From: a virus
Direction: 5' to 3' (one strand)
DNA length: 64,000 nt
Virus record (IMG/VR): IMGVR_UViG_3300046522_000512
Span: 20,791-84,790 of that record
Part shown: positions 1 through 64,000 of the stretch, one piece after another
Position numbering within the stretch: position 1 is the first letter of the stretch
Layout of the letters: each line of letters opens with the position of its first letter
Made by a program: the position numbers and the translations under genes
Notes under the pieces: generated by a model
Databases searched by the model: none
Told to the model about the DNA's origin: nothing
What the model saw: the letters and a program-made list of their open reading frames with translations, nothing else

Positions 1-184
1 CGATCAGGCCCTTGATCTCCTGGGCGTCCTTGACCGCCTTGACGTAGGCGTTGCGCTGCTCGGTGGAGACGACGAATGCGCCGTTCTCCTCCTTGAACGT
101 TCCTGCGATGCGCTCGGCTTCGGCTGACTTCTCGTTGAGCTGGCTCTTCAGCGAGCGCAGAAGGCTCTGGTCGGTGGTAGGCAT
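1..184 (-). CDS. Probable major capsid protein, N-terminal part (runs off the window)
   Basis: ATG at 184 with GGGAG RBS; reads MPTTDQSLLRSLKSQLNEKSAEAERIAG..., coiled-coil-like as in HK97 delta domains; directly downstream of the prohead protease. Confidence 0.7.
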   Translation of the reverse strand, partial: MPTTDQSLLRSLKSQLNEKSAEAERIAGTFKEENGAFVVSTEQRNAYVKAVKDAQEIKGLI

Positions 185-350
185 TTTGGTTGCACTCCCT
201 GTGCTGGACGGGCGATGACGTGCGCATCACGCCCGGCCAGCACCGGGACGTCTCAACGCTGGGGCGCATGGAAAGGCACAGGGGGTGTTAGCGTCTCGGG
301 CTCCCGGCCACGCAGGGACGCGCAGCGGGGAGCCCGAGGAAAACCGCAGT

Positions 351-2333
351 TCAGATGGCAAGTGCGGCGAGTGCCGCCTTGACCTCCGTGGGGTCCAGGT
401 GCACGGAGTCGTTCTCGTCGGCCGGGGTGTTCCCCGGGGGAACAGCCGTGTCGGCGTAGGGGATTGTGCTGTCGGCCGGTCCGTCGTCGGCGGTGGCGCT
501 GTCGGCGAGTTCGTCATAGGCGGCGGGATCGCCGTCCCCGTCGTCGGGCCAGCCGTCGGTGATCGAGTACTTGTCCAGCCACGAGTCGGAGTCGTCCGAG
601 CTGCCGTCGTCCATGGGGGCGCCCTTCTTCGACAGGGCGTCGAGGAGTTTCCCGATGGTGGGCCGCAGGTGTTCCAGGTGCGCGGGTCCGGCGTCGGACA
701 CCTCGATCAGCGCCGTGGCGTCCTGAAGAGCCCGGTCGGTCGGCCTGATGAACCGCTCGCGGGTGGACTCCGTGGCGTCGGCCAGGCGCTCCGGCCCGGC
801 AACAGGGGTGGCCACGGTGGTGAGTTCCACCTGAACGGGCACGCCCAGGTCCACGTCCCGGCCCGACACGGTGTACGGGATGGCGTACGTGTCCGTGTCG
901 CCGTCGTCGTAGCGGCTGACGATGATCCGGTCGGGGTAGGTCGCCTCGATCGCCACCCAGCAGCATTCCGGCTGCTCGGGGCCCCCGCCGCCGCGGTCGT
1001 CGTTGTCCGGGGTGAGCAGTGCGCGCGCAGCTTTGCTGAGCTGGTCGCGGAGCTGCTCGTAGGAGTAGGGCATGGGTGTGCTCATGAGTCGCTCCGGAAG
1101 CTGAATGGGTTCGGCGGACTTGGCCTCGATGACGATCTGCGCGGCCGACTTCTGCTCCAGCACCGCGGCGTGGGTGGCGGCCGACTTCGCCTCCATCACG
1201 ATCTGCGCCGCCGACTTCGCCTCCATCGAGGCGGCGGGTGCGGCCGCGGTCTCGTCGGAGGCCGCGCCGAGCGGCACCTCGAACTCGTCGCCGCCGCGCA
1301 CCACGTGGAGCGTCGTGAAGGTGACCGGGGTGGCCGGCACCGGGTCGGTGCTGTCCAGGTCGTATCCGAGGGTGACGTGCGGGGTGAACCCGTGGTCGTC
1401 GCGGACCGCCTCCGAGTACGGGGACCCGGACAGGGCGAGTACAACCTGCTGCCGCAGCTCTGCGAGGCCCGGCACGTCGACCGGCACCCACGTGGGTATG
1501 CCGTCCCCGGTGTCGGGAAAGACGCCGAGGCCGCCGAGGGTGCCCGTCAGCGGGCCCGAGTCGTTCACGGCCGGGGTGACGATGTCGCGCAGGTCGTCAG
1601 GGTGCCCGCCGAGGTCGCCGACGTCGCCGAGGTAGGCGAGCGTGATGTGCAGGCTCTCCGGGGCGGTGCCGTCGGGCTGGGCGATGGATGCGGCGACGTC
1701 GGCCGGGATCTTCAGCGCGACCATCACGCCGCGCCCCACCTGCGACTCGGCCGCCTTCAGCTCGACCGCCGACCATGTGGCCTTGCGCTCCAGTTCGTCG
1801 CGCGCCCGGGTCGCTGCCTTCACTTCGATGCTCCGCGTCATCGGGTGCGCGCCGTGAAGTACGGGGCTCACCTCGTACAGGTCCAGGTCGTGGATGATGC
1901 GGACGCCGTCGTGACGCTTGGACGCGCCGCCCGGGGGGACCTTGAAGCCGATGGAGAACTGCGCTTCGCCGTTCTCATGCCACTGGCGGACCTGTTCGTA
2001 GGCATCGCGGCCGCGGGTGGTGCGCAGGTTGTACTGGCAGGTCGCGACAAGCGCTCCGGCCTCCTTGGGCCACACGGAGCCGCCCGGGATCGAGGCGAAG
2101 CGCGGATCTCCCGGCATCCACTCCTCGATCGACAGGACACTGCCGACCGGCTCTTTCCAGTCGTGGCTCCACACCGGCTTTACACGGCGGGACGCGAGGG
2201 TGCGGGTGAACGCTCCGGGGATGATGAGGTCTTCGACATCGTCGACCACGCCTGTGACTGCGAAGATGGCGCGGACGATGCCCTTTCCGCCGCGGGCGCG
2301 GCGCAGCATTGCGGTGGGCGGCGGGCTCGGCAC
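351..2333 (-). CDS. HK97-type prohead protease fused to a 2H phosphoesterase (2'-5' RNA ligase/Acb1-like fold) and an acidic scaffold-like C-terminus
   Basis: Protease motifs GAFTRTL, WSHDW, FSIGF, LYEVSPVLHGA; two HxT motifs (LHITL, PHVTL); AGGAGGA RBS. Confidence 0.88.
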   Translation of the reverse strand: MPSPPPTAMLRRARGGKGIVRAIFAVTGVVDDVEDLIIPGAFTRTLASRRVKPVWSHDWKEPVGSVLSIEEWMPGDPRFASIPGGSVWPKEAGALVATCQYNLRTTRGRDAYEQVRQWHENGEAQFSIGFKVPPGGASKRHDGVRIIHDLDLYEVSPVLHGAHPMTRSIEVKAATRARDELERKATWSAVELKAAESQVGRGVMVALKIPADVAASIAQPDGTAPESLHITLAYLGDVGDLGGHPDDLRDIVTPAVNDSGPLTGTLGGLGVFPDTGDGIPTWVPVDVPGLAELRQQVVLALSGSPYSEAVRDDHGFTPHVTLGYDLDSTDPVPATPVTFTTLHVVRGGDEFEVPLGAASDETAAAPAASMEAKSAAQIVMEAKSAATHAAVLEQKSAAQIVIEAKSAEPIQLPERLMSTPMPYSYEQLRDQLSKAARALLTPDNDDRGGGGPEQPECCWVAIEATYPDRIIVSRYDDGDTDTYAIPYTVSGRDVDLGVPVQVELTTVATPVAGPERLADATESTRERFIRPTDRALQDATALIEVSDAGPAHLEHLRPTIGKLLDALSKKGAPMDDGSSDDSDSWLDKYSITDGWPDDGDGDPAAYDELADSATADDGPADSTIPYADTAVPPGNTPADENDSVHLDPTEVKAALAALAI

Positions 2334-2421
2334 GGCGGGTTCCTCCTAGGCGGGGCTCTCGATGCGCGCACCGTGCCCCGCCCGGGGGGTTAGCGTCCCG
2401 CCGTGGCCTTCCGGCCGGGCC

Positions 2422-2994
2422 TCACTTCCACGGCTTGCCCTTCTTCTTCTTGGGGTCCGCGGGGTCCACTTCGCCGCCCGAGCCGTCGGCCGGGTCGTTG
2501 GGGACGGCTTCGTCCGCGGTGCCGTAGTCCAGCGCGAGGCCGCCGTCGTCCGCGGCCGCGGGATCGGCGGCGGGATCGCCGGCCGCCGGGTCCTGCGCTG
2601 CGGGGTCCTGCATCGCGGGGTCCTGCGCTGCGGGGTCCGGCTGGTCGCCGGTGCCGCCGGACTGCGCCATACCGGCGTCGTCCACGTCGATGGCCCACGT
2701 GTCCGGGTCCGAGTAGCGCCACACCTGCCCGGACTCGTCACGGACCCAGCACGTCAGCGTGCCGTCCTCCGCCTTGTCCAGCCACGCCTGCTCGCCGTTG
2801 TTGCCGGAGAAAGAGGCGTACGCCTGCGCCGGATCGGTCTCGTCGCCCTCGTCGTAGGCGTCGCCCGCCCACGGCCGGGCGTCATCCTGATGCGGTGGCT
2901 GAAGCTCCGGCGGCTGTTCGGCAGCCGGGTCCATGCCCTGCGCCGCCGGGTCCTGGGACGGGGGCAGCGCCTTCACCTCGAATCTGTAGTCCAC
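2422..2994 (-). CDS. Acidic hypothetical protein in the head operon with AQDPA repeats
   Basis: Typical codon bias, leaderless GTG after a class I promoter, basic C-terminal tail. Confidence 0.7.
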   Translation of the reverse strand: MDYRFEVKALPPSQDPAAQGMDPAAEQPPELQPPHQDDARPWAGDAYDEGDETDPAQAYASFSGNNGEQAWLDKAEDGTLTCWVRDESGQVWRYSDPDTWAIDVDDAGMAQSGGTGDQPDPAAQDPAMQDPAAQDPAAGDPAADPAAADDGGLALDYGTADEAVPNDPADGSGGEVDPADPKKKKGKPWK

Positions 2995-3186
2995 GCCGCG
3001 AAGGGTCGGGAGTTCAAGAGCTTGCGTCTCGGCCTCCGCCAGGAGCGTGGCCCGGACGACTGCGCCCGCCTGTGGCCGGTCGGTTCGAATTGCAACAAAT
3101 TGGTTAAAGCGCTAGACATGTGGCGAGAGCCCGGTGTCCGATGGGCATCGTTTTCAGCAGGGCCCCACCTCAAGGGTGTGAGCGCT

Positions 3187-3229
3187 TCAGGCGAACCCGA
3201 CCGCCTAGTTCCCGGTCGGGTTCGCCTGA
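3187..3229. terminator. Perfect 17-bp inverted repeat, probable terminator
   Basis: TCAGGCGAACCCGACCG-9 nt-CGGTCGGGTTCGCCTGA. Confidence 0.6.
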
Positions 3230-3303
3230 CGGCTTTTCCGACGGAACGGTCGCGTACGTCCATCCACGCCCACACCATGTACCTGCCGGTACGACCAGTC
3301 TGC

Positions 3304-3432
3304 TTACCTCCAGGCCGCGATCGCGGCAATGGTTGCCACGATCAGCCCGAGGGCCGCCAGCGCGACCATCCAGCGGTCAGCGGGCCGCCAACGGCGTTTC
3401 CCCTTCTTGGGGTGCTTCTTGGGGTGGTGCAT
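3304..3432 (-). CDS. 42-aa small membrane peptide (basic N-terminus + one TM helix)
   Basis: GGGAGGA RBS; MHHPKKHPKKGKRRWRPADRWMVALAALGLIVATIAAIAAWR. Confidence 0.55.
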   Translation of the reverse strand: MHHPKKHPKKGKRRWRPADRWMVALAALGLIVATIAAIAAWR

Positions 3433-3523
3433 GGGTTCTTCCTCCCATCGCGGTCTAGTGGACGGATAGGCATCTGCACATCTGCCTCAGCACCACCTCC
3501 AATGAGCAGGTGTCACTACCCAT

Positions 3524-3584
3524 ACCACACGCACTGTGGTCTACGCCACAGGCTATGTGGTCTAAACCAATAAATCTCTGTGGG
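3524..3584. promoter_or_regulatory. Tandem palindromic operator-like sites CCACA-N5-TGTGG, 21-bp period
   Basis: ACCACAcgcacTGTGGT, GCCACAggctaTGTGGT and a degenerate third copy, between divergent genes. Confidence 0.5.
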
Positions 3585-3670
3585 GCGCTGACCAGGAATA
3601 ACGCTGCTTCAGGCAACAAACTGGTCTGCATCCGTGGTGAGATCGCGTAGCAGATAGCTAGGATCGGGCT

Positions 3671-3928
3671 ATGGCTAAGACACAGTTGAACGCGCGCGTG
3701 CCGGAGGAGCTGGCCGACGAGGTCCGCTCGGCCGCGAGTAGGGCAGGCATGGACATTGGGGACTACGTCGCCGCAGTCCTTGAGGCTGACCTGGCGGCCG
3801 CGTCAGGAAGCCAAGAACTGCGACAGGCTCGCGCGAACATGCACGCTGCCGCGGCCTACAAGAAGTGGATGGCCAGTGAAAAGTCCGAAGAGGGCGCGAT
3901 GAGCATGGAGGAGGTCTTCCACGCGTGA
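3671..3928 (+). CDS. Putative antitoxin (ribbon-helix-helix)
   Basis: N-terminal QLNARVPEEL RHH pattern; C-terminal MSMEEVF; TAGGAT -10 six nt upstream (leaderless); 4-nt overlap with the next gene. Confidence 0.65.
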   Translation: MAKTQLNARVPEELADEVRSAASRAGMDIGDYVAAVLEADLAAASGSQELRQARANMHAAAAYKKWMASEKSEEGAMSMEEVFHA

Positions 3929-4173
3929 CGGCGATCCCGGCAAGGTTCGCTGCCCACGTCGGCGAGACCATCAAGAACCTGCCCGGCCCTGACAAGGAGG
4001 AGCTGCACACCGCGATCCTGCGGGCGTGTGCGGACCCGATGTCGTGGCCACAGGCCGACAAATACGAGATGGACGAGACGGTGCGCGTCATCACGACGCG
4101 CACCGCCATCGTCCACTACGTGATCCTTCTCGGCGCGGACCCTCACCTGTGGCTCTTCGCCATCACGGTCTGA
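3925..4173 (+). CDS. Putative RelE/ParE-like toxin
   Basis: 82 aa, coupled to an RHH gene; helix-helix-DP followed by beta strands, as in RelE/ParE folds. Confidence 0.5.
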   Translation: MTAIPARFAAHVGETIKNLPGPDKEELHTAILRACADPMSWPQADKYEMDETVRVITTRTAIVHYVILLGADPHLWLFAITV

Positions 4174-4390
4174 CCGCGACCACGCTGGTCTTCTGCCGAA
4201 GCAGAGCCAGCACCGCATCCGCGTCGCCCGGGTCGAGATCCCGCCGGGGCCCGAGGGGGCCGAGCAGCACCGGCGTGCCGGCGTACTGCTCGACCATCGC
4301 CCTCACCCGGCGGGACCCGGTGACCGGGCCCCCGCCGGGGATCTGGACCTGATAGGCGGAACCGTCCTCCATCGTGCCCGTCACCAGCAT
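4163..4390 (-). CDS. Small hypothetical protein following the giant gene
   Basis: AGGAAGG RBS and ATG at 4390. Confidence 0.6.
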   Translation of the reverse strand: MLVTGTMEDGSAYQVQIPGGGPVTGSRRVRAMVEQYAGTPVLLGPLGPRRDLDPGDADAVLALLRQKTSVVAVRP

Positions 4391-4407
4391 GCTTGCCTGC
4401 CTTCCTG

Positions 4408-7400
4408 TCACCGAGTGGCGAGCAGTCCCAGAAGGAACGCCCGCAGGTCGTCATCCCTGTACCAGTCGCCCGAGAACATCGTCGCGAGCCCGCGAGCCAC
4501 GATCTGGTCATCGGTGACGTCCTCCGCCCGGCCGCCGAACAGCCGCTCCAGCAGCGCATCCAGCGTGCTGCGCCGGGCCCCGGGCCGTCCGGTGTGGGTC
4601 CGGGTGAACCCGAACACCTCCTGCGCGGCCAGCAGATCCGGGTAAGAGCGCTGAAGGTGAGCCACCAGAGCGTTCACCGCAGTGCCGCGGCCGCCGTCGC
4701 CGAGGTCAGCGACCGTGGCCGTACCGGAGTCGGCGTCGTACGAGCCCGCGTCACCATCGACCGCGGTCACGAACCGTGCCGTGCGGTCCGCGAGCCACTC
4801 CCGCGGCACGTAGCCCGCAGCATCGGCCAGCGCTCGCGCCGCCGCCGGGTCGCTGCTGTGGCTCAGCGTCAGCCGGTTCCTGCCACCGGGGCCCATCTCT
4901 CGGACCTGCGCGAGGGTGTCACGCACCGCGCCGGGCAGCGCGGCCGTGTACGCCTGGTGCAGCCGGTCGGCTTCCTGCCGGGCGTGCTGCGCTTCCACCT
5001 GCGCCGCGGCGATCTCCGGACCGAGGTCCGGGGCGCCCTGGCCGGCCGCCACCGCCCGCAGGTTCCGAACACGGGCCTCCGCCCGGTCCTGGTAGCGGCG
5101 GGCGTGCCGCACCGTGCCGTGCGGGTCGTCGCCGAGCTCCGGCGCGGCCGCCATCAGCCGTGCCACGACATCGGCGTCCACGTCCGTACCGGCCGCGCGC
5201 ACCGCGGCGAGATGCCGCAGGGCGTGCCGCCCGGGTCCGCGGTCCGCAGCCCGGTCCATCGTCCAGCCCGTGCCGTCCTGCACGCCGGGGAGCTGACCCG
5301 CGGCGAGCGAGGAGCGGGTGGCCAGCCGGTACCAGCGACGGCGCCGGGAGACCTGACCGAAGTGGCCCGGGGCGGGCAGCAGCCGCGCCCAGTGCGCCAC
5401 CTGGTCGGCCAGCGACATGCCGTCCCCGTGCCGCGGCAGGGAGCGGGCAGCGGCCGCGATACGGCGCAGGCGCCGAGTCTCCGGCCACGATCGCACCCGC
5501 CGCACCAGACCCTTGCGGAACCGGTTGATGGCCTTGAACGGGTACGCCACCGCGGCGGCGAGACCCTTGAGGAACGCGGCCACCAGCTCCACGACCCGGC
5601 GGGCGATCTGCACGAGCGCCGCCGTGATGCGGGCGAGCATTCCCGGCCGCTCGCCTTCCGGCAGCTGGGCCGCAATGCGCTGCGCTGCACCGTCACGGCT
5701 GTCAGCCATGCGCTGCGCGAGCCGGGCGACGATCGCCGCGCGCCGCTCCGGAGTCAGCAGCCCCGTATCGGCATCCCGGAGCGCCTCGCCCACCGCACCA
5801 TCGACGTGGCCCTGCACCTCGTCGTCGACTGGGGAACCCGCACCCGCGTCGGGCTCGGGAGTGGCCTCACCATCGGCGCTGCCGTCCCCGTCGCCCACAC
5901 CGGTGTCGAGGTCGGGCTCATCCGACTCCGACCGGTTGCGCAGCGACTCCGGGATCAGCCGCAGCAGGTCCGCAGCACGCGCCGCGGTGTCCTCGGGCGA
6001 CTCCCCGTCCAGCGGCTCCAGGTCGTCGAGCGTCTGCACCGCAGCCTGCACCGCGTCGATCCGCGAGCGCATCGCCATCCGCCGCAGCTCGGCGAGCAGC
6101 CGCTCCCGCTCGTCGCCGGTGATACCCGACCCGTCGACCACCGCCTGCGCGTCCCTTTGCACGCGCCGCATCGCCGACCGGAGCGCGCCCGCCGTGACCT
6201 TCGCGGCGATCTGCTCCCGGAGCTGGTGAATGCTGCCCGGGGTCTGAGTCCCTTCCACCGCGGCGTCGACCACGGCCCGCGCGACCAAGTCGCCGTAATC
6301 GGCCGTGAACGCCGCCGTGTCCAGGCCCGCGTTCGGGTCCCGAGCTTCGGCGTCATCGTCGGCCGGAACCTGCGGCTCGGGCAGTTGGTACAGCGGGTCA
6401 CCGGCGGCCATGGTCCGCTCGGAACGCTGCCCGTTCCCGTCTTCCACCGTCAGGACCCGCAAGCCGCCCGGGGCGTCCTGGACGTCCGTGACGCGGTACG
6501 AGGCCATCTCGTCGGGGTTCGTCTCGTCCGGCAGGGCGATGGTGTCACCGACACCGACCGAGCCGACCGTGCCCGGCTCCGGCCGCCCCGCCGGCGCGCT
6601 GTCCGCATCCGGGTTCGGGGCGTCGGCCTCGCCGGTCAGGCGGCGCTGGTTCGCGGCGAACCAGGCAGCCGCGGGCCGTTCCCGGTCCATGACGCTCACC
6701 GACTCGGCAAGGGATCCGCCGAGGATCTGGAACGTCCTGGTGGTGGACGGCCTACCGGCCAGGCCTTCGAGCTCGACCGTGACCTGCTTGTCGCCGACGC
6801 TGACGGACTGCACCTTGCGGGTGAACCAGTCGCTGCCGTTGGCGCCGGTGCCGAACACCAGGTGATCGCCCGGCTTCAGCTCGGTCGCCTTCACGATGCG
6901 GCGGTCTGCCTGATCGGCGACCCCACCGCCTTCAAGGGCGCTGTCGTAGGGCAGGGGCCGGAACGGGGCGCGGGCGCCCACGCTGTCACTGATGAACCGG
7001 CCGTCAGCGTTGGCCAGGAGGAGATTGACTGTCTTCCCGTCCTCGCTTCGGATCCCTTCCACGACCAGCAGACGGGAGGGCTCCCCGTTGACCGGCGCCA
7101 CGATCACATCACCGGTACTCAGGTAGCGCGCTTCGGTGGTCATACCGCCGTCGTCGTTGCTCGTCCCGGTCTGCCCGGCCGCCTGGTCGAGGCGGTCAGC
7201 GGCCCGCTTGGCTGCGCGGCCCTCCGCCGTCGATGGGTCGGCGTTCTGGCGAAGGCCTTCAGCTATCGCGGCCGCCTGCTCGGGGGTGACGGGCAGGTCC
7301 CGGGCGATCCGGGCCGCGCCCTGCTGCGCCTCGGGGGCGTCGCCGGGGGCGGTGCCCCGGTCGGCGACCGCGTCGCGCTCTTCCGGTGCAAGCTCCGGGT

Positions 7401-10400
7401 CCACGGTCGGCCCGGTCACGGGCTCCACCGTCGGGGCCGGCTCGCGGCTCGTGATCGGCTCCTTGCGCCGCTGGGCGGCCGGTGTGCCGTCCTGCCCGTT
7501 GTTGTCGGTGTCGCCGATGACGCGCAGGTCCGTGACGGGCATGGGCTTCATGCCCTCCGTGGTGGCGACGGTCGCGGTGTCGCCGTCCAGTTCCTCCACG
7601 GTGCCGAGCATGTTGCCGTCCCGGTCGCTGACCCAGTTGCCGACGTTCACGCGGTGCCCGTCCGTCGTCCAGCCGGACGGGCGCGCCGCGCCGCCGTCGA
7701 TGACGTTGAGGGTGCTCGGCTCGTGCGCGTCGTCGGTGCGGTCGTCGCCGAACTGCACCCGCACACCGGCGGAGTTCGCCCCGACCACGACGCCTTCGCG
7801 GCCGTCGTCGTCGGTCACGACCGACCCGGGGAACAGGCCGTTGCCGCCGCCGTCGGTCGCCACCCGGTCGGCAACCCGGCCGGTGAGGACATCGGAGTCC
7901 GCGCCGGTCTGCACCGTGGTGGCTTCGTCGCCGATCTCGCGAGTGGCGCGGGCCGCCGTGGCGTCCGGCTTGACCCACACCGACTCGCGCTTGGTCGAGC
8001 CGTCCGGGGTCTCGGCGATCAGCACGCGGACCATGTCCTGAACGCGCCGGGCCCGGACCGTCGGAACCTCCGTGGGCCCGTCCATGACGTACCCGGCCAG
8101 GGTCCGCGCGGTGCCGCCCTTGGTGATGCCGTCGATCCGCACCACGTCACCCTGGCGGATGTCGGAGACCTTGACCCACTCGGCGGGCCGCCCGTGCACA
8201 GGCTCGGGCACGGCCGGGCGCTCCGGCTCCGCTTTGTCCGCAGACGGCTTCGGGGTCTCCTCGGCCGGGGCGGGCCGCTCCTTGGCCGGCGCCGGGGTCT
8301 TCGCCGCCGGGGCGGGTCGGTCCTCGGCCGGAGCCGGGGCCGGGGTCTCCTTGGCCGGAGCCGGGGCCGGGGTCTCCTTGGCCGGAGCCGGGGCCGGGGT
8401 CTCCTTGGCCGGGGCGGGCCGTTCCTCGGCCGGGACCGGGGCCGGGGCCGGAGCCGGGGTGTTGGGGGCGGCCGCTGGGCGCTCCTCCGCCGGGGCCGGG
8501 GTGTTGTCGCCGGAGGACGTGGCCCGCTGGGGGGCGACCTCGGGGGCCTCGCCGACCTGACGGCCGTACCTGTACTCCTCCACCGGCAGGTTGACGTCGT
8601 CCGCGGACATCAGGCGCTGCGCGTTGTCCCCGACGGGGATGACGAACGTGTCCCCGGCCAGCTGGTGGGCGCCCACCACACTGGAGGCGACGTGGATGCG
8701 CACAGCCTTCTGCCGCTTCTTGTTGATGGTGATCGAGGCCGGACGGGGCTCACCCACCACGTAGCCGGTCCTGCGGGTAGTCGCTCCCGGGTAGCGGTTG
8801 GTGATCCGGCCGTCGAGGTCCACGATGTCGCCCGCTCGGAGGTCGGTGACGGGGACGCTCTCCGCCCTGTCCTTGCCGCCCTCGTCCACAAGGTCGTCAA
8901 GGAACTGCTTGGAGGCCCGAGCCTTGCTGATCTCGTGGTGCATGGCTCGCGGGTCCTCGGGTCGCAGCACGTCCAGGTAGTCACGGATCTCGTCGGCCAG
9001 CCAGCCGGGGCCGAGGATGTGCTTGTGCTTCAAATCGGCAGGCTGGTACTTGTAGTGAGTGGCGTCGAGCCACCGCAGCTCGTCGTGCAGGTGGTCCAGG
9101 TCGTCCGCCACGTTCCCGCTGATCGTCTCGCCACGGCCGAGGGCGTCGGCCAGCGCGCGAATCTTCCGGTAGCGCTCCATGTCCGCCGGGTTGTCGTTCA
9201 GCGACTCCAGGCCGCGCAGCCCCTCCTCCTCGGGCGGGAACCCGAGGCTGAGGTTCGAACCCCTGAAGTCCCAAGCGATGTCGGGGTGGACGATGCTCAG
9301 GTCGGGCTCGCCCTGTTCCATGTCCCGCAGTACGAGATGGGCGATGGCCGCATCCCGGGTGGAGAAAGTGCCGTTGTGGTAATGGTTGCCGAGGGGCATC
9401 TCGCCCTCCCACCGCTCCTCGGGCGGTGTCATGTAGAAGCCGGTGGTGTGCGGTGCGCGCACGCTGCCGATCAGCCGGCCGTTGCGCCAGACCTCTTCGC
9501 GGCCATGGTCCGAAACGAGCTTCGGGGAGGGCGTGAACCCCTGCGCAGCGAGTTCCTGTATGCGCTCGGGTGATCCGAACAGGGCGCGCTCACCCTCTTC
9601 GCTGATGATGCCGTTCTCGCCGGTCTGGTACTGCCTCAGCTCGTCGTGCGTCGGGATGCGCCGACCGTCCACGGTGCCCGCACGGCGGCCCTCTCCATGT
9701 GCGGCGTTGATGCCGTACTGGGACGTGGGCGCCGGGGCATCACCCGTGGGGGCCGCGCCCTGACCGTCGCCCGCGCCTGGCGCGTCGGAGCCGCCCGCGG
9801 AAGGCGCGTTCGAGGATGAGGCGCCGTCTTGGCCGCCGACCGGCGTCGCACCGCCCTCGCGCGGCACGTCCGCCCCGCCGGCCGCAGGGGCGTCGGTGTC
9901 AGGGAGGCGTGCGACCTTGTCGTCCGCGAGGATCGTCACGCCGTTGCGGACGTTCGGCTTGGCGTCGGGGTTGTCGCTCAGGTGCAGGCGCCAGGCCTTC
10001 AGGCGCTCCCCGTCGCGGGTCGCGGTGACACTGCGGGCCGGGGCGAGGAGGAAGCCCTCCCGGGTCACCTTGCTTCCGGCGGTGTTCTGCGTCTCGACGC
10101 GCACTCGGTCACCGCGCTGCGGCTCGTTTGGGTTGACGATCTCGGCGCGCGGCTCGTCGCTGATGTCCGGGACGGACGGCGTCCGCTCCGGCCGCTGCGG
10201 CGTGCTCTCCGCCGGCTCGGGGACGTCGGTCCGGTACTGCACATCAGCGCCCTCGGGGATGGCCACGATGTCGCTCGGGTGGAAGCGCCGAGCCTGGTTC
10301 TTGACCTTCCAGTAGCCGTCTCCCTGCCAGTCGTTGGAGCGCTCCACCACGACGTTCATGTGCTGAGTGCGCTTGCCGTCCTGGCGGGCGACGATCCGGA

Positions 10401-13400
10401 AGCGGTCCCCGATGCGGGGCTGGATCCGGGAGCCGTCAACGGCCTGCCAGCCCTCCGGCACGGGCACACGGGACGCGCTGGCCCGCTCCTCCCAGGTTTC
10501 CATCCGGCGCTTCAGGTCGGAAGTGTCCTCGCGCCCCGGGTTGCCCTCCGGGAGCCGCTCCGCCAGCTCGCCGTCGTAGAGCGCCGCCGACTCCCTCTGC
10601 ACTGCGTCGCCGCCCTTGAGCGGATCCCGCGACTCGACCTCAATACGAACGCCGCCGTTGAACTGCCTGGTGTGAAGCACACGGCCCACCAAGTGCTTCG
10701 GCTCGTTGTACATCTGGTCTGCCCCAACGATGTGCACCCAGTCCCCGACCTGGATCTCGGACGCGGGAACCATGTCGCCGTCGTAGCGCTGCCGCAGCGC
10801 CGCGAACTCGTCGGGCAGCCCCGCGGCAGGGTTGGCGTTGTCGGCCTGGCCGGTACCGGCGGGCGTGCGACCGGAGCCGTCACCGCGGCCGCGGCCGCTG
10901 CCCGTGCTGGGAGTGCTGCTGTCGGGGAAGTTGGGCAGGCCCATGCCGAGGCCGCCCGGGAGGCCGCCACCGCCGCCGTTGGGGGCGCCGTTGCCGAGCT
11001 GGTTGCGGCGACGCCGGCGCCTGTCCCGGTCGTCATTGTTCTCGGACTCGTCGGGCTTCGGCTCGCCGTCCCCGGACTCATCGGGCTTCGGCTCGTCGGT
11101 GCCCGGCTCGTTCGTCTGGGACTCGCCGGTCTCGGGCGCGTTCGTGCCTGACGCGCCGGTCTCGGGCGCGTTCGTGTCGCGGGAGAGCCGCTCGGCCCAC
11201 TCATCGCTCTCGCCGTCGGCGACATAGATGTGGTCACCTGCGTGCCCGTGTGTCGAGAGGAGCAGCCGCCAGCCGTCGACCTGGCTGCCGCCGCGCCACA
11301 TCTGCGCCCGCTCCGGCGGCTCCAACAGGTCGCCCTCGGCCACGTATATGCCGCCGATGAACTCGTTCGACCCGCGGACCCGCAGACGTTCGCCTTCCTG
11401 CAGCGAAGCGACATCAGCGGCCTCGCCGTCCGGGCGCCGGGAGATGGCTTGGGCGGCTTCCCACTTACGGGCGTCGTCCTCGTTTTCCTTCTTCACCCAC
11501 TTGTCGCGGAGCTTGGCGTTCGCCTTCTTGCGCAGAGCAGGTTCGGGCGCGGTCAGGTGAACGACCCAGTCGCCCGGGTGCTCGGTGTGGCTGCCCGTGG
11601 AGAGGCTGGTCGTGCGCGGCCTGCCCTCCTTGCCGTCGGCGTGCAGGTTGACGACGACATGGGCGGCGTCCAGACCGTCGAACCTGTTGTCCTTCGCGTA
11701 ATAGCCTCTCGCCGGGCGGTAGAGGTCGCCGGGCTTGAGGTTCTGCAGACGCGTCCAGCGCATGCCGTCGGGGAGTTCGGCCTCTCCGACGATGAACTGA
11801 CCGTCACCGGTTCTGGGATCGGCGACAGGAAGGTACTCGCCGCCGAGGGCGCTACGCCTGTTGTTGTAGTGGTGGTACCCGGAGAACGACTGATCGTCGT
11901 TCTGCCCGCGCCAGGCGTGGAAACCCGCGTAGTACGCCTTGACGTCGTCACTCGCCGAACTGAGGGATCGCCCCACTTCGGGGAAAGCTCCAGTGAGCCC
12001 GTTCGCTCTCTGCTCGGGGTCGTCGCCACCCGCAACGCCAACGAGGAAGTCCTTGACCTGCTGCTCTGTGAGCCCGTGCCGGTCGGCATCCGCCACAGCG
12101 GCAGCAATCTGGTCCAGCACAACCTGCCGGCTCCGCTCGCTGTCTCCGGCCCACAGGGCACCCAGCTTCTCGGCGGCATCCTTCATTCCGGATCGCGTAG
12201 CGATGCGCGGGATCATGATCTCCCGGCTTGCGGCACGGAACTCTCCGGCAAGCCGCTGTGTGGCCTCTCGCATGGAGGCTGCATGACCGGCGAGGAAATC
12301 CCTCTGGTCGCCGTCGTACTGCGCGAGCAGATGACGCGTGTTCTCGTCGAACTGGTCCAACGGGAAGGCGTCACCCGCGTCACCGATCCACCGGGGAGCC
12401 GCCTTCGGGCTGAGTGGCCTGGAGGCGGGGCCGGGCATGTTCTTGACCCGGTCCAGAAGCGCATTCCGCGGACCGTCCGGGGCCGGGTTCGCCCACACGC
12501 CGGCCCACTTGCGGTACTCGTCGACCTCCTTCTGGTCGGGCCGGGTGTATTCGCTCAGGTCGAGCCCGGGAACGTCCGGGATCTCCAGTTCGGGCACCGG
12601 GCCGGGAGGAGACATCCGCTCGACCTCATGACCGGCAGGGACTTCGATCACGTCGTCCCACGCATGCACGGCATGCGGCGTGTCCGCGATGTGCACCTGC
12701 CACGACATGACCGGGTCGTCGCGGCGGGGGCCGTCTCGCCTCGCCGCCGCGCTGACGACGTATCCCTCGCGGGTGACCTCGTTGCCGTCCGCGTCCGGCA
12801 CCGTGGCGCGGATGTACTGGCCGGGCTTGACCGAGTCGATGTCGACGGGGCCGAGCGCCGGGGCTTCGGGAGCGGGCAGTCGCTGGATCTTCTGGTCGGC
12901 GGGGATGTCAACCTGGTTGCCGCGGCCGGGCGACTGGTTCGGCCCGTTCCCGATGTACAGGATCCACGCGTCGAAGTCCCCGTGCCGGGGGCGGTGACCC
13001 TTGCCCTTGCGGGGGTTGGCCAGGAGGTAGCCCTCGTGGACTCTGGTCCTGTCCAGGGTGTCCGACACTTCCACGCGGACGTAGTCGTTGATGCGGGCCT
13101 GGTCCGCGTCGATGGTCTCCCCATCGGCCTCCGGCTCGGGACTGGCCTTGCCCGGGTCGCCGTCGGCGGCCGGGCTGCTGTCGCTGCCGTTGAGGTCGGC
13201 CAGCTCTGTGCGGACCTGCGCCGCGTCGAGCTTGACCGGGGCGTCGGTCTTCGACGTCTCCCGGTGCCCGTACGGGACCCAGTCCGGGGCGTCCACGTCG
13301 CGCGGGACGTCCGGCTCGCCCGGAGGGGGCATGGTCTGCCAACTGTGCCAAGCGCGTGACGCCTGTGCACGGATCTTGTCCGCAAGCCTCTGGAGAACTG

Positions 13401-16400
13401 CCTGCCGACGGCGGCCCTCGGGGGTCGACGCGTCCACGCTGTCCGCGGTGGCAGTGGCCTCCTCCGCGAGCCGGTTCATCTGCCGGTAGTTGAGGCCGCC
13501 CTGCCCCCAATGCTTCGCAGCCTCACTCAGTTCATGGTCAGAGGACTTCGCCCACTCCTTGGCGAGCTTGAAGAACTCCTCACGCTGAGCGTCGCTCAGC
13601 TCGCTGTACTGGACTGTGTCCCTGCCCTCTTCGGGCCGCAGGTGCCGCCAGGCCGTGTCCTTCAGCGCCACTCGCATTCCGTTGTCGCGGCGGTTGCTGT
13701 CGACGGCCTGAGCGGCTTCGCGCGGCCCGTACAGCGGGTCGGAGGCCGACTGCGCCGTCCCGCCGCCGGTCTGGCCACCGCGGGCGTCCTGGCCATGCCA
13801 CACAGTGCCGCGGCGGCGGATCCAGCCGACGACGTTGCCGTCCTCGTCGAGAACCTGCCCGTGACCTTCCTCCAAGTCCAGATTGGCCAGACGCGCGCCG
13901 TAGAAGAGCCCCAGGCCCTCGGGGGTCTGCGCCGACTCCAGATCCTGCTGCCGCTTCTCCCCGCGGGCTGCTTCCTGCGCTGTGGGCGCGTTGTGCTCGG
14001 CCGTGCGTGCCTCGCCGGGCATGGACAACTGCCGCGGCTCGTACGTCCGCGGAGCGCCGCCGCCGTCGAGGACAACGACCTTCCCGTCCTCGGCGAGGAT
14101 GACGCGGCCCTCACCGTTCGGGGTGACGGCCGTGTCGCCGTTGTGCCACTCGCGGGCGGTAGAGCCCTCCTGGGCCTGTCGGTTCGGCCCGGCGGGCAGC
14201 TCAGTCGGGAGGGTCAGGCCCTGGAGCTTGGCGGATTCCTTCACATCGCGGCGGTGCAGTGCTTCCTCGGCGAGCTGCCGCGACTCCTCGGTCTCGTCCA
14301 GAACGACGAGCTGCCGGGGATCAAGGCCGAGGCCGCCTCCGCCTTGAGTGGCGAGCTGGGCGGTGTAGAGGGTCGTGCGGCCGTCTTCGTCCACCGTCTT
14401 GGCCATGACGAACCGCGAGCCCCACAGCTTGTCGCTCGACGAGCCCTCCCGGATCACATGGCCGGGCTGGATCTCGTTCGGCGGGACCGCCCGGAACCCA
14501 TCGGGGAGGGTGTCTGCCCACGCCGGTCTCGGGAGGGCAGAACCGTCGTCCTTACGCACCGCGATGAAGTGGTCGGCGTACCAGTTTGGGTCCGCCCGGA
14601 ACTCGTGGCCGGCGTCGTCGCGCAGGATTGGATTGCCGCGGGTGTTCACGACCCGGGCGGTGACGGTCTCGCCGTCGTCGTTGCGGTAGTCGACGTAGTA
14701 GCCGACCTGATAGCGGATGTCGAAGCGTCGCCGGTACGCCTCCTTGTCGGCCGCAGTGGCATCCGGGCCGGGCGGAACCTGGTCTCCCGTGATGATGCCA
14801 GTGGCAGGGTCGGGCGCAGCCGGGCTGCCGGTGTTCGCCTCCTTGCGGGGCTCGGTCGTCTCCGGGCTCGGCTGGTCGTTCTTCAGTGCGGCGAGTTCGT
14901 CACGGACCTTTCCGGCGTCGAGCTTTGCCGGGGCGCCGCCGCTGGCCTCCGGGTAGCGGCCCTCAGCCACGGCCTGGTTCAGCTCGTCCTCGGACGCGAC
15001 CGGCAGTTGCGGCCGGTCCTGCCCGTTCCGGCGCTGGACCTGCGCGGTGCCGATGTACTGCTCGCGCTGCTGCCCGTCCACGTCGTAGCGGGCGATGAGC
15101 CCGGGGCCGTCGAGGCGGGCGACCTCCCCGACCTGCGGGGTGCCGTCTTCCTCCTGGAAGTTGATGCGGTCGCCCGGCTTGAAGTCGTCGAGGACCCAGT
15201 CCCGCCGGTACTCGCCGGTCGGCGGCTGCGTCGGGTCGCCGTCGTTGACAGCCTCGAACACCCAGCCCAGGGAACCGGCGTCGAGGACGTCGGTCGCCCG
15301 GGTCACCGCCACGTAGGCGACGCGCAGGTCTTCGTCTTCGGGGACGGTGTCCCACTTGATGTGGCCGTTGTCGTCGTACTCGGGGCCGCGGAAGTCGTCC
15401 GCGATCCGCACCTTCTCGGACTCCAGGCCCTTGGACTTGTGGGCCGTCGTCACGAGCAGATCGTGCGGCTTCTTCTCGTCGACCAGGCGGCCGCCGCCGG
15501 TGTCCTCCTGCGGGTAGAGCTTCGCCAGATGGGCGTCGATCTTCGCCTTCGCGTCTTCCAGCGACAGCTTGTTGTCGACCTGGTAGTTGATCGTCCTTCC
15601 GTTCTTGGTGAAGGACTCGGTGCGCTTGCCGGGCTCGTAGTAGTAGCGGCGGGACTCGCGGTCGTACAGCAGCTTGCCGACGCCGTTGGTCTTGGCGTCA
15701 CCGAGCCACCGCTTGAGCTGGTCGACCTTCGGGTCGTTCCAGTCGAGCGTGACCCACACGCGGCCGCCGACGTTCTCCGTGTCCGCGGCCTGCGCCCCGG
15801 ACTCCATCAGCTTGTCGATCTCGTCGGGGTGTTTGTCCAGCAGCGCGAACAGGCTCTTCAGTTGCTGGAGCTCCGGGTCGGAGTTGACCTCGTCGAGGAT
15901 GTCCTCGTACGACTTGCCGTTGAAGCGGGCGAGCTCGGCGTGGCTGGTGCGCTCCCCGTTGGCGAGCGCACGGGCGGCCGTCACGAACTCCTGCAAGTCC
16001 TTCACGCCGCCGGACACGGCGATCGTGCGGCCGGCGGCGAGCGCCTCCACCGCGGCGAGCGCGACACCGGCGTTCGTGCGGGCGATGACCATCGTCTCGT
16101 CGCCCGGCTTGATGTTGCCCAGGCGCGAGTCCTTGCGGTCGAAGCCCTTCAGCCGCATCCGCGTGCCCAGCAGGCGCAGGAACCTGTTGCCGACGTTCGC
16201 GACGGCCGGGCCGAACCGGAACGACTGGGTGAGCGTGGCGCGGGCGTCGACCGGGAGCTTGCTGAGCGCGTCGGAGGCGCCGCGGAAGCCGTATATGGCC
16301 TGGTTGGAGTCGCCGACCGCGACGACCTGAACACCCTGGTCGATGGCGGCGCGAACCACGCCCTCCATGACCGGGTTGACGTCCTGCGCTTCGTCCCAAT

Positions 16401-19400
16401 ACAGGGTGTCGGCGTCGATCTTGAACCCACCGACCGCCCACATCTTCACGATGTAGTCGAAGTCCATCGGCAGGTCTTGACCCGCGTCGCCCTTGGTGGG
16501 GTCGGACAGGTTCGCCCACATGCGGTCGGCGAGCGGCTTCACCGCGTCGAACAGGTCGCGGGCCTCCTGCGCCGTCTTGGCGCCGGTGATGTGCTGCGGG
16601 CCCATCTCCGCGTCCGACGACTTCGCCCACGTCTTAATCATCAGCTCGGCGACAGTCGCGGCACCGCCCGGGGCCAGATCCCGGTCCCCGGCCTTCACCG
16701 TGTCGTACCAGCGCATGCGGTCCGCGATCTGCTGCGCGGACAGCTTCTTGAACCCGCCCGCCTTGTGGTTGGGCAGACGGTTGTTCAGCCGCTTGTCCGC
16801 GACCTTCGCCGCGTACCCGTTGGCCGTCGAAGCGGTCAGGTTCTTCGCGTACTCGCCGCGGGCCTGCGCCTCGCGCGCCTCGTTCGCCACCGACCGGTTG
16901 AACGCGAGATAGACGATCTTCTTGCCCGGCATGCGGTGCGACAGCATCTTGAGCGTCGACGACTTGCCCGTACCGGCGAGCGCCATCACGGCCATGTTCA
17001 GGCCGCGGCGGGCCGCGCCCTCGATGATGATGCCCTGCTCCTCGGTGGGCGGGTACGCCTCGTTCGCCGCCGCCGCGGTGTCGATCCGCGCCCACTCCTC
17101 GTCGGAGTAGCCGCCCGCCTTGGCCGCGGGCAGGTCTTCCACCCGGTGCACCAGGCCGGTGGTCTCCGCGTCGTTCAGCCCGTACCCGGCCAGCCGGTCA
17201 CGGATGACGTCGCCGCGCTTGCGCGGGATGACCTTCCCGTCTTCGCCGTACTCGGGCGTCGGGCTCCACCGGCGCCGCTCCTCTTCCTCCAGCTCGAACC
17301 GGCGCTGCTCCAGACGGAGCCGGTACGCGAGATCGACGGAGTCGGTCGCGTCCTGCAGCGGCGCGATCTGCTCGTCGAGAGTGTCGATCTCCTCGCCGAT
17401 CTGGTCGCCGTCCATGTCGGCCGGCGGGGTGGCCGGGACCGGACGGGCATCCGACGGCGCGGACGGCCGCGGTGCCTTGCCAGCCGAGTCCGGGGCGCCC
17501 TGCTGCCTGGCGATCACGTCGCGGCGGTGACGCAGCTCTCGCTGAACGTCTGCCACCTGCGCCCCGAAGCGGCCAGAGCGCTCCTCCGGGGTCATCTCCT
17601 GGTCGTGCAGGGCATCAGCCAGGTGAAGGGCCGTCTCGCTCGCGGGGCCGAACACTCCGCCCGCGGCCTCACCCCACTGCTGGTCAAGGAACGTGAACAG
17701 CTCGTTGGACAGTTGTCCGACGCGGTCCCGCGGCTCGTCGCCGAACTGCTCCTGATAGCCCGCCTTCAGCGAATCGAGTGCGTGGCGGCTGGTCGCCTTG
17801 TTCTTGGCGAACAGGGCGCTCATCGGCAGGTCGCTGGACGCCGGGGCCGGCTGCGGGGCGTCGGCGGACCGCTGCCGCTCGGGCGCCTTCGTGACTCGAT
17901 TGAAGGGGATCGTCTCGCGGTCACCCGCGGGTCCGTCCACGACCACACCGTCATCGGTGGTCTCCACGACGGTGCCCAGCTTGCGCTGCGCGGGTCCGCT
18001 CTCGTCGTACCAGTAATGGACCTTGTCGCCGGATTCGAACTGCTTGCCGTCGTCCGCGGACGGAGTCGGCTGGGGCAGAGGCGTCGTCGGGGTACCGGCG
18101 GCAGGCGGGTTCTCCTCGAACACGCCGTCACGGGTCCGCCCCATGATGTCGATGTACGGCACTTCGCGTTCCGCGCCGTTGCGGCCACGGAGAACGGCCG
18201 TGTCCTGGTTGGCCGAGCGGACGAACTCGCCGCTCTGCTGCATGTTCATGGCGTTCCGGTTGGAGAAGGCCACGGTGTCACCGGGCTGGAAGTCGCCGTC
18301 CTGCCAGGCGCGGCCGGTGGAGGGCGCGTCGCTGCCCTTGGCCGGGGTTTCCGGCGCGGGGGCCGGGGTGCCCGTCAGGCTGCGCCGGAACTGCTCCTGC
18401 GCCTCCCGCTCGATGCGGTCGCGCTGCGCGTCCTCGCGGCGACGCTTCTCGACCGTCACCGCGTGGCGGGCAAGGTAGTCGTCGGTGACCCGCATGAAGT
18501 TGTCCAAGGGCGCCTCCATGCCCTGGCGGTCGGTGTCGGTCAGCCGGTTCCGCAGGCGCTGCGCGTCCTCGCGGGCACCGGCCAGAGATGCGGCCGTGTC
18601 CTCGGTGTCGCCGGACTCCTGCGCGGCGATGGCTTGGAACACGTTGTCGCGCAGCGAACGGGCCGGGGCGGGCATGTCCCGGCCCCACGTGGTCTCGGCC
18701 GCGCTGGTGACCTGACCCTGCGCGCCTTCCACTCCGGTGATGCCCGCGCGCCACTCGCGCTCGTTGGCGAACGGGCGCACCGTGTCGGCCGGCTTGGGGG
18801 CCGGGCGAGGGGCGGCCGGAGCCTGCGGGGCAGGCCTCGGGGATGGAGGCTGCGGCCCCGTTCCGGGCGTCCCGGACGCCTGCGGCGTCTGGCTGTTGCG
18901 TTCCTGGGGCGCCTCGTCGGCCGCGTCCAGGGCTGCGAGACGGGCCGTGCGGGCTTGTTCCCGCTCGTCGCGCAGAGCACGTGCCCGGCGCTCGCCTTCG
19001 GGCGTCATGACGTAGTACTTGATCGAGCCTCCGCCCACGCGGGGCTTGCTCCGCTCGTCGGCGTACCCGAGGCGGAGGAGGCGACGGATCACGTTCGGGT
19101 GGGCCTCGATCTGCTGGCCGTCGGGCCCGAGGCCCGAGTTCAGCGCGCTCTCAAGCGCGCGGGCCTGCGCGGTCGTCAGGCTCGGCTCGGCCTCGGGCTG
19201 CGAGGCCGGGGTCTCCTTGGGGGCGTCCTGGCCCTCGGGCTCGGCGCCGGTCCGGTCGGCGGCTGGGGATATCTCGGCGAGGTCGGCGCGGACCTTCTGC
19301 GGGTCCAGCGTGACCGTTTCGCCGCTGTTCTGGCCGCTGGGTGTCGAGGACTGTTCGGCGGCGGCGCGGGCGGCGCGGTTCTTCTCGCGGCGCTGCTGCT

Positions 19401-22400
19401 CACGCTCCAGCCCGGCGTGGCGGACCACGTCCTTGTCGCTGGCCTCGCCCTTCGCGATCCGCTCGGCGAGGGTGTCGGTCTCCTCCTTCAGGTCGGCATT
19501 GTTCATACCGAGGGCGTCCGGCTGCGCCGGGGCGGCCTGCGCACTGGACGACGTCCGCGCCAGGAACGCCTCACGCTTCGCGGCGAGCTTCTTCGCCCGC
19601 GCCGCGTCCCGGGCCTCGGTGGTGGGCCATATCCACTTCACGCGGCCCTTGTCGTCCTGCGAGATGGCAGGCGGGGCCGGTGTCTTGGGGACCAGGTTCA
19701 CATCCCGCGCGGCGACCTGCGCAAGGACGTCTTCCTGGTCGTTGGACATGGCGCGCAGTTCGGCGTCCAAGGCGGCGATCTGCTTGTTGCGCTTGGCGGT
19801 GTCCTCCTCGGTCACCGTGGGCTGCGCCTTCAGCCGCATAATCTCGTTGAGGAGGTCCAGTTGCCGGGTGGACTCCTCGAACACGGTGGCGAGTTCGAAC
19901 GGCTTCCCGATCCGGCCGGCTGCCTGCTCGGCGGCCCGCTTCTTGTCCGCGCGCCGGTGTTCGGCGCGCTTGATCCGCTCGTCGATGTTGGCGATCGAGT
20001 TCTCGATGCGGGACAGCGGCAGCGTGCGCGGCTTGCCGTCGTGGTCGATGAGCTCGTGGTCCTCGTAGTCCTGCCAGGCGCCCGGGACCTGGGGCAGGTC
20101 GACGCGGACCGTGTTGTACCACTGGTTGCCGATGCTGCGGGTACGGACGAACCGGGCGGTGACTTCCAGGCCGCCAACCCGGCCGATCGGGATACCGGCC
20201 GCATTCTCGTCGTACGGGCGGCGCATGCCGTCCGCGTACACCGCCCGCAGGGCCGTGTTCAGCGCGTTGCGGGCGTCGTCGCGGGCGTCTCCGCCCTCGA
20301 AGTCGGTGGTGCCGATGGTGGCGTTGAAGTCGTCGCCGCGGGTGGGCTTGCGCTTCTCGACAGCCTGCTGGAGCTGCGCGACGTACTGCTTGGTCCACTC
20401 CTCGGCCTGCGCGGAGTCGCGGATGGCCTCCTTGAAGCCCTCCTGGGAGCGCCGGTAGGCGTTGAAGCGGCCCCGCAGCCGGTTCACGAGCGGCTTGAGC
20501 TGCGCCTGGGCGATCAGGTGCGGGTCGCCGGCGGTGAGGGCGCTGACCTCGTCTGCGTCGAAGTTGACGGGGCCGATGTCCTCGACGACGCGCTCGGAGA
20601 GCGAGCCGCGCATGAGGGCCCGGATGAACTTCGCCTTACGGGCGATGGCTTCCCAGAACTTGGCGTCGGTGGACCGCTCGGTGGCGTACTGGAAGATGGC
20701 GACTTCGTCGTTGGCGTTGCCCTGCCGGATGACGCGGCCGTTGCGCTGGTCGACGTCGGCGGGCCGCCACGGGGCGTCCACGTGGTGCAGGGCAACGGCG
20801 CGGAGCTGGACGTTGGTTCCGGTGCCCATCTTGGCCGTGGACCCGAGCAAGACGGAGATCTTGCCGGAGCGGGCGTCGTTGAACAGGCGGGCCTTGGCCG
20901 CGTCGTCCTTCGCCTCGTGGATGAAACGTATCTGCTCGGCCGGGATGCCCCGGGCGATCAGGAGCGACTTCAGCTCGTCGTACGTGGAGAAGTCGGTGTA
21001 GGTCTCCTCGTCGTCGCGGGACAGCGACTCACTGCCGTCGTCGGTGAGGCTGGCGTCCATCTCGTCGGCGTCGGTGCCGCTGCCGGCCTTCTTCTTCCGC
21101 TTCTTGCTGCGGCCCGGGTCCTTCGGCGTGCCCAGGTCGAGGAAGACGATTTGCAGGCCGCCCGGCGTGTCGTGCGGGGTGGCGTCGGTCTTGCTCGTGG
21201 GGAAGACGGCGTCCTTCGTCTCCCCGTAGATCCGCACGACGTTGTCCGCGACCGTCGGCAGCTTGTTGCCGCCGCCGAGACTGGGGTCGAGAAGGCGCGG
21301 GTCGAGCGCGGCCATGCGGCCGTCGCCGAGGAGCTTGAGGTGGTTGTCCTCCTTCGGATCAACGTTGCCGCCCTCAAGGCGCGCTGCGCGGGCCCGGAGC
21401 AGTACCTCGTACTCCTCCTGCGCCGGGGACATCGGCATGGTGATCGTGACGGCCTTGCCGCCGACGATGCCCGGCACGGGAAGGTCGAGGTCTTCAGCCG
21501 TCTTGACGTCGGCGAACGAGCGCCACAGCCGCAGCAGCTCGGGCACGTTCTGGAACGCCGCCAGACGCGTCTTCTCCTTGTAGGAGCCGTCAGGGCTGCG
21601 CTCGACCGCGGAGACCATCTGCGCGAACGTGGACGCGAAGTCGTCGAAGTCCAGCATCCCGAGCTCTTCGAGCAGGTCGGGGCGCAGGTAGCGCATCATC
21701 GTGTGGACTTCAGCGATGCTGTTCGCGACGGGGGTGGCCGTCGCGAACGTCACGACACGGCCGGTGTCGGACCGCTTGCGCAGCCACTCCAGCTTCATTT
21801 CCAGGTCGGAGGCCCGGTTGGAACCGTCGATCGCCGCGACCGAGGACGGCGTGTCGAGGTTCTTGTACATGTGGGCTTCGTCGACCACGAGGTAGTCGAC
21901 GCCCATGTCCTCGAAGTGCAGGCCCGCAGCGTCTTTGAGGCCGCTGAGCTTCTTGTCCAGCTTCTCCTCAAGGCTCTTGAGGCTGGCCTCCATGCGCTTG
22001 ACGAGGCGGGTGTCGTTGCCTTCGCCGTCGGCGTCCTTCTGCCGGAGGATCTTTTCTCGCAGCCGCTCCACGCGGCGGCCGATGTAGTCCTCTTGGATCT
22101 CCGGGCGCATCTGGATCGACTCGAACGCGGTCTGCGTCAGGATGATCGCGTCGTAGTCACCGGCCGCGGCCCGAGCGATGAACTCGCGGCGGCCCTTGCC
22201 CGCCAGGTCTTCGCTGCTCGCGGTGAGGATCCGGTTGTTCGCAACGGACTCGGGGAAGATCTCCGCGAACTCGTGCCGGAACTGCTCCAGCATGTGCCCG
22301 GGGACGACCATCGCGGCCTTCTTCACCAGGCCCAGGCGCCGCAGCTCCATGACGCCCATGGCCATCTCGGCCGTTTTGCCTGCACCGACCTCGTGCGCCA

Positions 22401-25400
22401 GGAGCACGGACGGCTCATTGACCATCCGGGCGACGGCGGCGTGCTGGTGGGGGTGCGGGTCGAACCACTCGACCAGGCCGGGGATGGTGCGGCGCTGCCC
22501 GTCGTAGGAGCGCGGCGCCATCGAGTTGAAGTTGTCGTTGTAGAAGCGCTTGTGCTTCTCGGCGCGGTCGGGGTCGGCCCACAGCCAGTCCGTGAACGCC
22601 TCTCGCAGGAGGGTGGCCTTGGCCTGTGCGTCCTCGGTGGCGTCCTTGTCGTAGACGCTCTTGGCGTTCTCGCCGTGGCCTTCCTTCTTGGTGACGACGA
22701 TCTTGCGGTTGGTGAGGATCGCCTCGGCGATCTCCAGAGCGGTGTAGCCCTTCGCGCTCCACGTGTGTGCGGTGCGCTCCGCGATGCTCTTCTTCGCCCC
22801 GTCGGGGGCGTCGACCGCCCACAGGGCGCCGCCCTGCCAAGACACCGTGATCCGCTGGTCGCCGAGGGTCTCGCGGAGGAACTGTTCGACCGGCTCACGG
22901 CCGATCCAGGAAGCGCCCATCGGGGCGGCGATCTCGCCGGTGGACAGATCCGGCGGGACGACCCGCTCAAGGTGCTCGACGTTCAGGTCGTAACGGCTGT
23001 CGTCTGCCGCGGCGCGGCGGGCCTCATCGAGCTTCGTGCGGACGTTCCCCGACAGGTAGTCCGCGGCCGTGACGAGCTCGCCGTCCGGGGCCTGGAACGC
23101 CATCGGGTACTCGACGCCGGTGTCCGAGTCGACGGAACGAGCCGTCAGCAGTCGCGCGATGGCAGTGTCTGCGTCGGTGCGCATGACGCGGGCGAGGCCG
23201 TCGGCGGTCAGCCGGCCGTCGGTCTCCAGCACGATCGCAAGAGCGTCCTGCGGGTCGTCCGCGTACTTCGCGATCTCCCGGTACGTGCCAAGCCGCTTGC
23301 TGAAGATCGGCGCCTTGGTGGTCTTGCGGGTGGTGTCGTCGAACTCGTCGAGCGGCGTGATGTTCGACATCGTCGGGTCGTTGGTGAACAGGCCACCGCG
23401 CGCCGCCTTCTTGCGGTACGTCTTCTCGACCTTCTCCCCGGTGTCGGGGTCGATGGCGGTGCGCTTGGACCACGTGAACCGGTTGATGGCGCCGAACTTG
23501 GAGTGGTAGGCGTCGTACTGCTTGTTGAGCGCCTCCCGGAGTCGCTCGATCAGGGACTCGTCGGCGTCCTTGCGGTTCTCCTCCGCAAGGAGGGACTGGA
23601 ACGTGTCGCGGATCGCGAGGAGCTGCCGGGCCTCGTTCGCCTGCGTCTTGAAGACGGGGAAGGGGTGCACCATGCCGTCGCGGACCTGCGTGAAGGACCC
23701 GTCCGGTTCGGCCTGCACGTGCCCGTCGACCCGGGAGGAGCCGGGCGGCAGAAGCGTGACCTTGCTGCGGCCCTCCGTGTCGGGCTTGTAGGCGAGGCCT
23801 GCCGCCTTCGCCTCCTCGACGGTCCGCTTCAAGGCCCGTTCCAGGTTGGCGATGGTCTTGCCGTCGCCGTCCACGCGCAGCTCGTTGTCCCGGTGCATGC
23901 CGTGGCCGACCGCGAGCTTGCCGAGGATCTGCTGAGGGTTGTCGTGGAAGTAGCTGTTGTAGAAGACAGGCGGCTCGACCTGATCCGGCGGCGTGCCCGG
24001 CTTGGGCGGCGTCTGCCCGGGAAGGGCGTACGTGGGCAGGGAGTGCACCCACATCGGCGGGTCGTTCTGCGTCCGCTCCGACGGCCGCTTGATCTCACCC
24101 TTGCGGTTGCGGCCCGATGTGAACGACTTGCTCTTGTCGCGGCGCCGGAAGATCAGAAGGTCCGTCATCACCGACGTGCCCGCGGTGCGCTGGTGCGCGC
24201 CGGACGGCAGACGGATCGCGCCGACCAGCTCGCCCTTCTCCGCCATCTCCATACGGGCGGCCTCGCTGCGCCCGCCATGGCCGTCCATCGTCAGCGACGA
24301 CGTCACGACCGCGACCAGGCCGCCACCACGGGTCAAGTCCAGGGACTTGAGGATGAAATGGTTGTGGATCGAGTGGCCACCCTTGTTGTGCACCAGGTCG
24401 GGCACCTTGTACCGGCCGAATGGCACATTGCCGACCGCCGCATCGAAGGTGCCGTTGGGGGCGCGGGTGTCACCGAACGACTCGTGCCGGACCTCGGCGT
24501 GCGGGTAGAGGGCCTTCGCGATGCCCGCGGTGATCGAGTCGACCTCGACACCGGTCATGTGCGTGCCGTCGGGCGCGTAGCCGATGAAGTTGCCGACGCC
24601 GGATCCGGGCTCCAGCACACTGCCGGCGTCGAACCCGAGGTCGGTCAGGGCCGCCCACATCTGCTGCACGATCTGCGGGTCGGTGTAGTGCGCGTTCAGC
24701 GTGTTCGCGCTCGCGTCGGCCCACTCGGCATCGGACAGCAGCTCACGCAGCCGCTTCGCGAGCGGCTGGAACTGCGCATCCGGCTGCGGCTTGAAGATCT
24801 GGGGGACCGCACCCCACCCGGAGTACCGGGCGAGTTCCTGCTGCTCGGCCCCGGTCGCGGGACGGTTCTCGTCCTGGAGGCGGCGCAGGATCTCGATGGC
24901 GGCGATGTTCGCCTTGGCCCGGTTGACCGGGCTCGACGGAACGAGAGTCTTCCCGTCGGCAGGGGGCTCGTAGGCCGGAGCAGTGGCCTGCTGCTCCGGC
25001 GTACCGAACGCTACGGGAGCTGAGGCAGCTCCACCCGCGGCATGTCCTTCGTCTCCGTTCCCGGATCCTTCGGCATCCCGTACACCATGTCGTGCAGCAC
25101 CCGTTCCCGGGCCCGCATCCGGACCGACTTCAGCTCGCGAGCCCGCGCCACCGCGTCCGTGCCCTCCTGCAGCGGAGGAGCCCACTCCTCCGTCAGTTCC
25201 TCGATCTGCTGCACGATCTCGTCCGACCGCTCCCGGGCGAACTCCTCGAACGCCTTGTCCGTCGGGAACCGATCCACTTCCAGCGGCCGGTACGTCTTCC
25301 AGAACGTCCGAACGAGATCCACGTACGACACTGTCATTGCTCCTCTTGTGCTGTTCGGACAGGGCCTGTCGAGCGACGCTCACGTTCTCACGCGCCAGGC

Positions 25401-28400
25401 GCAGGAACTCGGCCGCATGGGCATGGTTGGCGCCGCCGCGGCCGCGCAGGGCGCGCTGCATTCCGTCGAGGGCGCCTTGGAACTGCTGGATGGCTTCCGA
25501 CGGCGTGATGTCACCGCGCTTCAGCGCGTCCACGGCGTCACCGGCAGGCGCCGCCAGGTCGTGCGCGGCGGGCGCTCCACGCAGCTCGGTCAGACTGTTG
25601 ATGACCGGGCCGAGCTGCTGCTCCGCCACATCGAGCGCTTCCACGATGTGGTTGCCCGCGGCGGTGGTAGCCGCCATGTCGGCCAGGCTCGGGCCCTGGT
25701 CGGCGTTGGGGGCCGGCTGCGGGGCCGCCTCGGGGGCCGGGGCGGGGGCGTGGTCGGTGTCGTGCTCGCGCACCAGGTCCGCGAGGGCCGCCTCCTCGGT
25801 GAGGAACGGCTTCTTGGAGCTGTAGCGGGTGCCGTGACCGAGCCGGTTCCACGTCCAGCGACCCGCAGAGCCCTGGAGCGTGGCGTCGTCCTGGTTGCCG
25901 CCATCGACGGCGGCGGGGCGGTGGCCCGACTCATTGTGCGCGCCGAGCTGGACGCGGGAGAGCTGCTGTGCGTACGCCTGTCCGTCGCGGCGCTGGGCCT
26001 CGGCGAGGATCGCCGTCTTCTCAGCCTGGGCGCGGGCCCTCTTCGCCTGGTCGCCGGAGGACAGGGTGTCAGACCAATCCTGGTCGGCCTTCGCAAAGGC
26101 GGCGTCGAGGTCCTCGCGCGACACCTGCGACCAATCCCGCTGCTCGGGCTTCGCCTGCGGGGCGTCGGGGTTCGGGGTGTTGGTGCGGTCGCCCGCGTAC
26201 GGGGTGCCGTCGGGGCGGGTGATGTCCTTCAGCGCGTGGGAACGCGTGCCCCGCTCGGCGCGCACGAGCACAGAGCCGGAGTCGCGGTTTACGGCCATGA
26301 CCGAGCCGACACCGTCAGGCGAGTTGACCTCGTCGCCGTTGTTGGGGAAGTCGCCTTCCGGCGTGGCCTGCGGGGCGCTCGGCGCGGCCGCGGCCGGGGT
26401 AGCCGCAGGGGCCGGGGCGGGCTTGTTCTGCTGCTCCTGCCGCTTGCGGTACTCGTTCGCGGCGTGGGACTCCGGGGCGCCGTGGGCGATGTCCCACTGG
26501 CCCCGCTGGTCGTCCATCTGGTTGCCGAAGGCCCGGCTCCACACCCCGACCCGGTGCCGCTCGCGGGGGCCCAGCTTCGGATCCCACCAGTCGACTTCCT
26601 GGTCCGGGTTGGACGACTCGCGCACCCCGCGGCCGACCTGCATGGCGAACTGGCTGGCATCCTCCCAGGACTTGAAGCCCTGCCCTGCGCCGCCGGACCA
26701 GCCGAGGGCTCTGCCGTCGTAGGCGCGGTGCACATCGAACCGGTGGGGGCCGCGCTGGACGATCGCGAAGCCGAAGTGGTTGGCCATGGTGACGTTCCAC
26801 TTGGGGTTGCCCGCCATGGCGCGCACCCCATCGCTGTACACGCGATCCAGGCCCGGGGCGCCGCCGTTCTTCCAGTACTCGCGCAGCTCACCGGTGTTGC
26901 CGGGCTTACGGAAGCCGACCTTGTCGTCGCCGTTGTTGCCGCTCGGTCCGACGTGGCCGACGGCGATGTTCTGCCGGGGGATGCCAGAGGTGTCGGCGAT
27001 GGACTGCGCGGCCTGCACGAGCGGGTTCGGCCGCTCGGTCGGGGCCGCGGGAGCCGCGGGAACGGCCGGGGCCGGGGCCGGCGGGAGGACGGCGGGGGTC
27101 GCGGGAGCGGGCGTGTTCCTCGCGGCCGCGCCCTCACGCTTCTTCGCGGCCTTGTCCGCGAATACCTTCTTCGCCTCCACGCTGGCCTGGCGCACCATCT
27201 CCTGGCCCTCGGGAGACTCCAGGCGCTGGTGATAGCCGGGGCTGTCCCAGTCGAACGGCTTGTCGCCGAGCTGGGCGGCCTCCAGGCGGTTCGCGAAGTC
27301 GACGGCTTCGCCCTTGCGCTCCGACATGGCCAGGCGGACGCCGCTGCCGGAGACGATGACCGCGTATCCGGTCTTGCGCTGGCCGTTCTTCTCCACGGTC
27401 ATCTTGGCGATGACGAACCGGCCGCCGCGGGAGAGCTGCGGCCTGTCGAGCTTGGCGAACAGTGCGGCGGTTTCCCGCTGGTGCCGCTCCTGCTGGGCCT
27501 TGTCCTGCGTGTACGGCTCCAGATTGCCCTTCCGCCAGTAGGCCTGAAGCTCGTCGAGGTTCTTGAAGAGTTTGCCGCCCAGGGCGCTGGCCGGTCTGGC
27601 TGCCTGCGGCCGCATGGGCATGCTCGTGTTGCCTTCACCCGGGGGCAGGCCTCCGCGAGAGCCGGGGCCCTTCTGGGGGCCGTCGGAGCGCCAGGCCCGG
27701 GGAACGAGCGGCTGACTCTTCGGGCGGTTCTTCCTCGGCGCGGGGATCGGCTCGTTGCCGTGACTGGTGAAGCGCTCGTGAGCGAGGCGCAGCGCGTCAC
27801 GCAGGTTGGCGGCGTACCGGGCAACCTCGTCCTGGCCGTCGTTGTGGGCGATCTCCGACAGCTGGTTGGCCTCGTCCGCGAGCCAAGACAGGCGTTCCAC
27901 GTCGTCCGGGTTGAGCTGGTCGTTCTTGTCGTCCCGGACGTCGAATCCGGTACCGGCGTCGGCCAGGCTGTCGTACAGCTCGTCGGCTTTGGCGTTGTGC
28001 CAGTTCGCCGGCCAGACGCCTTCCAGGTCCCCGAAGTACTCCTCACTCAAGTCGCGCACGGCGCGCCGGGCGTGGCTGGTGTCCCAGAACTGGTGGAAGT
28101 GGTCGTCTACCGGGGGGCCGGCGGCGCGCAGCGCATCACCGTTGCCCATGACGTGCCGCTCGTGGGGGGTGTCGTCCGCGTTCCTGTCGATGGGCAGCAG
28201 GTCGGGGAAGCTCGGCATGGCGACGTTGCCGCGCCGCCGGGGCGGCAGAGGGTCGCCGTCGTTGTCGTGGATGTTCGTCATGACGCGGCCCTGCGGGACG
28301 AGCGGCTGATCGTCGTCGTGGTTCGGGTCATCGGGGCCGGCGCCGAGATCCTGGCCCTCGATGTCCTGGCCGATCGGCTTGCCCTGGTCGTCGCGCTCGT

Positions 28401-28839
28401 GGACGGTGTCCGGGGTCTGGCCGTTGTCACCGCGGTCGTTGGCGGGGTGGTCGGCGCCCTCGGCTGTGTCGTCCTTCGCCGGGTCGTGCGGGCCGTGGCC
28501 AAGCCCGCGGTTCTCATCGCCGTAGCGCCGCTCGTCCTCGTCGCGGACCTTGGACTTGCTCTTGGTCGGCGCGGAGCCGTCCGGGCGGCTGACCATGGTC
28601 AAGCGGGCGGCGTTGATGCGGGAACGCTGGTGGGTGGCCAGGTTCTCCACGAGGACGTCGCGGCCACCGAGCGCGCGCAGGACGCGGGCCATGCCGCCGC
28701 CCCACATGCGGGCGATACCGCCCGTTTCCACGAACCTGCCCTTGGAGTCACGGGGGTGCAGATCCGGGTTCCACGTGCGGCGCAGCCTCTTGGTTTCGAG
28801 GCTGGCGAGGATGCGGTCTACGGCGGTGGTGATCGGCAT
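4408..28839 (-). CDS. Giant (~8143 aa) polyvalent protein: DarB-like N6-adenine methyltransferase + SNF2 helicase, SF1/UvrD-like helicase, repeated beta-barrel domains, degenerate zincin-like C-terminus
   Basis: MTase LEPGSGVG (~24600) and GNVPFG (~24430); SNF2 HEVGAGKT (~22385), VDEAH (~21880), QRNGRVIRQGN (~20735); SF1 ALAGTGKS (~16975), DEAQD (~16390), VGDSNQAIYGFRGA, HKSKGLE, YVAVTRA (~15305); leaderless ATG at 28839 set by the class I promoter. Confidence 0.92.
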   Translation of the reverse strand: MPITTAVDRILASLETKRLRRTWNPDLHPRDSKGRFVETGGIARMWGGGMARVLRALGGRDVLVENLATHQRSRINAARLTMVSRPDGSAPTKSKSKVRDEDERRYGDENRGLGHGPHDPAKDDTAEGADHPANDRGDNGQTPDTVHERDDQGKPIGQDIEGQDLGAGPDDPNHDDDQPLVPQGRVMTNIHDNDGDPLPPRRRGNVAMPSFPDLLPIDRNADDTPHERHVMGNGDALRAAGPPVDDHFHQFWDTSHARRAVRDLSEEYFGDLEGVWPANWHNAKADELYDSLADAGTGFDVRDDKNDQLNPDDVERLSWLADEANQLSEIAHNDGQDEVARYAANLRDALRLAHERFTSHGNEPIPAPRKNRPKSQPLVPRAWRSDGPQKGPGSRGGLPPGEGNTSMPMRPQAARPASALGGKLFKNLDELQAYWRKGNLEPYTQDKAQQERHQRETAALFAKLDRPQLSRGGRFVIAKMTVEKNGQRKTGYAVIVSGSGVRLAMSERKGEAVDFANRLEAAQLGDKPFDWDSPGYHQRLESPEGQEMVRQASVEAKKVFADKAAKKREGAAARNTPAPATPAVLPPAPAPAVPAAPAAPTERPNPLVQAAQSIADTSGIPRQNIAVGHVGPSGNNGDDKVGFRKPGNTGELREYWKNGGAPGLDRVYSDGVRAMAGNPKWNVTMANHFGFAIVQRGPHRFDVHRAYDGRALGWSGGAGQGFKSWEDASQFAMQVGRGVRESSNPDQEVDWWDPKLGPRERHRVGVWSRAFGNQMDDQRGQWDIAHGAPESHAANEYRKRQEQQNKPAPAPAATPAAAAPSAPQATPEGDFPNNGDEVNSPDGVGSVMAVNRDSGSVLVRAERGTRSHALKDITRPDGTPYAGDRTNTPNPDAPQAKPEQRDWSQVSREDLDAAFAKADQDWSDTLSSGDQAKRARAQAEKTAILAEAQRRDGQAYAQQLSRVQLGAHNESGHRPAAVDGGNQDDATLQGSAGRWTWNRLGHGTRYSSKKPFLTEEAALADLVREHDTDHAPAPAPEAAPQPAPNADQGPSLADMAATTAAGNHIVEALDVAEQQLGPVINSLTELRGAPAAHDLAAPAGDAVDALKRGDITPSEAIQQFQGALDGMQRALRGRGGANHAHAAEFLRLARENVSVARQALSEQHKRSNDSVVRGSRSDVLEDVPAAGSGSVPDGQGVRGVRPGAVGRDRAADRGTDGGVGSSAAGGHGRGGAGSRAEVGPDAGPGTGAARHGVRDAEGSGNGDEGHAAGGAASAPVAFGTPEQQATAPAYEPPADGKTLVPSSPVNRAKANIAAIEILRRLQDENRPATGAEQQELARYSGWGAVPQIFKPQPDAQFQPLAKRLRELLSDAEWADASANTLNAHYTDPQIVQQMWAALTDLGFDAGSVLEPGSGVGNFIGYAPDGTHMTGVEVDSITAGIAKALYPHAEVRHESFGDTRAPNGTFDAAVGNVPFGRYKVPDLVHNKGGHSIHNHFILKSLDLTRGGGLVAVVTSSLTMDGHGGRSEAARMEMAEKGELVGAIRLPSGAHQRTAGTSVMTDLLIFRRRDKSKSFTSGRNRKGEIKRPSERTQNDPPMWVHSLPTYALPGQTPPKPGTPPDQVEPPVFYNSYFHDNPQQILGKLAVGHGMHRDNELRVDGDGKTIANLERALKRTVEEAKAAGLAYKPDTEGRSKVTLLPPGSSRVDGHVQAEPDGSFTQVRDGMVHPFPVFKTQANEARQLLAIRDTFQSLLAEENRKDADESLIERLREALNKQYDAYHSKFGAINRFTWSKRTAIDPDTGEKVEKTYRKKAARGGLFTNDPTMSNITPLDEFDDTTRKTTKAPIFSKRLGTYREIAKYADDPQDALAIVLETDGRLTADGLARVMRTDADTAIARLLTARSVDSDTGVEYPMAFQAPDGELVTAADYLSGNVRTKLDEARRAAADDSRYDLNVEHLERVVPPDLSTGEIAAPMGASWIGREPVEQFLRETLGDQRITVSWQGGALWAVDAPDGAKKSIAERTAHTWSAKGYTALEIAEAILTNRKIVVTKKEGHGENAKSVYDKDATEDAQAKATLLREAFTDWLWADPDRAEKHKRFYNDNFNSMAPRSYDGQRRTIPGLVEWFDPHPHQHAAVARMVNEPSVLLAHEVGAGKTAEMAMGVMELRRLGLVKKAAMVVPGHMLEQFRHEFAEIFPESVANNRILTASSEDLAGKGRREFIARAAAGDYDAIILTQTAFESIQMRPEIQEDYIGRRVERLREKILRQKDADGEGNDTRLVKRMEASLKSLEEKLDKKLSGLKDAAGLHFEDMGVDYLVVDEAHMYKNLDTPSSVAAIDGSNRASDLEMKLEWLRKRSDTGRVVTFATATPVANSIAEVHTMMRYLRPDLLEELGMLDFDDFASTFAQMVSAVERSPDGSYKEKTRLAAFQNVPELLRLWRSFADVKTAEDLDLPVPGIVGGKAVTITMPMSPAQEEYEVLLRARAARLEGGNVDPKEDNHLKLLGDGRMAALDPRLLDPSLGGGNKLPTVADNVVRIYGETKDAVFPTSKTDATPHDTPGGLQIVFLDLGTPKDPGRSKKRKKKAGSGTDADEMDASLTDDGSESLSRDDEETYTDFSTYDELKSLLIARGIPAEQIRFIHEAKDDAAKARLFNDARSGKISVLLGSTAKMGTGTNVQLRAVALHHVDAPWRPADVDQRNGRVIRQGNANDEVAIFQYATERSTDAKFWEAIARKAKFIRALMRGSLSERVVEDIGPVNFDADEVSALTAGDPHLIAQAQLKPLVNRLRGRFNAYRRSQEGFKEAIRDSAQAEEWTKQYVAQLQQAVEKRKPTRGDDFNATIGTTDFEGGDARDDARNALNTALRAVYADGMRRPYDENAAGIPIGRVGGLEVTARFVRTRSIGNQWYNTVRVDLPQVPGAWQDYEDHELIDHDGKPRTLPLSRIENSIANIDERIKRAEHRRADKKRAAEQAAGRIGKPFELATVFEESTRQLDLLNEIMRLKAQPTVTEEDTAKRNKQIAALDAELRAMSNDQEDVLAQVAARDVNLVPKTPAPPAISQDDKGRVKWIWPTTEARDAARAKKLAAKREAFLARTSSSAQAAPAQPDALGMNNADLKEETDTLAERIAKGEASDKDVVRHAGLEREQQRREKNRAARAAAEQSSTPSGQNSGETVTLDPQKVRADLAEISPAADRTGAEPEGQDAPKETPASQPEAEPSLTTAQARALESALNSGLGPDGQQIEAHPNVIRRLLRLGYADERSKPRVGGGSIKYYVMTPEGERRARALRDEREQARTARLAALDAADEAPQERNSQTPQASGTPGTGPQPPSPRPAPQAPAAPRPAPKPADTVRPFANEREWRAGITGVEGAQGQVTSAAETTWGRDMPAPARSLRDNVFQAIAAQESGDTEDTAASLAGAREDAQRLRNRLTDTDRQGMEAPLDNFMRVTDDYLARHAVTVEKRRREDAQRDRIEREAQEQFRRSLTGTPAPAPETPAKGSDAPSTGRAWQDGDFQPGDTVAFSNRNAMNMQQSGEFVRSANQDTAVLRGRNGAEREVPYIDIMGRTRDGVFEENPPAAGTPTTPLPQPTPSADDGKQFESGDKVHYWYDESGPAQRKLGTVVETTDDGVVVDGPAGDRETIPFNRVTKAPERQRSADAPQPAPASSDLPMSALFAKNKATSRHALDSLKAGYQEQFGDEPRDRVGQLSNELFTFLDQQWGEAAGGVFGPASETALHLADALHDQEMTPEERSGRFGAQVADVQRELRHRRDVIARQQGAPDSAGKAPRPSAPSDARPVPATPPADMDGDQIGEEIDTLDEQIAPLQDATDSVDLAYRLRLEQRRFELEEEERRRWSPTPEYGEDGKVIPRKRGDVIRDRLAGYGLNDAETTGLVHRVEDLPAAKAGGYSDEEWARIDTAAAANEAYPPTEEQGIIIEGAARRGLNMAVMALAGTGKSSTLKMLSHRMPGKKIVYLAFNRSVANEAREAQARGEYAKNLTASTANGYAAKVADKRLNNRLPNHKAGGFKKLSAQQIADRMRWYDTVKAGDRDLAPGGAATVAELMIKTWAKSSDAEMGPQHITGAKTAQEARDLFDAVKPLADRMWANLSDPTKGDAGQDLPMDFDYIVKMWAVGGFKIDADTLYWDEAQDVNPVMEGVVRAAIDQGVQVVAVGDSNQAIYGFRGASDALSKLPVDARATLTQSFRFGPAVANVGNRFLRLLGTRMRLKGFDRKDSRLGNIKPGDETMVIARTNAGVALAAVEALAAGRTIAVSGGVKDLQEFVTAARALANGERTSHAELARFNGKSYEDILDEVNSDPELQQLKSLFALLDKHPDEIDKLMESGAQAADTENVGGRVWVTLDWNDPKVDQLKRWLGDAKTNGVGKLLYDRESRRYYYEPGKRTESFTKNGRTINYQVDNKLSLEDAKAKIDAHLAKLYPQEDTGGGRLVDEKKPHDLLVTTAHKSKGLESEKVRIADDFRGPEYDDNGHIKWDTVPEDEDLRVAYVAVTRATDVLDAGSLGWVFEAVNDGDPTQPPTGEYRRDWVLDDFKPGDRINFQEEDGTPQVGEVARLDGPGLIARYDVDGQQREQYIGTAQVQRRNGQDRPQLPVASEDELNQAVAEGRYPEASGGAPAKLDAGKVRDELAALKNDQPSPETTEPRKEANTGSPAAPDPATGIITGDQVPPGPDATAADKEAYRRRFDIRYQVGYYVDYRNDDGETVTARVVNTRGNPILRDDAGHEFRADPNWYADHFIAVRKDDGSALPRPAWADTLPDGFRAVPPNEIQPGHVIREGSSSDKLWGSRFVMAKTVDEDGRTTLYTAQLATQGGGGLGLDPRQLVVLDETEESRQLAEEALHRRDVKESAKLQGLTLPTELPAGPNRQAQEGSTAREWHNGDTAVTPNGEGRVILAEDGKVVVLDGGGAPRTYEPRQLSMPGEARTAEHNAPTAQEAARGEKRQQDLESAQTPEGLGLFYGARLANLDLEEGHGQVLDEDGNVVGWIRRRGTVWHGQDARGGQTGGGTAQSASDPLYGPREAAQAVDSNRRDNGMRVALKDTAWRHLRPEEGRDTVQYSELSDAQREEFFKLAKEWAKSSDHELSEAAKHWGQGGLNYRQMNRLAEEATATADSVDASTPEGRRRQAVLQRLADKIRAQASRAWHSWQTMPPPGEPDVPRDVDAPDWVPYGHRETSKTDAPVKLDAAQVRTELADLNGSDSSPAADGDPGKASPEPEADGETIDADQARINDYVRVEVSDTLDRTRVHEGYLLANPRKGKGHRPRHGDFDAWILYIGNGPNQSPGRGNQVDIPADQKIQRLPAPEAPALGPVDIDSVKPGQYIRATVPDADGNEVTREGYVVSAAARRDGPRRDDPVMSWQVHIADTPHAVHAWDDVIEVPAGHEVERMSPPGPVPELEIPDVPGLDLSEYTRPDQKEVDEYRKWAGVWANPAPDGPRNALLDRVKNMPGPASRPLSPKAAPRWIGDAGDAFPLDQFDENTRHLLAQYDGDQRDFLAGHAASMREATQRLAGEFRAASREIMIPRIATRSGMKDAAEKLGALWAGDSERSRQVVLDQIAAAVADADRHGLTEQQVKDFLVGVAGGDDPEQRANGLTGAFPEVGRSLSSASDDVKAYYAGFHAWRGQNDDQSFSGYHHYNNRRSALGGEYLPVADPRTGDGQFIVGEAELPDGMRWTRLQNLKPGDLYRPARGYYAKDNRFDGLDAAHVVVNLHADGKEGRPRTTSLSTGSHTEHPGDWVVHLTAPEPALRKKANAKLRDKWVKKENEDDARKWEAAQAISRRPDGEAADVASLQEGERLRVRGSNEFIGGIYVAEGDLLEPPERAQMWRGGSQVDGWRLLLSTHGHAGDHIYVADGESDEWAERLSRDTNAPETGASGTNAPETGESQTNEPGTDEPKPDESGDGEPKPDESENNDDRDRRRRRRNQLGNGAPNGGGGGLPGGLGMGLPNFPDSSTPSTGSGRGRGDGSGRTPAGTGQADNANPAAGLPDEFAALRQRYDGDMVPASEIQVGDWVHIVGADQMYNEPKHLVGRVLHTRQFNGGVRIEVESRDPLKGGDAVQRESAALYDGELAERLPEGNPGREDTSDLKRRMETWEERASASRVPVPEGWQAVDGSRIQPRIGDRFRIVARQDGKRTQHMNVVVERSNDWQGDGYWKVKNQARRFHPSDIVAIPEGADVQYRTDVPEPAESTPQRPERTPSVPDISDEPRAEIVNPNEPQRGDRVRVETQNTAGSKVTREGFLLAPARSVTATRDGERLKAWRLHLSDNPDAKPNVRNGVTILADDKVARLPDTDAPAAGGADVPREGGATPVGGQDGASSSNAPSAGGSDAPGAGDGQGAAPTGDAPAPTSQYGINAAHGEGRRAGTVDGRRIPTHDELRQYQTGENGIISEEGERALFGSPERIQELAAQGFTPSPKLVSDHGREEVWRNGRLIGSVRAPHTTGFYMTPPEERWEGEMPLGNHYHNGTFSTRDAAIAHLVLRDMEQGEPDLSIVHPDIAWDFRGSNLSLGFPPEEEGLRGLESLNDNPADMERYRKIRALADALGRGETISGNVADDLDHLHDELRWLDATHYKYQPADLKHKHILGPGWLADEIRDYLDVLRPEDPRAMHHEISKARASKQFLDDLVDEGGKDRAESVPVTDLRAGDIVDLDGRITNRYPGATTRRTGYVVGEPRPASITINKKRQKAVRIHVASSVVGAHQLAGDTFVIPVGDNAQRLMSADDVNLPVEEYRYGRQVGEAPEVAPQRATSSGDNTPAPAEERPAAAPNTPAPAPAPVPAEERPAPAKETPAPAPAKETPAPAPAKETPAPAPAEDRPAPAAKTPAPAKERPAPAEETPKPSADKAEPERPAVPEPVHGRPAEWVKVSDIRQGDVVRIDGITKGGTARTLAGYVMDGPTEVPTVRARRVQDMVRVLIAETPDGSTKRESVWVKPDATAARATREIGDEATTVQTGADSDVLTGRVADRVATDGGGNGLFPGSVVTDDDGREGVVVGANSAGVRVQFGDDRTDDAHEPSTLNVIDGGAARPSGWTTDGHRVNVGNWVSDRDGNMLGTVEELDGDTATVATTEGMKPMPVTDLRVIGDTDNNGQDGTPAAQRRKEPITSREPAPTVEPVTGPTVDPELAPEERDAVADRGTAPGDAPEAQQGAARIARDLPVTPEQAAAIAEGLRQNADPSTAEGRAAKRAADRLDQAAGQTGTSNDDGGMTTEARYLSTGDVIVAPVNGEPSRLLVVEGIRSEDGKTVNLLLANADGRFISDSVGARAPFRPLPYDSALEGGGVADQADRRIVKATELKPGDHLVFGTGANGSDWFTRKVQSVSVGDKQVTVELEGLAGRPSTTRTFQILGGSLAESVSVMDRERPAAAWFAANQRRLTGEADAPNPDADSAPAGRPEPGTVGSVGVGDTIALPDETNPDEMASYRVTDVQDAPGGLRVLTVEDGNGQRSERTMAAGDPLYQLPEPQVPADDDAEARDPNAGLDTAAFTADYGDLVARAVVDAAVEGTQTPGSIHQLREQIAAKVTAGALRSAMRRVQRDAQAVVDGSGITGDERERLLAELRRMAMRSRIDAVQAAVQTLDDLEPLDGESPEDTAARAADLLRLIPESLRNRSESDEPDLDTGVGDGDGSADGEATPEPDAGAGSPVDDEVQGHVDGAVGEALRDADTGLLTPERRAAIVARLAQRMADSRDGAAQRIAAQLPEGERPGMLARITAALVQIARRVVELVAAFLKGLAAAVAYPFKAINRFRKGLVRRVRSWPETRRLRRIAAAARSLPRHGDGMSLADQVAHWARLLPAPGHFGQVSRRRRWYRLATRSSLAAGQLPGVQDGTGWTMDRAADRGPGRHALRHLAAVRAAGTDVDADVVARLMAAAPELGDDPHGTVRHARRYQDRAEARVRNLRAVAAGQGAPDLGPEIAAAQVEAQHARQEADRLHQAYTAALPGAVRDTLAQVREMGPGGRNRLTLSHSSDPAAARALADAAGYVPREWLADRTARFVTAVDGDAGSYDADSGTATVADLGDGGRGTAVNALVAHLQRSYPDLLAAQEVFGFTRTHTGRPGARRSTLDALLERLFGGRAEDVTDDQIVARGLATMFSGDWYRDDDLRAFLLGLLATR
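8200..8500 (-). repeat. Tandem 27-bp-type repeats encoding PAPAPAKET/EERPAPA linker
   Basis: Repeated ggggccggggtctccttggccggagcc units. Confidence 0.85.
25011..25337 (-). CDS. Nested out-of-frame gene within the giant ORF (TnpV-like small helical protein)
   Basis: AGAGGAG RBS 8 nt before GTG (ATG-ACA-GTG); globular composition; the host frame here is G/R/A-rich low complexity. Confidence 0.65.
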   Translation of the reverse strand: MTVSYVDLVRTFWKTYRPLEVDRFPTDKAFEEFARERSDEIVQQIEELTEEWAPPLQEGTDAVARARELKSVRMRARERVLHDMVYGMPKDPGTETKDMPRVELPQLP

Positions 28840-28846
28840 GCGGCGG

Positions 28847-28877
28847 ACCATGCACACCGGGGATGGTTAACGTCGCG
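28847..28877 (-). promoter_or_regulatory. Class I (late-type) promoter of the giant gene
   Basis: CGCGACGTTAA-N14-CATGGT-N7-ATG; one of 8 copies. Confidence 0.75.
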
Positions 28878-28910
28878 GGCTCGAATTTTGCGGCCCGCGA
28901 CGCGGCCGGA

Positions 28911-29126
28911 CTACATCGTCTCCGTCAGGATGTGGAGGAGGAACCAGCCCGAGAAGCCCGTCCAGGCGAGGGTGAAGGCGGCTCTTCCGAGCTTCGAGGT
29001 ACGGACGTGGAAGAGCCGTCGGACGTTCTCGCTGAGGGTGTCCTCGTCCTTGCGGTTGATGAGCGCCCACGTCTCGTAGAGGGCGAACGCTGAGGTCCAT
29101 GCAGACCAGATGAGCCAACTGTTCAT
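28911..29126 (-). CDS. 71-aa membrane protein
   Basis: GGAG RBS; MNSWLIWSAW...DTLSENVRRLF...FLLHIL with two hydrophobic segments. Confidence 0.7.
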   Translation of the reverse strand: MNSWLIWSAWTSAFALYETWALINRKDEDTLSENVRRLFHVRTSKLGRAAFTLAWTGFSGWFLLHILTETM

Positions 29127-29749
29127 GACGTCGTCTCCATTGCTGAGGAGGGCAGGGGGCGGGGGCCGGTGCCGTCGTACGGGGCGGCGAGACCGGCATT
29201 GATCAGGGCGCGATTGAGCTCGTGGCCGTAGGGGGTCGCGATGGTGGCGAGGTAGCGGCCGTACTTCTCGCGGCGCTCGGTGTCGACGGTGAACGCGGGC
29301 CCGTGCGCGGCGACCCACTCGCGGACCCAGTCGGCGGCGTGCTTCCCGGCGTCGGTGTTCTTCTCGGCGGTGTTGATGCCGAGGAGCCGGACGCGTTCGA
29401 AGGCGCGGAGCTCGAACCCGAGGTCGATGGCGAGGTCGAGGGTGTCTCCGTCGATGACGCGGGTGATGCTCGCGCTGTAGGTGTGCGGGGCCGGGGCGTC
29501 GGTCAGGGTCGCGAGGTAGCGGCCCTTGGTGTCGCGGGTGGTCTGGACGGTGAGCGGCCCGCCGCTGGCCTTCAGGTGTGCGCGGGCCCACGCGGCGGCC
29601 TTCTTCGGGTCGTCGGTGGTCGTGTCCGCGGTCGCCACGGCGGTCAGGCGGACGCGTTGGGCCAGGTGCAGGTCGAACCCGAGGTCGATGTCGAGGTCGA
29701 GGGCGCCCGCGCGGCCGATGCTGAGGAGGGTGGTGCGGTAGGTGTGCAT
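29123..29749 (-). CDS. Thermonuclease (SNase) family protein with a degenerate N-terminal duplicate domain
   Basis: RVIDGDT, RVRLLGINTAE, EKYGRYLA, LNRALINAGLA; start overlaps the portal stop. Confidence 0.88.
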   Translation of the reverse strand: MHTYRTTLLSIGRAGALDLDIDLGFDLHLAQRVRLTAVATADTTTDDPKKAAAWARAHLKASGGPLTVQTTRDTKGRYLATLTDAPAPHTYSASITRVIDGDTLDLAIDLGFELRAFERVRLLGINTAEKNTDAGKHAADWVREWVAAHGPAFTVDTERREKYGRYLATIATPYGHELNRALINAGLAAPYDGTGPRPLPSSAMETTS

Positions 29750-32208
29750 CACAGGTCGCCGCTTTCGGTGGTGCGGTAGCGCAAGCGGCACCGGCAGTTG
29801 ATCGTCAGGTGGAGGGGGGCGAGCTGATCGCCGGGGAAGCGCATGGCGAAGCCGCCGACGTCGTACGGCTTGCCGACGGGCAGGGTGGTGCCGTCTACGG
29901 CCTGGTGGGCGGCGCGTACGCGGTCGTCGCGGCGGGTGACCCAGGTGCGTTCGATGCCGGGGCTGATCGCCGCGGCGGTGGCTTCCGCGGTGCCGTTGAC
30001 GGTGGCGACGGCCGCCATCTCCGCCATCCCGGACGCGGTCTGTGCGGCCTGGTCGCCGAACGCGGTGCGTACGAGCGCGACCAGGTCGTCTATGTCGTCG
30101 GTGACGTCCTGCGCCTGAGTCAGCAGGGTTGCCGCGCTGTCCAGGAAGCCGCGGGCGATGTCCTCGGCGGCCGCCACGGCGTCGAGGACCGCGGCGGTGA
30201 TGCGCTGCGAGGCCTCCGCCGGTACCCGCGGGGCGCCGAATGCGGCCATGGTGCGATCCGCTGTGGCGGCTGCGACCCGGGCGAGGATCCGGGCGAGGGT
30301 TCCGGTGACCTCGTCGAGCCACCGGTCGGCGCCGATGACCCGGGTCACGTCGAGTGCCGTGTCCCCGCCGCGCCGGTCCTCGGGGCCTGTCGGCTTCCAG
30401 AACTTGGTGCCCTTGCGGGCCTTGGGGGAGCGCAGCCGGGCGGTGACGACGCCTTCCTGCCGGGCGAACAGTGACTCCAGTGCGAGCGCTATCGCCTCTT
30501 GCGCCCGGTCGTAGTCGTCGTCTGTGACCTCGTACGAGGGCCGGTCGACGACCTTGAAGGGGAGGGCCTTCGTCTGGATGCCGCGGGCTTCGTCGACGGC
30601 GGCCGCGGCCGGGCCGGGCTCGGCTTGTACGTCCTGCCCCATGCGGGCTTCTGCGACTGCTGCGGCGGCCTCCCCGGGGCCGGCGGGCAGGTCTTGACCC
30701 ATGCGGGCGTCGGCGACGGCCGCAGCCGCCGCACCACTGCCGTCCAGCGCGGGAGTGCCGGCGGGCTGTCCGCCGTCGGCGCGGGCCTGCGCCACCGCGT
30801 CGGCTGCCGCCCCGTTGCCGCCGGGCTGCGCCGACGGGTCGATGGGTGCGTTCGGGCCGCCGGGCGGCATGCCGGGGACGGCTTGGGAGCCGCCGCCCTG
30901 GATGCCGAGCGCCGCGGCGTCGGAGGGGAGCAGCGGGACGGGGGCCTTCTGCGGGGAGATCCACAGGGCTCGGGAGTGGGGGTTGTTGAACGGGGTGAGT
31001 CCGGCGCGGCGCCGGTACTCGTCGATGGAGATGAGTCCCTTGTCGAACTCCTCGCGGGCCTCCTGGCGGCGCTTGCGGCGGGGGAGTTCGAGGGCCTGGA
31101 CGGTGGAGGTGTTGTAGCGAATCCCCAGGTCGTCTCCGCCGAGGTCTCCGGCGAACGCGTCGGAGATGAGCGCCAGGTGGCCGAGCTCGGTGTGGACCCA
31201 GAACCCGTACTCTTCCTGCTCCGCGTTGTCGAAGGTGCGGCCCGACGCGTTGCCGGTGACGGACTCCGGGACGCCGAACGCCCCAAGGATCTCGATCTTG
31301 GAGTTCATCGCGGCGTGCTCGTAGGCCATCTCGCGCGGCCGGGCCGCCAAGTCGACGTAGTTCATGCCGCCGGGGCCCGCGCCGACCACGGACACGTGCC
31401 CGGCGAACTCCGAGCCGGGCAGGAACCGGGCCTCAAGGCGGTCCATGTCCTTGTCGGACAGGCTGCTCGTGTCGACGGCGACGATGCCGCCGGGCCTCGC
31501 GTCGTTCTTTATGAACGCCACGTTGTACAGCCGGGACAGGTGGTCGAGTTCGATGCTGATGCCCGCGGCTTCGAGCGGTGTCTGCCCGGAGAACGGGTCG
31601 GTGGGATGCGGCTCGCGGATCCAGCGGACCCGCTCCGGTTCGAGTTCGCGGACGTGCCCGAACAGGGTCGTGAACTGGAAGTGCTTGATGTACTCGCCCT
31701 TGTCGTCCGGGATGGGGATGACCCGGTCGGGCGGAAGGAGGTCGAGGCGGGTGATGGTGCCGCGGTTGGACCGGGTCACCTCAACGAACGCACCCCGCTT
31801 GGACAGCAGGATCTGGGCGGAGAGCCGCTTTCGGAACTGCGACCCGCTCTCCAGCGGGTTGGCCTTGGGCCCGTTCAGGAGCCGCAGGAGCGGATGGTCG
31901 TCGATGACCTCCTCGAACTCGCCGTCTTCGGTGAGGCCGCGCCCGATCTCCAAGGGGAGGCGGGCGGCGTGCTTGCCCATGGTGTCGATCGCCTTGTAGA
32001 CCCAGACGACGCGCTCATACCCCTCGGTGACGACGCGCCCGAGATCCCAGCCGTCGGCGCGGCCCTCGGTCCCCCACACGTTGCTCGTACCGGCGTACTG
32101 GGTGGAGGTGTAGCCGCCCGTCCACGCGATCGTTTTCGACTCGGCGGGCTGTAGGGCCTGGTTGGCAATCAGGTTTCGCAGAGCTGGTAGCCAGCGGCGT
32201 CGGGCCAT
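29749..32208 (-). CDS. Phage portal protein fused to a MuF/minor head domain
   Basis: HK97-like portal motifs (PNPLESG-like, NDARPGG, AFGVP); C-terminal WVTRRDDRVRAAH...PGD...INCRC. Confidence 0.9.
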   Translation of the reverse strand: MARRRWLPALRNLIANQALQPAESKTIAWTGGYTSTQYAGTSNVWGTEGRADGWDLGRVVTEGYERVVWVYKAIDTMGKHAARLPLEIGRGLTEDGEFEEVIDDHPLLRLLNGPKANPLESGSQFRKRLSAQILLSKRGAFVEVTRSNRGTITRLDLLPPDRVIPIPDDKGEYIKHFQFTTLFGHVRELEPERVRWIREPHPTDPFSGQTPLEAAGISIELDHLSRLYNVAFIKNDARPGGIVAVDTSSLSDKDMDRLEARFLPGSEFAGHVSVVGAGPGGMNYVDLAARPREMAYEHAAMNSKIEILGAFGVPESVTGNASGRTFDNAEQEEYGFWVHTELGHLALISDAFAGDLGGDDLGIRYNTSTVQALELPRRKRRQEAREEFDKGLISIDEYRRRAGLTPFNNPHSRALWISPQKAPVPLLPSDAAALGIQGGGSQAVPGMPPGGPNAPIDPSAQPGGNGAAADAVAQARADGGQPAGTPALDGSGAAAAAVADARMGQDLPAGPGEAAAAVAEARMGQDVQAEPGPAAAAVDEARGIQTKALPFKVVDRPSYEVTDDDYDRAQEAIALALESLFARQEGVVTARLRSPKARKGTKFWKPTGPEDRRGGDTALDVTRVIGADRWLDEVTGTLARILARVAAATADRTMAAFGAPRVPAEASQRITAAVLDAVAAAEDIARGFLDSAATLLTQAQDVTDDIDDLVALVRTAFGDQAAQTASGMAEMAAVATVNGTAEATAAAISPGIERTWVTRRDDRVRAAHQAVDGTTLPVGKPYDVGGFAMRFPGDQLAPLHLTINCRCRLRYRTTESGDL

Positions 32209-32209
32209 G

Positions 32210-32575
32210 TCACGCCCCCTCGCCGCTCATCCATACGGCGACGGCCAGAATCGCGCCGAACAGGACAGACCAGGGTGTGAACGTGTACGCCGCGGCGGAC
32301 ATCAGGGCCAGGCCGACGGTGAGGGTGACGTAGCCGCGGTAGAGGCGTACCTGGGGAGGTACGGGCGGCTCAGTCTGGCGGAGGACCGCCCCGCCAGCGG
32401 ATGCCGTCAGTGCGCCGATCAGGAACACGACCGTGGGCGGCGACGCCGAGTAGAGGGCTCCCAGCAGGCCGACCGTCCCGACGCCGGCCAGGAGGAGGCC
32501 GAACAGATCGCGGGCGAGGCGACGCCGCATAGCCCAGCGGGTGGGAGGCGGTGGAGACTGCGTTGGAGGATTCAC
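32210..32575 (-). CDS. Membrane protein (about 4 TM), first gene of the portal operon
   Basis: Hydrophobic ORF; leaderless GTG after a class I promoter. Confidence 0.7.
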   Translation of the reverse strand: MNPPTQSPPPPTRWAMRRRLARDLFGLLLAGVGTVGLLGALYSASPPTVVFLIGALTASAGGAVLRQTEPPVPPQVRLYRGYVTLTVGLALMSAAAYTFTPWSVLFGAILAVAVWMSGEGA

Positions 32576-32615
32576 GCCGCGGACCGTAGGAAGGCCCGCG
32601 GGTTTGCGTCGCGGG

Positions 32616-32774
32616 CTAGGCGTCCAGGTCGATCACTGCGTACGCGATACCGAGCCAGGCCAGGACGGCGACGAAGACCGTGACGGCTGCGGCGGCGCGG
32701 GCGTCACCGGTGTGGGAGAAGGTCAGTCCGCCGGAGATGAGACCGCAGGCGAGACCGGCGAGGAAGACGCGCAT
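32616..32774 (-). CDS. 52-aa two-TM membrane protein
   Basis: AGGA RBS; MRVFLAGLACGLISGG...LAWLGIAYAVIDLDA. Confidence 0.55.
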   Translation of the reverse strand: MRVFLAGLACGLISGGLTFSHTGDARAAAAVTVFVAVLAWLGIAYAVIDLDA

Positions 32775-32783
32775 GGGTGGTTC

Positions 32784-33233
32784 CTATCGGGCGGGGCGTG
32801 AGACGCCGGAGACGTAGGCGCTGATGCCGCGCCGCTGGATGGTGCCGCCGGGGATGAGCTTGGCGCTCGGGGGCGGCTCGGGGAGCTTGCGCTTGGCGCG
32901 CACGCTCTGGTCGCCGCCGATCAGGTGCCGGTTGTCGATGAGCGCTTCGCAGTCCTTGTCGGAGACGTCGTCGTAAGGGCGTCGGCAGCCGCGGCAGTAG
33001 ACCTCAAGGGCGTCGATGCGGGTTCCGGCCGGGGCGGTGAAGGAGCCGCGGAAGTCGGCGGCCTTCGCGATGCGGTCCTCGACCTTGATCTCTGCGGCGA
33101 CGATCCACACGTGCGCGCGGGTCTCGACTTCCGCGGGCTCGGTGGTGTCGGGCGGGGGTGATTCCAGCGGCTCGTCGAAGAGGTCCGCGAACAGACTCAG
33201 TTCCAGTTGGTCCCGCACTACCGCTGTTGTCAC
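32784..33233 (-). CDS. Hypothetical protein with CxxC
   Basis: GGAGGA RBS; YCRGC motif; downstream of a class II promoter. Confidence 0.7.
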   Translation of the reverse strand: MTTAVVRDQLELSLFADLFDEPLESPPPDTTEPAEVETRAHVWIVAAEIKVEDRIAKAADFRGSFTAPAGTRIDALEVYCRGCRRPYDDVSDKDCEALIDNRHLIGGDQSVRAKRKLPEPPPSAKLIPGGTIQRRGISAYVSGVSRPAR

Positions 33234-33403
33234 AGACGATCCTCCGGTATCGCAGTGGCCCCCCAGCGTCAACGCCTCGATGCCATATGGACGTAGTGAC
33301 CGGCCTGTGCGTTACACCTGGTCGTTTCAGGGCAGCAGAAAGCCCCGCTCGTCCACCGCGGGGGTGGAGCGGACGAGCGGGGCCGTACGGGGGTGCGGAG
33401 CGG

Positions 33404-34081
33404 CTACGCGGGCGCGTAGGCGCGCACCAGGAGGGTGCCCAGCACTGCGGGTTCCTGCGGGGGGAGGACTTCCGCGCGCACGTCGGTGAAGCCGTGCCGT
33501 TTGAGGATGTCGGCCCACTGGTCGGCGCTGTACTGCCACCGGTACACCTGTAGTTCCTTCTCGCGGCCCTCCAGCCACTTGCCGCCCATCTGCTGCGCCC
33601 CGTACTGGCCGGTGACGGGCTCGCGGTGGGAGAAGGCGAACACGCCGCCCGGGGCAAGGCGCTTGGCGACTTGGGGGAAAAGGTGCTCGGGGTCGGTGAA
33701 CCAGACGGCGCCCCATGTCGAGTAGATGGCATCCCAGGTGCGCAGGTCGTCGTCGAGGAACGCGCACGCCTCGGCGTGGATGAACTCCAGTCCGGGGAGG
33801 CCTTCCCAGAAGGCGCGGGCGCGGGCGACCTGCACGGGGGAGAAGTCGACGCCGGTCACCTTGGCGCCGGAGCGGGTGAGGTAGGCGGCGTTCTCGCCCT
33901 CGGCCGGCCCCAGGTCGAGGACGGTCGACGGGCTGCCGAGGAGTTCGGCGCCGGGCCCGTTGTCCTTGATGCCGGTCCAGTCGAAGCGCTCGGCCGCGGG
34001 GCGGGGTTCGGCTCCTTCTCCGCGGTAGGGCTTGTACTTGTCCCAGTACTCGGCTGCGGTCTGTGGGGCTGCGCTGGACAT
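33404..34081 (-). CDS. Class I SAM-dependent methyltransferase
   Basis: VLDLGPAEG, VTGVDFS, LAPGG motifs. Confidence 0.9.
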   Translation of the reverse strand: MSSAAPQTAAEYWDKYKPYRGEGAEPRPAAERFDWTGIKDNGPGAELLGSPSTVLDLGPAEGENAAYLTRSGAKVTGVDFSPVQVARARAFWEGLPGLEFIHAEACAFLDDDLRTWDAIYSTWGAVWFTDPEHLFPQVAKRLAPGGVFAFSHREPVTGQYGAQQMGGKWLEGREKELQVYRWQYSADQWADILKRHGFTDVRAEVLPPQEPAVLGTLLVRAYAPA

Positions 34082-34184
34082 GCGGATCCTCCGGGGGAGA
34101 GACGAACTCCAGAGGCGTCACGCTAGCGGCGGCGCTGCCGTGCCGTACGGGAAAGGAAGAAACCGTCACATACCTGAACAAAGA

Positions 34185-34216
34185 CGCCCGGGGTCGCGTG
34201 ATGCGACCCCGGGCGC
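34185..34216. terminator. Hairpin terminator
   Basis: cgcccggggtcgc-gtgat-gcgaccccgggcg after the 34232 stop. Confidence 0.55.
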
Positions 34217-34231
34217 CTTACGGCCTACCGG

Positions 34232-34699
34232 TCAGTGGCAGCTCGTGCCCGGCGCGCACGGCGTGCACTTGGAGAAGTCCGCCTCCCACAGCGGCCAGTC
34301 CACGCCGAAACCGTTGTCAGCGATGACGTGGGCGGTCCGCTCGACGGAGCCGTCGTACTTGAACGCGATCTCCGGAATGTGTTCCAGGAACCGGCCGAAG
34401 TGCCGCTCGCAGAATTCCCGGTAGTTGCGGGTGTCCAGGATGAAGCCGTGGACCGCGATGTCCACGATCCGCCCGCAGCCGATCTCCAGGCGGTCGTCCC
34501 ACCGCTCCATCGCGGTCATGAGGTAGGCGACGGCCTGCCCGAACAGGCGCTCAGCCATCACCCGGTCGAACGGGTTGTCGCGCATGAGGAGGAGGATCTG
34601 GCGGTCCCACACGTCCGGGGCGACGTAGTCCCGGGGGTCGCGGGTGACCGTGTATTCCTCGCGGTCCTTCGTGATGAGCTGCGGTGTTGGTGTTGCCAT
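34232..34699 (-). CDS. GRDP-like (glycine-rich domain protein family) protein with a Cys-rich tail
   Basis: VDIAVHGFILDTRNYREFC...FLEHIP pattern; ends CTPCAPGTSCH. Confidence 0.65.
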   Translation of the reverse strand: MATPTPQLITKDREEYTVTRDPRDYVAPDVWDRQILLLMRDNPFDRVMAERLFGQAVAYLMTAMERWDDRLEIGCGRIVDIAVHGFILDTRNYREFCERHFGRFLEHIPEIAFKYDGSVERTAHVIADNGFGVDWPLWEADFSKCTPCAPGTSCH

Positions 34700-34837
34700 G
34701 GTGCCCTCCGGTGTCGGATTGCGTGGCGCTACCTCCCGGCCGACGGATGACGGCCGGGCTGCCCGCACCACACGGGTGCGGGGGTGGAGAGGCGCCGGGC
34801 GGGGGAGACGGGGGTGCATCCCCCGGCCGGCGCCGGT

Positions 34838-35293
34838 CTATGTGGGCCCGGCGGCCTCGGCCGTGGGCAGGTAGGTCAGGAACACGGCGCGGCGGTGGAG
34901 CTGTTCGAGCAGCAGCGCGTACGTCTCGTTGTCCGTCGTGATCGCGGCCCGGCTGATGGCGACGATGCCGTCCGCGAAGCCTTGCCCCGCGTACAGGCAG
35001 GCCTCCGTGAACCCGGACCGCTGCCCGATCTCGGGGGCCTGGCCGACGTCGGCGAACGAGGACGCCGCGAGCCGCCACCCACGGCTCCGTACGTGGTTCT
35101 CGATCAGCTCCAGATCCGCGCGCCGTTCGGCGCCCGGCTCGGCCAGCGCGTAGGGGACGACGCGGACCGTACGGCCCACAGCACGGGCCGCGGCCACGGT
35201 CTCCAACTGGAAGCGCCGTCGCACTATCTCCAGCCGCACGTCCTCCGGCCGGGGCGTGGCGGCGAGCGGCGGGTATTTGCTGGGTGTCGTCAC
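34838..35293 (-). CDS. Degenerate serine-recombinase (resolvase) catalytic-like domain protein
   Basis: GW..F.D.G...R.GF...G.ADGIV pattern, but no YxRVS catalytic serine motif. Confidence 0.55.
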   Translation of the reverse strand: MTTPSKYPPLAATPRPEDVRLEIVRRRFQLETVAAARAVGRTVRVVPYALAEPGAERRADLELIENHVRSRGWRLAASSFADVGQAPEIGQRSGFTEACLYAGQGFADGIVAISRAAITTDNETYALLLEQLHRRAVFLTYLPTAEAAGPT

Positions 35294-35315
35294 AGTGCCT
35301 TCCCTCACGATCGGA

Positions 35316-35900
35316 TCAGGAGCTGGTGCTCAGGGACTCGCCGAGGAGTTCCTCGTGCGGGATGGGGCCCGGCTTGAACCGGTCGAGGAGATCGGCCAGG
35401 GGCCAGTGCGGCACGAGACGGTCACCGCGGCACGGGCGTAGCCAGTACGGGCCCGGCGGCTGGGTCCGCTGCAGGGGCGGCAGGGTGAGTTCGTGCGGGG
35501 CGCCCCGGCATATGCCGTAGCTGTTGTCCCAGATTGCATGCGTGCCCGGCGGCACGAGCCAGATGAGCAGATCCTGCTCCGGGTCCGCGATGACCGGGCC
35601 GCAGGCGGGGGTGTCAGAGCGTGCGCCCCGGAGGCGCTGGACTTCGTCCATGAGGTCCATGACGGCGTGGGCTTGGGGGCCGGAGGCGGTCACGACAGCG
35701 TCGAAGAACTGGCCGCCTAACGGTAACCGGAACGGGTTCCCGTGCTGGAGATCCATCAGGTTCCGTACGCGCGCGGCGAGGTCGCTCATGTCCTGTGCGA
35801 CGTCCTCGGGCGCGGCGTCCAGGGTGGGCCTGAAGTCGACGCTGCCGGGCCCGCGGCGGAGTGGCTGCGCCGCACGCTGGGGAAGGGGCGCGGGCGTCAT
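35316..35900 (-). CDS. Hypothetical protein of the XRE/ATP-binding cassette (two TTA codons)
   Basis: Coupled to the ATP-binding gene; GPVIADP...WLVPPG motif. Confidence 0.7.
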   Translation of the reverse strand: MTPAPLPQRAAQPLRRGPGSVDFRPTLDAAPEDVAQDMSDLAARVRNLMDLQHGNPFRLPLGGQFFDAVVTASGPQAHAVMDLMDEVQRLRGARSDTPACGPVIADPEQDLLIWLVPPGTHAIWDNSYGICRGAPHELTLPPLQRTQPPGPYWLRPCRGDRLVPHWPLADLLDRFKPGPIPHEELLGESLSTSS

Positions 35901-36451
35901 ACGGCATCGCCCCAGGTCGCGGGGAGAAGGGCCTGCACGGTCTTGCCGACGACCTCGCCATCGTCCTTCTGGTGGTCCCATGAGGCGGTGCCGCGGTAGT
36001 GGGCCAGCCACCACAGGCCGGGGGGCGCGGACCGGGGCTCATGGCTCTGGTTCGCGACCTGGTCGAAGTCCGGGAACTCGGGGAACGCGTCGTCGACCTC
36101 GATGAGCAGTTCGTCCGTGTCGGGGTGGGCGAGCAGCCGCAGGACAACCTTCCCGTCGGCGAAGGGCCGCCCGTGCCTCACGGCGTTGTCGACCAGGTGG
36201 GAGGCGACCCGGGCGGCGGCGTCGATGTTGCCGGGCCAGGAACAGACCGTGAGCCGCGGGCGGATGCGCAGCCGCGCGTTCGTTGCTGCTCCGCTGTCGG
36301 CGACCAGGCGGGTGCTCCATCGGAACGGGGACTGCTCTGCGGGCAGCGGAAGGAGTGCGGTCGCAGTGCCGGCCGGGCGCAGCACAGTGGCGGACGCTCC
36401 CCCGGGCGGGGGGACCGCTGGGGCTGCGGGTTCGGTTGCGCGCGGTTTCAC
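35897..36451 (-). CDS. HATPase-like ATP-binding (anti-sigma-like) protein
   Basis: ASHLVDNAVRHG, IEVDD, GKTVQA. Confidence 0.8.
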   Translation of the reverse strand: MKPRATEPAAPAVPPPGGASATVLRPAGTATALLPLPAEQSPFRWSTRLVADSGAATNARLRIRPRLTVCSWPGNIDAAARVASHLVDNAVRHGRPFADGKVVLRLLAHPDTDELLIEVDDAFPEFPDFDQVANQSHEPRSAPPGLWWLAHYRGTASWDHQKDDGEVVGKTVQALLPATWGDAV

Positions 36452-36688
36452 GGCGGGGGGCTCCCAGGTTCATGGTTGTGCTCGGTCGGGCACTCTCTGC
36501 GAGGGCTGACACCACCGTGGCAACCGTGGGGGGACGGATCTACCCCCATATCCGCCTCGGGTTCGGGAGAGAAGTTGACGCCTTCCCTCGGACGTTCCTC
36601 GGACTTCCCTCGGATCGGTAAGTACCGTCTGTAGAGGGCATCTTGAGTGAGACAAGGTTCTACCGTCGGATCAGTGACGTGCAGTCGG

Positions 36689-38029
36689 ATGTTCGAGGAG
36701 GAAGCCGTGTTGCTCTTCCGGAAGGCGCTGGAGTTACGCGGCATACGCACCCCTGATGACTTCCTCCCGGAGTACCGGAAGGTGGCCGAGCGGCTCGGGT
36801 CGAGGGACGCGGAACCGGCCCTGAAGACCGTCGAAGGATGGATCTACGAGGGGCGGAAGCCGCAGCGGGTGTTCCGGCCGGTCATCGTCGAGATGCTGGG
36901 TTACACCATCGAGCAACTGTGGTCCCCGGAGGACGCCGCGCCGTACTTCGCTGCGCAGGCAGACACGTCACCGACTGCACCCCATGTCGAGTTCGGCATG
37001 GACCTGATCGAGATGAGAAGGACGGGCACGATGGCAGTACGACGCGCGAAGGATTTCCTGCTCGGGGCAGACCGGGACCGGGTGGGCGACGACACGCTCG
37101 GCGTGCTCGACGACGAGGTGCGGCGCCTGGTCGCCGAGTACCCCCGGGTCCCGCTCCCGACGGTGTGGCCCGACTTGCTGGAGACCCAAGAACAGGTCTT
37201 CCGGCTCCTGGAAGGCGGCCGCGTCCGGCCCTCCCAGCTCCGCGACCTGAACGTCGCGGGCGCCATCCTGAGTTTCTTGGTCGCCAAGGGCTTCAACGAC
37301 ATGCAGAACCCCCACGAGGCCATGACGATGACCCGGGTCGCAGCAGCGTGCGCCAGGGACGCCGAACACCCCGGGCTCATCGCCCTCACCGACGGACTCA
37401 AGTCGCTCATCGCCTACTGGGCCGGGCGGCCCGCGGACGCCTACCACTACGCCGGCCAGGGTGCCGAGAGCGCCGTCAACGTGCAGGGGACAGCGGGCCT
37501 GTGGCTCCTCGGCCTCAAGTCGCGCGCCGCCGCGGTGCTCGGCGACGAGGAGACCGTGCGCGAGGCGAACCGGCAGGCCGCCGACCGGAGAGAGCGCGTC
37601 GTCCCGGACGACCTGGACGAGCTCGGCGGACTGTTCACCTACAGCCGCGCAAAGCAGCTCTATTACTCGGTGGAGGCCGAAGCGCTCCTGGGCCACGGCA
37701 GTGCGCAGCTCGCCGCGCAGGCCGAGGAAGCCGTCGACGCGTTCGCCGACCCCAACGCCCCTGACTGGGCATTCGGCGACCTCGCAGGCGCACAGTGCGA
37801 CCTCGCGCTCGTCCGCCTCTACAGCAGCGACGCGGACGGCGCAGCGACCGCCATCCGCCCCGTGCTCAACCTGCCCGCCTCCCACCGCAACAACGGGATC
37901 ATCGTCTCCGCCAGTCGCGTCCGCTCCGCACTGGATACCGGCCCCGTGCGGACAGCTGCGGTCGCGCGTGACCTGCGCGCGGAGATTGAGGCATTCCCGG
38001 GCGCCAGGCCTGCCCTGCCCCGCGGGTAG
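36689..38029 (+). CDS. XRE-family regulator with a helical C-terminal domain
   Basis: N-terminal HTH (KTVEGWIYEGRKP); divergent from the ATP-binding gene; early TTA codon. Confidence 0.75.
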   Translation: MFEEEAVLLFRKALELRGIRTPDDFLPEYRKVAERLGSRDAEPALKTVEGWIYEGRKPQRVFRPVIVEMLGYTIEQLWSPEDAAPYFAAQADTSPTAPHVEFGMDLIEMRRTGTMAVRRAKDFLLGADRDRVGDDTLGVLDDEVRRLVAEYPRVPLPTVWPDLLETQEQVFRLLEGGRVRPSQLRDLNVAGAILSFLVAKGFNDMQNPHEAMTMTRVAAACARDAEHPGLIALTDGLKSLIAYWAGRPADAYHYAGQGAESAVNVQGTAGLWLLGLKSRAAAVLGDEETVREANRQAADRRERVVPDDLDELGGLFTYSRAKQLYYSVEAEALLGHGSAQLAAQAEEAVDAFADPNAPDWAFGDLAGAQCDLALVRLYSSDADGAATAIRPVLNLPASHRNNGIIVSASRVRSALDTGPVRTAAVARDLRAEIEAFPGARPALPRG

Positions 38030-38038
38030 AGTCCGGGC

Positions 38039-38581
38039 ATGCACCCGGTCATCCGTTCCAGCAAACGCCTCGACCTGCGGGAGCTCGCCCTCACGGACGT
38101 GGGGGCGTTGCACGCCATCTACGGCAGCCCCGTCGCGACCGCACACCTGTCGTTCGAGCCCCGCAGCCGAGAGCAGGTCGAACAGATCGTGGCCCGGTCC
38201 GTGGTGGCCGCCGCGGAGACACCCCGCACCGAGTACGCGCTCGCCGTCATCGAGAAGGAGACGGGCGAGCTGATCGGGTCCGGTCGTCTGGCCCTCGATC
38301 CCCACCAGCAGCGCGGAGCCACCATCGGCTTCGCGCTGCGCCCGCAGTCGTGGGGACGGGGTTACGGCTTGGAGACGGTGCGGCTCCTTCTCGGCCTCGG
38401 CTTCAACGACCTCGACCTGCACCGTATTTGGGGCGCCCGTGCCCCGCTCAACGTCCCTTCGGCGCGCACCATGGCGGCCGCTGGCATGGTCGAAGAGGGC
38501 GTCATCCGCGGGCACGTCCTGAAGGGCGGAGGATGGCGGGACTCCGTCGTGCACGCAATCCTCGACCGCGAGTGGGACTGA
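38039..38581 (+). CDS. RimJ/RimL-type GNAT acetyltransferase
   Basis: WGRGYG, LHRIWG, NVPSAR, GMVEEG. Confidence 0.9.
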   Translation: MHPVIRSSKRLDLRELALTDVGALHAIYGSPVATAHLSFEPRSREQVEQIVARSVVAAAETPRTEYALAVIEKETGELIGSGRLALDPHQQRGATIGFALRPQSWGRGYGLETVRLLLGLGFNDLDLHRIWGARAPLNVPSARTMAAAGMVEEGVIRGHVLKGGGWRDSVVHAILDREWD

Positions 38582-38588
38582 CGAACGA

Positions 38589-39809
38589 CTAGCCTGCGCC
38601 GTCCGCGCCTTCGGTGCGGGCCTGCTGTACGGCGGCATGCGCAGGGCCGCCGTACAGCGGCACCGCGGCGAGCGGGTCCTTCTCCCCCTGACCGTGAGTG
38701 CGGTCGTACACCGTGTCGGCGGTGTGCGAGCCATCCGCCCACCGGCCAGCCGTGTTGCGCTCCTTGAGCGGGACGCCTGCCGCGATCATGTCGGTGTTCG
38801 CCCCGGCCCGCCACGAGTGCGAGCGGACCCGCTGACCGTCGATGTACGGCACCCCTGCCCGCTCGGCGAGGAGCTGGAACCGCTCGTTCAGGGAGCCGGG
38901 GCGCATCTTCTTCCCGCGCTTGCGGTCCTCCGGGTAGGAGCGCAGGCCGCCTTTCACCGTCAGGGACCGGAACAGCGGATCATTGGGGCCGTTCGCGCCG
39001 AGCTCGCGCAGGACATCGAGCCACGCGCGGGCGCGGCGGACGAGTTGGAGGTCTTCCCGGTCCTGGATGAACCGCCCGGCGCCCTTTCCGGCCTGGTCGG
39101 TCTTGGACGTCGCCGTGATCACGTAGAGGCCCGTGTCGTGGACGCGGACCCGCCCGACGAGCTGATCGGCGAGCTCCATCTCCCGGTGCAGGTTGACGTA
39201 CGCCAGGACCGCGAGGAACGCGTCCCGCTTGCCGATGGGGGTGTCCTCGTCGATCGACGCAATGATCCGCAGGTTGTACGTGAGCGTGACGGCCGCAGCC
39301 CGGTCGACCTCCCCGCCGGCCTTCACCCACTCTTTGCGCCAGGCCCTGACCCGACCCTGCGCGCGGGAGCGGTCGGGGCGCATGCCCACCGGCTGCCAGT
39401 TGTAGATGCGGGAGAGGTACTGCGCGACCGTGTCCGGCTTGAACTCCCCCGCCTTGCCCCTGCGGATCAAGTGCAGGGCGTACGAGGTGTACGTCCGGGT
39501 TGTGCACGGGGACGCGAGGAGCGGCGGCTTCTGCTGCGCGCACCAGGCCTCGAAGGCCCGGACCGTGGAGTCGCGGTTGATGACGGTGTTCTCCGCCAGG
39601 TCCGGCTGTTCGAGGTCTTCGACGTCCTGTTCGGTCAGCCGGAAGTCGGCATCGGTCCACGCGGGCCGCTCGTCGGCGAGCGGCGGCATCTCGCCGGGCG
39701 CAAGCATCGTGTGTTGGTTGACCAGGTAGCGCGGCTGTTCGGCGACGGCCGGGCCGGGGTGTCCGGCGGGCACCAACTCGCCTTCGACGATGTCCAGTTC
39801 CGAGGTCAA
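38589..39809 (-). CDS. Cre-like tyrosine recombinase
   Basis: HREMEL, SKTDQ, SHSWRAG, GRW...VYDR catalytic pattern. Confidence 0.85.
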   Translation of the reverse strand: MTSELDIVEGELVPAGHPGPAVAEQPRYLVNQHTMLAPGEMPPLADERPAWTDADFRLTEQDVEDLEQPDLAENTVINRDSTVRAFEAWCAQQKPPLLASPCTTRTYTSYALHLIRRGKAGEFKPDTVAQYLSRIYNWQPVGMRPDRSRAQGRVRAWRKEWVKAGGEVDRAAAVTLTYNLRIIASIDEDTPIGKRDAFLAVLAYVNLHREMELADQLVGRVRVHDTGLYVITATSKTDQAGKGAGRFIQDREDLQLVRRARAWLDVLRELGANGPNDPLFRSLTVKGGLRSYPEDRKRGKKMRPGSLNERFQLLAERAGVPYIDGQRVRSHSWRAGANTDMIAAGVPLKERNTAGRWADGSHTADTVYDRTHGQGEKDPLAAVPLYGGPAHAAVQQARTEGADGAG

Positions 39810-40306
39810 GACTCCTCCGGCGGCGCGTACTCGGGGTGCTCGGGGTGGTCGATGAACGGGGCGGAGAACTGCTGCACCATCACCAAGAGGGCGTTGTCCG
39901 GCTTGCCCTCCTCGATCGAGCGCTTCAGGAAGGCGACCAGCAGCGACTTGCCCTGAAGGTCTTCACGGGTCCGGTAGGGCTGGTTGCGGACGATGTGGAG
40001 CGCGGCGGCCTGGTCGGCGAAGTGCCCGCGGCCGGTAAGGACCGGGGCGAAGACCCGCCCGCCGGCGGTCTGCACGCCGAAGCGGCGCGCGTCCGGCTCG
40101 GTCAGCTCCCACCAGCCGTCTTCCGCGGCCACCATGGCACCGTCCAGCTCCTCTTTGATGCGGGCTTCCAGGAAGGCCGCCCACTGCGCGGCCGTCGCCG
40201 TAGCGGGTTCGGCGTCCGGTCGCTCGGGTCGCTGTCCGTGGACGGCTGACGGCGCCTCGGTCGGCTCCGGCCGGTACCCCTTCGGGCTGTAGGCGTCGCG
40301 CCTCAC
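39806..40306 (-). CDS. DUF6221-like protein
   Basis: FLEARI.EE...HIVRNQP.R...PFIDHPEHP pattern. Confidence 0.6.
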   Translation of the reverse strand: MRRDAYSPKGYRPEPTEAPSAVHGQRPERPDAEPATATAAQWAAFLEARIKEELDGAMVAAEDGWWELTEPDARRFGVQTAGGRVFAPVLTGRGHFADQAAALHIVRNQPYRTREDLQGKSLLVAFLKRSIEEGKPDNALLVMVQQFSAPFIDHPEHPEYAPPEES

Positions 40307-40881
40307 GACTCCGTCCCGTTCTGACGCTTGGGGTCGGCGTCCGTCTTGAGGAAGGCATCCGCCCACTCGGTCAGCGAGTCCTGGTTATCGAGATCCGTCA
40401 CCGGTCCGACCATCCGCATGATGGTGTACATCTCGGCGGGCTTCTCCGTGCGCAGGCCGGTGCGGGGCTTCCAACGGGGCTCGGTGTGGGTGAAGTTCTC
40501 CGCGCGTTCGCGGATGGCCTCCTTGGCGGACGGGTCTGCCGAGGTGCCCATGCGGCCGAGCACCGGGTGGATCTCCTCAGGCTCGTTGAGGCCGAGTTGG
40601 CGGGCGGCGCCTTCCGGGTCGGCTCCTACGGCGTCGGCCGCGATGTGCGTGCCCGCTTCGTCCAGGGCGCGGTACAGGCCGTGCGCGGCGGTGATGAATG
40701 CGGGGGTGCTCTGGTCGTCACGGGGGGCGAGCCGGTAGCCGGGCGGCAGTGGGTCACCGGCGGCCGGCTCCTGGTCGAGCCAGAGCCGCCACACTGTGCC
40801 GTGTGGGTCTTCCGCTTCGTACGTGTTTTCACTGTGGTCGCCCACGATGTCCCATTGCGGTAGCGGGCCGCGCGTGGCCAT
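40303..40881 (-). CDS. Hypothetical protein
   Basis: GGAGGGG RBS, codon bias, coupled to downstream genes. Confidence 0.65.
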   Translation of the reverse strand: MATRGPLPQWDIVGDHSENTYEAEDPHGTVWRLWLDQEPAAGDPLPPGYRLAPRDDQSTPAFITAAHGLYRALDEAGTHIAADAVGADPEGAARQLGLNEPEEIHPVLGRMGTSADPSAKEAIRERAENFTHTEPRWKPRTGLRTEKPAEMYTIMRMVGPVTDLDNQDSLTEWADAFLKTDADPKRQNGTES

Positions 40882-41070
40882 GTGTACCCCTCCCCTGGTT
40901 GCCGGTTATTCCAGGCAGAATACCCGATAAGGCTGCCCTAACTAGGGTTCCGGGAGGGCGTGTTGCACACTGACCCGAGTTTCACCGTGAATGACCTGAC
41001 ATCCACACGGGCGACCCCTACACTCAGGTGAGTCTTAGCTGAATCTAGGCTCATTTCTCCTGGAGGCGAT

Positions 41071-41673
41071 ATGCGGGTAACCCTCGAAGCCGACGACGAA
41101 AGCCCGCTCGCCGCGGCGCTCCTCGAAGCGGCCCGCCATCCCGACACCACCGTCACCGTCGGCGACCCTGTCTGGACGCCCGAGCGCGCCGACCGGTTCG
41201 TCACCGAGGTGTCGATGCCAGGCCGCCGGCTGCTGCGCGCGGCCGCCGAGGGAAGCGGCCGGGTCGACGGCGAGAAGTTCCGCGAACAACACGGGGAACG
41301 GGCGCTGCACGGGCCGTCGGCCGCCATCACCAAGACCGTCAACCGCGGTATCCGGGAAGGGTGGTTGCCCGAGGGCGCGGAACTGCCGCTCTCCTCCACC
41401 TACGACGGCCGCTCCTCATGGTCCAAGACCGACGGATACCGGCTCCCCGCCCATCTGGCCGACATCTTCCGTGACGCCTTCACCCGGGTCTACCCCGCCG
41501 GGGCCGAGTCGCTGAACGACGTCCGCGAGCACCTGGCCGACATCTACGAGCAGGGCGGCCGCGACCGCGAATACGCGCTTGAGCGGGCCGACACGTTCCT
41601 CGAAACGCACGCCGACGCACTCACCCAGTGGGCCCTGGCCCGCGTCAACGCAGAGAGCAGGACGAGCGCATGA
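41071..41673 (+). CDS. Hypothetical protein
   Basis: GGAGG RBS, typical codon usage. Confidence 0.7.
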   Translation: MRVTLEADDESPLAAALLEAARHPDTTVTVGDPVWTPERADRFVTEVSMPGRRLLRAAAEGSGRVDGEKFREQHGERALHGPSAAITKTVNRGIREGWLPEGAELPLSSTYDGRSSWSKTDGYRLPAHLADIFRDAFTRVYPAGAESLNDVREHLADIYEQGGRDREYALERADTFLETHADALTQWALARVNAESRTSA

Positions 41674-42269
41674 CCCGCCAGACCGCCGCCCCGTTCGACC
41701 ACGTCAGCCTGAACCCGACCTACCAGTCGGCGCGTTGGCTCGCCAGGCGCGTCGAGGAGGAGGAGATCGTCATCGATCCCCCCTACCAGCGCGGGGACGT
41801 GTGGAGAGAGGACCAGCGCGTCGCGTTGGTGCAGACGTGGCTGCGCGGCCTGCCCGCCGGCGTCGTGATCCTGTCCGACCGCTGCACCGAGGGATGGCGC
41901 AGGGCCAACCGCGGCCACGACCCGTACGAGACCGGCAAGGGCCTGTGGGCGTGCGTGGACGGCAAGCAGCGCCTGACCACCGCGGTGATGTGGTTCAACA
42001 GCGAGTTCGCTATCCCGGCGTCGTGGCTTCCCGCCGACTACGTCGCGGTCACCGAGGACACCGACGACGGCCCGTACGTCCGGTTCAACGGCTGCACGCC
42101 GATGGGGGAGCGCTTCCTGGAGCGGTACTGCTCGCTCCTCGTCGCCGACACCAAGGACTGCGCAACCGAGGCGGAAGAGGCGGAGTTCTACCTGCTGGTG
42201 AATGGCGGCGGTACCCCGCAGACGGAGGAGAACATGGCGAACGCTGCCCGCGTCGCCGAAGGAGCCTGA
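41670..42269 (+). CDS. Stand-alone DUF262 (GmrS/ParB-like) domain protein
   Basis: PPYQRGDVW, GLPAG, VDGKQRLTT. Confidence 0.8.
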   Translation: MTRQTAAPFDHVSLNPTYQSARWLARRVEEEEIVIDPPYQRGDVWREDQRVALVQTWLRGLPAGVVILSDRCTEGWRRANRGHDPYETGKGLWACVDGKQRLTTAVMWFNSEFAIPASWLPADYVAVTEDTDDGPYVRFNGCTPMGERFLERYCSLLVADTKDCATEAEEAEFYLLVNGGGTPQTEENMANAARVAEGA

Positions 42270-42270
42270 C

Positions 42271-42657
42271 GTGGAGATCCGATCCGCTGTAGCAGACATG
42301 CTCTCTCCGGCCCGGTGCTGCGCGCCGGGCTGCCGGGCAGTGATCGACGCGGCCGGGAAGATCCCGTTCGGCTGGCGGTTCGAACGCGGCCCGTCGAGTA
42401 ACTGGCTCCACCTGTGCCCGCTGGACTCAGCGGCCTGGGAGAAGCCGGAGCACCGGCCGGTGACCGGATATCAGCCGGCCGACCGCGGGTGCGCCTGCGG
42501 ATTCCGTGCCCCCCTCACCCCGGACTCGACAAACGGCAGCATGGACCGTGCGTACGCCGAGCACCTGGTGCCGTACCTCGGCCCGCACCCCGACCTGGAA
42601 CGCGGAGAACTCGCGGCAGCCCTAGCCGCAGAGAGGCAGTACCCAACCGATGGATGA
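42271..42657 (+). CDS. Hypothetical Cys/His-containing protein
   Basis: ORF in operon; CCAPGC and CACG motifs. Confidence 0.5.
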   Translation: MEIRSAVADMLSPARCCAPGCRAVIDAAGKIPFGWRFERGPSSNWLHLCPLDSAAWEKPEHRPVTGYQPADRGCACGFRAPLTPDSTNGSMDRAYAEHLVPYLGPHPDLERGELAAALAAERQYPTDG

Positions 42658-42778
42658 CGACTCGTGCCCGAACTGTGTGGACGGCACGTGCACCGAGTGC
42701 GACGGCGAGGGCTGCGAGGAGTGCAGTCACGGCGGGGTCTGCCCCGACTGTGACGGCACGGGCCGCCAGGCCGCATGA
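42650..42778 (+). CDS. 42-aa zinc-finger microprotein (4x CxxC, DnaJ-type)
   Basis: GAGAGG RBS; MDDDSCPNCVDGTCTECDGEGCEECSHGGVCPDCDGTGRQAA. Confidence 0.65.
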   Translation: MDDDSCPNCVDGTCTECDGEGCEECSHGGVCPDCDGTGRQAA

Positions 42779-42936
42779 CTGAACACCTTCGAGAGGCGCG
42801 GCGTACGAGCGAACGCTGCGCCCTCTCCGCTCCCGAGAGGACAACCAGATGGCCGAGTCACGGCCGCTGCGCCGCGCGACCGAAACCCGGGCTCCGGGGC
42901 ACCCTGTGCGCCCCGAGACCGGCCAGGAGGCGTGAC

Positions 42937-43530
42937 GTGGGGTTCCGCATCAGCGAGAAGGACTTGGACCGCTTCCCCGGTCTCCGAGCGAAGTACGAGG
43001 CGGCCAAGGAAGCGGCAGCACCTTGGCCGCCGCCGCCGCCGCCCGCCAAGCCGAAGCGGCAGCGCAAGCCGAAGGCCGAGGGCGCGGCGAGCAGCTCGGC
43101 GTACGTGGAGTGCGACGTCGCCGCGGAGGCGGTCGGCGCTCGGCACTGGGTGCTCGAACTACCGCCGGTCGAGCTCATCAACGCCAACGAGGTGCGTGGC
43201 TGGCATTGGCGCAAGGAGCGGGACGTGGCCAGGGCGATACGCGCGGCCGCGGCCGTCGCTGCTCGCGCGGCTGGTGTTCCGCGGCTGACCCGGGCGCGGG
43301 TGCTGTACCTCGTGCACCCGCGGGCGCGTACCCGCGTCTTCGACCCGTCGAACTGGTCGCTGTCGGCGAAGGCCGCGGTGGACGGGCTGTCGGACGCCGG
43401 GCTGTGGAGCGACGACAACGCCGCGGTGGTCACGGGCGTTGATCCCCGGGCGGGATCGCGTCAGAACGGTGCAAACATACGGATGTCCCTGGTCATCATC
43501 GACCAGGGGGACAGGGAAGAAGAGCAGTGA
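42937..43530 (+). CDS. RusA-like Holliday junction resolvase
   Basis: AGGAGG RBS; DPSNWSLSAKAAVDGLSDAGLWSDDN. Confidence 0.75.
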   Translation: MGFRISEKDLDRFPGLRAKYEAAKEAAAPWPPPPPPAKPKRQRKPKAEGAASSSAYVECDVAAEAVGARHWVLELPPVELINANEVRGWHWRKERDVARAIRAAAAVAARAAGVPRLTRARVLYLVHPRARTRVFDPSNWSLSAKAAVDGLSDAGLWSDDNAAVVTGVDPRAGSRQNGANIRMSLVIIDQGDREEEQ

Positions 43531-44135
43531 CGAACCAGATGAGCGAGACGGCGGCCGCCGCTTTCGGGCGCGCAAACGATGCGGTGGATCCCGAAGACCT
43601 GGACGACCACCTGTTCGGCATCGTCGAGAAGGCCGCCGGTTCTCTGCTGCGCGACCGGCACCGGCGAGACTTCCCGCATGCCGCGGTGGGTGACCTGCTG
43701 GCCACGGTGGCGGCGCTGCGGGACGTGCTGGGCCTCTCCTCGACGCCGACAGCCGTCGAGGTCATGGCGTGGGAGCAGCGGCAGGGCGCGGCCAAGCATG
43801 CGGCGAGCGCCGTGCGGGTGGACTACCCGGTGACTTTCCTCGACGGCCCGTACGAGGGCGTGGAGATGACGCTGGAGGGCCCGTCGGGGGCGTACCCGGA
43901 GCCGGGGGACCCGTTGGCGTGGCTGGTGGAGGAGAAGGGCGGTTGGGCGGCCGGTCCGCTCGCGTACGTGCCGCTGCCGGTCGAGGGCCCGCTGTACACC
44001 AGCGTGCGGTACAAGCGGGAGGATGCGCCGCTCCCGGATGGCCGGTGGCGGTACCGGATGCGCACGGACGAGCCCGCTCCTCCGGAGGGTTCCCGGCCGC
44101 CGGCTCGCTGGTTGGCCCGGGGCGCATCGGTGTAA
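43527..44135 (+). CDS. Hypothetical protein
   Basis: Coupled ORF with codon bias. Confidence 0.6.
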   Translation: MTNQMSETAAAAFGRANDAVDPEDLDDHLFGIVEKAAGSLLRDRHRRDFPHAAVGDLLATVAALRDVLGLSSTPTAVEVMAWEQRQGAAKHAASAVRVDYPVTFLDGPYEGVEMTLEGPSGAYPEPGDPLAWLVEEKGGWAAGPLAYVPLPVEGPLYTSVRYKREDAPLPDGRWRYRMRTDEPAPPEGSRPPARWLARGASV

Positions 44136-44160
44136 CGATCACCCAGGCCATCACGTCTAT
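44131..44160 (+). promoter_or_regulatory. Class II ECF-sigma-like promoter
   Basis: TGTAAC-N17-CGTCTAT; one of 5 copies. Confidence 0.75.
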
Positions 44161-44231
44161 CCCGTGCACGGCCCCTGCATCGGCACCCGCCGATACCCCG
44201 CTCAGGCAGGGGCCGTGCACCGGGAGATGCG

Positions 44232-44495
44232 ATGAGCACAGCCACCATGGCCCGCGCGGACGTTCTGCGTGAGGCGTCGCTGACGATCTGTGGCCGCCGC
44301 GAGGGCAAGATGCGGGCCTGCAACTCCTGTCTGCGGAAGGCGGACGCCGTGGTGCACCTGGTGGCCACACCGGTGCTGAACACGGCGCTCCTGCCGCAGA
44401 TCGCGGACATCATCTGTGGTTCGGCCGGTCACCCCTGCGTGGACTGCTGGGAGAAGGCCACCACCCTGCTCTTGGAGCTCCGACGTGACCACTGA
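44232..44495 (+). CDS. Hypothetical protein with CxxC motifs
   Basis: GGGAG RBS; downstream of a class II promoter. Confidence 0.6.
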   Translation: MSTATMARADVLREASLTICGRREGKMRACNSCLRKADAVVHLVATPVLNTALLPQIADIICGSAGHPCVDCWEKATTLLLELRRDH

Positions 44496-45096
44496 CCTCT
44501 TCGACGTCCCGTACCTGGTGCGCGCCCAGGTACGGCGCGACGACCAGGTGCACACGGCGCAGGTTGCCATCTCGGGCGGGGAGTGGGCCGATGCCCCGAT
44601 CACCGCCCGCAAGTTCGCCATCGGCAAGGCCAAGTCGATGCTCTTCCTGAAGGGCCTTCTCTGTTTGCAGTGCGGGGAGTCAGTCGAGGCCTGCCCCATG
44701 GTGCCGTGCCCGGTGTGCCCCCATGTCCGTGTGAGGCTGTGGGACGACCGGGCCGAGTACCCGATCACCGACGACATGCTGCGCGTGTACGTGCCGACGA
44801 CCCGCTTCAACGCCATCGCCACGGTGGACGAGCCGAGGACCCGCTACACCGGCGCCACCACCGCGGTGTACTACGGCCGGGCGACGAGGTACACGGCACA
44901 GGAGTTCCGCGGCACCGACTGGACCGAGATGCCGATGGAGGAGCGGCAGCGCGTCATGCAGGGCCTGGTCGACGAGCTCTTGCGCTTCTACCCGGACACG
45001 GACCGCGCGAGGGTGCGCACGCTCATCAACGACGGCAAGCGTGAGATGCCGTATCCGGCCAACTGGCTTGCTGTGCACAGCGATCAAGCCGGGTAG
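44485..45096 (+). CDS. Hypothetical protein with zinc ribbon
   Basis: CLQC and CPVC; GGAG RBS. Confidence 0.65.
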   Translation: MTTDLFDVPYLVRAQVRRDDQVHTAQVAISGGEWADAPITARKFAIGKAKSMLFLKGLLCLQCGESVEACPMVPCPVCPHVRVRLWDDRAEYPITDDMLRVYVPTTRFNAIATVDEPRTRYTGATTAVYYGRATRYTAQEFRGTDWTEMPMEERQRVMQGLVDELLRFYPDTDRARVRTLINDGKREMPYPANWLAVHSDQAG

Positions 45097-45246
45097 TCTG
45101 AGATACAACAACTGAAGAGAGCCGAACCGCGCGGGTGGTTCGGCTGACGCCAGGCGCACGAGCGAGCGCCAGGCACACGCTCCCGAAACCAGGAGGACTC
45201 TCGTGTCCGCTCTGCGCCCCTTTCTTCTCGGCAGCTCCCTTCTGAC

Positions 45247-45300
45247 GTGACGTGACGTACCCCCGACCAGGGGTTTCGCCCATCACCTACGTCACGTCAC
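45247..45300. promoter_or_regulatory. Inverted repeat GTGACGTGACGTA...TACGTCACGTCAC upstream of the traB-like gene
   Basis: 13-bp perfect arms with a 28-nt spacer; a related IR at 63882-63926. Confidence 0.55.
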
Positions 45301-45317
45301 TTCCCGGGGAGCCTGCT

Positions 45318-47339
45318 GTGCGTACCCTCCGTTCGTCCACGTCGAATGACTCGATACTGGCGCGCGCCGCACTCGGCACCACTGTGCGCGCCGTTGGCCG
45401 CGTCGTGTGCCGCTGGTGCGCACGACGCCGATACGAACTCGCCCCTGTGGCCGCCTCCGCCACGCTGACGGGGCTTGCCTGGCTGCACCACCTGAACGGT
45501 GTGAGCGCCCCGGAGAACCTGGCGTACGGCGCGGCAACTGCCGCTACGGCCGCGATCACGGGGCTCGCACTGAAGCACAAGCACAAGTCGCTGGCGACGG
45601 CGGCCGCGGGCGCAGCAGTCATGTGCAGCAACACGTGGATCGCCGCCGGGCTCGGTCCGTCGATCCCGTCGCTGATCTCCGCGGGGCTGATCACCTGCGG
45701 CGCCTACATCCCCTACATGAAGTGGCTGACGCGGGCCCGGCAGGACCGGCTCAAGCTGCAAGTGGATGCGGCGAAGGCCGGCGTGGGTGCGGAGGCACTC
45801 GGCACCGGCACGGGGACCGCGCTGACCGGGGCGAGCCCGCAGGAGACCAAGCTCATGACCGCCTTGGTGGCGCTGCTGGGCATCCCCGCGGTGGACGTGG
45901 TCGCGCTGGAGCACACGCTCTACGGGTGGCGCGCCGTGGTCGTTCTGCCAGCGGGCAAGAACACGTCTCCGGCGAAGGTGATCGCGCGCCGCGAGCAGCT
46001 GGCCGCGAACCTGGGGATGCCCGGGAAGCTGCGCCTGGCCCGCGGGTTGGAAGACAACGAGCTCGTGGTGTCCATGTACGAGACGGACCCTCTTAGCGAG
46101 ACGCTGTCGTGGCCTGGCCTGTCGACGACCACGTGCCTTGAGCCTGCTGTCCTCGGCATGGATGCCGACGGCGAGCAAGTGCTCGTGAACCTGCTGTACA
46201 ACCACGTGCTGATCGGTGGCGCGTCGGACAACGGCAAGTCGTCGCTGCAGTCGGTGCTGCTCGCGTACGTGGCCGCCTGCGTGGACGCTGAGGCGGTCCT
46301 GATCGACCTGAAGCCGGGCGCGGTCGAGCTCGGCCCGTGGGCGCCGACGGCGCTCGCGCTGGCCGACAGTCCCACTACGGCGCTGCACACGCTTGAGTGG
46401 CTGTGGGGGGAGGTGCAGCGGCGCGGCGAGCTCATGAAGGAGTGGGGCCGCAAGGCGGGTAAGCCGGTGAAGAAGTGGATCCCGGGCGAGCACGGCCCGG
46501 CCATCTTCGTGTTCATCGACGAGCTTGCCGAGCTGATGCGGCAGCTCCCGAACGCGGCGAAGCTCCTCGAATCGCTGCTGCAGGTCGCCCGGTTCACCGG
46601 CATCACGCTGGTGTGCGCCACTCAGTCCCCTTCGAACCGTGTGTTCGGCGGGAACACCGACGGCCGGCAGCAGTACCAGGTGCGTATCGGGCTCGGCGCG
46701 AAGGAGTCCACGACCGCGAACCTGATCTTCGGTCCGGGCGCGTACGGGGACGGCTGGTGCCTGGACGAGCTTGAGGGCCCGGGGTACTTCCTGCGCTGGG
46801 ACCGTCAGAACCAGCTTCCGGTGATCTCCCGTGCGTTCTACATGACTGACGACGAGATCGGGGCGGCTTCGCACCGCTACGCCCGTGGCGCGGAGGGCCA
46901 GGAGGGCGCCCGGGAGCACCCGCAGGACGACCACGAGCCGGACGACGACCCGACGCCGCCGAAGCCGCCCACGCCGCCTTCTGGGGGCGGCCCGGGTGGC
47001 GGGCGTCCGGTGATCTTGCGCGCGGTGCCGACGTTCCCGGACGGGTCGCCGATCGCGGACGAGCGTCACCTCGCGCTGTGGAAGGCGGTGGAGGCGGCCG
47101 GGCACGACGGCATCACCGTCGACAACCTGGTGGCGCTCGGGCTGCCCGAGTTCAACGCCCGGTCGTCGGTGAACGGCCCGCTGTCGCAGTGGCGCAACCG
47201 CGGATGGGTCGAGGAGGCGGGGAAGCAGGGCCGGGCGATGGCGTTCCGGCTCGCCCCGCGTAAGGCGATGTCTGTACAGGCCGGGGTCGACGCCTCCGCC
47301 ACGAGCGAGGAGAGCGCCGCATGCCCGGTGAGTCTGTGA
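45318..47339 (+). CDS. traB: TraB-like FtsK/SpoIIIE conjugative DNA translocase
   Basis: N-terminal TM segments, Walker A GASDNGKS, IDLKPG, VFIDELAEL, C-terminal wHTH-like domain. Confidence 0.85.
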   Translation: MRTLRSSTSNDSILARAALGTTVRAVGRVVCRWCARRRYELAPVAASATLTGLAWLHHLNGVSAPENLAYGAATAATAAITGLALKHKHKSLATAAAGAAVMCSNTWIAAGLGPSIPSLISAGLITCGAYIPYMKWLTRARQDRLKLQVDAAKAGVGAEALGTGTGTALTGASPQETKLMTALVALLGIPAVDVVALEHTLYGWRAVVVLPAGKNTSPAKVIARREQLAANLGMPGKLRLARGLEDNELVVSMYETDPLSETLSWPGLSTTTCLEPAVLGMDADGEQVLVNLLYNHVLIGGASDNGKSSLQSVLLAYVAACVDAEAVLIDLKPGAVELGPWAPTALALADSPTTALHTLEWLWGEVQRRGELMKEWGRKAGKPVKKWIPGEHGPAIFVFIDELAELMRQLPNAAKLLESLLQVARFTGITLVCATQSPSNRVFGGNTDGRQQYQVRIGLGAKESTTANLIFGPGAYGDGWCLDELEGPGYFLRWDRQNQLPVISRAFYMTDDEIGAASHRYARGAEGQEGAREHPQDDHEPDDDPTPPKPPTPPSGGGPGGGRPVILRAVPTFPDGSPIADERHLALWKAVEAAGHDGITVDNLVALGLPEFNARSSVNGPLSQWRNRGWVEEAGKQGRAMAFRLAPRKAMSVQAGVDASATSEESAACPVSL

Positions 47340-47770
47340 TCCCCCAGCACGTTTACCAGCCCGTCCCGTACGTCCAGGCCGCGGCCGAGGTCGTTGTCCA
47401 CGACCCGGCCGACCCGGTCGTCCTCGTGCAGGACCCGCACAACCCCAACCGCTCCATTGCGGTGCTCCGCTCGCAGTTGGCGCCGACCCCGGCAACGCCC
47501 CCGCGGGATCTCACCCCGCGGCCGGCGGTCGACCCGGTGGCGCAGCGGATCGCGGCCACCGGCATAGGCGTCGGGGTGGCGGCCTACGGCGGCGGGCATC
47601 TCCTCATGGGCGCCGCTCAGGTCGCGGCAGCCCTGTCCGGCGTGGGCAGCGCGGTCTTCTCCGTGGCGCTGCTCCTCGCGGTGTGGAAGCTCGCGCCCGG
47701 CCCGCGCGGGAAGGTCGTGAACATCACCAACAAGAACTCGTGGGGCGGCCGGTCGAAGACCACGCTCTGA
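47321..47770 (+). CDS. Spd-like membrane protein (plasmid spread)
   Basis: Two TM segments, Pro-rich N-terminus, follows traB; GAGGAG RBS. Confidence 0.55.
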   Translation: MPGESVIPQHVYQPVPYVQAAAEVVVHDPADPVVLVQDPHNPNRSIAVLRSQLAPTPATPPRDLTPRPAVDPVAQRIAATGIGVGVAAYGGGHLLMGAAQVAAALSGVGSAVFSVALLLAVWKLAPGPRGKVVNITNKNSWGGRSKTTL

Positions 47771-47891
47771 CCCGCACCGCACAGTGGGGGCCCCGGCCGG
47801 TCGGCTGGGGCCCCTTCTCGTGTCCCTGAAGAGCAGGAACGGGGCTCCGAGATCTTGGAAGCCGGACGGGTGCGTGCGATGATCCCGCGTC

Positions 47892-48350
47892 ATGGGGAGA
47901 CACACATGGGGGAGAGCGGCCGCGGGCATTGCCCTGGCGGCCGCGGTCATCAGCACGGCGAGCGGCTGCGGCGGTCACACCGAAGTCGACAAGGGCGAGG
48001 CGAAGAAGCCCGCCGCGGCGGCGCCCAGCTTCAGCAAGGCGTCCGCGGCCTTCCAGGACAAGGCGACGAACACGTACCTGGACGACGAGTGCACGACCGA
48101 GGCCGGGACGTGCTGGGACAGGATGAAGGACATCGTGGCGTCGGCCCGGGTCCTGCGTAAGGCCATGAACGGCGAGAAGAGCGTCGGCGCCGACTTCTGG
48201 ACGGACGCCTACGCGCTGATCAACAAAATGGAGAAGGGTCTTGAGCCGGGCGAGGACTTGGGCGTCAACGAGATGACGTCCAACCGGCCCGCAGTGTTCG
48301 GCTCCGCTCACGATCTCGCGCGGTGGCTCGACGAGCACCCGATCAAGTAG
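47892..48350 (+). CDS. Lipoprotein
   Basis: Signal peptide with lipobox ASG-C. Confidence 0.75.
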   Translation: MGRHTWGRAAAGIALAAAVISTASGCGGHTEVDKGEAKKPAAAAPSFSKASAAFQDKATNTYLDDECTTEAGTCWDRMKDIVASARVLRKAMNGEKSVGADFWTDAYALINKMEKGLEPGEDLGVNEMTSNRPAVFGSAHDLARWLDEHPIK

Positions 48351-48406
48351 CGCTCGCCCGAGCACCACGCGGGGGCCCGTACGGCTGCGTACGGGCCCCT
48401 GTGGCG

Positions 48407-48649
48407 TTACCGGCGGGGGAGTTGACGCCGGGCCCGGGGAGGCGTGTTGGCGCGCTCCACGGTCACGCGGAGGCCTTCCCGGTCGGCGAGCAGCAGCTCG
48501 AACACCTTGCGCTCCCCGGGGCCGCGCTTGCTCAGGGTGGTGACGCTGCTCGCGACGAACGCGGGATGCGCGCGGAGCAGCGGCATCAGCAGGTCCAGGA
48601 GCTCGGTCACCTCGTCGTCGTCGTCACTCATGACGCGGATCTGTGCCAT
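48407..48649 (-). CDS. Hypothetical protein
   Basis: MAQIRVMSDDDDEV..., coupled to the upstream stop. Confidence 0.55.
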   Translation of the reverse strand: MAQIRVMSDDDDEVTELLDLLMPLLRAHPAFVASSVTTLSKRGPGERKVFELLLADREGLRVTVERANTPPRARRQLPRR

Positions 48650-49458
48650 CAGGCGTGTGCCTCGCTGTCCGCCGTCAGGAGCCGGGGCGCTGCGCCGCTC
48701 ACAGTGAACGGGACGCGGGCCGCGACGAGATCGGCAGTTCCGAGGAGCTCGGCAACGTACTCGGTGTCGTCCAGGTCCCGGGGGACCGGGTGGCCGGCGC
48801 CGGGGCCGCAGACCACGGGCACGCCCTCGGGGTGGCTGTTGACCCGGGCGAGCCACTGGGGCGGCAGGGGAGTGGGCGCGTCGAAGAGGACGTAGCCGTC
48901 GGCGTGGGCCAGGCGCAGCGTGGACGGGGCGGACGGCTCCGGGCCGCGGGCGACGGTCGCGGCCCAGCCGGGCGTAGCGAGGTTGCCGATCCGGTAGCGA
49001 AACCCGGCGTCGTAAAGGTGCAGGGACCAGCAGTTGCCCCAGTGGCCGAAGCCGGGGAGGCCGCTGAGAGGCGGCGTGTACGTCAGGGGCTCGATGACCA
49101 GTGCGGGCTCCCCCTCGTAGATGTCCGGCCGGGCCGTGAGGGACAGGACCGCCTTCTTGGCGGGGTCGGCGGCCGAGGGCACGTCGTGCGGGTAGCAGTA
49201 CTTGGCCGGGGTGTCGGACCGCTCGGGGTAGTCGTGCATGCGCATGAGGAAGCCGGGGACCTCGCTCGGCGGCTGGCACGCGTACCAGAACACTGGGTCG
49301 TAGTCGCAGGCGTCCGCGGCCGCCAACTCTTCGGGGCTGGGGCCCTGGTGGGTGGACCAGCGCTCGATGATGCGGCGCGCAGCGGTGTACGTGAGGCTTT
49401 CGGCTTCGGCGAGATCTTGCGCGGCGGCCTTGATGCTGGTGTGGCTGGTCTTCGACAC
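48649..49458 (-). CDS. Hypothetical protein
   Basis: GGGAG RBS, codon bias. Confidence 0.65.
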   Translation of the reverse strand: MSKTSHTSIKAAAQDLAEAESLTYTAARRIIERWSTHQGPSPEELAAADACDYDPVFWYACQPPSEVPGFLMRMHDYPERSDTPAKYCYPHDVPSAADPAKKAVLSLTARPDIYEGEPALVIEPLTYTPPLSGLPGFGHWGNCWSLHLYDAGFRYRIGNLATPGWAATVARGPEPSAPSTLRLAHADGYVLFDAPTPLPPQWLARVNSHPEGVPVVCGPGAGHPVPRDLDDTEYVAELLGTADLVAARVPFTVSGAAPRLLTADSEAHA

Positions 49459-49670
49459 GGCGTCTCCCGAAAGGCGGCAAGGACCCCACGCATCCCGCCG
49501 GTGGAAGAGGCGGTGGACAGCACGAACCAGGACGGTTTCCATCGCGGGCCCTTGGGACCTTGGCCGTGCCGGGAGCGTGGGCCCGGGTAGGCGTGTGGCG
49601 TGCGCATCCAGCCGACACCATCGTATTGGACGTCGGCGGCCTGGTCGTGGAGACGCGCTAATGTCGGCCC

Positions 49671-49880
49671 ATGAGCACGACCACTGAGGATGTGGCGGCC
49701 GCGGCCGCCGACACGCTGGTGTGTACGGCGCGTGGGGCGATCGTCTCCCGGCCGGCGCCCTGTCGGTGCGCGCCGCTGTGGGACGCAGGATGGCGCTGGA
49801 TCGGCACTCAGGGCCTCTACTCGTGCCCCGACTGCCCGCCAGTCCTGATCGTGCGGGACGGCCGACACGTCCGGCCGTAG
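49671..49880 (+). CDS. Small Cys-rich protein
   Basis: TAATGT -10 six nt upstream; CRC and CPDC. Confidence 0.5.
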   Translation: MSTTTEDVAAAAADTLVCTARGAIVSRPAPCRCAPLWDAGWRWIGTQGLYSCPDCPPVLIVRDGRHVRP

Positions 49881-49889
49881 GCTCGGATC

Positions 49890-50147
49890 ATGGCTGACGC
49901 AGAACAGGGAACCGGCGGCGAGGCCGCGACGATCCGCGCTGAACTCGATGCCGTGTTCCCGCCGCTGCGGGACTTGGCCGCGGAGCTGGGCGAGCCTCTG
50001 CTGAACCGGTCGGTGGGGTACGCGTACGGGTACGCGGAGGCGATGCTCGCGGAGGGAAACCTGCCCGCAGCGCGCGCCAAACTGGACTGGATCAAGACGG
50101 AACTGATCAGAGCGTCCCAGCCGAGCCGGGCTACGCGGCCTTCGTAG
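49890..50147 (+). CDS. Hypothetical protein
   Basis: ORF with codon bias. Confidence 0.5.
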   Translation: MADAEQGTGGEAATIRAELDAVFPPLRDLAAELGEPLLNRSVGYAYGYAEAMLAEGNLPAARAKLDWIKTELIRASQPSRATRPS

Positions 50148-50197
50148 CCGCCGGGAGCAGCATGGACACCGCGGCGGGGCGGTTCGGCCGCGGCGTG

Positions 50198-50737
50198 TTA
50201 GCGGCCGGCCTCGGGGTTGGTTCCGGGCTCGAACTCGACCGCCTCGCCCTGGCGATGCTGGCGAAAGCCCATGAGGATCATTCGGGTGCCCTGGTTGAAC
50301 TGCTTGGGCCCGATCCAGTCGCGCATCCCTTTCCAGTCCCCGGCATCCACGAGCGTGCGGCAGCGCGCGCAGGCGTAGAAACGGTCACCGGACAACCAGG
50401 TGCCGCCGAGGCCGCTCAGCCCGAACTCGGTGACCTCGTAGTAGACGGTCGGCCCTGTGCCCGCGCAGAAGTCGCAGATCAGGGTGCCTTCCGGCGCCGC
50501 ACTGAGGTTGAACGGCTCCATCGGGGTGCCGCGCTGCTGCGCGGTGTCACGTTCGGCGAGGGCGTCGAGCATCTGGTCGAGGAGCAGGGTCAGTGCCTCC
50601 CCTCCCTCGGCGCGCCCGTACGCATGGAGTCGGGCGGCCTCGTCCTGGTCGCCGGCTGTCTGTGCGGCGTAGATGCGGTGGATCAGGGTTTGCAGCCAGG
50701 GCCCGTCAGATACGTCGAAGTTGAGACGCTCGGTCAT
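50198..50737 (-). CDS. Hypothetical protein with zinc finger
   Basis: CDFC and CARC. Confidence 0.7.
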   Translation of the reverse strand: MTERLNFDVSDGPWLQTLIHRIYAAQTAGDQDEAARLHAYGRAEGGEALTLLLDQMLDALAERDTAQQRGTPMEPFNLSAAPEGTLICDFCAGTGPTVYYEVTEFGLSGLGGTWLSGDRFYACARCRTLVDAGDWKGMRDWIGPKQFNQGTRMILMGFRQHRQGEAVEFEPGTNPEAGR

Positions 50738-50739
50738 CG

Positions 50740-51177
50740 CTACTGGCCGTCCTCGTTGTCGCCGAGCAGTTCCTTGCGGAAGCGTTCGGTGGCGTCCTTC
50801 TTGGCTCGGATCTGCGCAATGGCCTGGCCATTGGTGATGCGGTCGATGGGGAACAGCACCGGGCCGAGGCGTCCGCCGTGGGTCTGGGCGTATGCGGTGA
50901 TGAGCTGGACGGTCCGCTCGGCGTCGACAATGGGATCCCGGTACACCGAGACCTTGTCTCCGTCCACGTCCACCGCGGGTTCGCTGATCTTCCGGTCGAA
51001 CGTGTCAAGCGCCCGGTGGAGACTGCCGATCTTCTCGTGCACGCTGCGCCAGTTCCCATCCTCCGCGTAGCCGAGGAGGTTGGAAATCTTCTGCACGACT
51101 TCCGCGAAGTCCTCGGCGAGAACGGTCTCCCTGTCGGTTGCGCCGAGCAGCTCGGACAGCCGGGGTCCCTCGGTCAT
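50740..51177 (-). CDS. Hypothetical protein
   Basis: ORF with GAAGGG RBS. Confidence 0.6.
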   Translation of the reverse strand: MTEGPRLSELLGATDRETVLAEDFAEVVQKISNLLGYAEDGNWRSVHEKIGSLHRALDTFDRKISEPAVDVDGDKVSVYRDPIVDAERTVQLITAYAQTHGGRLGPVLFPIDRITNGQAIAQIRAKKDATERFRKELLGDNEDGQ

Positions 51178-51326
51178 GTGTCGCCCTTCGCGCTGGATCT
51201 TCGTGACGATCCAGTCTTGCAGGGCACGCGCGCCGTCCTGCCCCGAATGCCTCAAACAATCATGTGCGCAGCCCGGTTCACGGGGCGGCGGGCTCCGGGC
51301 CCCGGAGCTCGTCGAGGTGCAGAGGA

Positions 51327-51941
51327 CTACGCCCGGCGCAGCATCCGCGCCCAGATCGAAGGCGGAGGTTGAAGCACCGCGTTGGCGGCTTGCCCGAAGC
51401 TGCGCAGCGCCTCCTCGAAGCGCTGGTGGTTGTTGATCGAGCCCGCGGCTTCCATGACGGCTTGGACGGCTTGGACCAGGCGCTCGTCCTGGTGCCGGGT
51501 CAATGGCACGGCTGCCGTGCCGAGCTGCACGGTCGATGCCTGCACGCTGGCCAGGGCGGTCTTGCGGGCGTGGATTTCCCGGCTCATGAGGTGTGCGGCG
51601 TCACGCAGGCCTGCGGCATAGCGCCAGTTGTCAGAGCGGCCGCTGACGTCTGCGCTGGCCCACCCGCCGATGGATCCCAGGATGACGATGGCGGTGGCCC
51701 GGATCTTCTCCTTGGGGCCTTCCCAGATGATCTCGCTCGTCTGGGCTGCCGCACGGACGACGGCCGCCGCGGTGATGAAGGCGTCGACTTGGGCCTGCAG
51801 GGTGGCCCGATCGACGGCGCGATCCTGCCGGTCTCGGGCGCGGTTGGTGAGCGTGTTCGTCAGGAAGGCGATCAGGACCGCGGCGAGGACTTGAAGGATG
51901 GTGTCGCCGTGCCTGGTGAGGGTGTTGAGGGCGTTATGCAC
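51327..51941 (-). CDS. Hypothetical membrane protein
   Basis: N-terminal TM segment. Confidence 0.55.
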   Translation of the reverse strand: MHNALNTLTRHGDTILQVLAAVLIAFLTNTLTNRARDRQDRAVDRATLQAQVDAFITAAAVVRAAAQTSEIIWEGPKEKIRATAIVILGSIGGWASADVSGRSDNWRYAAGLRDAAHLMSREIHARKTALASVQASTVQLGTAAVPLTRHQDERLVQAVQAVMEAAGSINNHQRFEEALRSFGQAANAVLQPPPSIWARMLRRA

Positions 51942-52044
51942 GCGAGCAGTGTTGCGGCTGCTCGCTGGCCTGTGAGGGGCTGTGTCGGTACTGGAACAGA
52001 ACGCAGACGTGGCCGGGACTGTCGTCGGCGGCCGCGCGCTGAAC

Positions 52045-52908
52045 CTAGTCTGCCGGGGGTTCCGGGGGCCGGAGCTCACCGAGGCGCAGCGGGTGGCCGA
52101 GGAGGCTGAGGACCAGGCGGCGGTGGCAGGCGTGGAGGGTGCGCATGGTGGCGCGGCGCGCGCCGAGCGGGATCGGCTTGTCGGGGCCGCGGTGGGGGTA
52201 GCCGGAGTGCTTGGTGGGGATCCACAGGTATCCGGGGTCGGTGCCGGTGAAGGTCTTTTCCTGGCGTGAGCGGTCGATGATGGCGACGCGTTGGCGCAGC
52301 CACCGGCGCACGGTGCGCACCGTGTCTTCGTCGAGCTCCTCGGGGCCGTCTTCCAGGATGAGCCGGGGCGGCGGCTGCTGGAGTTGGAGGTTGCTGACGT
52401 CGAGCTCGGCGAGCTCGCGGACGGTGCGGCCGGTCGCGGCGACGAGGGAGGCGAGCGCCGCGGTGCGGATCCACGTGGGCTCGTGCGCGGACGCGGGCCG
52501 CTGTACGGCGAGCTTGCGGGCGATCTCCGCGGCTTCCGCGGGGTCGAGGTGTTCCCCGCTGGAGTTCGGGGGGACGTCGAGGCGCCATGGCGTGCCGAGG
52601 TGCGCGGCGAACACGTTGTAGGTGATGACGCGGCTGCGTTGGGCGGCTTCGGAGGAGTCGGCGCGCGGGCCGTGCAGGGTGTTGCGCTGGCGCAGTTCGC
52701 CGGCGGCCGCCGCGGCGAGCCAGGCGTCCGCGCGCTCCAGGTCCATGAGGTCGGCGGCCGCCAGGTCCCGGGGCGTGTCCGGGGTGTTCTGGGCGTGCTC
52801 CAGGTACTCGGTGAGGTAGGTGCCGCGCAGGCGTCGGGTGCCGAAGGCGTAGCCGCGCTCGTGGAGCTCGGTGAGGAAGTCGGCGATGGCGGCCTGGGCG
52901 GTTTTCAC
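52045..52908 (-). CDS. Truncated/inactive tyrosine recombinase-like protein
   Basis: ATGRTVRELAELDVSNL box I-like, YLWIP; ends at LRLGELR without the C-terminal catalytic Tyr region. Confidence 0.55.
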   Translation of the reverse strand: MKTAQAAIADFLTELHERGYAFGTRRLRGTYLTEYLEHAQNTPDTPRDLAAADLMDLERADAWLAAAAAGELRQRNTLHGPRADSSEAAQRSRVITYNVFAAHLGTPWRLDVPPNSSGEHLDPAEAAEIARKLAVQRPASAHEPTWIRTAALASLVAATGRTVRELAELDVSNLQLQQPPPRLILEDGPEELDEDTVRTVRRWLRQRVAIIDRSRQEKTFTGTDPGYLWIPTKHSGYPHRGPDKPIPLGARRATMRTLHACHRRLVLSLLGHPLRLGELRPPEPPAD

Positions 52909-53037
52909 GCGGGACAGCGTACGGGCACAGGCGCTGACGCTGGGCGGAAGCGGGTCAGGGGGCCATGAAATGGCCGTGCCCGAGGTGTTCTTTGCAGTTC
53001 CGGCACCGGAGTACGCCCGGCAGGCACGGGGGCGGGT

Positions 53038-53220
53038 TCATGCGGTGATCTTCCGTATCTGTTCGGGGCTGAGCGCGAAGGGCTGCCGGATGCCGCGCCG
53101 GGCTTTGCCGGGCGAGTAGATCGGCCAGTAGAACGGTCCGAGGACCAGGCGGCCGCCGTCGTGGCGCCACTCGTACTCGCGGCCGAACAGGACGGTGACG
53201 CGGCCGTGGTCGCGGCTCAT
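53038..53220 (-). CDS. Small hypothetical protein
   Basis: Coupled ORF MSRDHGRVTVLF... Confidence 0.45.
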   Translation of the reverse strand: MSRDHGRVTVLFGREYEWRHDGGRLVLGPFYWPIYSPGKARRGIRQPFALSPEQIRKITA

Positions 53221-53564
53221 GCCGCTGGTTCCTGTATCTCGAAGATGGTCTGGCCGCGCTGGATACGGAAGGCGTGTCCGCACGCCGGCAGTGTGAGCAG
53301 CGCTGCGAGGTGCCGAACGGGGACGGTGAACGGCGCGCGGGGGCGGGCGGCGAAGGAGTCGTACTGCCACCCGTCGACGGGTTCGAGGCAGTGCGGGCAC
53401 CACGCCGCGGTGATGGGGCCGTCCTTGGGGCCGATGCCGTGGACGGGGCCGGGGAGGTCGATGCCGTCGGCGTAGCGCTGGATGGCAGCGGTGTCGCCGA
53501 GGAGTTCCCAGCCGTCCGGGGCGAGGTCGGCCAGGGCGGTGGAGCGTTCAGTGGTGACGGGCAC
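53217..53564 (-). CDS. Hypothetical zinc-binding protein
   Basis: CPHC and CGH; AGGAAG RBS. Confidence 0.55.
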   Translation of the reverse strand: MPVTTERSTALADLAPDGWELLGDTAAIQRYADGIDLPGPVHGIGPKDGPITAAWCPHCLEPVDGWQYDSFAARPRAPFTVPVRHLAALLTLPACGHAFRIQRGQTIFEIQEPAA

Positions 53565-53589
53565 GGCGCAGCTTCCTGAGTGAGTGGGG

Positions 53590-54195
53590 TTACAGAACAA
53601 AGCGGTTCTCGGCCTCAGACACGTCGGCCGGGTGCGGGTGCCAGGGGGTCCGGGCCGATACGGTTCGTAGCGCGACGGTTCGGTCCGTTCCGACCCGGAC
53701 CCCGGACGGGCCCGCAGGGGGCCGAGGGTCGCTGTGGTGATTGTCGCTTTGTTCTGTAACCCGTCGATCCGGCTTCGCGGCCCAGCCGGGGTGGGTGCAG
53801 GCGCACATCTGCGCCGCGGCCGTCTCGAAGCCCTCGGGGGCGCCGATCAGGCCCACCAGCTCCCACAGGACCGGGCAGTGCCGGGTGTGGTGGTGGACGC
53901 CGAACAGCGGGTCGGCCGCGAGCGGCGCGAGTCGGCAGGCGAGCTTCACCATGCGTTCGAGGTGGGTGGGTTCGCTGTCGCGGCGCAGCGCCCGCCACAG
54001 TGCCCAGCCCTCCCGGTAGGCGTCCGCGGTGGGGTAGGCGTAGCGGTGGGGGCCCGCGGTGCGCTCCGCGAGCTCGTCGAGCGTGTACGGGCGCAGGCTG
54101 TCGGTGTGGGCGGGGTCGTAGCCCCACGCGATGAGGCAGTCCGGTCCGTGGAGGCGGCATCCGGTGCGCGGCGGGAAGGCGGTGTGACGGGTCAC
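53590..54195 (-). CDS. Hypothetical protein
   Basis: GGGAGG RBS; downstream of a class II promoter. Confidence 0.55.
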   Translation of the reverse strand: MTRHTAFPPRTGCRLHGPDCLIAWGYDPAHTDSLRPYTLDELAERTAGPHRYAYPTADAYREGWALWRALRRDSEPTHLERMVKLACRLAPLAADPLFGVHHHTRHCPVLWELVGLIGAPEGFETAAAQMCACTHPGWAAKPDRRVTEQSDNHHSDPRPPAGPSGVRVGTDRTVALRTVSARTPWHPHPADVSEAENRFVL

Positions 54196-54331
54196 GGGCG
54201 GCCTCCCCAGTTCTGTCGGATGCGGGTGGAGAGCGCGGCCGCCGGGACCTGGTGCCCTGACCTCCGCTAGGCAGATTGCAGGCCCGGCGGCGCGCTCCGT
54301 CACCACATAGACGAGGTGGGGAGCGCAGGCG

Positions 54332-55087
54332 TTACACCTGCTCGCCGCGCACCTTGCGGCGGACCGGTTCCAGGTCGGCGACGGGGATCAGGCCTTGCAG
54401 GGGCAGGCCCGCCTCGCGCCATGCCTGCTGCGCGCGGGCCTGGTCTCCCCCGGCGTCGCCGATCAGGAGTTGCCGGGCGACGTCGTTGGACAGCGTCCCC
54501 TCCCCGTGGTCGACGAGCCTCACGACCATGCGGACGTTGTCGAACTTGGTGCCCGCCTTGGGCTCGTTGGCCCGGTAGACGAGCACCCAGCGCCCCACGA
54601 GGGACTGGGCGCGCTCGATCATCTGGCGGCCGGGGATGGTGGTGTCCTGCTGCGTGCGGATCGTCTCGGGGACCCCGGACGGGGGGATCAGCGTGAGCAG
54701 GCCGCGGCGGCTGGACTCCTCGATCTCGACCTTCTCCAGGAACGCGGCGAAGGGGTGGGAGGCGTCGAGGGTCTGCATCCGCTGCTCGACCTCGCGGGCG
54801 GTGAAGGCGAGCTCCACGGCGAGATCCTGCACGCGGGCCAGCCAGAGGCGGGGGTCGACGCCGGAGGCGGGGGCCGGGCCGGCTGCCTGTGCTGCGGCGG
54901 CGACGAGAGCGGTGTAGTCGGTCACGGGAGCCATCATCACCTGTTCGGGAGCGGCGAGTTCGCGGGCGTGGATGGCGAGGATGCCGTCAGCGACCTTGGC
55001 GGCCCGGGTGCGCAGGCTGTCGGTGGAGTTCCCGGCGATGAGTCCGATGATCTGCTCGCGGGCGCAGCGGGGGCCGTAGTGGCTCAC
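54332..55087 (-). CDS. Hypothetical protein
   Basis: Coupled to the upstream ORF; codon bias. Confidence 0.65.
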   Translation of the reverse strand: MSHYGPRCAREQIIGLIAGNSTDSLRTRAAKVADGILAIHARELAAPEQVMMAPVTDYTALVAAAAQAAGPAPASGVDPRLWLARVQDLAVELAFTAREVEQRMQTLDASHPFAAFLEKVEIEESSRRGLLTLIPPSGVPETIRTQQDTTIPGRQMIERAQSLVGRWVLVYRANEPKAGTKFDNVRMVVRLVDHGEGTLSNDVARQLLIGDAGGDQARAQQAWREAGLPLQGLIPVADLEPVRRKVRGEQV

Positions 55088-55359
55088 GCGGGCACCTTGG
55101 GGTCGCGGCGGTAGCGCCACAGGGGGGTGCCGAAGAAGTCGGCGGCCTCGGGGTCCCGGTAGTAGACGACCACGCGGAAGGACGTGAGCAGCGCCTTCAC
55201 GGTCTCTTCCGCGGGCAGGAGTTCGCCGTCGTCGTCGAGGAGGCGCAGCGGGGTGTTCTCCGCGATCCGCAGCGCGGGCGTGGGGTTGGTGGGGTCGCCG
55301 CAGATGGTGACGTGTCGGCCGTCGCAGGCTCCGCCGACGAGTTCGATCTCCATGCACAT
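55084..55359 (-). CDS. Hypothetical protein
   Basis: GGGAG RBS; IELVGGACDG motif. Confidence 0.6.
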   Translation of the reverse strand: MCMEIELVGGACDGRHVTICGDPTNPTPALRIAENTPLRLLDDDGELLPAEETVKALLTSFRVVVYYRDPEAADFFGTPLWRYRRDPKVPA

Positions 55360-55516
55360 GGTGCTGCTCCCGTACGGATCGGGCCGGGAAATGGTCGGCG
55401 CCCGAAGGAGGTGTCCGGCCGTCCCTCGGGCGCGTCACCAGATAGACGGGGTGGGTTGGAGATCCGTTACACCCGGAGGGCGTGACAGATGGCGCCGTGC
55501 CCTCGTTGGATGCGGT

Positions 55517-55876
55517 GTGACTGAAACCAATGCCGCCGCGAATCTCCTCACCGACGCCGAGGCCGCCGCTGACTGGCTGCTCGGCTTCGCCCCGCCGGAG
55601 ATGCCCGAGGATGACCGGGCGCAGTTCCGTAGCGAGTACATCGCTGCGTTCTCCGGTTGCTCCGCGGATGAACGTGGGGGCCTGGCTGAGCGCTTCGTAA
55701 GTGAGGGCGTGGACAAGCCTCACGTGCTTCCGGTGCTTGTGGGTACGGTCGCCGATGCCGCGGTCGAGTTCGGCCGGGCGTTCGCTGCTCTCACGCCGGA
55801 GGAGCAGGCCCGCACGGGTATCTCGGTGCGGCCGGGGACGCTGAAGTTCATGCGTCAGCTCGGGCCACGGGACTAG
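55517..55876 (+). CDS. Hypothetical protein
   Basis: ORF with globular composition. Confidence 0.5.
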   Translation: MTETNAAANLLTDAEAAADWLLGFAPPEMPEDDRAQFRSEYIAAFSGCSADERGGLAERFVSEGVDKPHVLPVLVGTVADAAVEFGRAFAALTPEEQARTGISVRPGTLKFMRQLGPRD

Positions 55877-55895
55877 ACGCGGCCTGGTCGCCGGG

Positions 55896-57662
55896 TCAGG
55901 CGATGATGCCGCGGCGTGCGGGGCCGGGCTCGTAGATGGCCAGGAGGATGGCCTCCGCGCGGTCGGGGCTCTTCATGCCGCGGGCCTTCATCTGCTTCTT
56001 GGACTCGACCACGGCGTGCCCGCCGGCGTTGTTGCCGAGGTTGGGGGTGGTGAGCTGAATGCCGGCCTCGCGGTCGACGCGCAGGCGTAGGCGGCCGATG
56101 CCGGTCGACGGGTCGGGCTGCAGCAGTGCGCGGGTGGCGAGCCACATCTCGTCGCGCTTGCGGAAGGGCCGCATGGGCGCGCCCGGGTCGTCGCGCTCGG
56201 GGGACTCGGAGACCATGACGCCGAAGATGACGGAGTGGTGGCCGCCGTTCTGGCCCCACACTTCGAGCATGCCGACGGCGCCGTGGCCGAGGCCGTTCTT
56301 GTCGACCTTGACGTGCACCTTTGCGGGGGAGCCGAGGGCCTTGGCGAGGCGTTCCGCGGCGTGGATCTCCTCCAGGATCTTCTTGGCGACCTTGACCTGA
56401 TTGTCGTTGGCGGCGCCGGATGAGTGGTGACGGTGTTCGACGACGTCGCCGACGATGCGGTAGATGGTGAACTCGTCGCCGCCGTCTGCTGCGACGTCGA
56501 CACCGAGGCGCACCCAAGCACCGCGCTTGACGGTGTGGGTGGCTTTCTCGCCTTGGAGGCCGAGGTCGCACAGGCGGACCCAGCCGGGCCCGGTGGGGTC
56601 TTCGGCGCGCTGCGCGTCTTCCACCCACGTGGTGGGGATGACCTTGCCGCCGCCGCCCTTGGGGAACTTGGCGTGCACCTTGGCGATGACGTACGGGTGG
56701 TCTTCGCCGTACTCGCGGATGGTGCGGTCGATCCAGTCCTGTGTGGGCAGGTGGTCGGCGAGGGAGTGGCGTTCCCTGGCGGGCGGGCAGTCCAGGCAGT
56801 AGGGGACCCGTTCCTTCGTGATCGCCGGTGAGTCGTAGGTGGCGATGGGAATGGTGGCGGTGCCGGGTTCCTCGGGGTTGTCGCCCTCCTCACACATGAT
56901 CTCGAACCAGGAGCGTGGGTCGTCCATGGCGGGGTTGCCGATGGCGAGCATGCGGGAGTCGCCGACGAGGAGGTTGTTGGTTCCGTTGCCGATGCTCCTC
57001 GCGATACCCCCGGCCTCGTCGACGATGATGAGGAGCTTCGGGTTTCCGTGGATGCCCTGCATCGAGGCTTCGTCGTGGGCCTGCGCGGTGAAGCCGTACG
57101 CCACGCGCACGTCGTTGTTCCACTGGTCGGGGATCTTCCACTGGACTTCGTCGCAGAAGCCGGGCAGGCCCGCGCGGGCGACGCACTTGCGGATGTGGGG
57201 CCAGAGCTGGTTACGGACCTGCCGGAAGCGGGTGGCGGTGGTGACCACGAGCATGGTGCCGACGGGATTCGTCGCCCCAGCCCAGGCGCAGAGCCTCCCT
57301 GCTATGTATGTCTTGCCGACGCCGAACCCGGCGGGGACCATGACGCGCGTGTAGTGCGGGACGGCGTCCACGATGTCCCGCTGCTTCGACCAGATGCTTT
57401 CGCCGAGGCAGTCCTCGATGAACCCGGACGGGGTGTCGGCCCACAGGCCGAAGAGGGTGCCGGTCTCGCGCTCGACCTCGGCCAGGACGTGAGCGAGGTC
57501 GTTGCCGTCGAGGGTCTTGAGCGCCGCGCGGCGCACCGGGATGGGGGCGCGCAGCAGGCTGTCGGCGATGCTGGACGCTTCTTTGGAGCGGACGCCGGAG
57601 CGGTTGTCGACGACGTGCTGTGCGGCAGCCGTGGCGGGTGTCGGTGGGGTCGGGGCGGCCAT
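55896..57662 (-). CDS. terL: Terminase large subunit
   Basis: Walker A AGFGVGKT, Walker B IIVDEA, nuclease GVDVAADGGD, SPDRAEA. Confidence 0.92.
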   Translation of the reverse strand: MAAPTPPTPATAAAQHVVDNRSGVRSKEASSIADSLLRAPIPVRRAALKTLDGNDLAHVLAEVERETGTLFGLWADTPSGFIEDCLGESIWSKQRDIVDAVPHYTRVMVPAGFGVGKTYIAGRLCAWAGATNPVGTMLVVTTATRFRQVRNQLWPHIRKCVARAGLPGFCDEVQWKIPDQWNNDVRVAYGFTAQAHDEASMQGIHGNPKLLIIVDEAGGIARSIGNGTNNLLVGDSRMLAIGNPAMDDPRSWFEIMCEEGDNPEEPGTATIPIATYDSPAITKERVPYCLDCPPARERHSLADHLPTQDWIDRTIREYGEDHPYVIAKVHAKFPKGGGGKVIPTTWVEDAQRAEDPTGPGWVRLCDLGLQGEKATHTVKRGAWVRLGVDVAADGGDEFTIYRIVGDVVEHRHHSSGAANDNQVKVAKKILEEIHAAERLAKALGSPAKVHVKVDKNGLGHGAVGMLEVWGQNGGHHSVIFGVMVSESPERDDPGAPMRPFRKRDEMWLATRALLQPDPSTGIGRLRLRVDREAGIQLTTPNLGNNAGGHAVVESKKQMKARGMKSPDRAEAILLAIYEPGPARRGIIA

Positions 57663-57710
57663 GGGCGCACCATGCGCAGCCGGGGCCGCTAGTGTCCCGG
57701 GATCGGCAGG

Positions 57711-58040
57711 TCAGGGGCAGTATCCGCAGACGGCTGTGTTGCGGCCGCACTCCTCGGTGAGGTGGTAGTCGCCGCGGCATCCGCAGTCGCAGCCGCCCAC
57801 CAGTCCTTTGGCGACCATGCGGTGCATCTTCGCGAGGAACAGCCGCTCGGGGATGGGGCCGGTGGTGGCTTCGAGGGCGGCCTGTACGTCCCAGCGCATG
57901 CGCCAGGGCGCGGCCGCGGGCTCTCCGGTGCCCGGGGTGTCGCGGATGGCGTCGCACACCGCGGCGTCGGGGATGTCCTTGCACTGCATGCGGCGGCCGC
58001 CGACGTGCCGGATGGTGGGGCGCTCGATGGTGGTGGTCAT
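57711..58040 (-). CDS. Hypothetical protein (GCDCGCRGD motif)
   Basis: ORF with a Cys cluster. Confidence 0.6.
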   Translation of the reverse strand: MTTTIERPTIRHVGGRRMQCKDIPDAAVCDAIRDTPGTGEPAAAPWRMRWDVQAALEATTGPIPERLFLAKMHRMVAKGLVGGCDCGCRGDYHLTEECGRNTAVCGYCP

Positions 58041-58261
58041 GACCGTCCCTGGAATGTCGGCGGCCCCCGGGTTCGTCGTCCGCGTCTCCCAAGCCCCGGG
58101 GGGAGTAGGGCTTGGGAGACGCAGGCGACGGGCCCGGGGGCCGGTCTGAAGGGGTGGGCGGCCCCCGGGGGGGGTGGGGGCCGCCCCAGGGTGGGTGACT
58201 GCCTTCACCGCCATAGACGTAGTGAGGCGCCCAGGTGTTACAGGTCCGGGAAAAAGATTCT

Positions 58262-59653
58262 TCAGCCGGTCTTCAGGGCGCGGTTGACGATGGCGACGTT
58301 ACGGCCGATGGCGTCGGCGAGCCGGTACTGATCCCAGCCGTACGGTTCGGCGTTGAGGGCGCGCAGCGCGGCGTTGCGGATGCCGATGGCGGCGGCGCGG
58401 CGGGCGGAGGCGGCCTCGTACGCGGTGGCGATGTGGGGGAGTTCGGTCTCGGCGTCCTCCACGAACGGAACGCCGGCTGCGCGCGCGGCCGCGGGCTGGT
58501 CCTTGCGGGCGGGCAGGTTCGTGTCGCGCTCCAGGCCGAGGGCGCGCCCGAGCGTGCGGTTCATGCCGCCTTGCCGGGACAGGCCCGCGGCCAGGTACGG
58601 GGCGCGGACGGTGGTGTAGAAGGCCAGGGAGGCGAACGCGGCGTCGCGTTCGGGCATGAGCGCAGCCATCTCCGTGTCGGCCTGGTCGACCGCCTCACTC
58701 GCGATGCGGAGCCGCTCGTCGGGGGCGACGGCGAGCTTGGCGAACTCTTCGCGGATCTCCTCGGTGGCGCGGCGGCGGATCTCGTCGAAGTCGGGGCGCT
58801 CGGGGGCGGGCACGGCGACCCGGCCGCCGGCCCGGCGTACGGCTTCGTGGGCAGCGCGCTGTCCGGCGCGGGCGGCGGCGCGGCGCGCTTCTGCGGCCTC
58901 GTGCTGCTGCGCGATGGTGATGGCATGGTCGGTGGCGTCGGGGATGTGGGGGATCCCTGCAGCACGGGCGGCGGCTTCGGGGTCGGTGGGCCAGGGGCCG
59001 GGGGTCTTGGAGTCGACCTCGTTACCGAGGGCCGCGGAGACGATGCGGCGCAGCACGATGTAGGAGATCCCGAAGTCGGCGGCGATGCCTTCGCGGGGCT
59101 CGTACAGGGCTGCGGAGGCGATGCTCTGGTCACGCTCGGGGCGCAGCGCGGCCATCTCCAGGCTTGCCTGCTCGGCGATGTCCTCGGCGAGGGTGCGGCG
59201 GGCGGCGGGGTCGGTGACCGCGTCGACCTGCGTGGTGACTTCAAGGGTGGCGGCCTCGCGGATCGCGGCGTACAGAGCGGCGAGCGCGGCCCGGGTGCGG
59301 GTGTCGGCGCGGTTGTAGGCGGCGATGGCGGCGGTGGCCTGCTCGCGCAGGTCGGCCGGGCGGTCGATGCCCGCGGCGTGGGCGGCGGCCTCGCGCTCCT
59401 CGGGCTGGAGGCTGCTCCACGGGGCGGCGGTGCTGGTGGTGGCGCGGGCGACGAGAGCGAGCTGCTTCCAGGTGATGCCGAGGCGTGCGGCGCCGTCGAC
59501 GTCGGGACGCTCGTAGGCGGCGACCGCGGTCGCGAGGCGGGTGTAGGCGGGGGTGAGCGCGGCGAGCTCCGCGCGGCACTGCTCGTAAGTGGAGCGGTGC
59601 TGGGCGACGTTGCTCGCCGCGTGGTTGGCCTGGTCGGTGCGACTCCTGGTCAT
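58262..59653 (-). CDS. Ala-rich helical protein with internal repeats and several HTH-like segments
   Basis: EMAAL.PERD x2; AAA(H/R)AAG(I/V) x3. Confidence 0.65.
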   Translation of the reverse strand: MTRSRTDQANHAASNVAQHRSTYEQCRAELAALTPAYTRLATAVAAYERPDVDGAARLGITWKQLALVARATTSTAAPWSSLQPEEREAAAHAAGIDRPADLREQATAAIAAYNRADTRTRAALAALYAAIREAATLEVTTQVDAVTDPAARRTLAEDIAEQASLEMAALRPERDQSIASAALYEPREGIAADFGISYIVLRRIVSAALGNEVDSKTPGPWPTDPEAAARAAGIPHIPDATDHAITIAQQHEAAEARRAAARAGQRAAHEAVRRAGGRVAVPAPERPDFDEIRRRATEEIREEFAKLAVAPDERLRIASEAVDQADTEMAALMPERDAAFASLAFYTTVRAPYLAAGLSRQGGMNRTLGRALGLERDTNLPARKDQPAAARAAGVPFVEDAETELPHIATAYEAASARRAAAIGIRNAALRALNAEPYGWDQYRLADAIGRNVAIVNRALKTG

Positions 59654-59877
59654 GGGTCACAGCTTTCGGCGGGCGCACCCTCGCGGGGGTGCTGGTGGCA
59701 GGGGCCTCCCCTAGCCGCGCATCCTTCGACCAGAACTGTACACCATGTCAATTCGGGGGTTTTGGGTGGAGTGCTGCCGCTGTCCGCGGTGTGCGAGGAC
59801 CAGGAGCGCGTCATGGTCGGGCAGTTGGAACCCGTCGAGGCGTACCCGCGGCGGGATCGTCAGCGTTGCGGTGCCGT

Positions 59878-60303
59878 TCACCGGGCCTTCCTCGCTTCCT
59901 CTCGGGCCAGCGTCTTGCGCCACTCGGCGCGGGTGGCGAGCTGCGCCACCGTGAAGGTGCGCGAGGCGACGGTGACGCAGATCCCGATGCGGTGGCGGCC
60001 GCCGCCGCGGACCCAGCCGGTGCTGAAGGGCACAGGGCGCAGGGTGCGCCACGAGCCGATGGTGTAGCGGCCGAACCGCCGGCCGAAGTCCCCCCACCAT
60101 CCGCGGGTGGTGCCGGGTGGGTTCCTGTACAGGCCGATGCCCACGGCGAGCCCGAAGAGGCCGACGATCATGCCGATAGGGCGGGTGCGGTCGCCCTTGA
60201 GGGTCCGGACGAACGACAGGTGCGCGAGGGGGCCGCCTCGCCACAGGGCGAGGTACCAGCGCATCGTCAGCGGGTAGACGTGCGAGCAGCCGGGGACCTT
60301 CAT
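59878..60303 (-). CDS. Hypothetical basic protein
   Basis: Coupled to the HNH gene. Confidence 0.5.
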   Translation of the reverse strand: MKVPGCSHVYPLTMRWYLALWRGGPLAHLSFVRTLKGDRTRPIGMIVGLFGLAVGIGLYRNPPGTTRGWWGDFGRRFGRYTIGSWRTLRPVPFSTGWVRGGGRHRIGICVTVASRTFTVAQLATRAEWRKTLAREEARKAR

Positions 60304-60665
60304 CGGGCACCCGCCTTGGCGCCGCGGACCATGGCCCGGGAGCCGTCGGGGTACAGCGCGTACTCGTAGCCGCCGGGGTAGGTCACGGGCATCTCGCCCG
60401 GGAGCATCGGGCGGCGCACCTTCCAGCCGTGGCTGTAGGACTCGCGCGGGTGGTCCTCGAACCACGAGTTGCACACGGTGCACACGAGCAGCAGGTTCGG
60501 CGGCTGGTTGATGTAGTCCTCGCGCGAGGAGCCCATGCCCCGGTTCACGCGGTGGTGGATCGTCAAGTTCTGCGTGCTGTCGCAGCGCACGCAGCGCCCG
60601 CCGTCCCTGGTGTGCACGAGTTCACGCACGGTGTCGGTTGGGCCCGTACGGCGTCGAGAGGCCAC
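60300..60665 (-). CDS. HNH endonuclease (possibly packaging-associated)
   Basis: RDGGRCVRC, HHRVNRGMG, NLLLVCTVCN; under a class I promoter. Confidence 0.85.
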   Translation of the reverse strand: MASRRRTGPTDTVRELVHTRDGGRCVRCDSTQNLTIHHRVNRGMGSSREDYINQPPNLLLVCTVCNSWFEDHPRESYSHGWKVRRPMLPGEMPVTYPGGYEYALYPDGSRAMVRGAKAGAR

Positions 60666-60761
60666 GGCAGGGTTCTCCGTCCCGCCCCGGCGCGCTGGGC
60701 CGCAGGTCACGGCCACGATGGAGCGGCTGGAGCAGGACGTGAACATGCACGCCGCGGGTGG

Positions 60762-61280
60762 TTAGCGTCCCGCGGTACCAGCCTCCTCGGGTCCGGCGGC
60801 CGGCGGTGGGGTGAGCTGTGCCTCTCGGGCGCGGGTGATGGCGTCGAGGAGCGCGGCGGCCTCCGGGACGGGCACGCACTCGATCAGCACCTTCCCGGTC
60901 TCCTCCCCCAGCTCCAGCACCCATTCGGCGCCGGTGGTCTCGTCGTCGTAGTGGAACGTGCCGGGCTCTTCGTCGATCAGGGGGCCGTCGGCCTCCTCGA
61001 ACCAGGTCTCCCCCCACACTTCGTCAACCGCCGTGCACAGGACGGGCAGGGGGATGTCGCCGATCTCCACGGTGGCGCGCGCGTCGGTGTCGACACAGAT
61101 GCGGCCTGCGCCGAGGTCGCCCGGCTTGTCGATGGCCAGGGTCATGGGGCAGCAGTAGGGCGGGGTGGGGGACAGGTCGAGGCCGGGCAGAGCCGCACAC
61201 AGAGCGGTGTAGGCGGCGTCTTTCAGGTCGTCCCACAGGGACTGCCACTCATCGACTGCATCGGATACGTGGGGCTTCAC
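60762..61280 (-). CDS. Hypothetical acidic protein
   Basis: Codon bias, RBS. Confidence 0.6.
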   Translation of the reverse strand: MKPHVSDAVDEWQSLWDDLKDAAYTALCAALPGLDLSPTPPYCCPMTLAIDKPGDLGAGRICVDTDARATVEIGDIPLPVLCTAVDEVWGETWFEEADGPLIDEEPGTFHYDDETTGAEWVLELGEETGKVLIECVPVPEAAALLDAITRAREAQLTPPPAAGPEEAGTAGR

Positions 61281-61469
61281 AGGCGGCTCTCTTCCGTCGC
61301 GGAGTGCCGGGCGAGCAGCAGGGGAGCAGCGCCCGGCGGGGGCGGGAGCAGATGAAGCCGGCTGAGTGTTCTTGCGTCGCGGCGTGAGGCCGCCTTGGCG
61401 GCCGAGGATCACCGAAATCGGGGGCGGTCCGCGGGGTGATCGGCAAGGGCAACCACAGAAGAGCTTCGG

Positions 61470-61633
61470 GTTGTTAGTTCTTCTTGGTTTGGTTCTTCTT
61501 GTTTACATGCGCTGTGGCGTATGAGGCCAAGTACGCCACAGCGCATGAGGCCAAGTGCGCTGTGGCGTACGAGGGTTTTCACCTGATGCGCTGGAGCGTA
61601 CGAGGAAACCCTCATGCGCTGGAGCGTACGAGG
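61470..61633. repeat. Iteron/parS-like cluster: five TGCGCTG(TG/GA)GCGTA(C/T)GAGG-type units next to an AT-rich tract
   Basis: Units at 61508, 61532 (core inverted), 61556, 61587, 61615; T-rich 61470-61507. Confidence 0.7.
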
Positions 61634-61648
61634 ATTAGAAACCGCAGG

Positions 61649-62638
61649 TCACAACGCATTCGCTGCGCGGGTCAGCACGGTGCGCAGCCATGTGCGGACA
61701 CGGCCCCTCGGCGGGCGGATGTCGACGACCCCACCGGCCTCTGTCGCGAGGACCGACAGCTTGTTCATGGCGACGACGAGATCCGCCCAGCCGACCGGCT
61801 TCGGAGCCACGGTCGCGATGATGGAGTCCTGCGAGATCTTCCCGGCCTCGATGGTGTTCTCGGCGATCCGGTCGCGGTCGAGCGGCTGGAACCGAGCGCC
61901 GGCGGGCAGCTTCGACAGGTCAAGGCGCACGCTGCCCGGGGTCGAGGCGACGATGGGCCCCCATGCCGCGTCCCACTGCTGCTCGAACCGCTCCGCGGCC
62001 GCGCGGGAGGAGATCCCGCCCCGGGCGAACCCCGGCCCCTCAAGGCTCTTGTGCTCGATGTCCGGCACGTCCTCGTGCTCGGTGCCCTCCGTCTTCTCCG
62101 CGGCCTTCACGCGCGTGTACAGCTCCGCACACCGCTGCTCATACTCGGTGCGCGCCGTGCCGAAGTAGGCGCGCGCCCCACGGGTCAGCCAGCGCTGCAG
62201 GGTCCGCCCGGTCACCCCGGCGGCCGCGGCCGCCGCCGTCCGGGTCTGCCCGGCGGCGAGCGCCTGGACGACGGTGTCCACATGCGAGGGGGTGAGCAGC
62301 GGGGGACGGCCCACAGCCTTCGGCGCGCCCACCGCGGCGGCGGCCTCCTCGGCGAGCGCCTGCTCTCGCCGCTCCTCGGCCTCCGTCACCGACTTCACCA
62401 GGCGCAGGCAGAGCCAGTCTTGTGAGGGCAGCGTGCCCTGTGCCAACCCGAGGTCACGCAGACGCCGCCCGATGGTGATCCAGCGCGCCACGAGGGAAGA
62501 GCTGACCCCGGCGGCGGCCGCGGCCTCCGCGCGGGTCTTGCCCTGCTCGACCGCACCCGCAATCAGCTTGATCATGTCGGCGGTGAGCAGCGTGGCGGGG
62601 CGGCCGCGGACGGGCAGAGGCTTCGGCGTCTCAGTCAT
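61649..62638 (-). CDS. Tandem-HTH protein, terminase small subunit-like
   Basis: Two GRP..LT...G.T...AA..AGV....L.RW...G repeats; leaderless from a class I promoter. Confidence 0.55.
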   Translation of the reverse strand: MTETPKPLPVRGRPATLLTADMIKLIAGAVEQGKTRAEAAAAAGVSSSLVARWITIGRRLRDLGLAQGTLPSQDWLCLRLVKSVTEAEERREQALAEEAAAAVGAPKAVGRPPLLTPSHVDTVVQALAAGQTRTAAAAAAGVTGRTLQRWLTRGARAYFGTARTEYEQRCAELYTRVKAAEKTEGTEHEDVPDIEHKSLEGPGFARGGISSRAAAERFEQQWDAAWGPIVASTPGSVRLDLSKLPAGARFQPLDRDRIAENTIEAGKISQDSIIATVAPKPVGWADLVVAMNKLSVLATEAGGVVDIRPPRGRVRTWLRTVLTRAANAL

Positions 62639-62773
62639 GGCGCGGACCGTAGGGAGCCGTCCCCCTTAGCGTCTCGCCGTCAGGACCGGGCGACACAAGG
62701 GCGGGCGGGCCTCCATGGTGCGCGGCAGTCCGGGGCGCAGCAGAGCGCCCCGCAGCCGGCCCGGAGGCCTCGC

Positions 62774-63287
62774 ATGCCGCGGTTCAATCTCCGCCTTCCC
62801 TTCTCCATCTCCGTATCCCTGAAGCGCTGTACGCCGCCGCACCCCGTGCGCCTGGCCGCGGTGCTCGTCTTCTTCACGCTGGTGTGGCAGGCCGTCCTCC
62901 TCGGCCTGGAAGCCCTGTTCGGCGTCCACATCGGCGATACCCCGTTCAGTGAGCTCGTGCTCATCGCTGTCATCGCGGGCGTATGCGCGGCGATCTGCCG
63001 CGAGACCTGGTCGGCGTACCTCGCGTTCCTCACCTCCGGGTTCCTCTCCTCACAGCTCGCCCCGTGGGCCGGACTCCTGCCCGTCGCCGTGGTCGCCCTG
63101 CACCGCCTCAACGTGGCGCTACGAGGTCGCCGTGCACCGCTGGCGCCGCATGCGCACGGTTCCGTCGCTCTCGACGCGCGACAAGGTGCGGCTGTGCCTG
63201 CACGACGTGCAGCCGCAGCTGAGTTTCTGGCGGATCGCCCGGGAGCTCCGTGAGCGGAACAACGGCCGCCGGAGACGGTCGTCCTGA
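62774..63287 (+). pseudogene. Membrane protein gene with a possible frameshift near 63118
   Basis: TM-rich frame loses codon bias after ~63118 while another frame continues YEVAVHRWRRM... Confidence 0.35.
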
Positions 63288-63504
63288 TCGGGAAGCACGT
63301 GTACTACCGCTGACTGCAACGACGTTGCCGTGAAGGCGCCCGGCCGGCCAGACTGCACCAGACGCACGGCCCCGCGCGCCACTGGACGTGAGGCGGGGCG
63401 GCCACCGCTGCCGCCATGTACACCGCTTCCGGCGCCACCGAGGGGTTCGAATCCCCTGCGGGCAGCCGTGCGTCCTCTCCTCCCCGCGGCGTACCGTCGA
63501 ACGC

Positions 63505-63891
63505 GTGAGCGAGACGACCGAGCCCATCCCCGACGCCGTACAGGCCCGCCCGTGGCGCACCGAGGACGGGCGGCAGCCCACGGTGTGGACGTGGCCCCGG
63601 ACCGACCCCCCGGCCCTGTGGGTGCGCTCCGCCGGGCACTGGCGGCGCGCCACGGTCATGGCCAAGCAGGTATGGGCCGACGGGAGCGTGCGCTACCAGG
63701 TGGCCGTCGATCTGCTCGGCGACACGAAGGTGTCCGCACGCCTGTACCGGTGGCCTCAGCCCGGACTGCGCGCGGCGCACCGCAGCCGCTACGAGCCGAC
63801 CACGGGCGTCGACACGGCCCACGAGGGCGAGATGCCAAGCGCGCGGCCCCGCCCACACCGGCAGGGTGGCGGGGCCGCGGAGGTGACGTGA
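63505..63891 (+). CDS. Hypothetical protein
   Basis: TACCGT -10 and leaderless GTG. Confidence 0.6.
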   Translation: MSETTEPIPDAVQARPWRTEDGRQPTVWTWPRTDPPALWVRSAGHWRRATVMAKQVWADGSVRYQVAVDLLGDTKVSARLYRWPQPGLRAAHRSRYEPTTGVDTAHEGEMPSARPRPHRQGGGAAEVT

Positions 63892-63926
63892 CGCGAATCC
63901 AGGGGCAGCGGCCGCGTCACGTCACC
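63882..63926. repeat. 14-bp perfect inverted repeat GGTGACGTGACGCG...CGCGTCACGTCACC
   Basis: Direct reading; same core as 45247-45300. Confidence 0.7.
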
Positions 63927-64000
63927 AGCACGACTTTCAGTAGCGTCGGCGGCCGGTACGGATGCCACCGAAACTTTCACCCGAACGGGTGAAGTGTTGG

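Follow-up and report, generated by a model that had tools for sequence, protein, structure and literature searches.

A short helical motif shared by the head-maturation protease and a giant polyvalent protein of Streptomyces phage-plasmids

In a family of Streptomyces phage-plasmids, a short predicted helix at the extreme C-terminus of the head-maturation protease recurs within the linkers of a giant polyvalent protein encoded close by. The window analysed here is a 64,000-nucleotide stretch of one such element, the whole genome of which spans 84,790 bp (84.8 kb). When that genome is translated in six frames the 16-residue motif is found in exactly four places, namely the C-terminus of the protease and, beginning at residues 3184, 4646 and 5210 of 8149, the giant protein, all on the minus strand (Table 1). 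These are the four peptides that a preliminary description of the window had picked out, and the observation is both confirmed and stronger than had been appreciated there. Analysis of the sequences supports the view that the motif is real, under selection and a short helical element, exclusive to the protease C-terminus and the giant. There is perhaps an even chance that it acts as a shared docking helix, which would load both proteins at a common site inside the assembling procapsid.

Occurrence and context of the motif

The motif is rare by every measure applied. The strict pattern LD[PA]xxV[KR]xxLA has only four matches in the six-frame translation of the window, and the looser LDxxxV[KR]xxL returns the same four places and no others; loosening the pattern still further, by allowing I or L for V, adds a single out-of-frame match across the whole 84,790-bp genome. 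An estimate from residue frequencies predicts approximately 1e-3 strict matches in a protein of 8149 residues, against the three found in the giant. A scoring matrix derived from nine protease C-termini only gives the giant copies 14.7, 12.0 and 7.9 bits, and scores above 12 arise in shuffled giants at 5.7e-6 per residue. When a profile of 37 motif copies was searched against five whole Streptomyces genomes (44 Mb), all 15 matches at E<1e-3 fell in giant or protease reading frames, the next-best match scoring 22 bits (E=0.002), and the same search, run on five complete elements as well as the genome to which the window belongs, again confined the motif to these two proteins. The preliminary description had proposed two checks, on how frequent the motif is outside these proteins and on whether homologues conserve it. 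Both came out in its favour, since in element and host genomes alike the profile matches only giant and protease, and the motif is kept across approximately 35 relatives.

In all of the proteases sampled from these related Streptomyces elements (~35) the tag stands two residues before the stop, and 15 of 15 pattern matches in IMG/VR lie at an identical distance from the protease stop codon. Among 25 protease homologues, V644, L646, D647, E650, V651, K652, A653, L655 and A656 are 88-100% conserved, and in the alignment columns the tag emerges as a conserved island behind some 60 unconserved, gap-rich, acidic residues. The giants of 11 sampled elements carry 2-3 internal copies, which are likewise conserved islands in unconserved acidic linkers, with the motif positions fixed and the others freely variable, even between relatives that are 86-93% identical. 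Synonymous sites are not alike between copies, which indicates that it is the peptide, rather than the underlying DNA, that is under selection.

Table 1. Features of the 64,000-nucleotide window; positions are those of the window, and an arrow marks the site of a putative cut.
Feature	Position	Strand	Remarks
Head-maturation protease P0001, 660 residues	351..2333	-	Pfam, PHROG, AlphaFold2
Protease-type tag SVHLDPTEVKAALAAL	360..407	-	then AI + stop (351-353); contains EVK↓A
Giant-type tag 1 TVTLDPQKVRADLAEI	19270..19317	-	giant residues 3184-3199
Giant-type tag 2 PAKLDAGKVRDELAAL	14884..14931	-	giant residues 4646-4661
Giant-type tag 3 PVKLDAAQVRTELADL	13192..13239	-	giant residues 5210-5225
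Giant polyvalent protein P0002, 8149 residues	4408..28857	-	
Giant N-terminus: ~20-residue leader, L-E-T-K↓R site, then WNPDLHPRDSKGRF	28708..28857	-	
Giant C-terminal module, residues ~7415-8149, ending ...DDDLRAFLLGLLATR	4411..6615	-	
Seven conserved ExK↓[AS] sites around 2H phosphoesterase domain	1110..1826	-	
Portal protein fused to MuF-like domain, directly upstream of giant gene	29749..32208	-	
HK97-like major capsid protein, first ~61 codons (scaffold/delta domain); gene exits window	1..184	-	

The protease has an S78 domain (residues ~17-174; Pfam Peptidase_S78, 4e-13, 50.2 bits against a curated cut-off of 21) and matches head maturation proteases in PHROG (4e-23). A 2H phosphoesterase domain follows (residues ~200-355; Pfam 2_5_RNA_ligase2, 2e-11), and beyond it lie a small alpha/beta domain (~425-500), helices, an acidic disordered tether of ~75 residues and finally the tag. 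In the AlphaFold2 model residues 571-645 are disordered, with pLDDT below 50 in the tether, and the tag is a predicted helix (648-659, pLDDT 54-61) that does not dock confidently onto any protease domain. The protein had been labelled 'protease/scaffold', a name that is uncertain, because the capsid protein, which matches the HK97-like chains 9lbm, 9osb and 3qpr (up to 3e-43), has an HK97-type N-terminal scaffold (delta) domain of its own.

The genes are ordered portal-MuF, giant, small genes, protease and capsid protein, and in all relatives (at least 25) the giant gene lies between portal-MuF and protease. The portal-MuF fusion matches Pfam Phage_portal (2e-39), Phage_Mu_F (3e-4) and PHROG portal (1e-77). 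An FtsK/SpoIIIE translocase is also encoded in the element. Within the giant, an Eco57I-like methylase (~1459-1543), an SNF2/ResIII/Helicase_C helicase (~2133-2713) and a UvrD-like helicase (~4139-4524) are accompanied by many small domains connected by disordered linkers; the SNF2-related domain, ResIII and Helicase_C are at the Pfam curated cut-offs, and the matches to the Eco57I-like methylase, UvrD_C and AAA_19 are weaker and fall under them. Tag 1 lies beyond the DarB-like block of methylase and SNF2 helicase and a stretch of charged helix, and has orthologous copies in six relatives (G001, G002, G008, G009, G011 and G012). Tag 2 follows the UvrD-like helicase and a small beta-barrel domain, with orthologous copies, after ...EGRY..., in four (G002, G003, G009 and G011).

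The giant copies open low-hydrophobicity stretches, and AlphaFold2 predicts helices for tag 2 (segment residues 89-100) and tag 3 (segment residues 653-663) with surrounding pLDDT below 50, the modelled copies being isolated helices with an N-terminal cap amid disorder. The disordered-linker setting described earlier thus holds as a prediction. Copies are present in only three of at least eight long linkers in the giant, so the motif is not a general linker feature. At the other landmarks of the giant, the N-terminal leader and its site are conserved in 24 of 24 giants sampled at the N-terminus, the site being ExK-like and in most lineages ExK (as ExK↓[AR]), which makes this region a candidate propeptide and head-targeting signal; the C-terminal module is present in every relative, including those that lack tags.

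Two classes of tag

Protease and giant copies have V2, L4, D/N5, P/A6, V9, a basic residue at position 10, L13 and L/I16 in common. Fixed only in the protease are E8, K10, A11 and A14, and only in the giant R10 (24 of 24) and D/E12. This strict split between K and R, together with the constant spacing between the protease tag and the free C-terminus, leaves room for the two classes to bind differently.

The residues peculiar to the protease tag include EVK↓A, a fit to the consensus ExK↓[AS], which is likely to be the cut motif of the element's protease. Seven such sites flank the 2H domain, three in protease residues 170-194 and four in 371-406; their E, K and A/S columns are (nearly) invariant among 25 homologues and they fall in low-confidence linkers of the AlphaFold2 model. 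Two conserved ExK↓S sites, K99↓S100 and K132↓S133, are present in the scaffold domain of the capsid protein, both beyond the window (in L046). We infer that cleavage takes place at ExK. As the protease copy overlaps a probable EVK↓A cut site and the giant copies do not, the classes are not interchangeable, and the earlier concept of one reusable tag has to be modified.

The internal copies are also not universal. A nested lineage (G007/G010) has kept the orthologous linkers and lost all three copies, and the giants of clade B have one variant copy or none (none in at least four). The existence of these tagless giants indicates that internal tags are dispensable for whatever packages the giant, and because all giants share the N-terminal candidate propeptide and the C-terminal module, packaging cannot rest on the tags alone or require them. 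When the presence and absence of genes was compared with that of tags, no gene was seen to track them. The pattern across relatives suggests that the internal tag is probably an accessory docking signal. The proposal of a capsid-loading tag is retained in part: the selected, exclusive and conserved helix stands, and the tag may either tether its protein or do no more than recruit it.

A proposed docking helix and its alternatives

The motif would form a short self-capping amphipathic helix that opens with an N-cap box (L-D-P/A-x-E/x-V) and continues with V...L..L along one face and a basic residue, and this helix would bind a partner. The docking site would most likely be the N-terminal scaffold (delta) domain of the capsid protein or the inner surface of the shell, so that the capsid protein would be the receptor. 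Held at the tip of an acidic leash of ~75 residues, the protease tag would bring both the enzyme and the 2H phosphoesterase fused to it inside the prohead, and because the helix holds its own cut motif (E-V-K↓A), activation would sever the anchor. The giant, presumably a virion component, would bear two or three protease-resistant versions (V-R-x-D/E, without E and A) in the linkers between its enzyme blocks. These may serve as extra attachment points for a chain of ~870 kDa, allowing it to be enclosed as the shell grows, with the primary incorporation signal probably residing in the conserved N-terminal propeptide and the C-terminal module.

A tentative and rather doubtful extension of this scheme is that the two versions of the helix, one cleavable (E-V-K↓A, protease) and one protease-proof (V-R-x-D/E, giant), constitute a two-residue code that sets whether a protein exits or stays. 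If this were true, cleavage of its version would free the protease/core protein to exit the head, whereas the internal version would keep the giant, an injected enzyme, fastened at several points, and the code would provide HK97-type capsids with a loading system that is ready for use and can be switched.

The docking helix could instead have a partner other than the capsid shell, for example portal-MuF, the central domain of the protease, an 81-residue protein or a host factor met after injection, but this appears unlikely. It is true that the giant gene directly follows that for portal-MuF, that MuF domains are known cargo adaptors (PMC5512222), and that the conserved 81-residue gene is found directly after every giant. 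However, a portal offers 12 sites only, against ~60-90 packaged copies of an HK97-type protease (PMC12749128), the presence and absence of genes does not follow the tags, and the tag, at pLDDT 54-61, is not confidently docked on the protease by AlphaFold2. Were the central domain of the protease the partner, the giant would be a client of the protease/core protein.

Somewhat less plausible still is the idea that the motif is a cleavage site for the head protease, such that the giant would be a polyprotein cut into separate enzymes and the protease would trim its own tail. Processing of polyvalent proteins has been proposed earlier (PMC5512222), the copies stand exactly at module boundaries in exposed linkers, and the E-V-K↓A of the protease copy matches the motif at the capsid sites, the seven 2H-flanking sites and the giant N-terminus. 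Yet the consensus is missing from the giant copies, where E is found third before the putative cut in a minority and A/S after it in about half, and which always have R where all eight protease sites, both capsid sites and the giant N-terminal site use K. In the distant relative G013 the helix pattern is kept in both proteins and the basic residue is gone from both; its protease tag, T-V-H-A, has no ExK, yet its capsid protein retains ExK↓S. Similarly, the variant copy of clade B giants has S/T as N-cap and carries S or N where the basic residue would stand, from which it follows that the conserved core is a capped helix and not a cut site. The classes share the N-cap and the hydrophobic side of the helix; the cut motif they do not share.

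Finally, the internal copies are very improbably unrelated in function to the protease tail, as chance-like linker-stabilising capped helices or relics of ancestral fusions: an N-cap box leading into an amphipathic helix is structurally generic, G007/G010 lost the internal copies and kept the giant, and each class has distinct fixed residues, but the motif is restricted to two proteins across 44 Mb, its positions are kept among copies, paralogous or orthologous, whose flanks are wholly divergent, and a matrix made from proteases only picks out the giant copies.

Relation to known loading systems

The C-terminal tail of HK97 gp4, in the work of Duda, Oh and Hendrix in 2013, is reportedly a prohead-targeting signal, needed for incorporation, that the protease removes from itself. 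The SPN3US protease gp245 is steered into the prohead by its C-terminus, which it cleaves off autocatalytically (PMC7411985). The S78-family protease described here likewise has a candidate signal at its C-terminus, a conserved helix containing a consensus cut site. No recurrence of the gp4 and gp245 tails elsewhere among head proteins is known, whereas here the tail is copied, with K changed to R and without the cut consensus, inside the neighbouring giant, and an extended acidic leash also separates it from the fused 2H phosphoesterase. In Gordonia phage Hanem and Brevibacterium phage Cantare the protease tail is not repeated in neighbouring proteins, so a shared tail is not a general rule.

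Encapsulin cargo-loading peptides are short, conserved and sometimes repeated in disordered regions (family 2 cargo domains), and dock cargo enzymes on the inner face of an HK97-fold shell. They have a different consensus and serve a shell without scaffold domain, protease or DNA, and encapsulins also lack portal, terminase and tail, whereas the present element encodes a portal, an S78 protease and, with its scaffold domain, a phage-type capsid protein; no sequence relationship was seen between these peptides and the present tag. The P22 scaffold likewise has a C-terminal helical element with key basic residues that binds the interior of the coat shell during assembly. This is, however, a domain of two helices, and the dedicated scaffolding protein to which it belongs exits the shell intact, unlike the single helix of ~12 residues described here, in an element whose capsid protein brings its own scaffold domain.

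The giant itself resembles P1 DarB, a very large methylase-helicase protein that acts in antirestriction and is packaged in the head (PMC9024508). DarB has an N-terminal 30-residue capsid-targeting signal that is sufficient to load a reporter; this signal is single, has no consensus with other Dar proteins, and P1 additionally needs the helpers Hdf, DarA and DdrB (PMC9024508). No sequence similarity was seen between the DarB signal and the present tag. The giant also resembles the polyvalent proteins of phages and conjugative elements of Iyer et al. 2017 (PMC5512222), multi-enzyme giants among head genes beside portal/MuF with methylase, SNF2 and SF1 helicase modules. Their domain architectures were set out together with the possibility that zincin-like peptidase domains process them from within, and packaging and injection are predictions. 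That study does not mention a linker peptide in common with the head protease.

In T4, the capsid targeting sequence of IPI-III and Alt (Mullaney and Black 1996) loads head-internal cargo (PMC7411985, PMC9024508). A short peptide common to several head-internal proteins directs entry into the prohead, as is proposed here, in a process coupled to cleavage by the head protease, and the cargo is later injected. The T4 signal is an N-terminal propeptide of 10-20 residues that occurs once in each protein, attaches to a distinct scaffolding core and is invariably removed, whereas the tags described here are internal, multiple and probably uncut in the giant and C-terminal in the protease. In formal terms the T4 signal has its closer counterpart in the N-terminal leader of the giant, with its ExK site.

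The head module and its relatives

The virus record behind the window (its bases 20791-84790) comprises 84,790 bp at 70% G+C, with a completeness of 64% by CheckV. The protease of its head module combines an S78 domain with an inserted 2H phosphoesterase domain and has a long extension at its C-terminus. The giant protein carries a weak match to Eco57I-like methylases and two helicases, one SNF2-type and one UvrD-like, and its architecture is that of a DarB-like polyvalent protein, a described class (PMC5512222). The capsid protein, which matches HK97-like solved chains (up to 3e-43), carries a scaffold (delta) domain at its N-terminus. A conserved protein of ~81 residues (M.VTGT.EDG.AY.V...) is encoded directly after every giant gene, in the same place in all relatives.

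Features of the window and of related loci
Feature	Position	Strand	Remark
Portal fused to MuF-like domain	29749-32208	-	first in head-module order
Giant gene, 8149 codons	4408-28857	-	after portal-MuF
Giant N-terminal leader with ExK-like site	28708-28857 (giant residues 1-50)	-	common to every giant
Gene for ~81-residue protein	27851-28135 in head-module orientation (~window 4166-4450)	-
Few small genes	between giant and protease	-
Protease, 660 residues	351-2333	-	after small genes
Inserted 2H phosphoesterase with bracketing ExK|[AS] sites	1110-1826 (protease residues 170-406)	-	intact, both HxT motifs
Conserved mini-motif in acidic leash, clade A proteases	555-590 (protease residues ~582-598)	-
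Major capsid gene start	continues outside the window	-	after protease
Capsid protein	L046:671-1975	-
Paired capsid sites	capsid residues 95-135 (L046, outside the window)		K99|S100 and K132|S133, 33 residues apart
GNAT acetyltransferase	38030-38581	+	beside phage genes
GmrSD_N-domain protein	41583-42269	+	beside phage genes
FtsK/SpoIIIE-type translocase	45246-47339	+	beside phage genes
Gordonia phage Hanem, portal-to-protease interval	L025 5338-19915		separate genes, distant relative

Genome and IMG/VR searches yielded ~35 related elements, identical in gene order. The nearest cultured relative is Streptomyces phage Gilgamesh, in which gp52 ('hydrolase') is the protease, with the tag at its end, and gp48 (4624 residues) is the giant. 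One tag-bearing relative is G008, a 135-kb plasmid of Streptomyces kronopolitis CA-126529. The translocase, together with relatives that sit on 126-135-kb contigs, one of them labelled plasmid, indicates a Streptomyces phage-plasmid family, and the combination of translocase, GmrSD_N protein and GNAT acetyltransferase fits a conjugative phage-plasmid lifestyle.

Distribution and form of the shared tag

The 16-residue tag lies at the protease C-terminus and at residues 3184, 4646 and 5210 of the giant, all four peptides being located where the preliminary description had placed them. The pattern LD[PA]xxV[KR]xxLA has no match beyond these four in six frames of the window and whole genome. A matrix built from protease C-termini only gives the giant copies 14.7, 12.0 and 7.9 bits; an unrelated helicase segment ranks among them at 13.0 bits, and scores above 12 bits occur in shuffled giants at 5.7e-6 per residue. 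A profile made from 37 copies was run on all six frames of five complete Streptomyces genomes (44 Mb): all 15 matches at E<1e-3 fell in the giant or protease frame of a resident element, after which scores drop to 22 bits, and the same held for the genome of the window itself and for five complete elements. Pattern scans of IMG/VR likewise found full tags in this family only. A wider set of tagged cargo is ruled out and, because no other protein of the element, the five complete relatives or the five host genomes has the tag, it is not a general cargo label.

Two further candidates were rejected. A repeat or recombination box acting as DNA at the junctions between modules is ruled out since the four copies differ at synonymous sites, their DNA identity being no higher than peptide and codon bias demand; the constraint therefore acts on the peptide. 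Nor is the tag a piece of a larger repeated domain, as the sequences flanking the copies show low complexity and no relationship to one another.

Conservation among homologues, whose absence the preliminary description had named as refuting its idea, extends to the proteases of the ~35 relatives and the giants of 11 elements. The tag ends every protease, the stop codon following two residues further on; a back-translated protease-type pattern found 15 matches in IMG/VR, 15 of them at that C-terminal position in a protease homologue; and across 25 aligned sequences conservation of the tag columns is 88-100%, with ~60 gap-rich acidic columns ahead of them. In the giants of the 11 elements, internal copies number two or three and occupy orthologous junctions, which lie behind the DarB-like block, behind the UvrD-like block and ahead of the block that follows; the linker on either side is unalignable. 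Between the window and its relative G009 (86-93% identical), non-motif positions of each copy have changed and motif positions are kept. A general rule for actinophage proteases is unsupported by Gordonia phage Hanem and Brevibacterium phage Cantare, whose protease tails recur neither in neighbouring proteins nor at the C-termini of those proteins. In the Hanem interval, separate genes encode a 2H 'RNA ligase', a VIP2-like ADP-ribosyltransferase and a 971-residue protein, among other products; together they may represent the giant cargo gene in unfused form, with no tail in common.

By sequence, the first half of the tag is a helix N-cap box (hydrophobic, D/N cap or S/T in the variant, P/A, x, often E, V), and V, L and L of the second half fall on one helix face. 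An AlphaFold2 model of the protease, made with the 25-sequence alignment, has confident protease (17-174) and 2H (200-355) domains, pLDDT <50 at residues 571-645 and an isolated helix at 648-659, directly after D647. A model of giant residues 4560-5300 places helices exactly at the two tags that it covers, each within a 65-residue stretch of pLDDT <50. The tags open low-hydrophobicity stretches, but just three of the giant's at least eight long linkers have one. The acidic leash of clade A proteases, variable in its other parts, carries a conserved mini-motif, W...Y..TDGW, followed by acidic residues; it was excluded as a second shared motif, being absent from the giants.

Putative cut sites and the two classes of tag

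ExK|[AS], where the bar marks the putative cut, is the likely cut motif of the head protease. Seven such sites are conserved in two low-confidence linkers bracketing the 2H domain, which looks set up to be freed within the head as a packaged enzyme of its own. The capsid scaffold region has two sites of this type, T-E-V-K|S-L-G-D and E-M-E-G-K|S, in 14 of 14 relatives examined; either or both may be the maturation cut, and the second, judging from how far it lies from the conserved IRDL segment, corresponds to the HK97 maturation site K103|S104. Every giant has an ExK-like site ~20-28 residues in, followed by a near-invariant WNPxLHPRDSKGRF; the site reads ExK|[AR] in most lineages, whereas in a few E is replaced by D or Q and K is followed by V. 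This leader probably serves as a propeptide that is cleaved off and as a second signal, for head targeting or ejection, and was set apart from the tag by its different hydrophobic spacing (N-termini compared by eye). Elsewhere in the giants ExK|[AS] sites are few, with 25 seen against ~43 expected from shuffles, a depletion that is no more than suggestive, the sequences being kin.

The protease tag itself contains such a site, E-V-K|A. Both classes of tag share V2, L4, D/N5, P/A6, V9, a basic residue at 10, L13 and L/I16. The protease class fixes E8, K10 (20/21), A11 and A14, whereas the giant class fixes R10 (24/24) and D/E12, positions 8 and 11 being variable. The sole exception among the 21 distinct protease tags is DEVRAALAALRS, from two closely related elements (L055 and L056), with R for K. 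As 70% G+C makes R the default basic residue, a retained K signals a special need; K is used at every putative cut site, and the giant copies thus retain the helix and not the cut motif. Two divergent cases point the same way: in the related element G013 the protease tag (T-V-H-A) and the giant copies lack a basic residue and keep the helix pattern, its capsid protein retaining ExK|S, and the only copy in the Gilgamesh-like clade is a variant, TVT[LM][ST]PDEV[SN]xxLDAV.

Proposed procapsid docking and known targeting signals

With moderate confidence, we read the helix as a shared docking peptide for the procapsid interior: the protease copy would be open to cutting, and the giant copies would resist it and provide added attachment points for a very long chain. 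It is unlikely that the tag instead binds some other partner common to both proteins, for example portal-MuF or the protease central domain; no gene tracking tag presence, as a candidate receptor might, was found among the small genes between giant and protease. Somewhat less probable still is that the tags are cut sites making the giant a polyprotein, since the giant copies miss the cut consensus. That protease and giant copies have no function in common is the least probable reading, being hard to reconcile with exclusivity to two proteins.

The observation is confirmed and its first interpretation partly supported. As a loading tag for the giant, the peptide has in its favour that it is a selected motif shared with the protease, but it cannot be the sole packaging signal. 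Relatives G007 and G010 are nested inside the tag-bearing clade of the protease tree, and their giant, whose flanking modules are 66-79% identical to those of the giant in the window, possesses all three orthologous linkers, none of them tagged; in G010 (L039/L040) and G007 (L008, L023) all three internal tags are gone, and linkers, flanking modules and protease tag are kept. Several clade B giants also have no tag. Given that all giants have in common the N-terminal leader, a ~730-residue C-terminal module and a gene following the portal-MuF fusion, the internal tags are probably an accessory signal.

How phages load very large injected proteins into a closed shell is poorly understood. If confirmed, docking by this helix would offer a pair of defined 16-residue peptides with which to study or engineer how proteins are loaded into HK97-fold capsids, an actual example of a polyvalent protein loaded at multiple points and, for this protease lineage, the sequence rule ExK|[AS], by which a packaged 2H phosphoesterase is also predicted to be released. 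The HK97 protease gp4 reportedly has a C-terminal targeting signal. In SPN3US the targeting signal is at the protease C-terminus (PMC7411985), P1 DarB has a 30-residue N-terminal signal (PMC9024508), and in T4 N-terminal targeting propeptides are shared among proteins. We found no account of a protease tail that reappears several times inside a neighbouring giant cargo with its consensus altered. The known signals of T4 and P1 are single N-terminal peptides, whereas here the linkers of a cargo protein of ~870 kDa seem to have acquired copies of the targeting tail of a head protease, apparently shielded from cleavage.

What the first reader, a model, noticed from the sequence alone, without database searches (positions are those of the whole stretch)
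1117..32150. Candidate maturation-cleavage consensus hydrophobic-(E/Q)-x-K across head proteins
Besides 7 copies in the protease, the motif occurs near the N-terminus of the 190-aa protein (FEVKA), the giant protein (LETKR) and the portal (AESKT). It also occurs at the portal/MuF junction (IQTKA, ~30562-30579). The placement at N-termini and domain joints suggests one shared processing code, including release of MuF from the portal. The motif is short, so chance hits are possible.
Basis: inference. Interest (0 to 1): 0.7.

Follow-up and report, generated by a model that had tools for sequence, protein, structure and literature searches.

The report
Lysine cut-site code in phage head
A short signal (Glu, any residue, Lys, then a small residue) is strongly conserved at flexible ends and domain joints of this Streptomyces phage's head proteins. 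It is most likely where the phage's own HK97-type head protease cuts, but no cut has been measured.

Summary
The window is part of an 84.8-kb Streptomyces phage contig related to phage Gilgamesh. In the protease fusion, E-x-K-[A/S] occurs 8 times against about 0.2 expected. The single hits in portal, giant protein and p190 are not significant by count; conservation is what decides them. Across 80-119 homologues, E and K are near-invariant islands in otherwise hypervariable segments at four places: the protease linkers, the portal N-terminus, the portal/MuF joint and the giant protein's N-terminus. AlphaFold models put the sites in low-confidence linkers. Three corrections are needed. A hydrophobic P4 is a local preference, not a rule. 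The Glu of the p190 site is not conserved, although K-x-L-P is. Four protease copies are a tandem repeat, so they are not independent. A further head protein (p180, outside the window) carries three such sites. The best reading is a cleavage code of the S78 prohead protease, working like T4's L/I-x-E code; confidence 0.65. No cleavage was measured. Other notes from this scan describe similar lysine-ending motifs in other phages.

The parts
351..2333 (-). Gene for a 660-aa fusion: S78 prohead protease domain (about residues 15-175), 2H phosphoesterase domain (about 200-357), C-terminal domain (about 421-575), acidic tail and C-terminal helix
   Evidence: Pfam PF04586 at 50.2 bits and PF13563 at 44.6 bits. 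PHROG head maturation protease and RNA ligase families. AF2 domain limits. Foldseek matches to LigT, CPDase and Acb1.
1752..1829 (-). Three sites (IEVK|A, LERK|A, VELK|A) in the linker between the protease and 2H domains
   Evidence: Coordinates. In 119 homologues: site 1 has E118 and K119; site 2 has E119 and K119; site 3 has K112 but E only 57. AF2 pLDDT is below 50 for residues 176-196.
1116..1226 (-). Four sites (MEAK|S, MEAK|S, LEQK|S, IEAK|S) in a tandem repeat between the 2H domain and the C-terminal domain
   Evidence: Coordinates. E/K conservation is 118/119, 98/103, 94/106 and 118/118 of 119. AF2 gives low-confidence segments at 363-376, 383-395 and 407-420.
375..389 (-). TEVK|A at the start of the C-terminal helix of the protease fusion
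   Evidence: E116 and K111 of 119. AF2 helix at 648-659. P4 is not hydrophobic here (D54, A21, E15).
2422..2994 (-). p190, a 190-aa protein of unknown function with FEVK|A at residues 5-9 (2968-2982)
   Evidence: No Pfam or PHROG family. [FY]-x-[VI]-K-x-L-P is conserved in relatives, but Glu at P3 is present only in this phage and its closest relative, among about 14 readable N-termini.
4408..28857 (-). Giant polyvalent protein (methyltransferase-like region, SNF2 and UvrD helicases). The true start is probably Met7 at 28839. LETK|R lies at 28786-28800.
   Evidence: Pfam helicase families. In 80 homologues, 68 begin at the Met7 position; L20 is hydrophobic in 79, E21 in 75 and K23 in 78, with variable flanks. 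The other testable ExK sites in the protein are not conserved.
29749..32208 (-). Portal-MuF fusion gene (819 aa): portal core about 68-435, linker 440-552, MuF domain 556-819
   Evidence: Pfam PF04860 at 135.9 bits. PF04233 scores 22 bits, below its cut-off, but PHROG head-morphogenesis families match 628-816. The Gilgamesh orthologue is annotated as a portal and MuF-like fusion. AF2 domain limits.
32131..32145 (-). AESK|T near the portal N-terminus (residues 22-26)
   Evidence: E 116/119 and K 115/119, with flanks at 2-3 bits of entropy. These are two of only 19 conserved columns in variable surroundings, out of 819. AF2 pLDDT is below 50 for residues 15-67.
30565..30579 (-). IQTK|A at the portal/MuF joint (residues 544-548)
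   Evidence: K 119/119, P3 E79/Q40, P4 L/I/V/M 112/119, P2' L116, P3' P87. The site sits in the low-confidence segment 544-552, directly before the confidently folded MuF domain.
1..184 (-). First 61 codons of the major capsid protein gene; the rest lies left of the window. The two capsid sites, TEVK|S (residues 96-100, L002:6676-6690) and MEGK|S (residues 129-133, L002:6577-6591), are 101-214 bases beyond the window edge.
   Evidence: Pfam PF05065 at 102.7 bits; sequence. Both sites are conserved in all 9 relatives. In 135 family representatives, K99 is K in 97 and R in 8; P1' is S or T in 94% of the 105 that have K or R; K132 is K in 106.

Best explanation
E-x-K followed by a small residue (S, A or T) is most likely the preferred cutting site of this phage's own HK97-type (Peptidase S78) prohead protease. 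The protease would read P3 and P1 on an extended strand and cut after the lysine.

Inferred sequence of events inside the assembled prohead:
1. The protease removes the capsid protein's delta domain, at K132|S133 and/or K99|S100.
2. It cuts its own polyprotein in the two flexible linkers, freeing the 2H phosphoesterase (about 18-19 kDa) and the C-terminal domain.
3. It trims about 25 residues from the portal N-terminus.
4. It separates a 29-kDa MuF domain from a 55-kDa portal.
5. It removes a 17-residue leader from the 880-kDa polyvalent protein.
6. It removes the N-terminal low-complexity part of p180.

Shown here: the motifs, their enrichment, their conservation, and their placement in predicted flexible segments. 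Inferred: that they are cut, and by this protease.
For: 1. Enrichment. There are 8 E-x-K-[AS] against 0.21 expected in the protease fusion. p180 has 3 against 0.23 and the capsid protein 2 against 0.36.

2. Conservation as islands. Portal N-terminus E116/K115 of 119, and joint K119 of 119, inside hypervariable segments. These are 4 of only 19 such island columns out of 819. Giant N-terminus E75/K78 of 80, with variable flanks. Protease sites have E and K in 94-119 of 119 at seven of eight sites.

3. Specificity. Only the N-terminal ExK of the giant protein is conserved; those at 513, 561 and 7326 are not.

4. A prediction fulfilled. ExK sits at the capsid delta/mature boundary in all 9 relatives. 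The K132 site maps within 1-5 residues of the known mature N-termini of D3 (residue 114) and HK97 (S104). The K99 site reads K|S-L-G as in HK97.

5. Wider lineage. In 135 capsid representatives, the boundary has P1 K or R in 105; among those 105, P1' is S or T in 94% and P3 is E or Q in 51%, against a 12% background. ExK occurs 498 times against 181 expected in the delta parts, but 43 against 57 in the mature parts. KxE, DxK and ExR are not enriched in the delta parts; QxK is modestly enriched (1.57x).

6. More distant myoviruses with a related protease carry the same signal. Cantare has MEAK|SLGE in its capsid protein, IEEK|A at residue 14 of a 1040-aa head-module protein, and ExK in the second half of its long portal protein. 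Hanem has 7 ExK in the first 152 capsid residues.

7. Accessibility. AF2 places the sites in low-pLDDT linkers between confident domains.

8. The protease looks competent. It has an S78 Pfam hit. His57 aligns with HK97 His65. His57 and Ser127 (S-I-G) are invariant in 83 homologues.

9. Precedent for lysine at P1. HK97 residues 103/104 are K/S, and the solved mature chains have 282 residues.
Against: - No mature N-terminus, fragment size or in vitro cut is available for this phage or any relative. The literature searches found no proteomics and no published E-x-K consensus for S78 proteases.
- The p190 site keeps K-x-L-P but not Glu.
- P4 is not consistently hydrophobic.
- The repeat sites in the protease keep more than a cut site needs: A at P2' in 119/119 and V at P6'. 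Those repeats therefore have another constraint as well.
- In delta domains the middle residue is often I, F, L or V, which also fits a coiled-coil g-a-b heptad pattern. Much of the lineage-wide excess comes from 3-4 homologous positions, not independent events.
- Which of the two capsid sites is used cannot be told.
- The catalytic Ser is assigned by motif similarity only; HMMER did not align it with HK97 Ser114.
- Depletion of ExK in the giant protein family (observed/expected 0.84) lies within the spread of the control patterns.
Confidence: 0.65

Rival explanations
1. Only the capsid protein and the protease itself are cut at these lysines. On this reading the conserved motifs in the portal N-terminus, the portal/MuF joint, the giant protein's leader, p190 and p180 are docking or capsid-targeting signals that are bound but not cut. 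MuF would then stay tethered to the portal.
For: P1 DarB has an N-terminal 30-residue capsid-targeting signal with no evidence of removal. The joint and p190 share K-x-L-P downstream, which a pure cut site need not conserve. The protease C-terminal motif lies in a conserved helix that may be a capsid-binding tail. Portal-MuF fusions are common in actinophages and no processing has been reported.
Against: The same P3-x-P1 signature as the capsid boundary is kept in four unrelated sequence contexts. All lie in flexible segments at ends or domain borders, where cutting is the simplest shared function. In T4 and the phiKZ-like phages, targeting leaders are removed at the protease motif (and established knowledge).
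Confidence: 0.2
2. The motif is structural or compositional: a coiled-coil g-a-b pattern in delta domains and a duplicated linker repeat in the protease. It would be unrelated to proteolysis, and the hits elsewhere would be coincidental conservation.
For: P2 is enriched for I, F, L and V in delta domains. Four protease copies arose by tandem duplication. Single hits in portal, p190 and giant are within chance by count.
Against: KxE, the mirror pattern, is depleted in the same delta domains (0.59x) while ExK is 2.75x. Serine and alanine are enriched after the lysine. The portal, joint and giant sites lie in segments predicted to be disordered, not in coiled coils. They are near-invariant amid hypervariable flanks.
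Confidence: 0.08
3. The sites are cut, but by another lysine-specific protease, either a host trypsin-like enzyme or an unrecognised peptidase of the phage, and not by the S78 domain.
For: The catalytic Ser of the S78 domain is assigned by motif only. Streptomyces make trypsin-like proteases (general knowledge).
Against: No peptidase family other than S78 was found in the head module or the giant protein. A general trypsin-like enzyme would not explain the conserved Glu at P3. HK97's S78 protease cuts after lysine. The motif follows the protease lineage into Gordonia and Brevibacterium phages.
Confidence: 0.05

Closest known systems
HK97 gp4 prohead protease (Peptidase S78) with the gp5 delta domain
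   Same: Same Pfam family and the same gene order (portal, protease, capsid). The capsid protein has an N-terminal delta domain and there is no separate scaffold gene. The cut is after Lys and before Ser (HK97 K103|S104). His57 aligns with HK97 His65.
   Different: HK97 has Phe, not Glu, at P3 (F-N-K|S). Its protease is a 225-aa single-function protein. Here the protease is fused to a 2H enzyme and a further domain. No multi-substrate motif covering portal, MuF and cargo has been described for HK97, to my knowledge.
T4 gp21 (L/I-x-E), phiKZ gp175 and SPN3US gp245 (small-x-E) cleavage codes with capsid-targeting leaders
   Same: One P3-x-P1 motif is reused on capsid, scaffold, protease and packaged or ejected proteins, mostly removing N-terminal propeptides. 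SPN3US has 14 sites in 9 proteins, 13 of them N-terminal.
   Different: These are a different branch of the assemblin-fold proteases (S77-like, not S78). P1 is Glu, not Lys, so the charge pattern is reversed. Those codes are proven by mass spectrometry; this one is not.
P1 DarB and the polyvalent proteins of Iyer et al. 2017
   Same: A giant methyltransferase-helicase protein encoded among the head genes, with a short N-terminal segment that could direct it into the capsid.
   Different: The P1 capsid protein is cut after Glu120. Removal of the DarB signal is not known. The protein here is 3.6 times longer.
Lambda portal gpB to B* processing (from my own knowledge, not checked here)
   Same: About 20 residues are removed from the portal N-terminus during head maturation, similar to the 25 residues predicted here.
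   Different: The lambda head protease belongs to a different family, and the lambda portal is not fused to MuF.

Membership tests
Peptidase S78 (HK97 gp4-type prohead protease) | Sequence match to the family model above its curated cut-off | tested here: met
   PF04586 at 50.2 bits against a cut-off of 21. phrog_80 head maturation protease, E 3.8e-23.
Peptidase S78 (HK97 gp4-type prohead protease) | Catalytic His and Ser (HK97 His65 and Ser114) | tested here: inconclusive
   His57 aligns with His65. Ser127 in S-I-G-F resembles HK97 S-V-G-F and is invariant in 83 homologues, but HMMER and BLAST did not align that stretch.
Peptidase S78 (HK97 gp4-type prohead protease) | Encoded between the portal and an HK97-fold capsid protein that carries a delta domain | tested here: met
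   The gene order is portal-MuF, giant, p190, protease, capsid. The capsid family match begins at residue 155, leaving an N-terminal extension of about 100-130 residues.
Peptidase S78 (HK97 gp4-type prohead protease) | Cuts the capsid protein at the delta/mature boundary | not testable with these tools
   Only conservation of K|S at the homologous place could be shown.
Multi-substrate prohead cleavage code (T4 or phiKZ type; works like, not a member) | One short motif conserved at processing positions in several head proteins | tested here: met
   Capsid, protease, portal (two sites), giant and p180 are conserved. p190 is only partly conserved.
Multi-substrate prohead cleavage code (T4 or phiKZ type; works like, not a member) | Mature N-termini begin after the motif | not testable with these tools
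   No proteomic data were found for this phage or for Gilgamesh.
Portal-MuF fusion | Portal domain followed by a MuF (head morphogenesis) domain in one polypeptide | tested here: met
   PF04860 at 135.9 bits. PF04233 scores 22 bits, below its cut-off, in this protein but is on record for many homologues. PHROG head-morphogenesis families match 628-816. tblastn hits annotated MuF genes.
Polyvalent protein (DarB-like virion cargo) | Several enzymatic domains in one giant protein encoded among the virion genes | tested here: met
   SNF2/ResIII/Helicase_C and UvrD families. Sources name homologues as N12-class adenine methylase/helicase. The gene lies between portal and protease.

The most novel reading that the evidence does not exclude
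On this reading the head of this phage family is a programmable delivery capsule. One lysine-ending code, read by the S78 protease, frees a swappable enzyme cassette from the protease polyprotein; the cassette is a 2H phosphoesterase here and a Nudix domain in Gilgamesh. The same code detaches MuF from the portal and strips the leader from an 880-kDa polyvalent protein. The set of proteins injected with the DNA could then be read from sequence in more than a hundred Streptomyces phage or phage-plasmid genomes.
Probability: 0.35. Interest if true: 0.65.

Novelty: new variant of a known kind. Interest (0 to 1): 0.5.

Why it matters
If the code is real, it gives exact, testable mature boundaries for at least six head proteins of a large and barely studied family of Streptomyces phages. 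Many of these lie on 125-137-kb contigs, some labelled plasmid. It predicts that MuF is released from its portal fusion. It also predicts that a 2H phosphoesterase, a fold shared with the anti-CBASS enzyme Acb1, is set free inside the capsid ready for injection. It would extend the idea of one motif marking the whole head proteome from T4 and jumbo phages to the HK97-type S78 proteases, whose specificity is poorly described. It would also give a rule for annotating packaged cargo in actinophages.

Tried and rejected
- Near-identical DNA search in the phage collection found nothing. Protein search found Gilgamesh as the nearest named relative.
- Literature searches for a published lysine or E-x-K consensus of S78 proteases, for actinophage virion N-termini, for portal-MuF processing, for Gilgamesh and for T5 pb11 gave no relevant data.
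- Sequence search of the protease domain against solved structures gave no usable hit. Foldseek on the whole model returned only the 2H domain, so the protease active site could not be checked structurally.
- Depletion of ExK inside the giant cargo protein was examined as a sign of site avoidance. Observed/expected is 0.84, but control patterns range from 0.7 to 1.4, so this was set aside as weak.
- I tried to see whether free-standing MuF proteins begin at the predicted cut. Known MuF genes match only the C-terminal core, so this could not be tested.
- A covariation test was considered: do the other sites change where the capsid site is not Lys? The non-Lys representatives show no single alternative motif and come without genome context, so it was not pursued.
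- 'Hydrophobic at P4' as a general rule, and the Glu of the p190 site, were rejected on the conservation data.
Full report
**Setting**

The window is bases 20791-84790 of an 84.8-kb, 70% G+C contig. Its head genes lie on the minus strand in this order:
- portal-MuF fusion, 29749-32208
- an 8149-codon ORF, 4408-28857
- a 190-aa protein, 2422-2994
- a 660-aa protease fusion, 351-2333
- the major capsid protein, whose first 61 codons reach into the window at 1-184 and whose remainder lies to the left

Pfam identifies Phage_portal, a weak Phage_Mu_F match, Peptidase_S78 plus a 2H phosphoesterase, Phage_capsid, and SNF2 and UvrD helicases in the giant protein. PHROGs agrees. No near-identical phage DNA is on record. 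The nearest named relative is Streptomyces phage Gilgamesh, which has the same gene order at 41-65% amino-acid identity. Homologues are numerous in Streptomyces and Kitasatospora assemblies, typically on 125-137-kb contigs, some labelled plasmid.

**Observation**

I re-derived each coordinate by translation. The protease fusion has an eighth copy (TEVKA) eight residues from its C-terminus.

Shuffling gives the following:
- Protease: 8 E-x-K-[AS] against 0.21 expected, with none of 2000 shuffles reaching 8.
- Portal: 2 against 0.86 expected, unremarkable.
- p190: 1 against 0.32 expected, unremarkable.

Four of the protease copies are one tandem repeat and so are not independent. Conservation has to decide those.

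**Conservation in close relatives**

I fetched eight related loci around the protease and ten around the portal from viral contigs, plus Gilgamesh, and aligned the orthologues.
- The capsid protein carries x-E-x-K|[S/T]-L-G-D at residues 96-100 and [M/I/L]-E-G-K|S at 129-133 in all nine sequences.
- The first two protease sites are kept in all nine, the third in seven, the repeat sites in most, and the C-terminal site in eight.
- The portal N-terminal E-x-K, the joint [I/L/V]-[Q/E]-x-K-[A/T]-L-[P/S] and the giant protein's [L/I]-E-x-K are kept in all nine.
- In p190, only K-x-L-P and the preceding aromatic residue are kept. The Glu varies (E, D, S, A).
- Eight further genomic loci, six of which show the N-terminus, confirm this. 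Glu is present only in this phage and its closest relative, among about 14 readable N-termini.

**Conservation in large sets**

Portal-MuF, 119 homologues at 49-100% identity:
- E23 is kept in 116 and K25 in 115. The surrounding columns have 2-3 bits of entropy.
- P4 at this site is T, V, A, P, L or D, so it is not hydrophobic.
- At the joint, K547 is invariant, P3 is E in 79 and Q in 40, and P4 is L/I/V/M in 112.
- The next residues are A, L (116) and P (87).

A scan of all 819 columns for conserved columns in variable surroundings returns only 19. These include E23, K25, K547 and L549.

Protease fusion, 119 homologues:
- E and K at the eight sites are kept in 118/119, 119/119, 57/112, 118/119, 98/103, 94/106, 118/118 and 116/111.
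- About 40% of all lysines in these proteins sit in E-x-K.

Giant protein, 80 homologues:
- 68 begin at the Met7 position, so the true start is probably at 28839.
- The leader is variable except for a hydrophobic residue (79), Glu (75) and Lys (78), just before an invariant R-R-x-W-N-x-x-L-H-P-R-D-S-K-G-R-F block.
- The other ExK sites of the giant protein that could be tested are not conserved.

**The capsid boundary**

There are two candidates.
- K99|S100 reads K|S-L-G, like HK97's K103|S104. I confirmed those HK97 residues and the 282-residue mature chains.
- By position, HK97's S104 and the mature N-terminus of phage D3 (residue 114) both map to residues 133-138 of this protein, next to K132|S133.

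I cannot tell which site is used, or whether both are.

In 135 representatives of the wider capsid family, each standing for a 50%-identity cluster:
- The first site has K or R in 105.
- Among those 105, S or T follows in 94%.
- Among those 105, P3 is E or Q in 51%, against a 12% background.

In the delta parts of these proteins, E-x-K occurs 498 times against 181 expected. The controls are KxE 0.59x, DxK 0.91x, ExR 1.13x and QxK 1.57x. In the mature parts E-x-K is 43 against 57. The residue after Lys is enriched for S and A, and the next for L.

Two caveats apply. Much of the excess comes from three or four homologous positions. The middle residue is often I, F, L or V, which would also fit a coiled-coil g-a-b pattern. 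Against that, the depleted mirror pattern argues that the heptad reading is not the whole explanation.

**Placement**

An AlphaFold model of the protease fusion, built with 83 aligned sequences, gives three confident domains (15-175, 200-357, 421-575). It also gives low-confidence linkers at 176-196, 363-420 and 578-643, followed by a C-terminal helix.
- Sites 2 and 3 and all four repeat sites lie in the linkers.
- Site 1 ends the last strand of the protease domain.
- The last site begins the terminal helix.

The portal-MuF model, built with 90 sequences, has residues 15-67 at low confidence, the portal core at 68-435, a linker at 440-552 with four short helices, and a confident MuF domain from 556. 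The joint motif (544-548) sits in the low-confidence segment 544-552, right before MuF.

A scan of all 57 predicted proteins of the contig found another enriched protein. It is 180 aa long, lies two genes downstream of the capsid gene and is outside the window (L002:2848-3390, minus strand). It has three [V/I]-E-x-K-A in an acidic N-terminal region, 3 against 0.23 expected. Two of these sites are conserved in 8 of 10 relatives, the last directly before the conserved body of the protein.

Only six of the 57 proteins have [E/Q]-x-K in their first 45 residues. Four of them are head-module proteins.

More distant myoviruses whose protease domain is 44-45% identical show the same signal:
- Brevibacterium phage Cantare has M-E-A-K|S-L-G-E in its capsid protein and I-E-E-K|A at residue 14 of a 1040-aa head-module protein.
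- Cantare also has ExK sites at 482 and 524 of its 793-aa portal protein.
- Gordonia phage Hanem has seven ExK in the first 152 capsid residues.

**Mechanism**

The most economical reading is that the S78 protease binds substrates as an extended strand. It would read Glu at P3 and Lys at P1, prefer a small P1' residue, and use one code on all head proteins.

This is the P3-x-P1 layout of the proven codes of related assemblin-fold proteases: T4 L/I-x-E, and phiKZ and SPN3US small-x-E (and established knowledge). Here the charges are reversed.

The protease looks competent. His57 aligns with the catalytic His65 of HK97. His57 and Ser127 are invariant in 83 homologues. The Ser assignment rests on motif similarity only.

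The predicted products are listed:
- 55.5-kDa portal and 29.0-kDa MuF
- 33.2- or 36.9-kDa capsid protein
- an 18-19-kDa 2H enzyme and a 26.5-kDa C-terminal fragment

That the cuts occur is inference. I found no proteomic data for this group and no published E-x-K consensus for S78 proteases.

**Rivals**

1. Only the capsid and protease are cut, and the other motifs are docking or targeting signals (0.2). This is supported by the extra conserved residues after some sites and by P1 DarB's uncleaved-as-far-as-known leader.
2. The motif is a structural or compositional pattern (0.08). It is weakened by the mirror-pattern control, the Ser/Ala preference and the disordered context.
3. Another protease does the cutting (0.05). 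No other peptidase family was found in the module.

**Comparison and novelty**

Multi-substrate prohead cleavage codes are well known in T4-like and jumbo phages. Cutting after Lys is known for HK97. Portal-MuF fusions, 2H domains in head modules and polyvalent proteins have all been described.

What is new here is the particular consensus for an S78 protease and the predicted substrate set. It is unverified. I rate it a new variant of a known kind.

Other AI notes of this scan describe similar lysine-ending motifs in other phages, one of them hydrophobic-Glu-x-Lys in another soil actinophage. These are leads, not evidence.

**Verdict**

- Observation confirmed.
- Interpretation partly supported: it passed every computational test open to it, except for the p190 Glu and the P4 rule, but no cleavage has been shown.
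- Confidence in the cleavage-code reading is 0.65. Interest is 0.5.

Noticed in passing
window 30583-30811 (minus strand; portal-MuF residues about 466-542): The portal-MuF linker holds four copies of a unit (P)G-x-A-A-A-x-V-A-x-A-R. Its A, V, A and R positions are nearly invariant in 90-119 homologues. AF2 models each copy as a short helix, and the last ends right at the joint motif. The function is unknown.
   Followed up: partly
window 1260-1735 (minus strand; protease fusion residues about 200-357) and L003:19986-21911: The domain between the two ExK-bearing linkers is a 2H phosphoesterase here, with both H-x-T motifs and Foldseek matches to LigT, CPDase and Acb1. In Gilgamesh gp52 it is replaced by a Nudix-box domain. 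This looks like a cassette swap inside the protease polyprotein. Some relatives (L007, L009, L011) carry an extra insert of about 60 residues between the repeat sites.
   Followed up: partly
L002:2848-3390 (minus strand; outside the window): A 180-aa head-module protein of unknown function has three [V/I]-E-x-K-A sites in an acidic N-terminal region (3 against 0.23 expected). Two of them are conserved in 8 of 10 relatives.
   Followed up: yes
window 28839-28857: The giant ORF's first possible start (GTG at 28857) is probably not used. 68 of 80 homologues begin at the Met that corresponds to 28839, so the predicted leader removed at LETK is 17 residues long.
   Followed up: yes
window 375-395 and three places in the giant protein (residues about 3130, 4770 and 5290): The conserved C-terminal helix of the protease fusion (L-D-P-x-E-V-K-A-x-L-A-x-L) resembles three L-D-x-x-[K/Q]-V-R-x-x-L-A segments in the giant protein, which have Arg in place of Lys. 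Other first-stage notes call this a capsid-targeting tag. I did not test it.
   Followed up: no
L002:4058-5320 (minus strand; outside the window): A 420-aa protein lies immediately downstream of the capsid gene. PHROGs calls it an exonuclease and Gilgamesh annotates the orthologue as a metallophosphoesterase. It is an unusual tenant of a head module. It has no ExK at all.
   Followed up: no
whole contig and homologues: Relatives of this element sit on 125-137-kb contigs in many Streptomyces and Kitasatospora assemblies, several labelled plasmid. The family may replicate as phage-plasmids. The 84.8-kb contig here may be incomplete.
   Followed up: no

What the first reader, a model, noticed from the sequence alone, without database searches (positions are those of the whole stretch)
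4408..28839. 8,100-aa DarB-like polyvalent protein with two helicases encoded between portal and protease
One 24.4-kb ORF joins an N6-MTase+SNF2 module (the P1 DarB antirestriction architecture) to a complete SF1/UvrD-like helicase and many accessory domains. It has its own late-type promoter and an N-terminal WNPDLHPRDSKGRF motif. Position and regulation imply a virion-delivered DNA-protection or establishment machine, several times larger than P1 DarB.
Basis: partly seen in the sequence, partly recalled or inferred. Interest (0 to 1): 0.8.

Follow-up and report, generated by a model that had tools for sequence, protein, structure and literature searches.

The report
Giant cysteine-free phage head cargo protein
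A Streptomyces phage-plasmid spends 29% of its genome on one 8,143-residue protein that carries a P1 DarB-type anti-restriction enzyme and a second helicase. Several sequence features suggest it is loaded into the virus head and injected with the DNA, but this has not been shown at the bench.

Summary
A single open frame runs on the minus strand from 28857 (likely start ATG 28851 or 28839) to 4408. It encodes 8,143-8,149 aa (882 kDa) and takes 29% of an 84.8-kb metagenomic phage contig. It lies between the portal-MuF gene and the prohead protease.

The core (aa ~1290-3040) is colinear with P1 DarB. An intact FBH1/UvrD-like SF1 helicase follows at aa 3934-4525. About 5,500 aa match no known family.

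The architecture is not new. Iyer et al. 2017 described methylase-SNF2-UvrD giants in actinomycete plasmids, including one of 12,242 aa. More than 50 homologues exist on 114-138-kb Streptomyces elements.

New here are four indirect lines for virion loading:
- a near-invariant N-terminal tag, found at the N-terminus of about 200 other huge, portal-adjacent proteins;
- no cysteine at all (68 expected);
- three internal copies of the peptide that ends the prohead protease;
- a conserved N- and C-terminal "chassis" shared with gp48 of the isolated phage Gilgamesh, which lacks the enzymes.

A conserved upstream motif shared with six other morphogenesis genes supports late co-regulation. Packaging, ejection and anti-restriction remain inferred. 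Other first readers noted this stretch on the same genome, not on other DNA.

The parts
4408..28857 (-). Giant ORF: 8,149 codons from GTG 28857. Likely start ATG 28851 or 28839; stop codon 4410-4408.
28866..28874 (-). Upstream motif GACGTTAAC, one of 7 copies in the genome, all before morphogenesis genes. Candidate late promoter element, 9 nt before GTG 28857.
28872..28901 (-). 9-bp stem, 12-nt loop hairpin after the 71-aa membrane-protein gene; overlaps the motif by 3 nt.
   Evidence: sequence read directly
28363..28800 (-). N-terminal tag, aa 20-165: invariant peptide W-N-P-D-L-H-P-R-D-S-K-G-R-F (aa 29-42, nt 28732-28773), an SH3/KOW-like barrel (aa ~45-95), then a conserved acidic tail.
25498..28077 (-). 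N-terminal unknown modules (aa 261-1120): four-helix bundle at 260-365, and three confidently modelled alpha/beta domains of similar layout at 430-580, 650-760 and 905-1035.
25048..25497 (-). Gly/Arg/Ala-rich linker (aa 1121-1270) where the giant frame loses its GC3 signal. The alternative-frame ORF 25011-25337 lies in its downstream part and runs a little past it.
19729..25332 (-). DarB-like dyad (aa 1176-3043): N6-adenine methylase (motif I aa 1416, motif IV aa 1476) plus SNF2 helicase (Walker A 2158, DEAH 2326, motif VI 2704).
19270..19314 (-). Protease-tail-like motif 1 (aa 3182-3196), in a linker after the SNF2 module.
15283..17058 (-). SF1 helicase of UvrD/Rep/FBH1 type (aa 3934-4525), all motifs intact.
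14884..14925 (-). Protease-tail-like motif 2 (aa 4645-4658), in a linker after the UvrD module.
13192..13236 (-). Protease-tail-like motif 3 (aa 5208-5222), in a linker.
7519..13116 (-). Repeat-rich region (aa 5248-7113): six ~90-aa beta-rich R1 repeats and two of the six ~50-aa SH3-like R2 repeats, separated by Pro/Ala- and acid-rich linkers. Partly shared with Gilgamesh gp48.
4411..6660 (-). Conserved C-terminal module (aa 7400-8149): small barrel, helices, one hydrophobic helix (aa ~7744-7777) and many invariant residues. 42.5% identical to the C-terminus of Gilgamesh gp48.
351..398 (-). Extreme C-terminus of the prohead protease, carrying the same V-x-L-D-P-x-x-V-K-x-x-L-A-x-L peptide. Invariant in 13 relatives.
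29749..32208 (-). Portal protein with MuF-like C-terminal extension, upstream neighbour.
28911..29126 (-). 71-aa membrane protein (phrog_3555) immediately upstream; kept there in 38 of the 45 family loci.

Best explanation
The gene encodes a capsid-internal 'pilot' polyvalent protein of a Streptomyces phage-plasmid.

Proposed steps (all inferred):
1. It is made late, together with the head genes.
2. It is taken into the procapsid through its conserved N-terminal tag and through three internal copies of the amphipathic peptide that ends the prohead protease. That peptide is read here, by analogy with the HK97 protease C-terminal tail, as a capsid-interior docking signal.
3. It stays essentially uncut.
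4. It leaves the head through the tail with the DNA.

The protein is a conserved chassis (N-terminal tag plus the C-terminal ~2,000 aa of small beta modules and a helical end domain). Enzymatic cargo has been inserted into it: a DarB-type N6-adenine methylase fused to an SNF2 translocase, then a UvrD/FBH1-like helicase. In the new host the DarB-type dyad would track along the entering DNA and protect it from restriction in cis, as P1 DarB does. The SF1 helicase would strip or outcompete host nucleases or help establishment.

Shown: the ORF, its domains and intact catalytic motifs, homology to P1 DarB, the synteny, the tag, the motif copies, the lack of cysteine, and the chassis/cargo split.

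Inferred: late expression, packaging, ejection and anti-restriction activity.
For: - Position and synteny: portal-MuF, (SNase), 71-aa membrane protein, giant, protease-2H, capsid protein. This order is kept on a complete 132-kb plasmid, across IMG/VR and genome loci, and in the isolated phage Gilgamesh.
- Shared upstream motif with six other morphogenesis genes, kept in 21 of 29 relatives.
- Core colinear with P1 DarB, with all motifs intact. P1 DarB is an established virion head component that acts in cis (PMC5512222).
- The N-terminal tag is near-invariant in 29 relatives. It recurs in 208 cluster representatives among 1.84 billion proteins, mostly at the N-terminus of 1,000-7,000-aa proteins. 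Where context was seen, these lie downstream of a portal.
- Zero cysteines in 8,143 aa against 68 expected. The closest ~35 homologues have 0-1, and 140 tagged proteins have 0.067% overall. This fits a protein that spends time outside the cell and must pass a narrow channel.
- The protease's invariant C-terminal peptide occurs three more times in the genome, all inside the giant and all in linkers after cargo modules. None is expected in shuffles. Most of the closest homologues carry 1-3 copies.
- Gilgamesh gp48 (4,624 aa, no cysteine) has the same tag and C-terminal part but no enzymes.
- One copy would occupy about 1,070 nm3, the space of about 530 bp of packed DNA. It therefore fits in the head.
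- Precedent: the >4,400-aa protein of Microbacterium phage Burro, encoded next to the portal, is virion-associated (PMC7302621).
Against: - There is no proteomic, transcript or genetic evidence. No RNA run holds the sequence.
- The docking role of the protease-tail peptide rests on an analogy with HK97 recalled from the literature, not on a test.
- Gilgamesh gp48 lacks internal copies of that peptide, so the copies are not needed for the chassis.
- No homologues of the P1 helper proteins DarA, Hdf or DdrA were looked for.
- An 882-kDa chain with large folded enzymes must unfold to pass a siphovirus tail, which is demanding.
- The element also carries a TraB-like DNA translocase. Iyer et al. 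placed UvrD-bearing giants in conjugation-like contexts.
- Cysteine exclusion has other possible causes.
Confidence: 0.6

Rival explanations
1. The protein is a late-expressed enzyme that is not packaged. It works in the producing cell, methylating and remodelling progeny DNA before packaging, or helping late replication and recombination. Protection in the next host would then come from pre-modified DNA, not from an injected protein.
For: Methylase, SNF2 and UvrD modules are all DNA enzymes with intact motifs. Relatives carry further DNA-modification genes near the head module, namely 7-deazaguanine synthesis genes. Position among late genes does not prove packaging.
Against: This does not explain total cysteine exclusion or the N-terminal tag shared with enzyme-free giants. 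It also leaves unexplained the protease-tail peptide copies and the 5,500 aa of non-enzymatic chassis. P1 DarB, the homologue, acts from the virion.
Confidence: 0.15
2. The protein serves the plasmid life of the element. It would be made in the plasmid state or during TraB-mediated conjugal transfer and help establishment in recipient mycelium, as Iyer et al. proposed for UvrD-bearing actinomycete giants.
For: The genome encodes a TraB-like FtsK/SpoIIIE protein and an integrase. Relatives are annotated as plasmids. PMC5512222 places the 12,242-aa prototype in a conjugation-like context.
Against: The gene sits inside the head module in every locus seen and shares the upstream motif of the capsid, protease and tail genes. 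The same chassis is in a phage isolated by plaque formation. From general knowledge, Streptomyces TraB moves double-stranded DNA and is not known to carry proteins.
Confidence: 0.07
3. The protein is mainly structural or mechanical. It would act as an internal head body or ejection conduit whose motors (SNF2, UvrD) pull the genome into the cell, with anti-restriction secondary or absent.
For: The conserved part is the non-enzymatic chassis. It has a hydrophobic helix in the C-terminal module, about 30% linker and many small barrels. A conserved small membrane protein is encoded just upstream. SNF2 enzymes are double-strand DNA translocases.
Against: Gilgamesh manages without the motors, so they cannot be essential for DNA entry in this group. 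The methylase module is intact and conserved, which argues for a modification role. No fold match supports a channel or scaffold.
Confidence: 0.12
4. Artefact: a chimeric metagenome assembly, or a chance open frame in 70% G+C DNA.
For: The contig is metagenomic. High G+C gives long spurious frames; for example, a 3,837-aa antisense ORF exists.
Against: GC3 is 0.90 in this frame only. Fifty-four full-length homologues of 4,550-7,876 aa exist in isolate genomes. An independent sample tiles 20 kb colinearly, and the listed indels keep the frame.
Confidence: 0.01

Closest known systems
Phage P1 DarB (2,255 aa; NC_005856 10469-17236)
   Same: Colinear homologue of aa ~1290-2760. The methylase region is 28% identical (E 7e-24) and has the same G-N-V-P-F-G motif IV. 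Both helicase lobes match (E 4e-23 and 4e-10). darB also lies next to the portal gene in P1.
   Different: The giant is 3.6 times longer. It adds an SF1 helicase, an N-terminal tag and ~5,500 aa of unknown modules. No DarA, Hdf or DdrA helpers were identified. Host and virion type differ (Gram-positive host, siphovirus-like tail module).
Gigantic actinomycete polyvalent proteins with methylase-SNF2 plus UvrD (prototype OJH72069.1, 12,242 aa, S. viridifaciens plasmid; Iyer et al. 2017, PMC5512222)
   Same: Same domain triad in one giant polypeptide on a Streptomyces extrachromosomal element. Same proposed role in protecting entering DNA.
   Different: The paper assigns these to conjugation-like contexts acting on single-stranded DNA. 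Here, and in every related locus examined, the gene sits in a phage head module. In the passages of the paper that were searched, the tag, cysteine exclusion, protease-tail motifs and chassis/cargo split did not appear.
Streptomyces phage Gilgamesh gp48 (4,624 aa; NC_073461)
   Same: Same N-terminal tag (42% identity), same C-terminal ~750 aa (42.5% identity) and repeat blocks, no cysteine. Same neighbours: portal-MuF and membrane protein upstream, protease-2H and capsid protein downstream.
   Different: It lacks the methylase, SNF2 and UvrD modules and the internal protease-tail motifs. It is annotated only as a hypothetical protein.
Giant virion-associated proteins of Microbacterium phages Burro and cluster EK (>4,400 aa; PMC7302621)
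   Same: A very large gene (about 25% of the genome) next to the portal gene of an actinophage. It has few recognisable domains, and a ~250-kDa product is seen in virions.
   Different: These are podoviruses. No sequence relation was tested or found: the tag search of isolated phages returned only Gilgamesh. They are half the size.
HK97 prohead protease gp4 C-terminal capsid-targeting tail (from the literature, recalled)
   Same: A short peptide at the extreme C-terminus of an S78-family protease in a system whose capsid protein carries its own delta domain.
   Different: The targeting function is not tested here. The reuse of the peptide inside another protein is a new observation, not a known feature of HK97.
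Phage N4 virion RNA polymerase (3,500 aa)
   Same: A very large enzyme packaged in the head and ejected through the tail ahead of or with the DNA. It is a precedent for passage of a huge polypeptide.
   Different: No homology. It has a different enzymatic activity and comes from a podovirus.

Membership tests
DarB-like methylase-helicase dyad | N6-adenine methylase with SAM-binding motif I and catalytic motif IV | tested here: met
   Motif I E-P-G-S-G-V-G-N-F at aa 1416 and motif IV G-N-V-P-F-G at aa 1476. The same motif IV aligns with P1 DarB. It is conserved in 53 of 55 family members.
DarB-like methylase-helicase dyad | SNF2/DExH helicase C-terminal to the methylase in the same chain, colinear with P1 DarB | tested here: met
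   Pfam SNF2-rel_dom, ResIII and Helicase_C. phrog_10089 scores 1263 bits. Three colinear BLASTP segments align to P1 DarB.
DarB-like methylase-helicase dyad | Protein present inside the virion head | not testable with these tools
   Only indirect signs: synteny, tag, cysteine exclusion and protease-tail motifs.
DarB-like methylase-helicase dyad | Protects incoming DNA in cis against type I restriction | not testable with these tools
   Needs plating of a mutant on restricting hosts.
DarB-like methylase-helicase dyad | Packaging depends on DarA/Hdf/DdrA-type helper proteins | not tested
   The neighbours gave no such PHROG or Pfam hits, but the whole genome was not searched with those families.
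Polyvalent protein (Iyer et al. 2017) | Two or more unrelated effector domains in one polypeptide, encoded with the portal-terminase packaging genes | tested here: met
   Methylase, SNF2 and SF1 helicase in one ORF between the portal and protease genes.
Polyvalent protein (Iyer et al. 2017) | Processing peptidase (zincin-like MPTase) or other named LPD domains, frequent but not obligatory | tested here: inconclusive
   No Pfam or NCBIfam hit in ten overlapping 950-aa pieces at E up to 1. Distant versions could be missed.
SF1A helicase (UvrD/Rep/PcrA/FBH1) | Walker A, DExx (motif II), motifs III, IV, V and VI in order | tested here: met
   A-G-T-G-K-S at 3961, D-E-A-Q-D at 4155, the G-D-x-x-Q-x-I-Y-x-F-R-G-A motif at 4182 and V-A-V-T-R-A at 4516. 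The best solved relative is FBH1 (9xzj), E 8e-23, with motifs IV and V aligned.
Capsid-targeting tail of HK97-type prohead proteases | Conserved peptide at the extreme C-terminus of an S78 protease | tested here: met
   Peptidase_S78 hit. The same 15-residue peptide ends the protease in 13 relatives and in Gilgamesh.
Capsid-targeting tail of HK97-type prohead proteases | The peptide is necessary and sufficient for encapsidation | not testable with these tools
   Would need fusion of the peptide to a reporter and analysis of procapsids.
Streptomyces phage-plasmid (pZL12/pSLE1 type) | Phage morphogenesis genes together with plasmid maintenance or transfer genes on one replicon | tested here: inconclusive
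   Terminase, portal, protease, capsid and tape-measure-sized genes are present, plus a TraB-like FtsK and an integrase. ParA/ParB and the replicon were not sought. The pZL12 paper and the pSLE1 record were not available.

The most novel reading that the evidence does not exclude
The N-terminal tag, the total exclusion of cysteine and the reused protease-tail peptides may define a general, undescribed loading-and-ejection system of actinophages. It would allow nearly megadalton proteins to be drawn into the procapsid and later threaded, N-terminus first, through the tail. In that system a conserved chassis acts as a carrier into which arbitrary effector modules can be inserted. Here those modules are a DarB dyad and a UvrD motor, which may also help reel the genome in.
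Probability: 0.25. Interest if true: 0.85.

Novelty: new member of a known kind. Interest (0 to 1): 0.6.

Why it matters
If the protein is packaged, it would be among the largest virion proteins known, about twice the actinophage record reported in 2020. It would show how far a phage will go to protect entering DNA, at a cost of 29% of its coding capacity.

The tag and the docking peptide are short, conserved and portable. They turn an open question into simple fusion experiments: how are very large proteins chosen for encapsidation, and how do they get out through a tail? They could also serve as handles for loading foreign proteins into Streptomyces phage heads.

The work also corrects the literature context. 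The UvrD-bearing actinomycete giants sit in phage head modules of phage-plasmids, not in conjugation gene sets.

Tried and rejected
- AlphaFold2 of the C-terminal 750 aa with 12 sequences gave a poor model (pLDDT 59.8, pTM 0.28). A PDB profile search and the ESM Atlas gave nothing for it.
- AlphaFold2 of aa 1-1120 gave confident small domains, but Foldseek and VIA-align returned only generic SH3/KOW barrels and four-helix bundles.
- NCBIfam and relaxed Pfam searches on ten pieces added no family.
- Four other tag-bearing giants had no Pfam domain.
- PDB sequence search of the DarB-like core: no hit.
- The idea that the prohead protease cuts the giant at E-x-K-[A/S] sites, as it seems to cut the capsid protein at T-E-V-K|S, is not supported. 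Only 2 sites are present, with 3.6 expected.
- 'CATCCCC' as a promoter element was a false lead; it is an Ile-Pro codon pair.
- The sigma-70 scan found nothing upstream.
- The search for related loci with the 1,170-aa N-terminus found nothing.
- Relatives cannot be drawn for a virus record.
- The pZL12 paper and the pSLE1 record were not available.
- No RNA holder was listed among the sequencing runs, so nothing can be said on expression.
- The short 'joints' in the laid contigs have 20-22-nt sides and were disregarded.
Full report
**The object.** The window is part of a single 84,790-bp contig held as a virus record, assembled from a rhizosphere metagenome. On the minus strand one frame is open from 28866 to 4408. 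The first start codon is GTG 28857, giving 8,149 codons. Twenty-eight homologues aligned at the N-terminus keep the methionines that correspond to ATG 28851 and ATG 28839. The nucleotides around them are conserved, so the product is most likely 8,147 or 8,143 aa and 882 kDa. The gene takes 28.8% of the contig.

**The frame is real.** Third-position G+C is 0.90 in this frame, as in the other genes, and it leads in 388 of 403 sliding windows. Fifty-four full-length homologues of 4,550-7,876 aa exist, mostly on 120-138-kb Streptomyces contigs. In an independent metagenome, three contigs tile 8901-28900 colinearly. The indels listed across four runs all keep the frame: +6, -3, and a +1/-1 pair five bases apart.

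**Recognised domains.** Pfam, PHROG and NCBIfam recognise only three modules.
- An N6-adenine methylase, with motif I at aa 1416 and motif IV N-V-P-F at aa 1476.
- An SNF2 helicase at aa 2133-2760, with Walker A, DEAH and motif VI present. Together with the methylase it matches the 'DarB-like antirestriction' PHROG with 1263 bits over aa 1176-3043.
- An SF1 helicase at aa 3934-4525 with all motifs in order. Its best solved relative is the FBH1 helicase core, E 8e-23.

I fetched P1 darB and compared it directly. The match is colinear in three segments (E 7e-24, 4e-23 and 4e-10) and includes the identical G-N-V-P-F-G motif. One hundred and forty isolated-phage records carry a homologue of the core at about 33% identity over 97-99% of 1,600 aa.

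**The rest of the protein.** About 5,500 aa have no family. By self-comparison there are six ~90-aa beta-rich repeats, six ~50-aa SH3-like repeats and one further duplicated segment. About 30% of the chain is linker-like. AlphaFold2 on aa 1-1120 with 29 sequences gives confident small units: a barrel at aa 45-95, a four-helix bundle at 260-365, and three alpha/beta domains of similar layout at 430-580, 650-760 and 905-1035. No solved structure beyond generic folds matches them. The C-terminal 750 aa are highly conserved but modelled poorly.

**Context.** Upstream lies the portal gene with a MuF-like C-terminus. Its stop overlaps the start of a staphylococcal-nuclease-like gene. That gene is in turn ATGA-coupled to a 71-aa membrane protein. 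A 53-nt gap follows, and then the giant gene. Downstream lie a few small ORFs, then the S78 prohead protease fused to a 2H phosphoesterase, then an HK97-fold capsid protein with its own ~97-aa delta domain.

The same order is kept in three places. It holds on a complete circular 132-kb Streptomyces plasmid. In 12 loci found with the C-terminus, the protease lies downstream. In 45 IMG/VR loci found with the N-terminus, the portal lies upstream in all, and the membrane protein in 38. The contig also encodes terminase, an integrase and a TraB-like FtsK/SpoIIIE protein. This fits the pZL12/pSLE1 kind of plasmid-phage described in PMC4487206.

**Regulation.** The gap before the gene holds a hairpin and the nonamer GACGTTAAC, which ends 9 nt before GTG 28857. 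GACG-N-TA-[A/G]-C occurs seven times in the 85-kb genome. Every copy is on the minus strand and in an intergenic spot before a morphogenesis gene: capsid, protease, the giant and four others. Shuffles give about 3.9 matches over both strands anywhere. The nonamer and its spacing to the conserved start region are kept in 21 of 29 relatives, Gilgamesh included, and most of the rest differ by a base or two. This supports co-regulation with the head genes. It does not prove promoter activity or timing.

1. *N-terminal tag.* The N-terminal ~160 aa are a conserved unit: the peptide W-N-P-x-L-H-P-R-D-S-K-G-R-F, a small barrel, then an acidic tail with invariant residues. A profile of it finds 208 cluster representatives among 1.84 billion proteins. 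Most matches lie at the very N-terminus of proteins of 1,000-7,000 aa. In ten distant viral contigs the peptide heads an ORF. Seven of these ORFs are large (>800 to >2,800 aa, six cut by the locus end), and all seven have a portal-like gene upstream.

2. *No cysteine.* From the likely start on, the protein contains none. The other 45 ORFs average 0.83%, which predicts 68. The ~35 closest homologues have none or one, and where one is present it probably lies in an over-extended annotated start. Taken together, 140 tag-bearing proteins have 0.067%. More distant homologues have 7-19.

3. *Protease-tail motifs.* The prohead protease ends in an invariant peptide, V-x-L-D/N-A/P-x-E-V-K-A-x-L-A-x-L, in all 13 relatives checked. 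The same pattern occurs exactly three more times in the six-frame translation of the genome. All three are in the giant (aa 3182, 4645 and 5208), each in a linker just after a module, and none appears in shuffles. Most of the closest homologues carry one to three copies. Two earlier first-reader notes on this genome had suggested this; I tested it here. By analogy with the C-terminal capsid-targeting tail of the HK97 protease (literature knowledge, not tested), I read these as docking peptides for the procapsid interior.

4. *Chassis and cargo.* The isolated Streptomyces phage Gilgamesh (129 kb) has, in the same place, gp48. It is 4,624 aa with no cysteine, and it has the same tag, the same repeat blocks and the same C-terminal 750 aa (42.5% identity). 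It has no methylase, SNF2 or UvrD, and no internal docking motif. The family therefore has a conserved chassis with inserted enzymatic cargo.

**Processing.** The capsid delta domain ends at T-E-V-K|S-L-G-D, and the protease carries repeated E-x-K-[A/S] sites around its 2H domain. The giant has only two such sites, with 3.6 expected, and both lie inside folded modules. I therefore see no sign that it is chopped by that route.

**Feasibility.** One copy would fill about 1,070 nm3, the space of about 530 bp of packed DNA.

**What is known.** Iyer et al. 2017 (PMC5512222) defined polyvalent proteins and described the methylase-SNF2 dyad with DarB as archetype. They noted that in a few actinomycetes a UvrD-like helicase joins it in gigantic proteins, the prototype being 12,242 aa on a Streptomyces viridifaciens plasmid. 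They placed these in conjugation-like contexts. Jacobs-Sera et al. 2020 (PMC7302621) reported >4,400-aa, virion-associated proteins next to the portal of Microbacterium podoviruses as the largest in actinophages. The finding is thus a new member of a published kind. The head-module context, the tag, the cysteine exclusion, the reused protease tail and the chassis/cargo split did not turn up in what I could read. A text search for the tag peptide found nothing relevant.

**Verdict.** The most likely mechanism is a capsid-loaded, ejected pilot protein that brings a DarB-type protector and a second helicase into the new host (confidence about 0.6). Its rivals are late intracellular action, plasmid-state function and a mainly mechanical role. 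Virion proteomics on a cultured relative would settle the main point.

Noticed in passing
window 25011-25337 (-), inside the giant ORF: Over aa ~1121-1270 the giant frame loses its GC3 signal (0.40-0.54) and reads as Gly/Arg/Ala filler. The +1 frame carries the signal and a 108-aa helical ORF with a weak TnpV hit (E 0.014). That peptide aligns in the same +1 offset in more than 15 relatives. In the closer relatives it scores higher than the giant-frame peptide; in more distant ones the giant frame scores higher or the peptide is not found. This looks like a conserved overprinted gene just ahead of the methylase module.
   Followed up: partly
window 29123-29749 (-): A staphylococcal-nuclease-like gene (two tandem OB-fold halves; phrog_452, E 6e-44). 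Its ATG overlaps the portal stop codon. It has no cysteine and is present in only some relatives.
   Followed up: partly
window 28911-29126 (-): A 71-aa two-helix membrane protein (phrog_3555), ATGA-coupled to the nuclease gene. It lies directly before the giant gene in 38 of 45 related loci, and a membrane-protein gene also sits there in Gilgamesh. It may be a partner of the giant protein.
   Followed up: partly
genome 1420, 13499, 19633, 21085, 23187, 49664, 81559 (window 295, 2397, 28874, 60769 for those inside it): Seven copies of GACG-N-TA-[A/G]-C followed by a C-rich stretch, all on the minus strand and intergenic before morphogenesis genes. This is a candidate late promoter or activator site of unknown sigma type.
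   Followed up: partly
window 351-2333 (-) and L002:4674-5984 (-): The prohead protease is fused to an intact 2H (LigT-like) phosphoesterase bracketed by E-x-K-[A/S] repeats. The capsid protein has a ~97-aa delta domain ending T-E-V-K|S, which suggests the protease's cut motif.
   Followed up: partly
window 3671-3925 (+) and 3925-4170 (+): Two small overlapping plus-strand ORFs sit between the giant gene and the protease, against the flow of the head operon. The first has a weak CopG/ribbon-helix-helix hit. The same opposite-strand pair exists on plasmid NZ_CP107821.
   Followed up: no
window 45246-47339 (+), 38589-39962 (-): A TraB-like FtsK/SpoIIIE DNA translocase and a tyrosine-integrase-like gene sit on the same element as the phage genes. 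The element may move both as a virion and by Streptomyces-type conjugation.
   Followed up: no
L003:7217-9066 (NZ_CP107821): A related 132-kb phage-plasmid carries QueD-, QueE- and FolE-like genes (7-deazaguanine pathway), thymidylate kinase and NUDIX genes a few kb upstream of its portal. This points to a second layer of DNA modification in this group.
   Followed up: no
window 27063, 27084, 24740-24745: Natural variants in other rhizosphere metagenomes: a 6-nt insertion, a 3-nt deletion, and a +1/-1 pair five bases apart. All preserve the giant reading frame.
   Followed up: no
genome 1-340 (outside the window): The first 100 bases of the contig recur 240 bases further on, inside an ORF that runs off the contig end. 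This suggests a tandem repeat in a tail-fibre-like gene and an incomplete or permuted contig.
   Followed up: no
P0097, P0118, P0139, P0180, P0192 and others: Some proteins found with the tag profile carry the H-P-R-D-x-x-G-R-F peptide four to seven times along the chain rather than once at the N-terminus. These proteins are less cysteine-poor. Their meaning is unknown.
   Followed up: no
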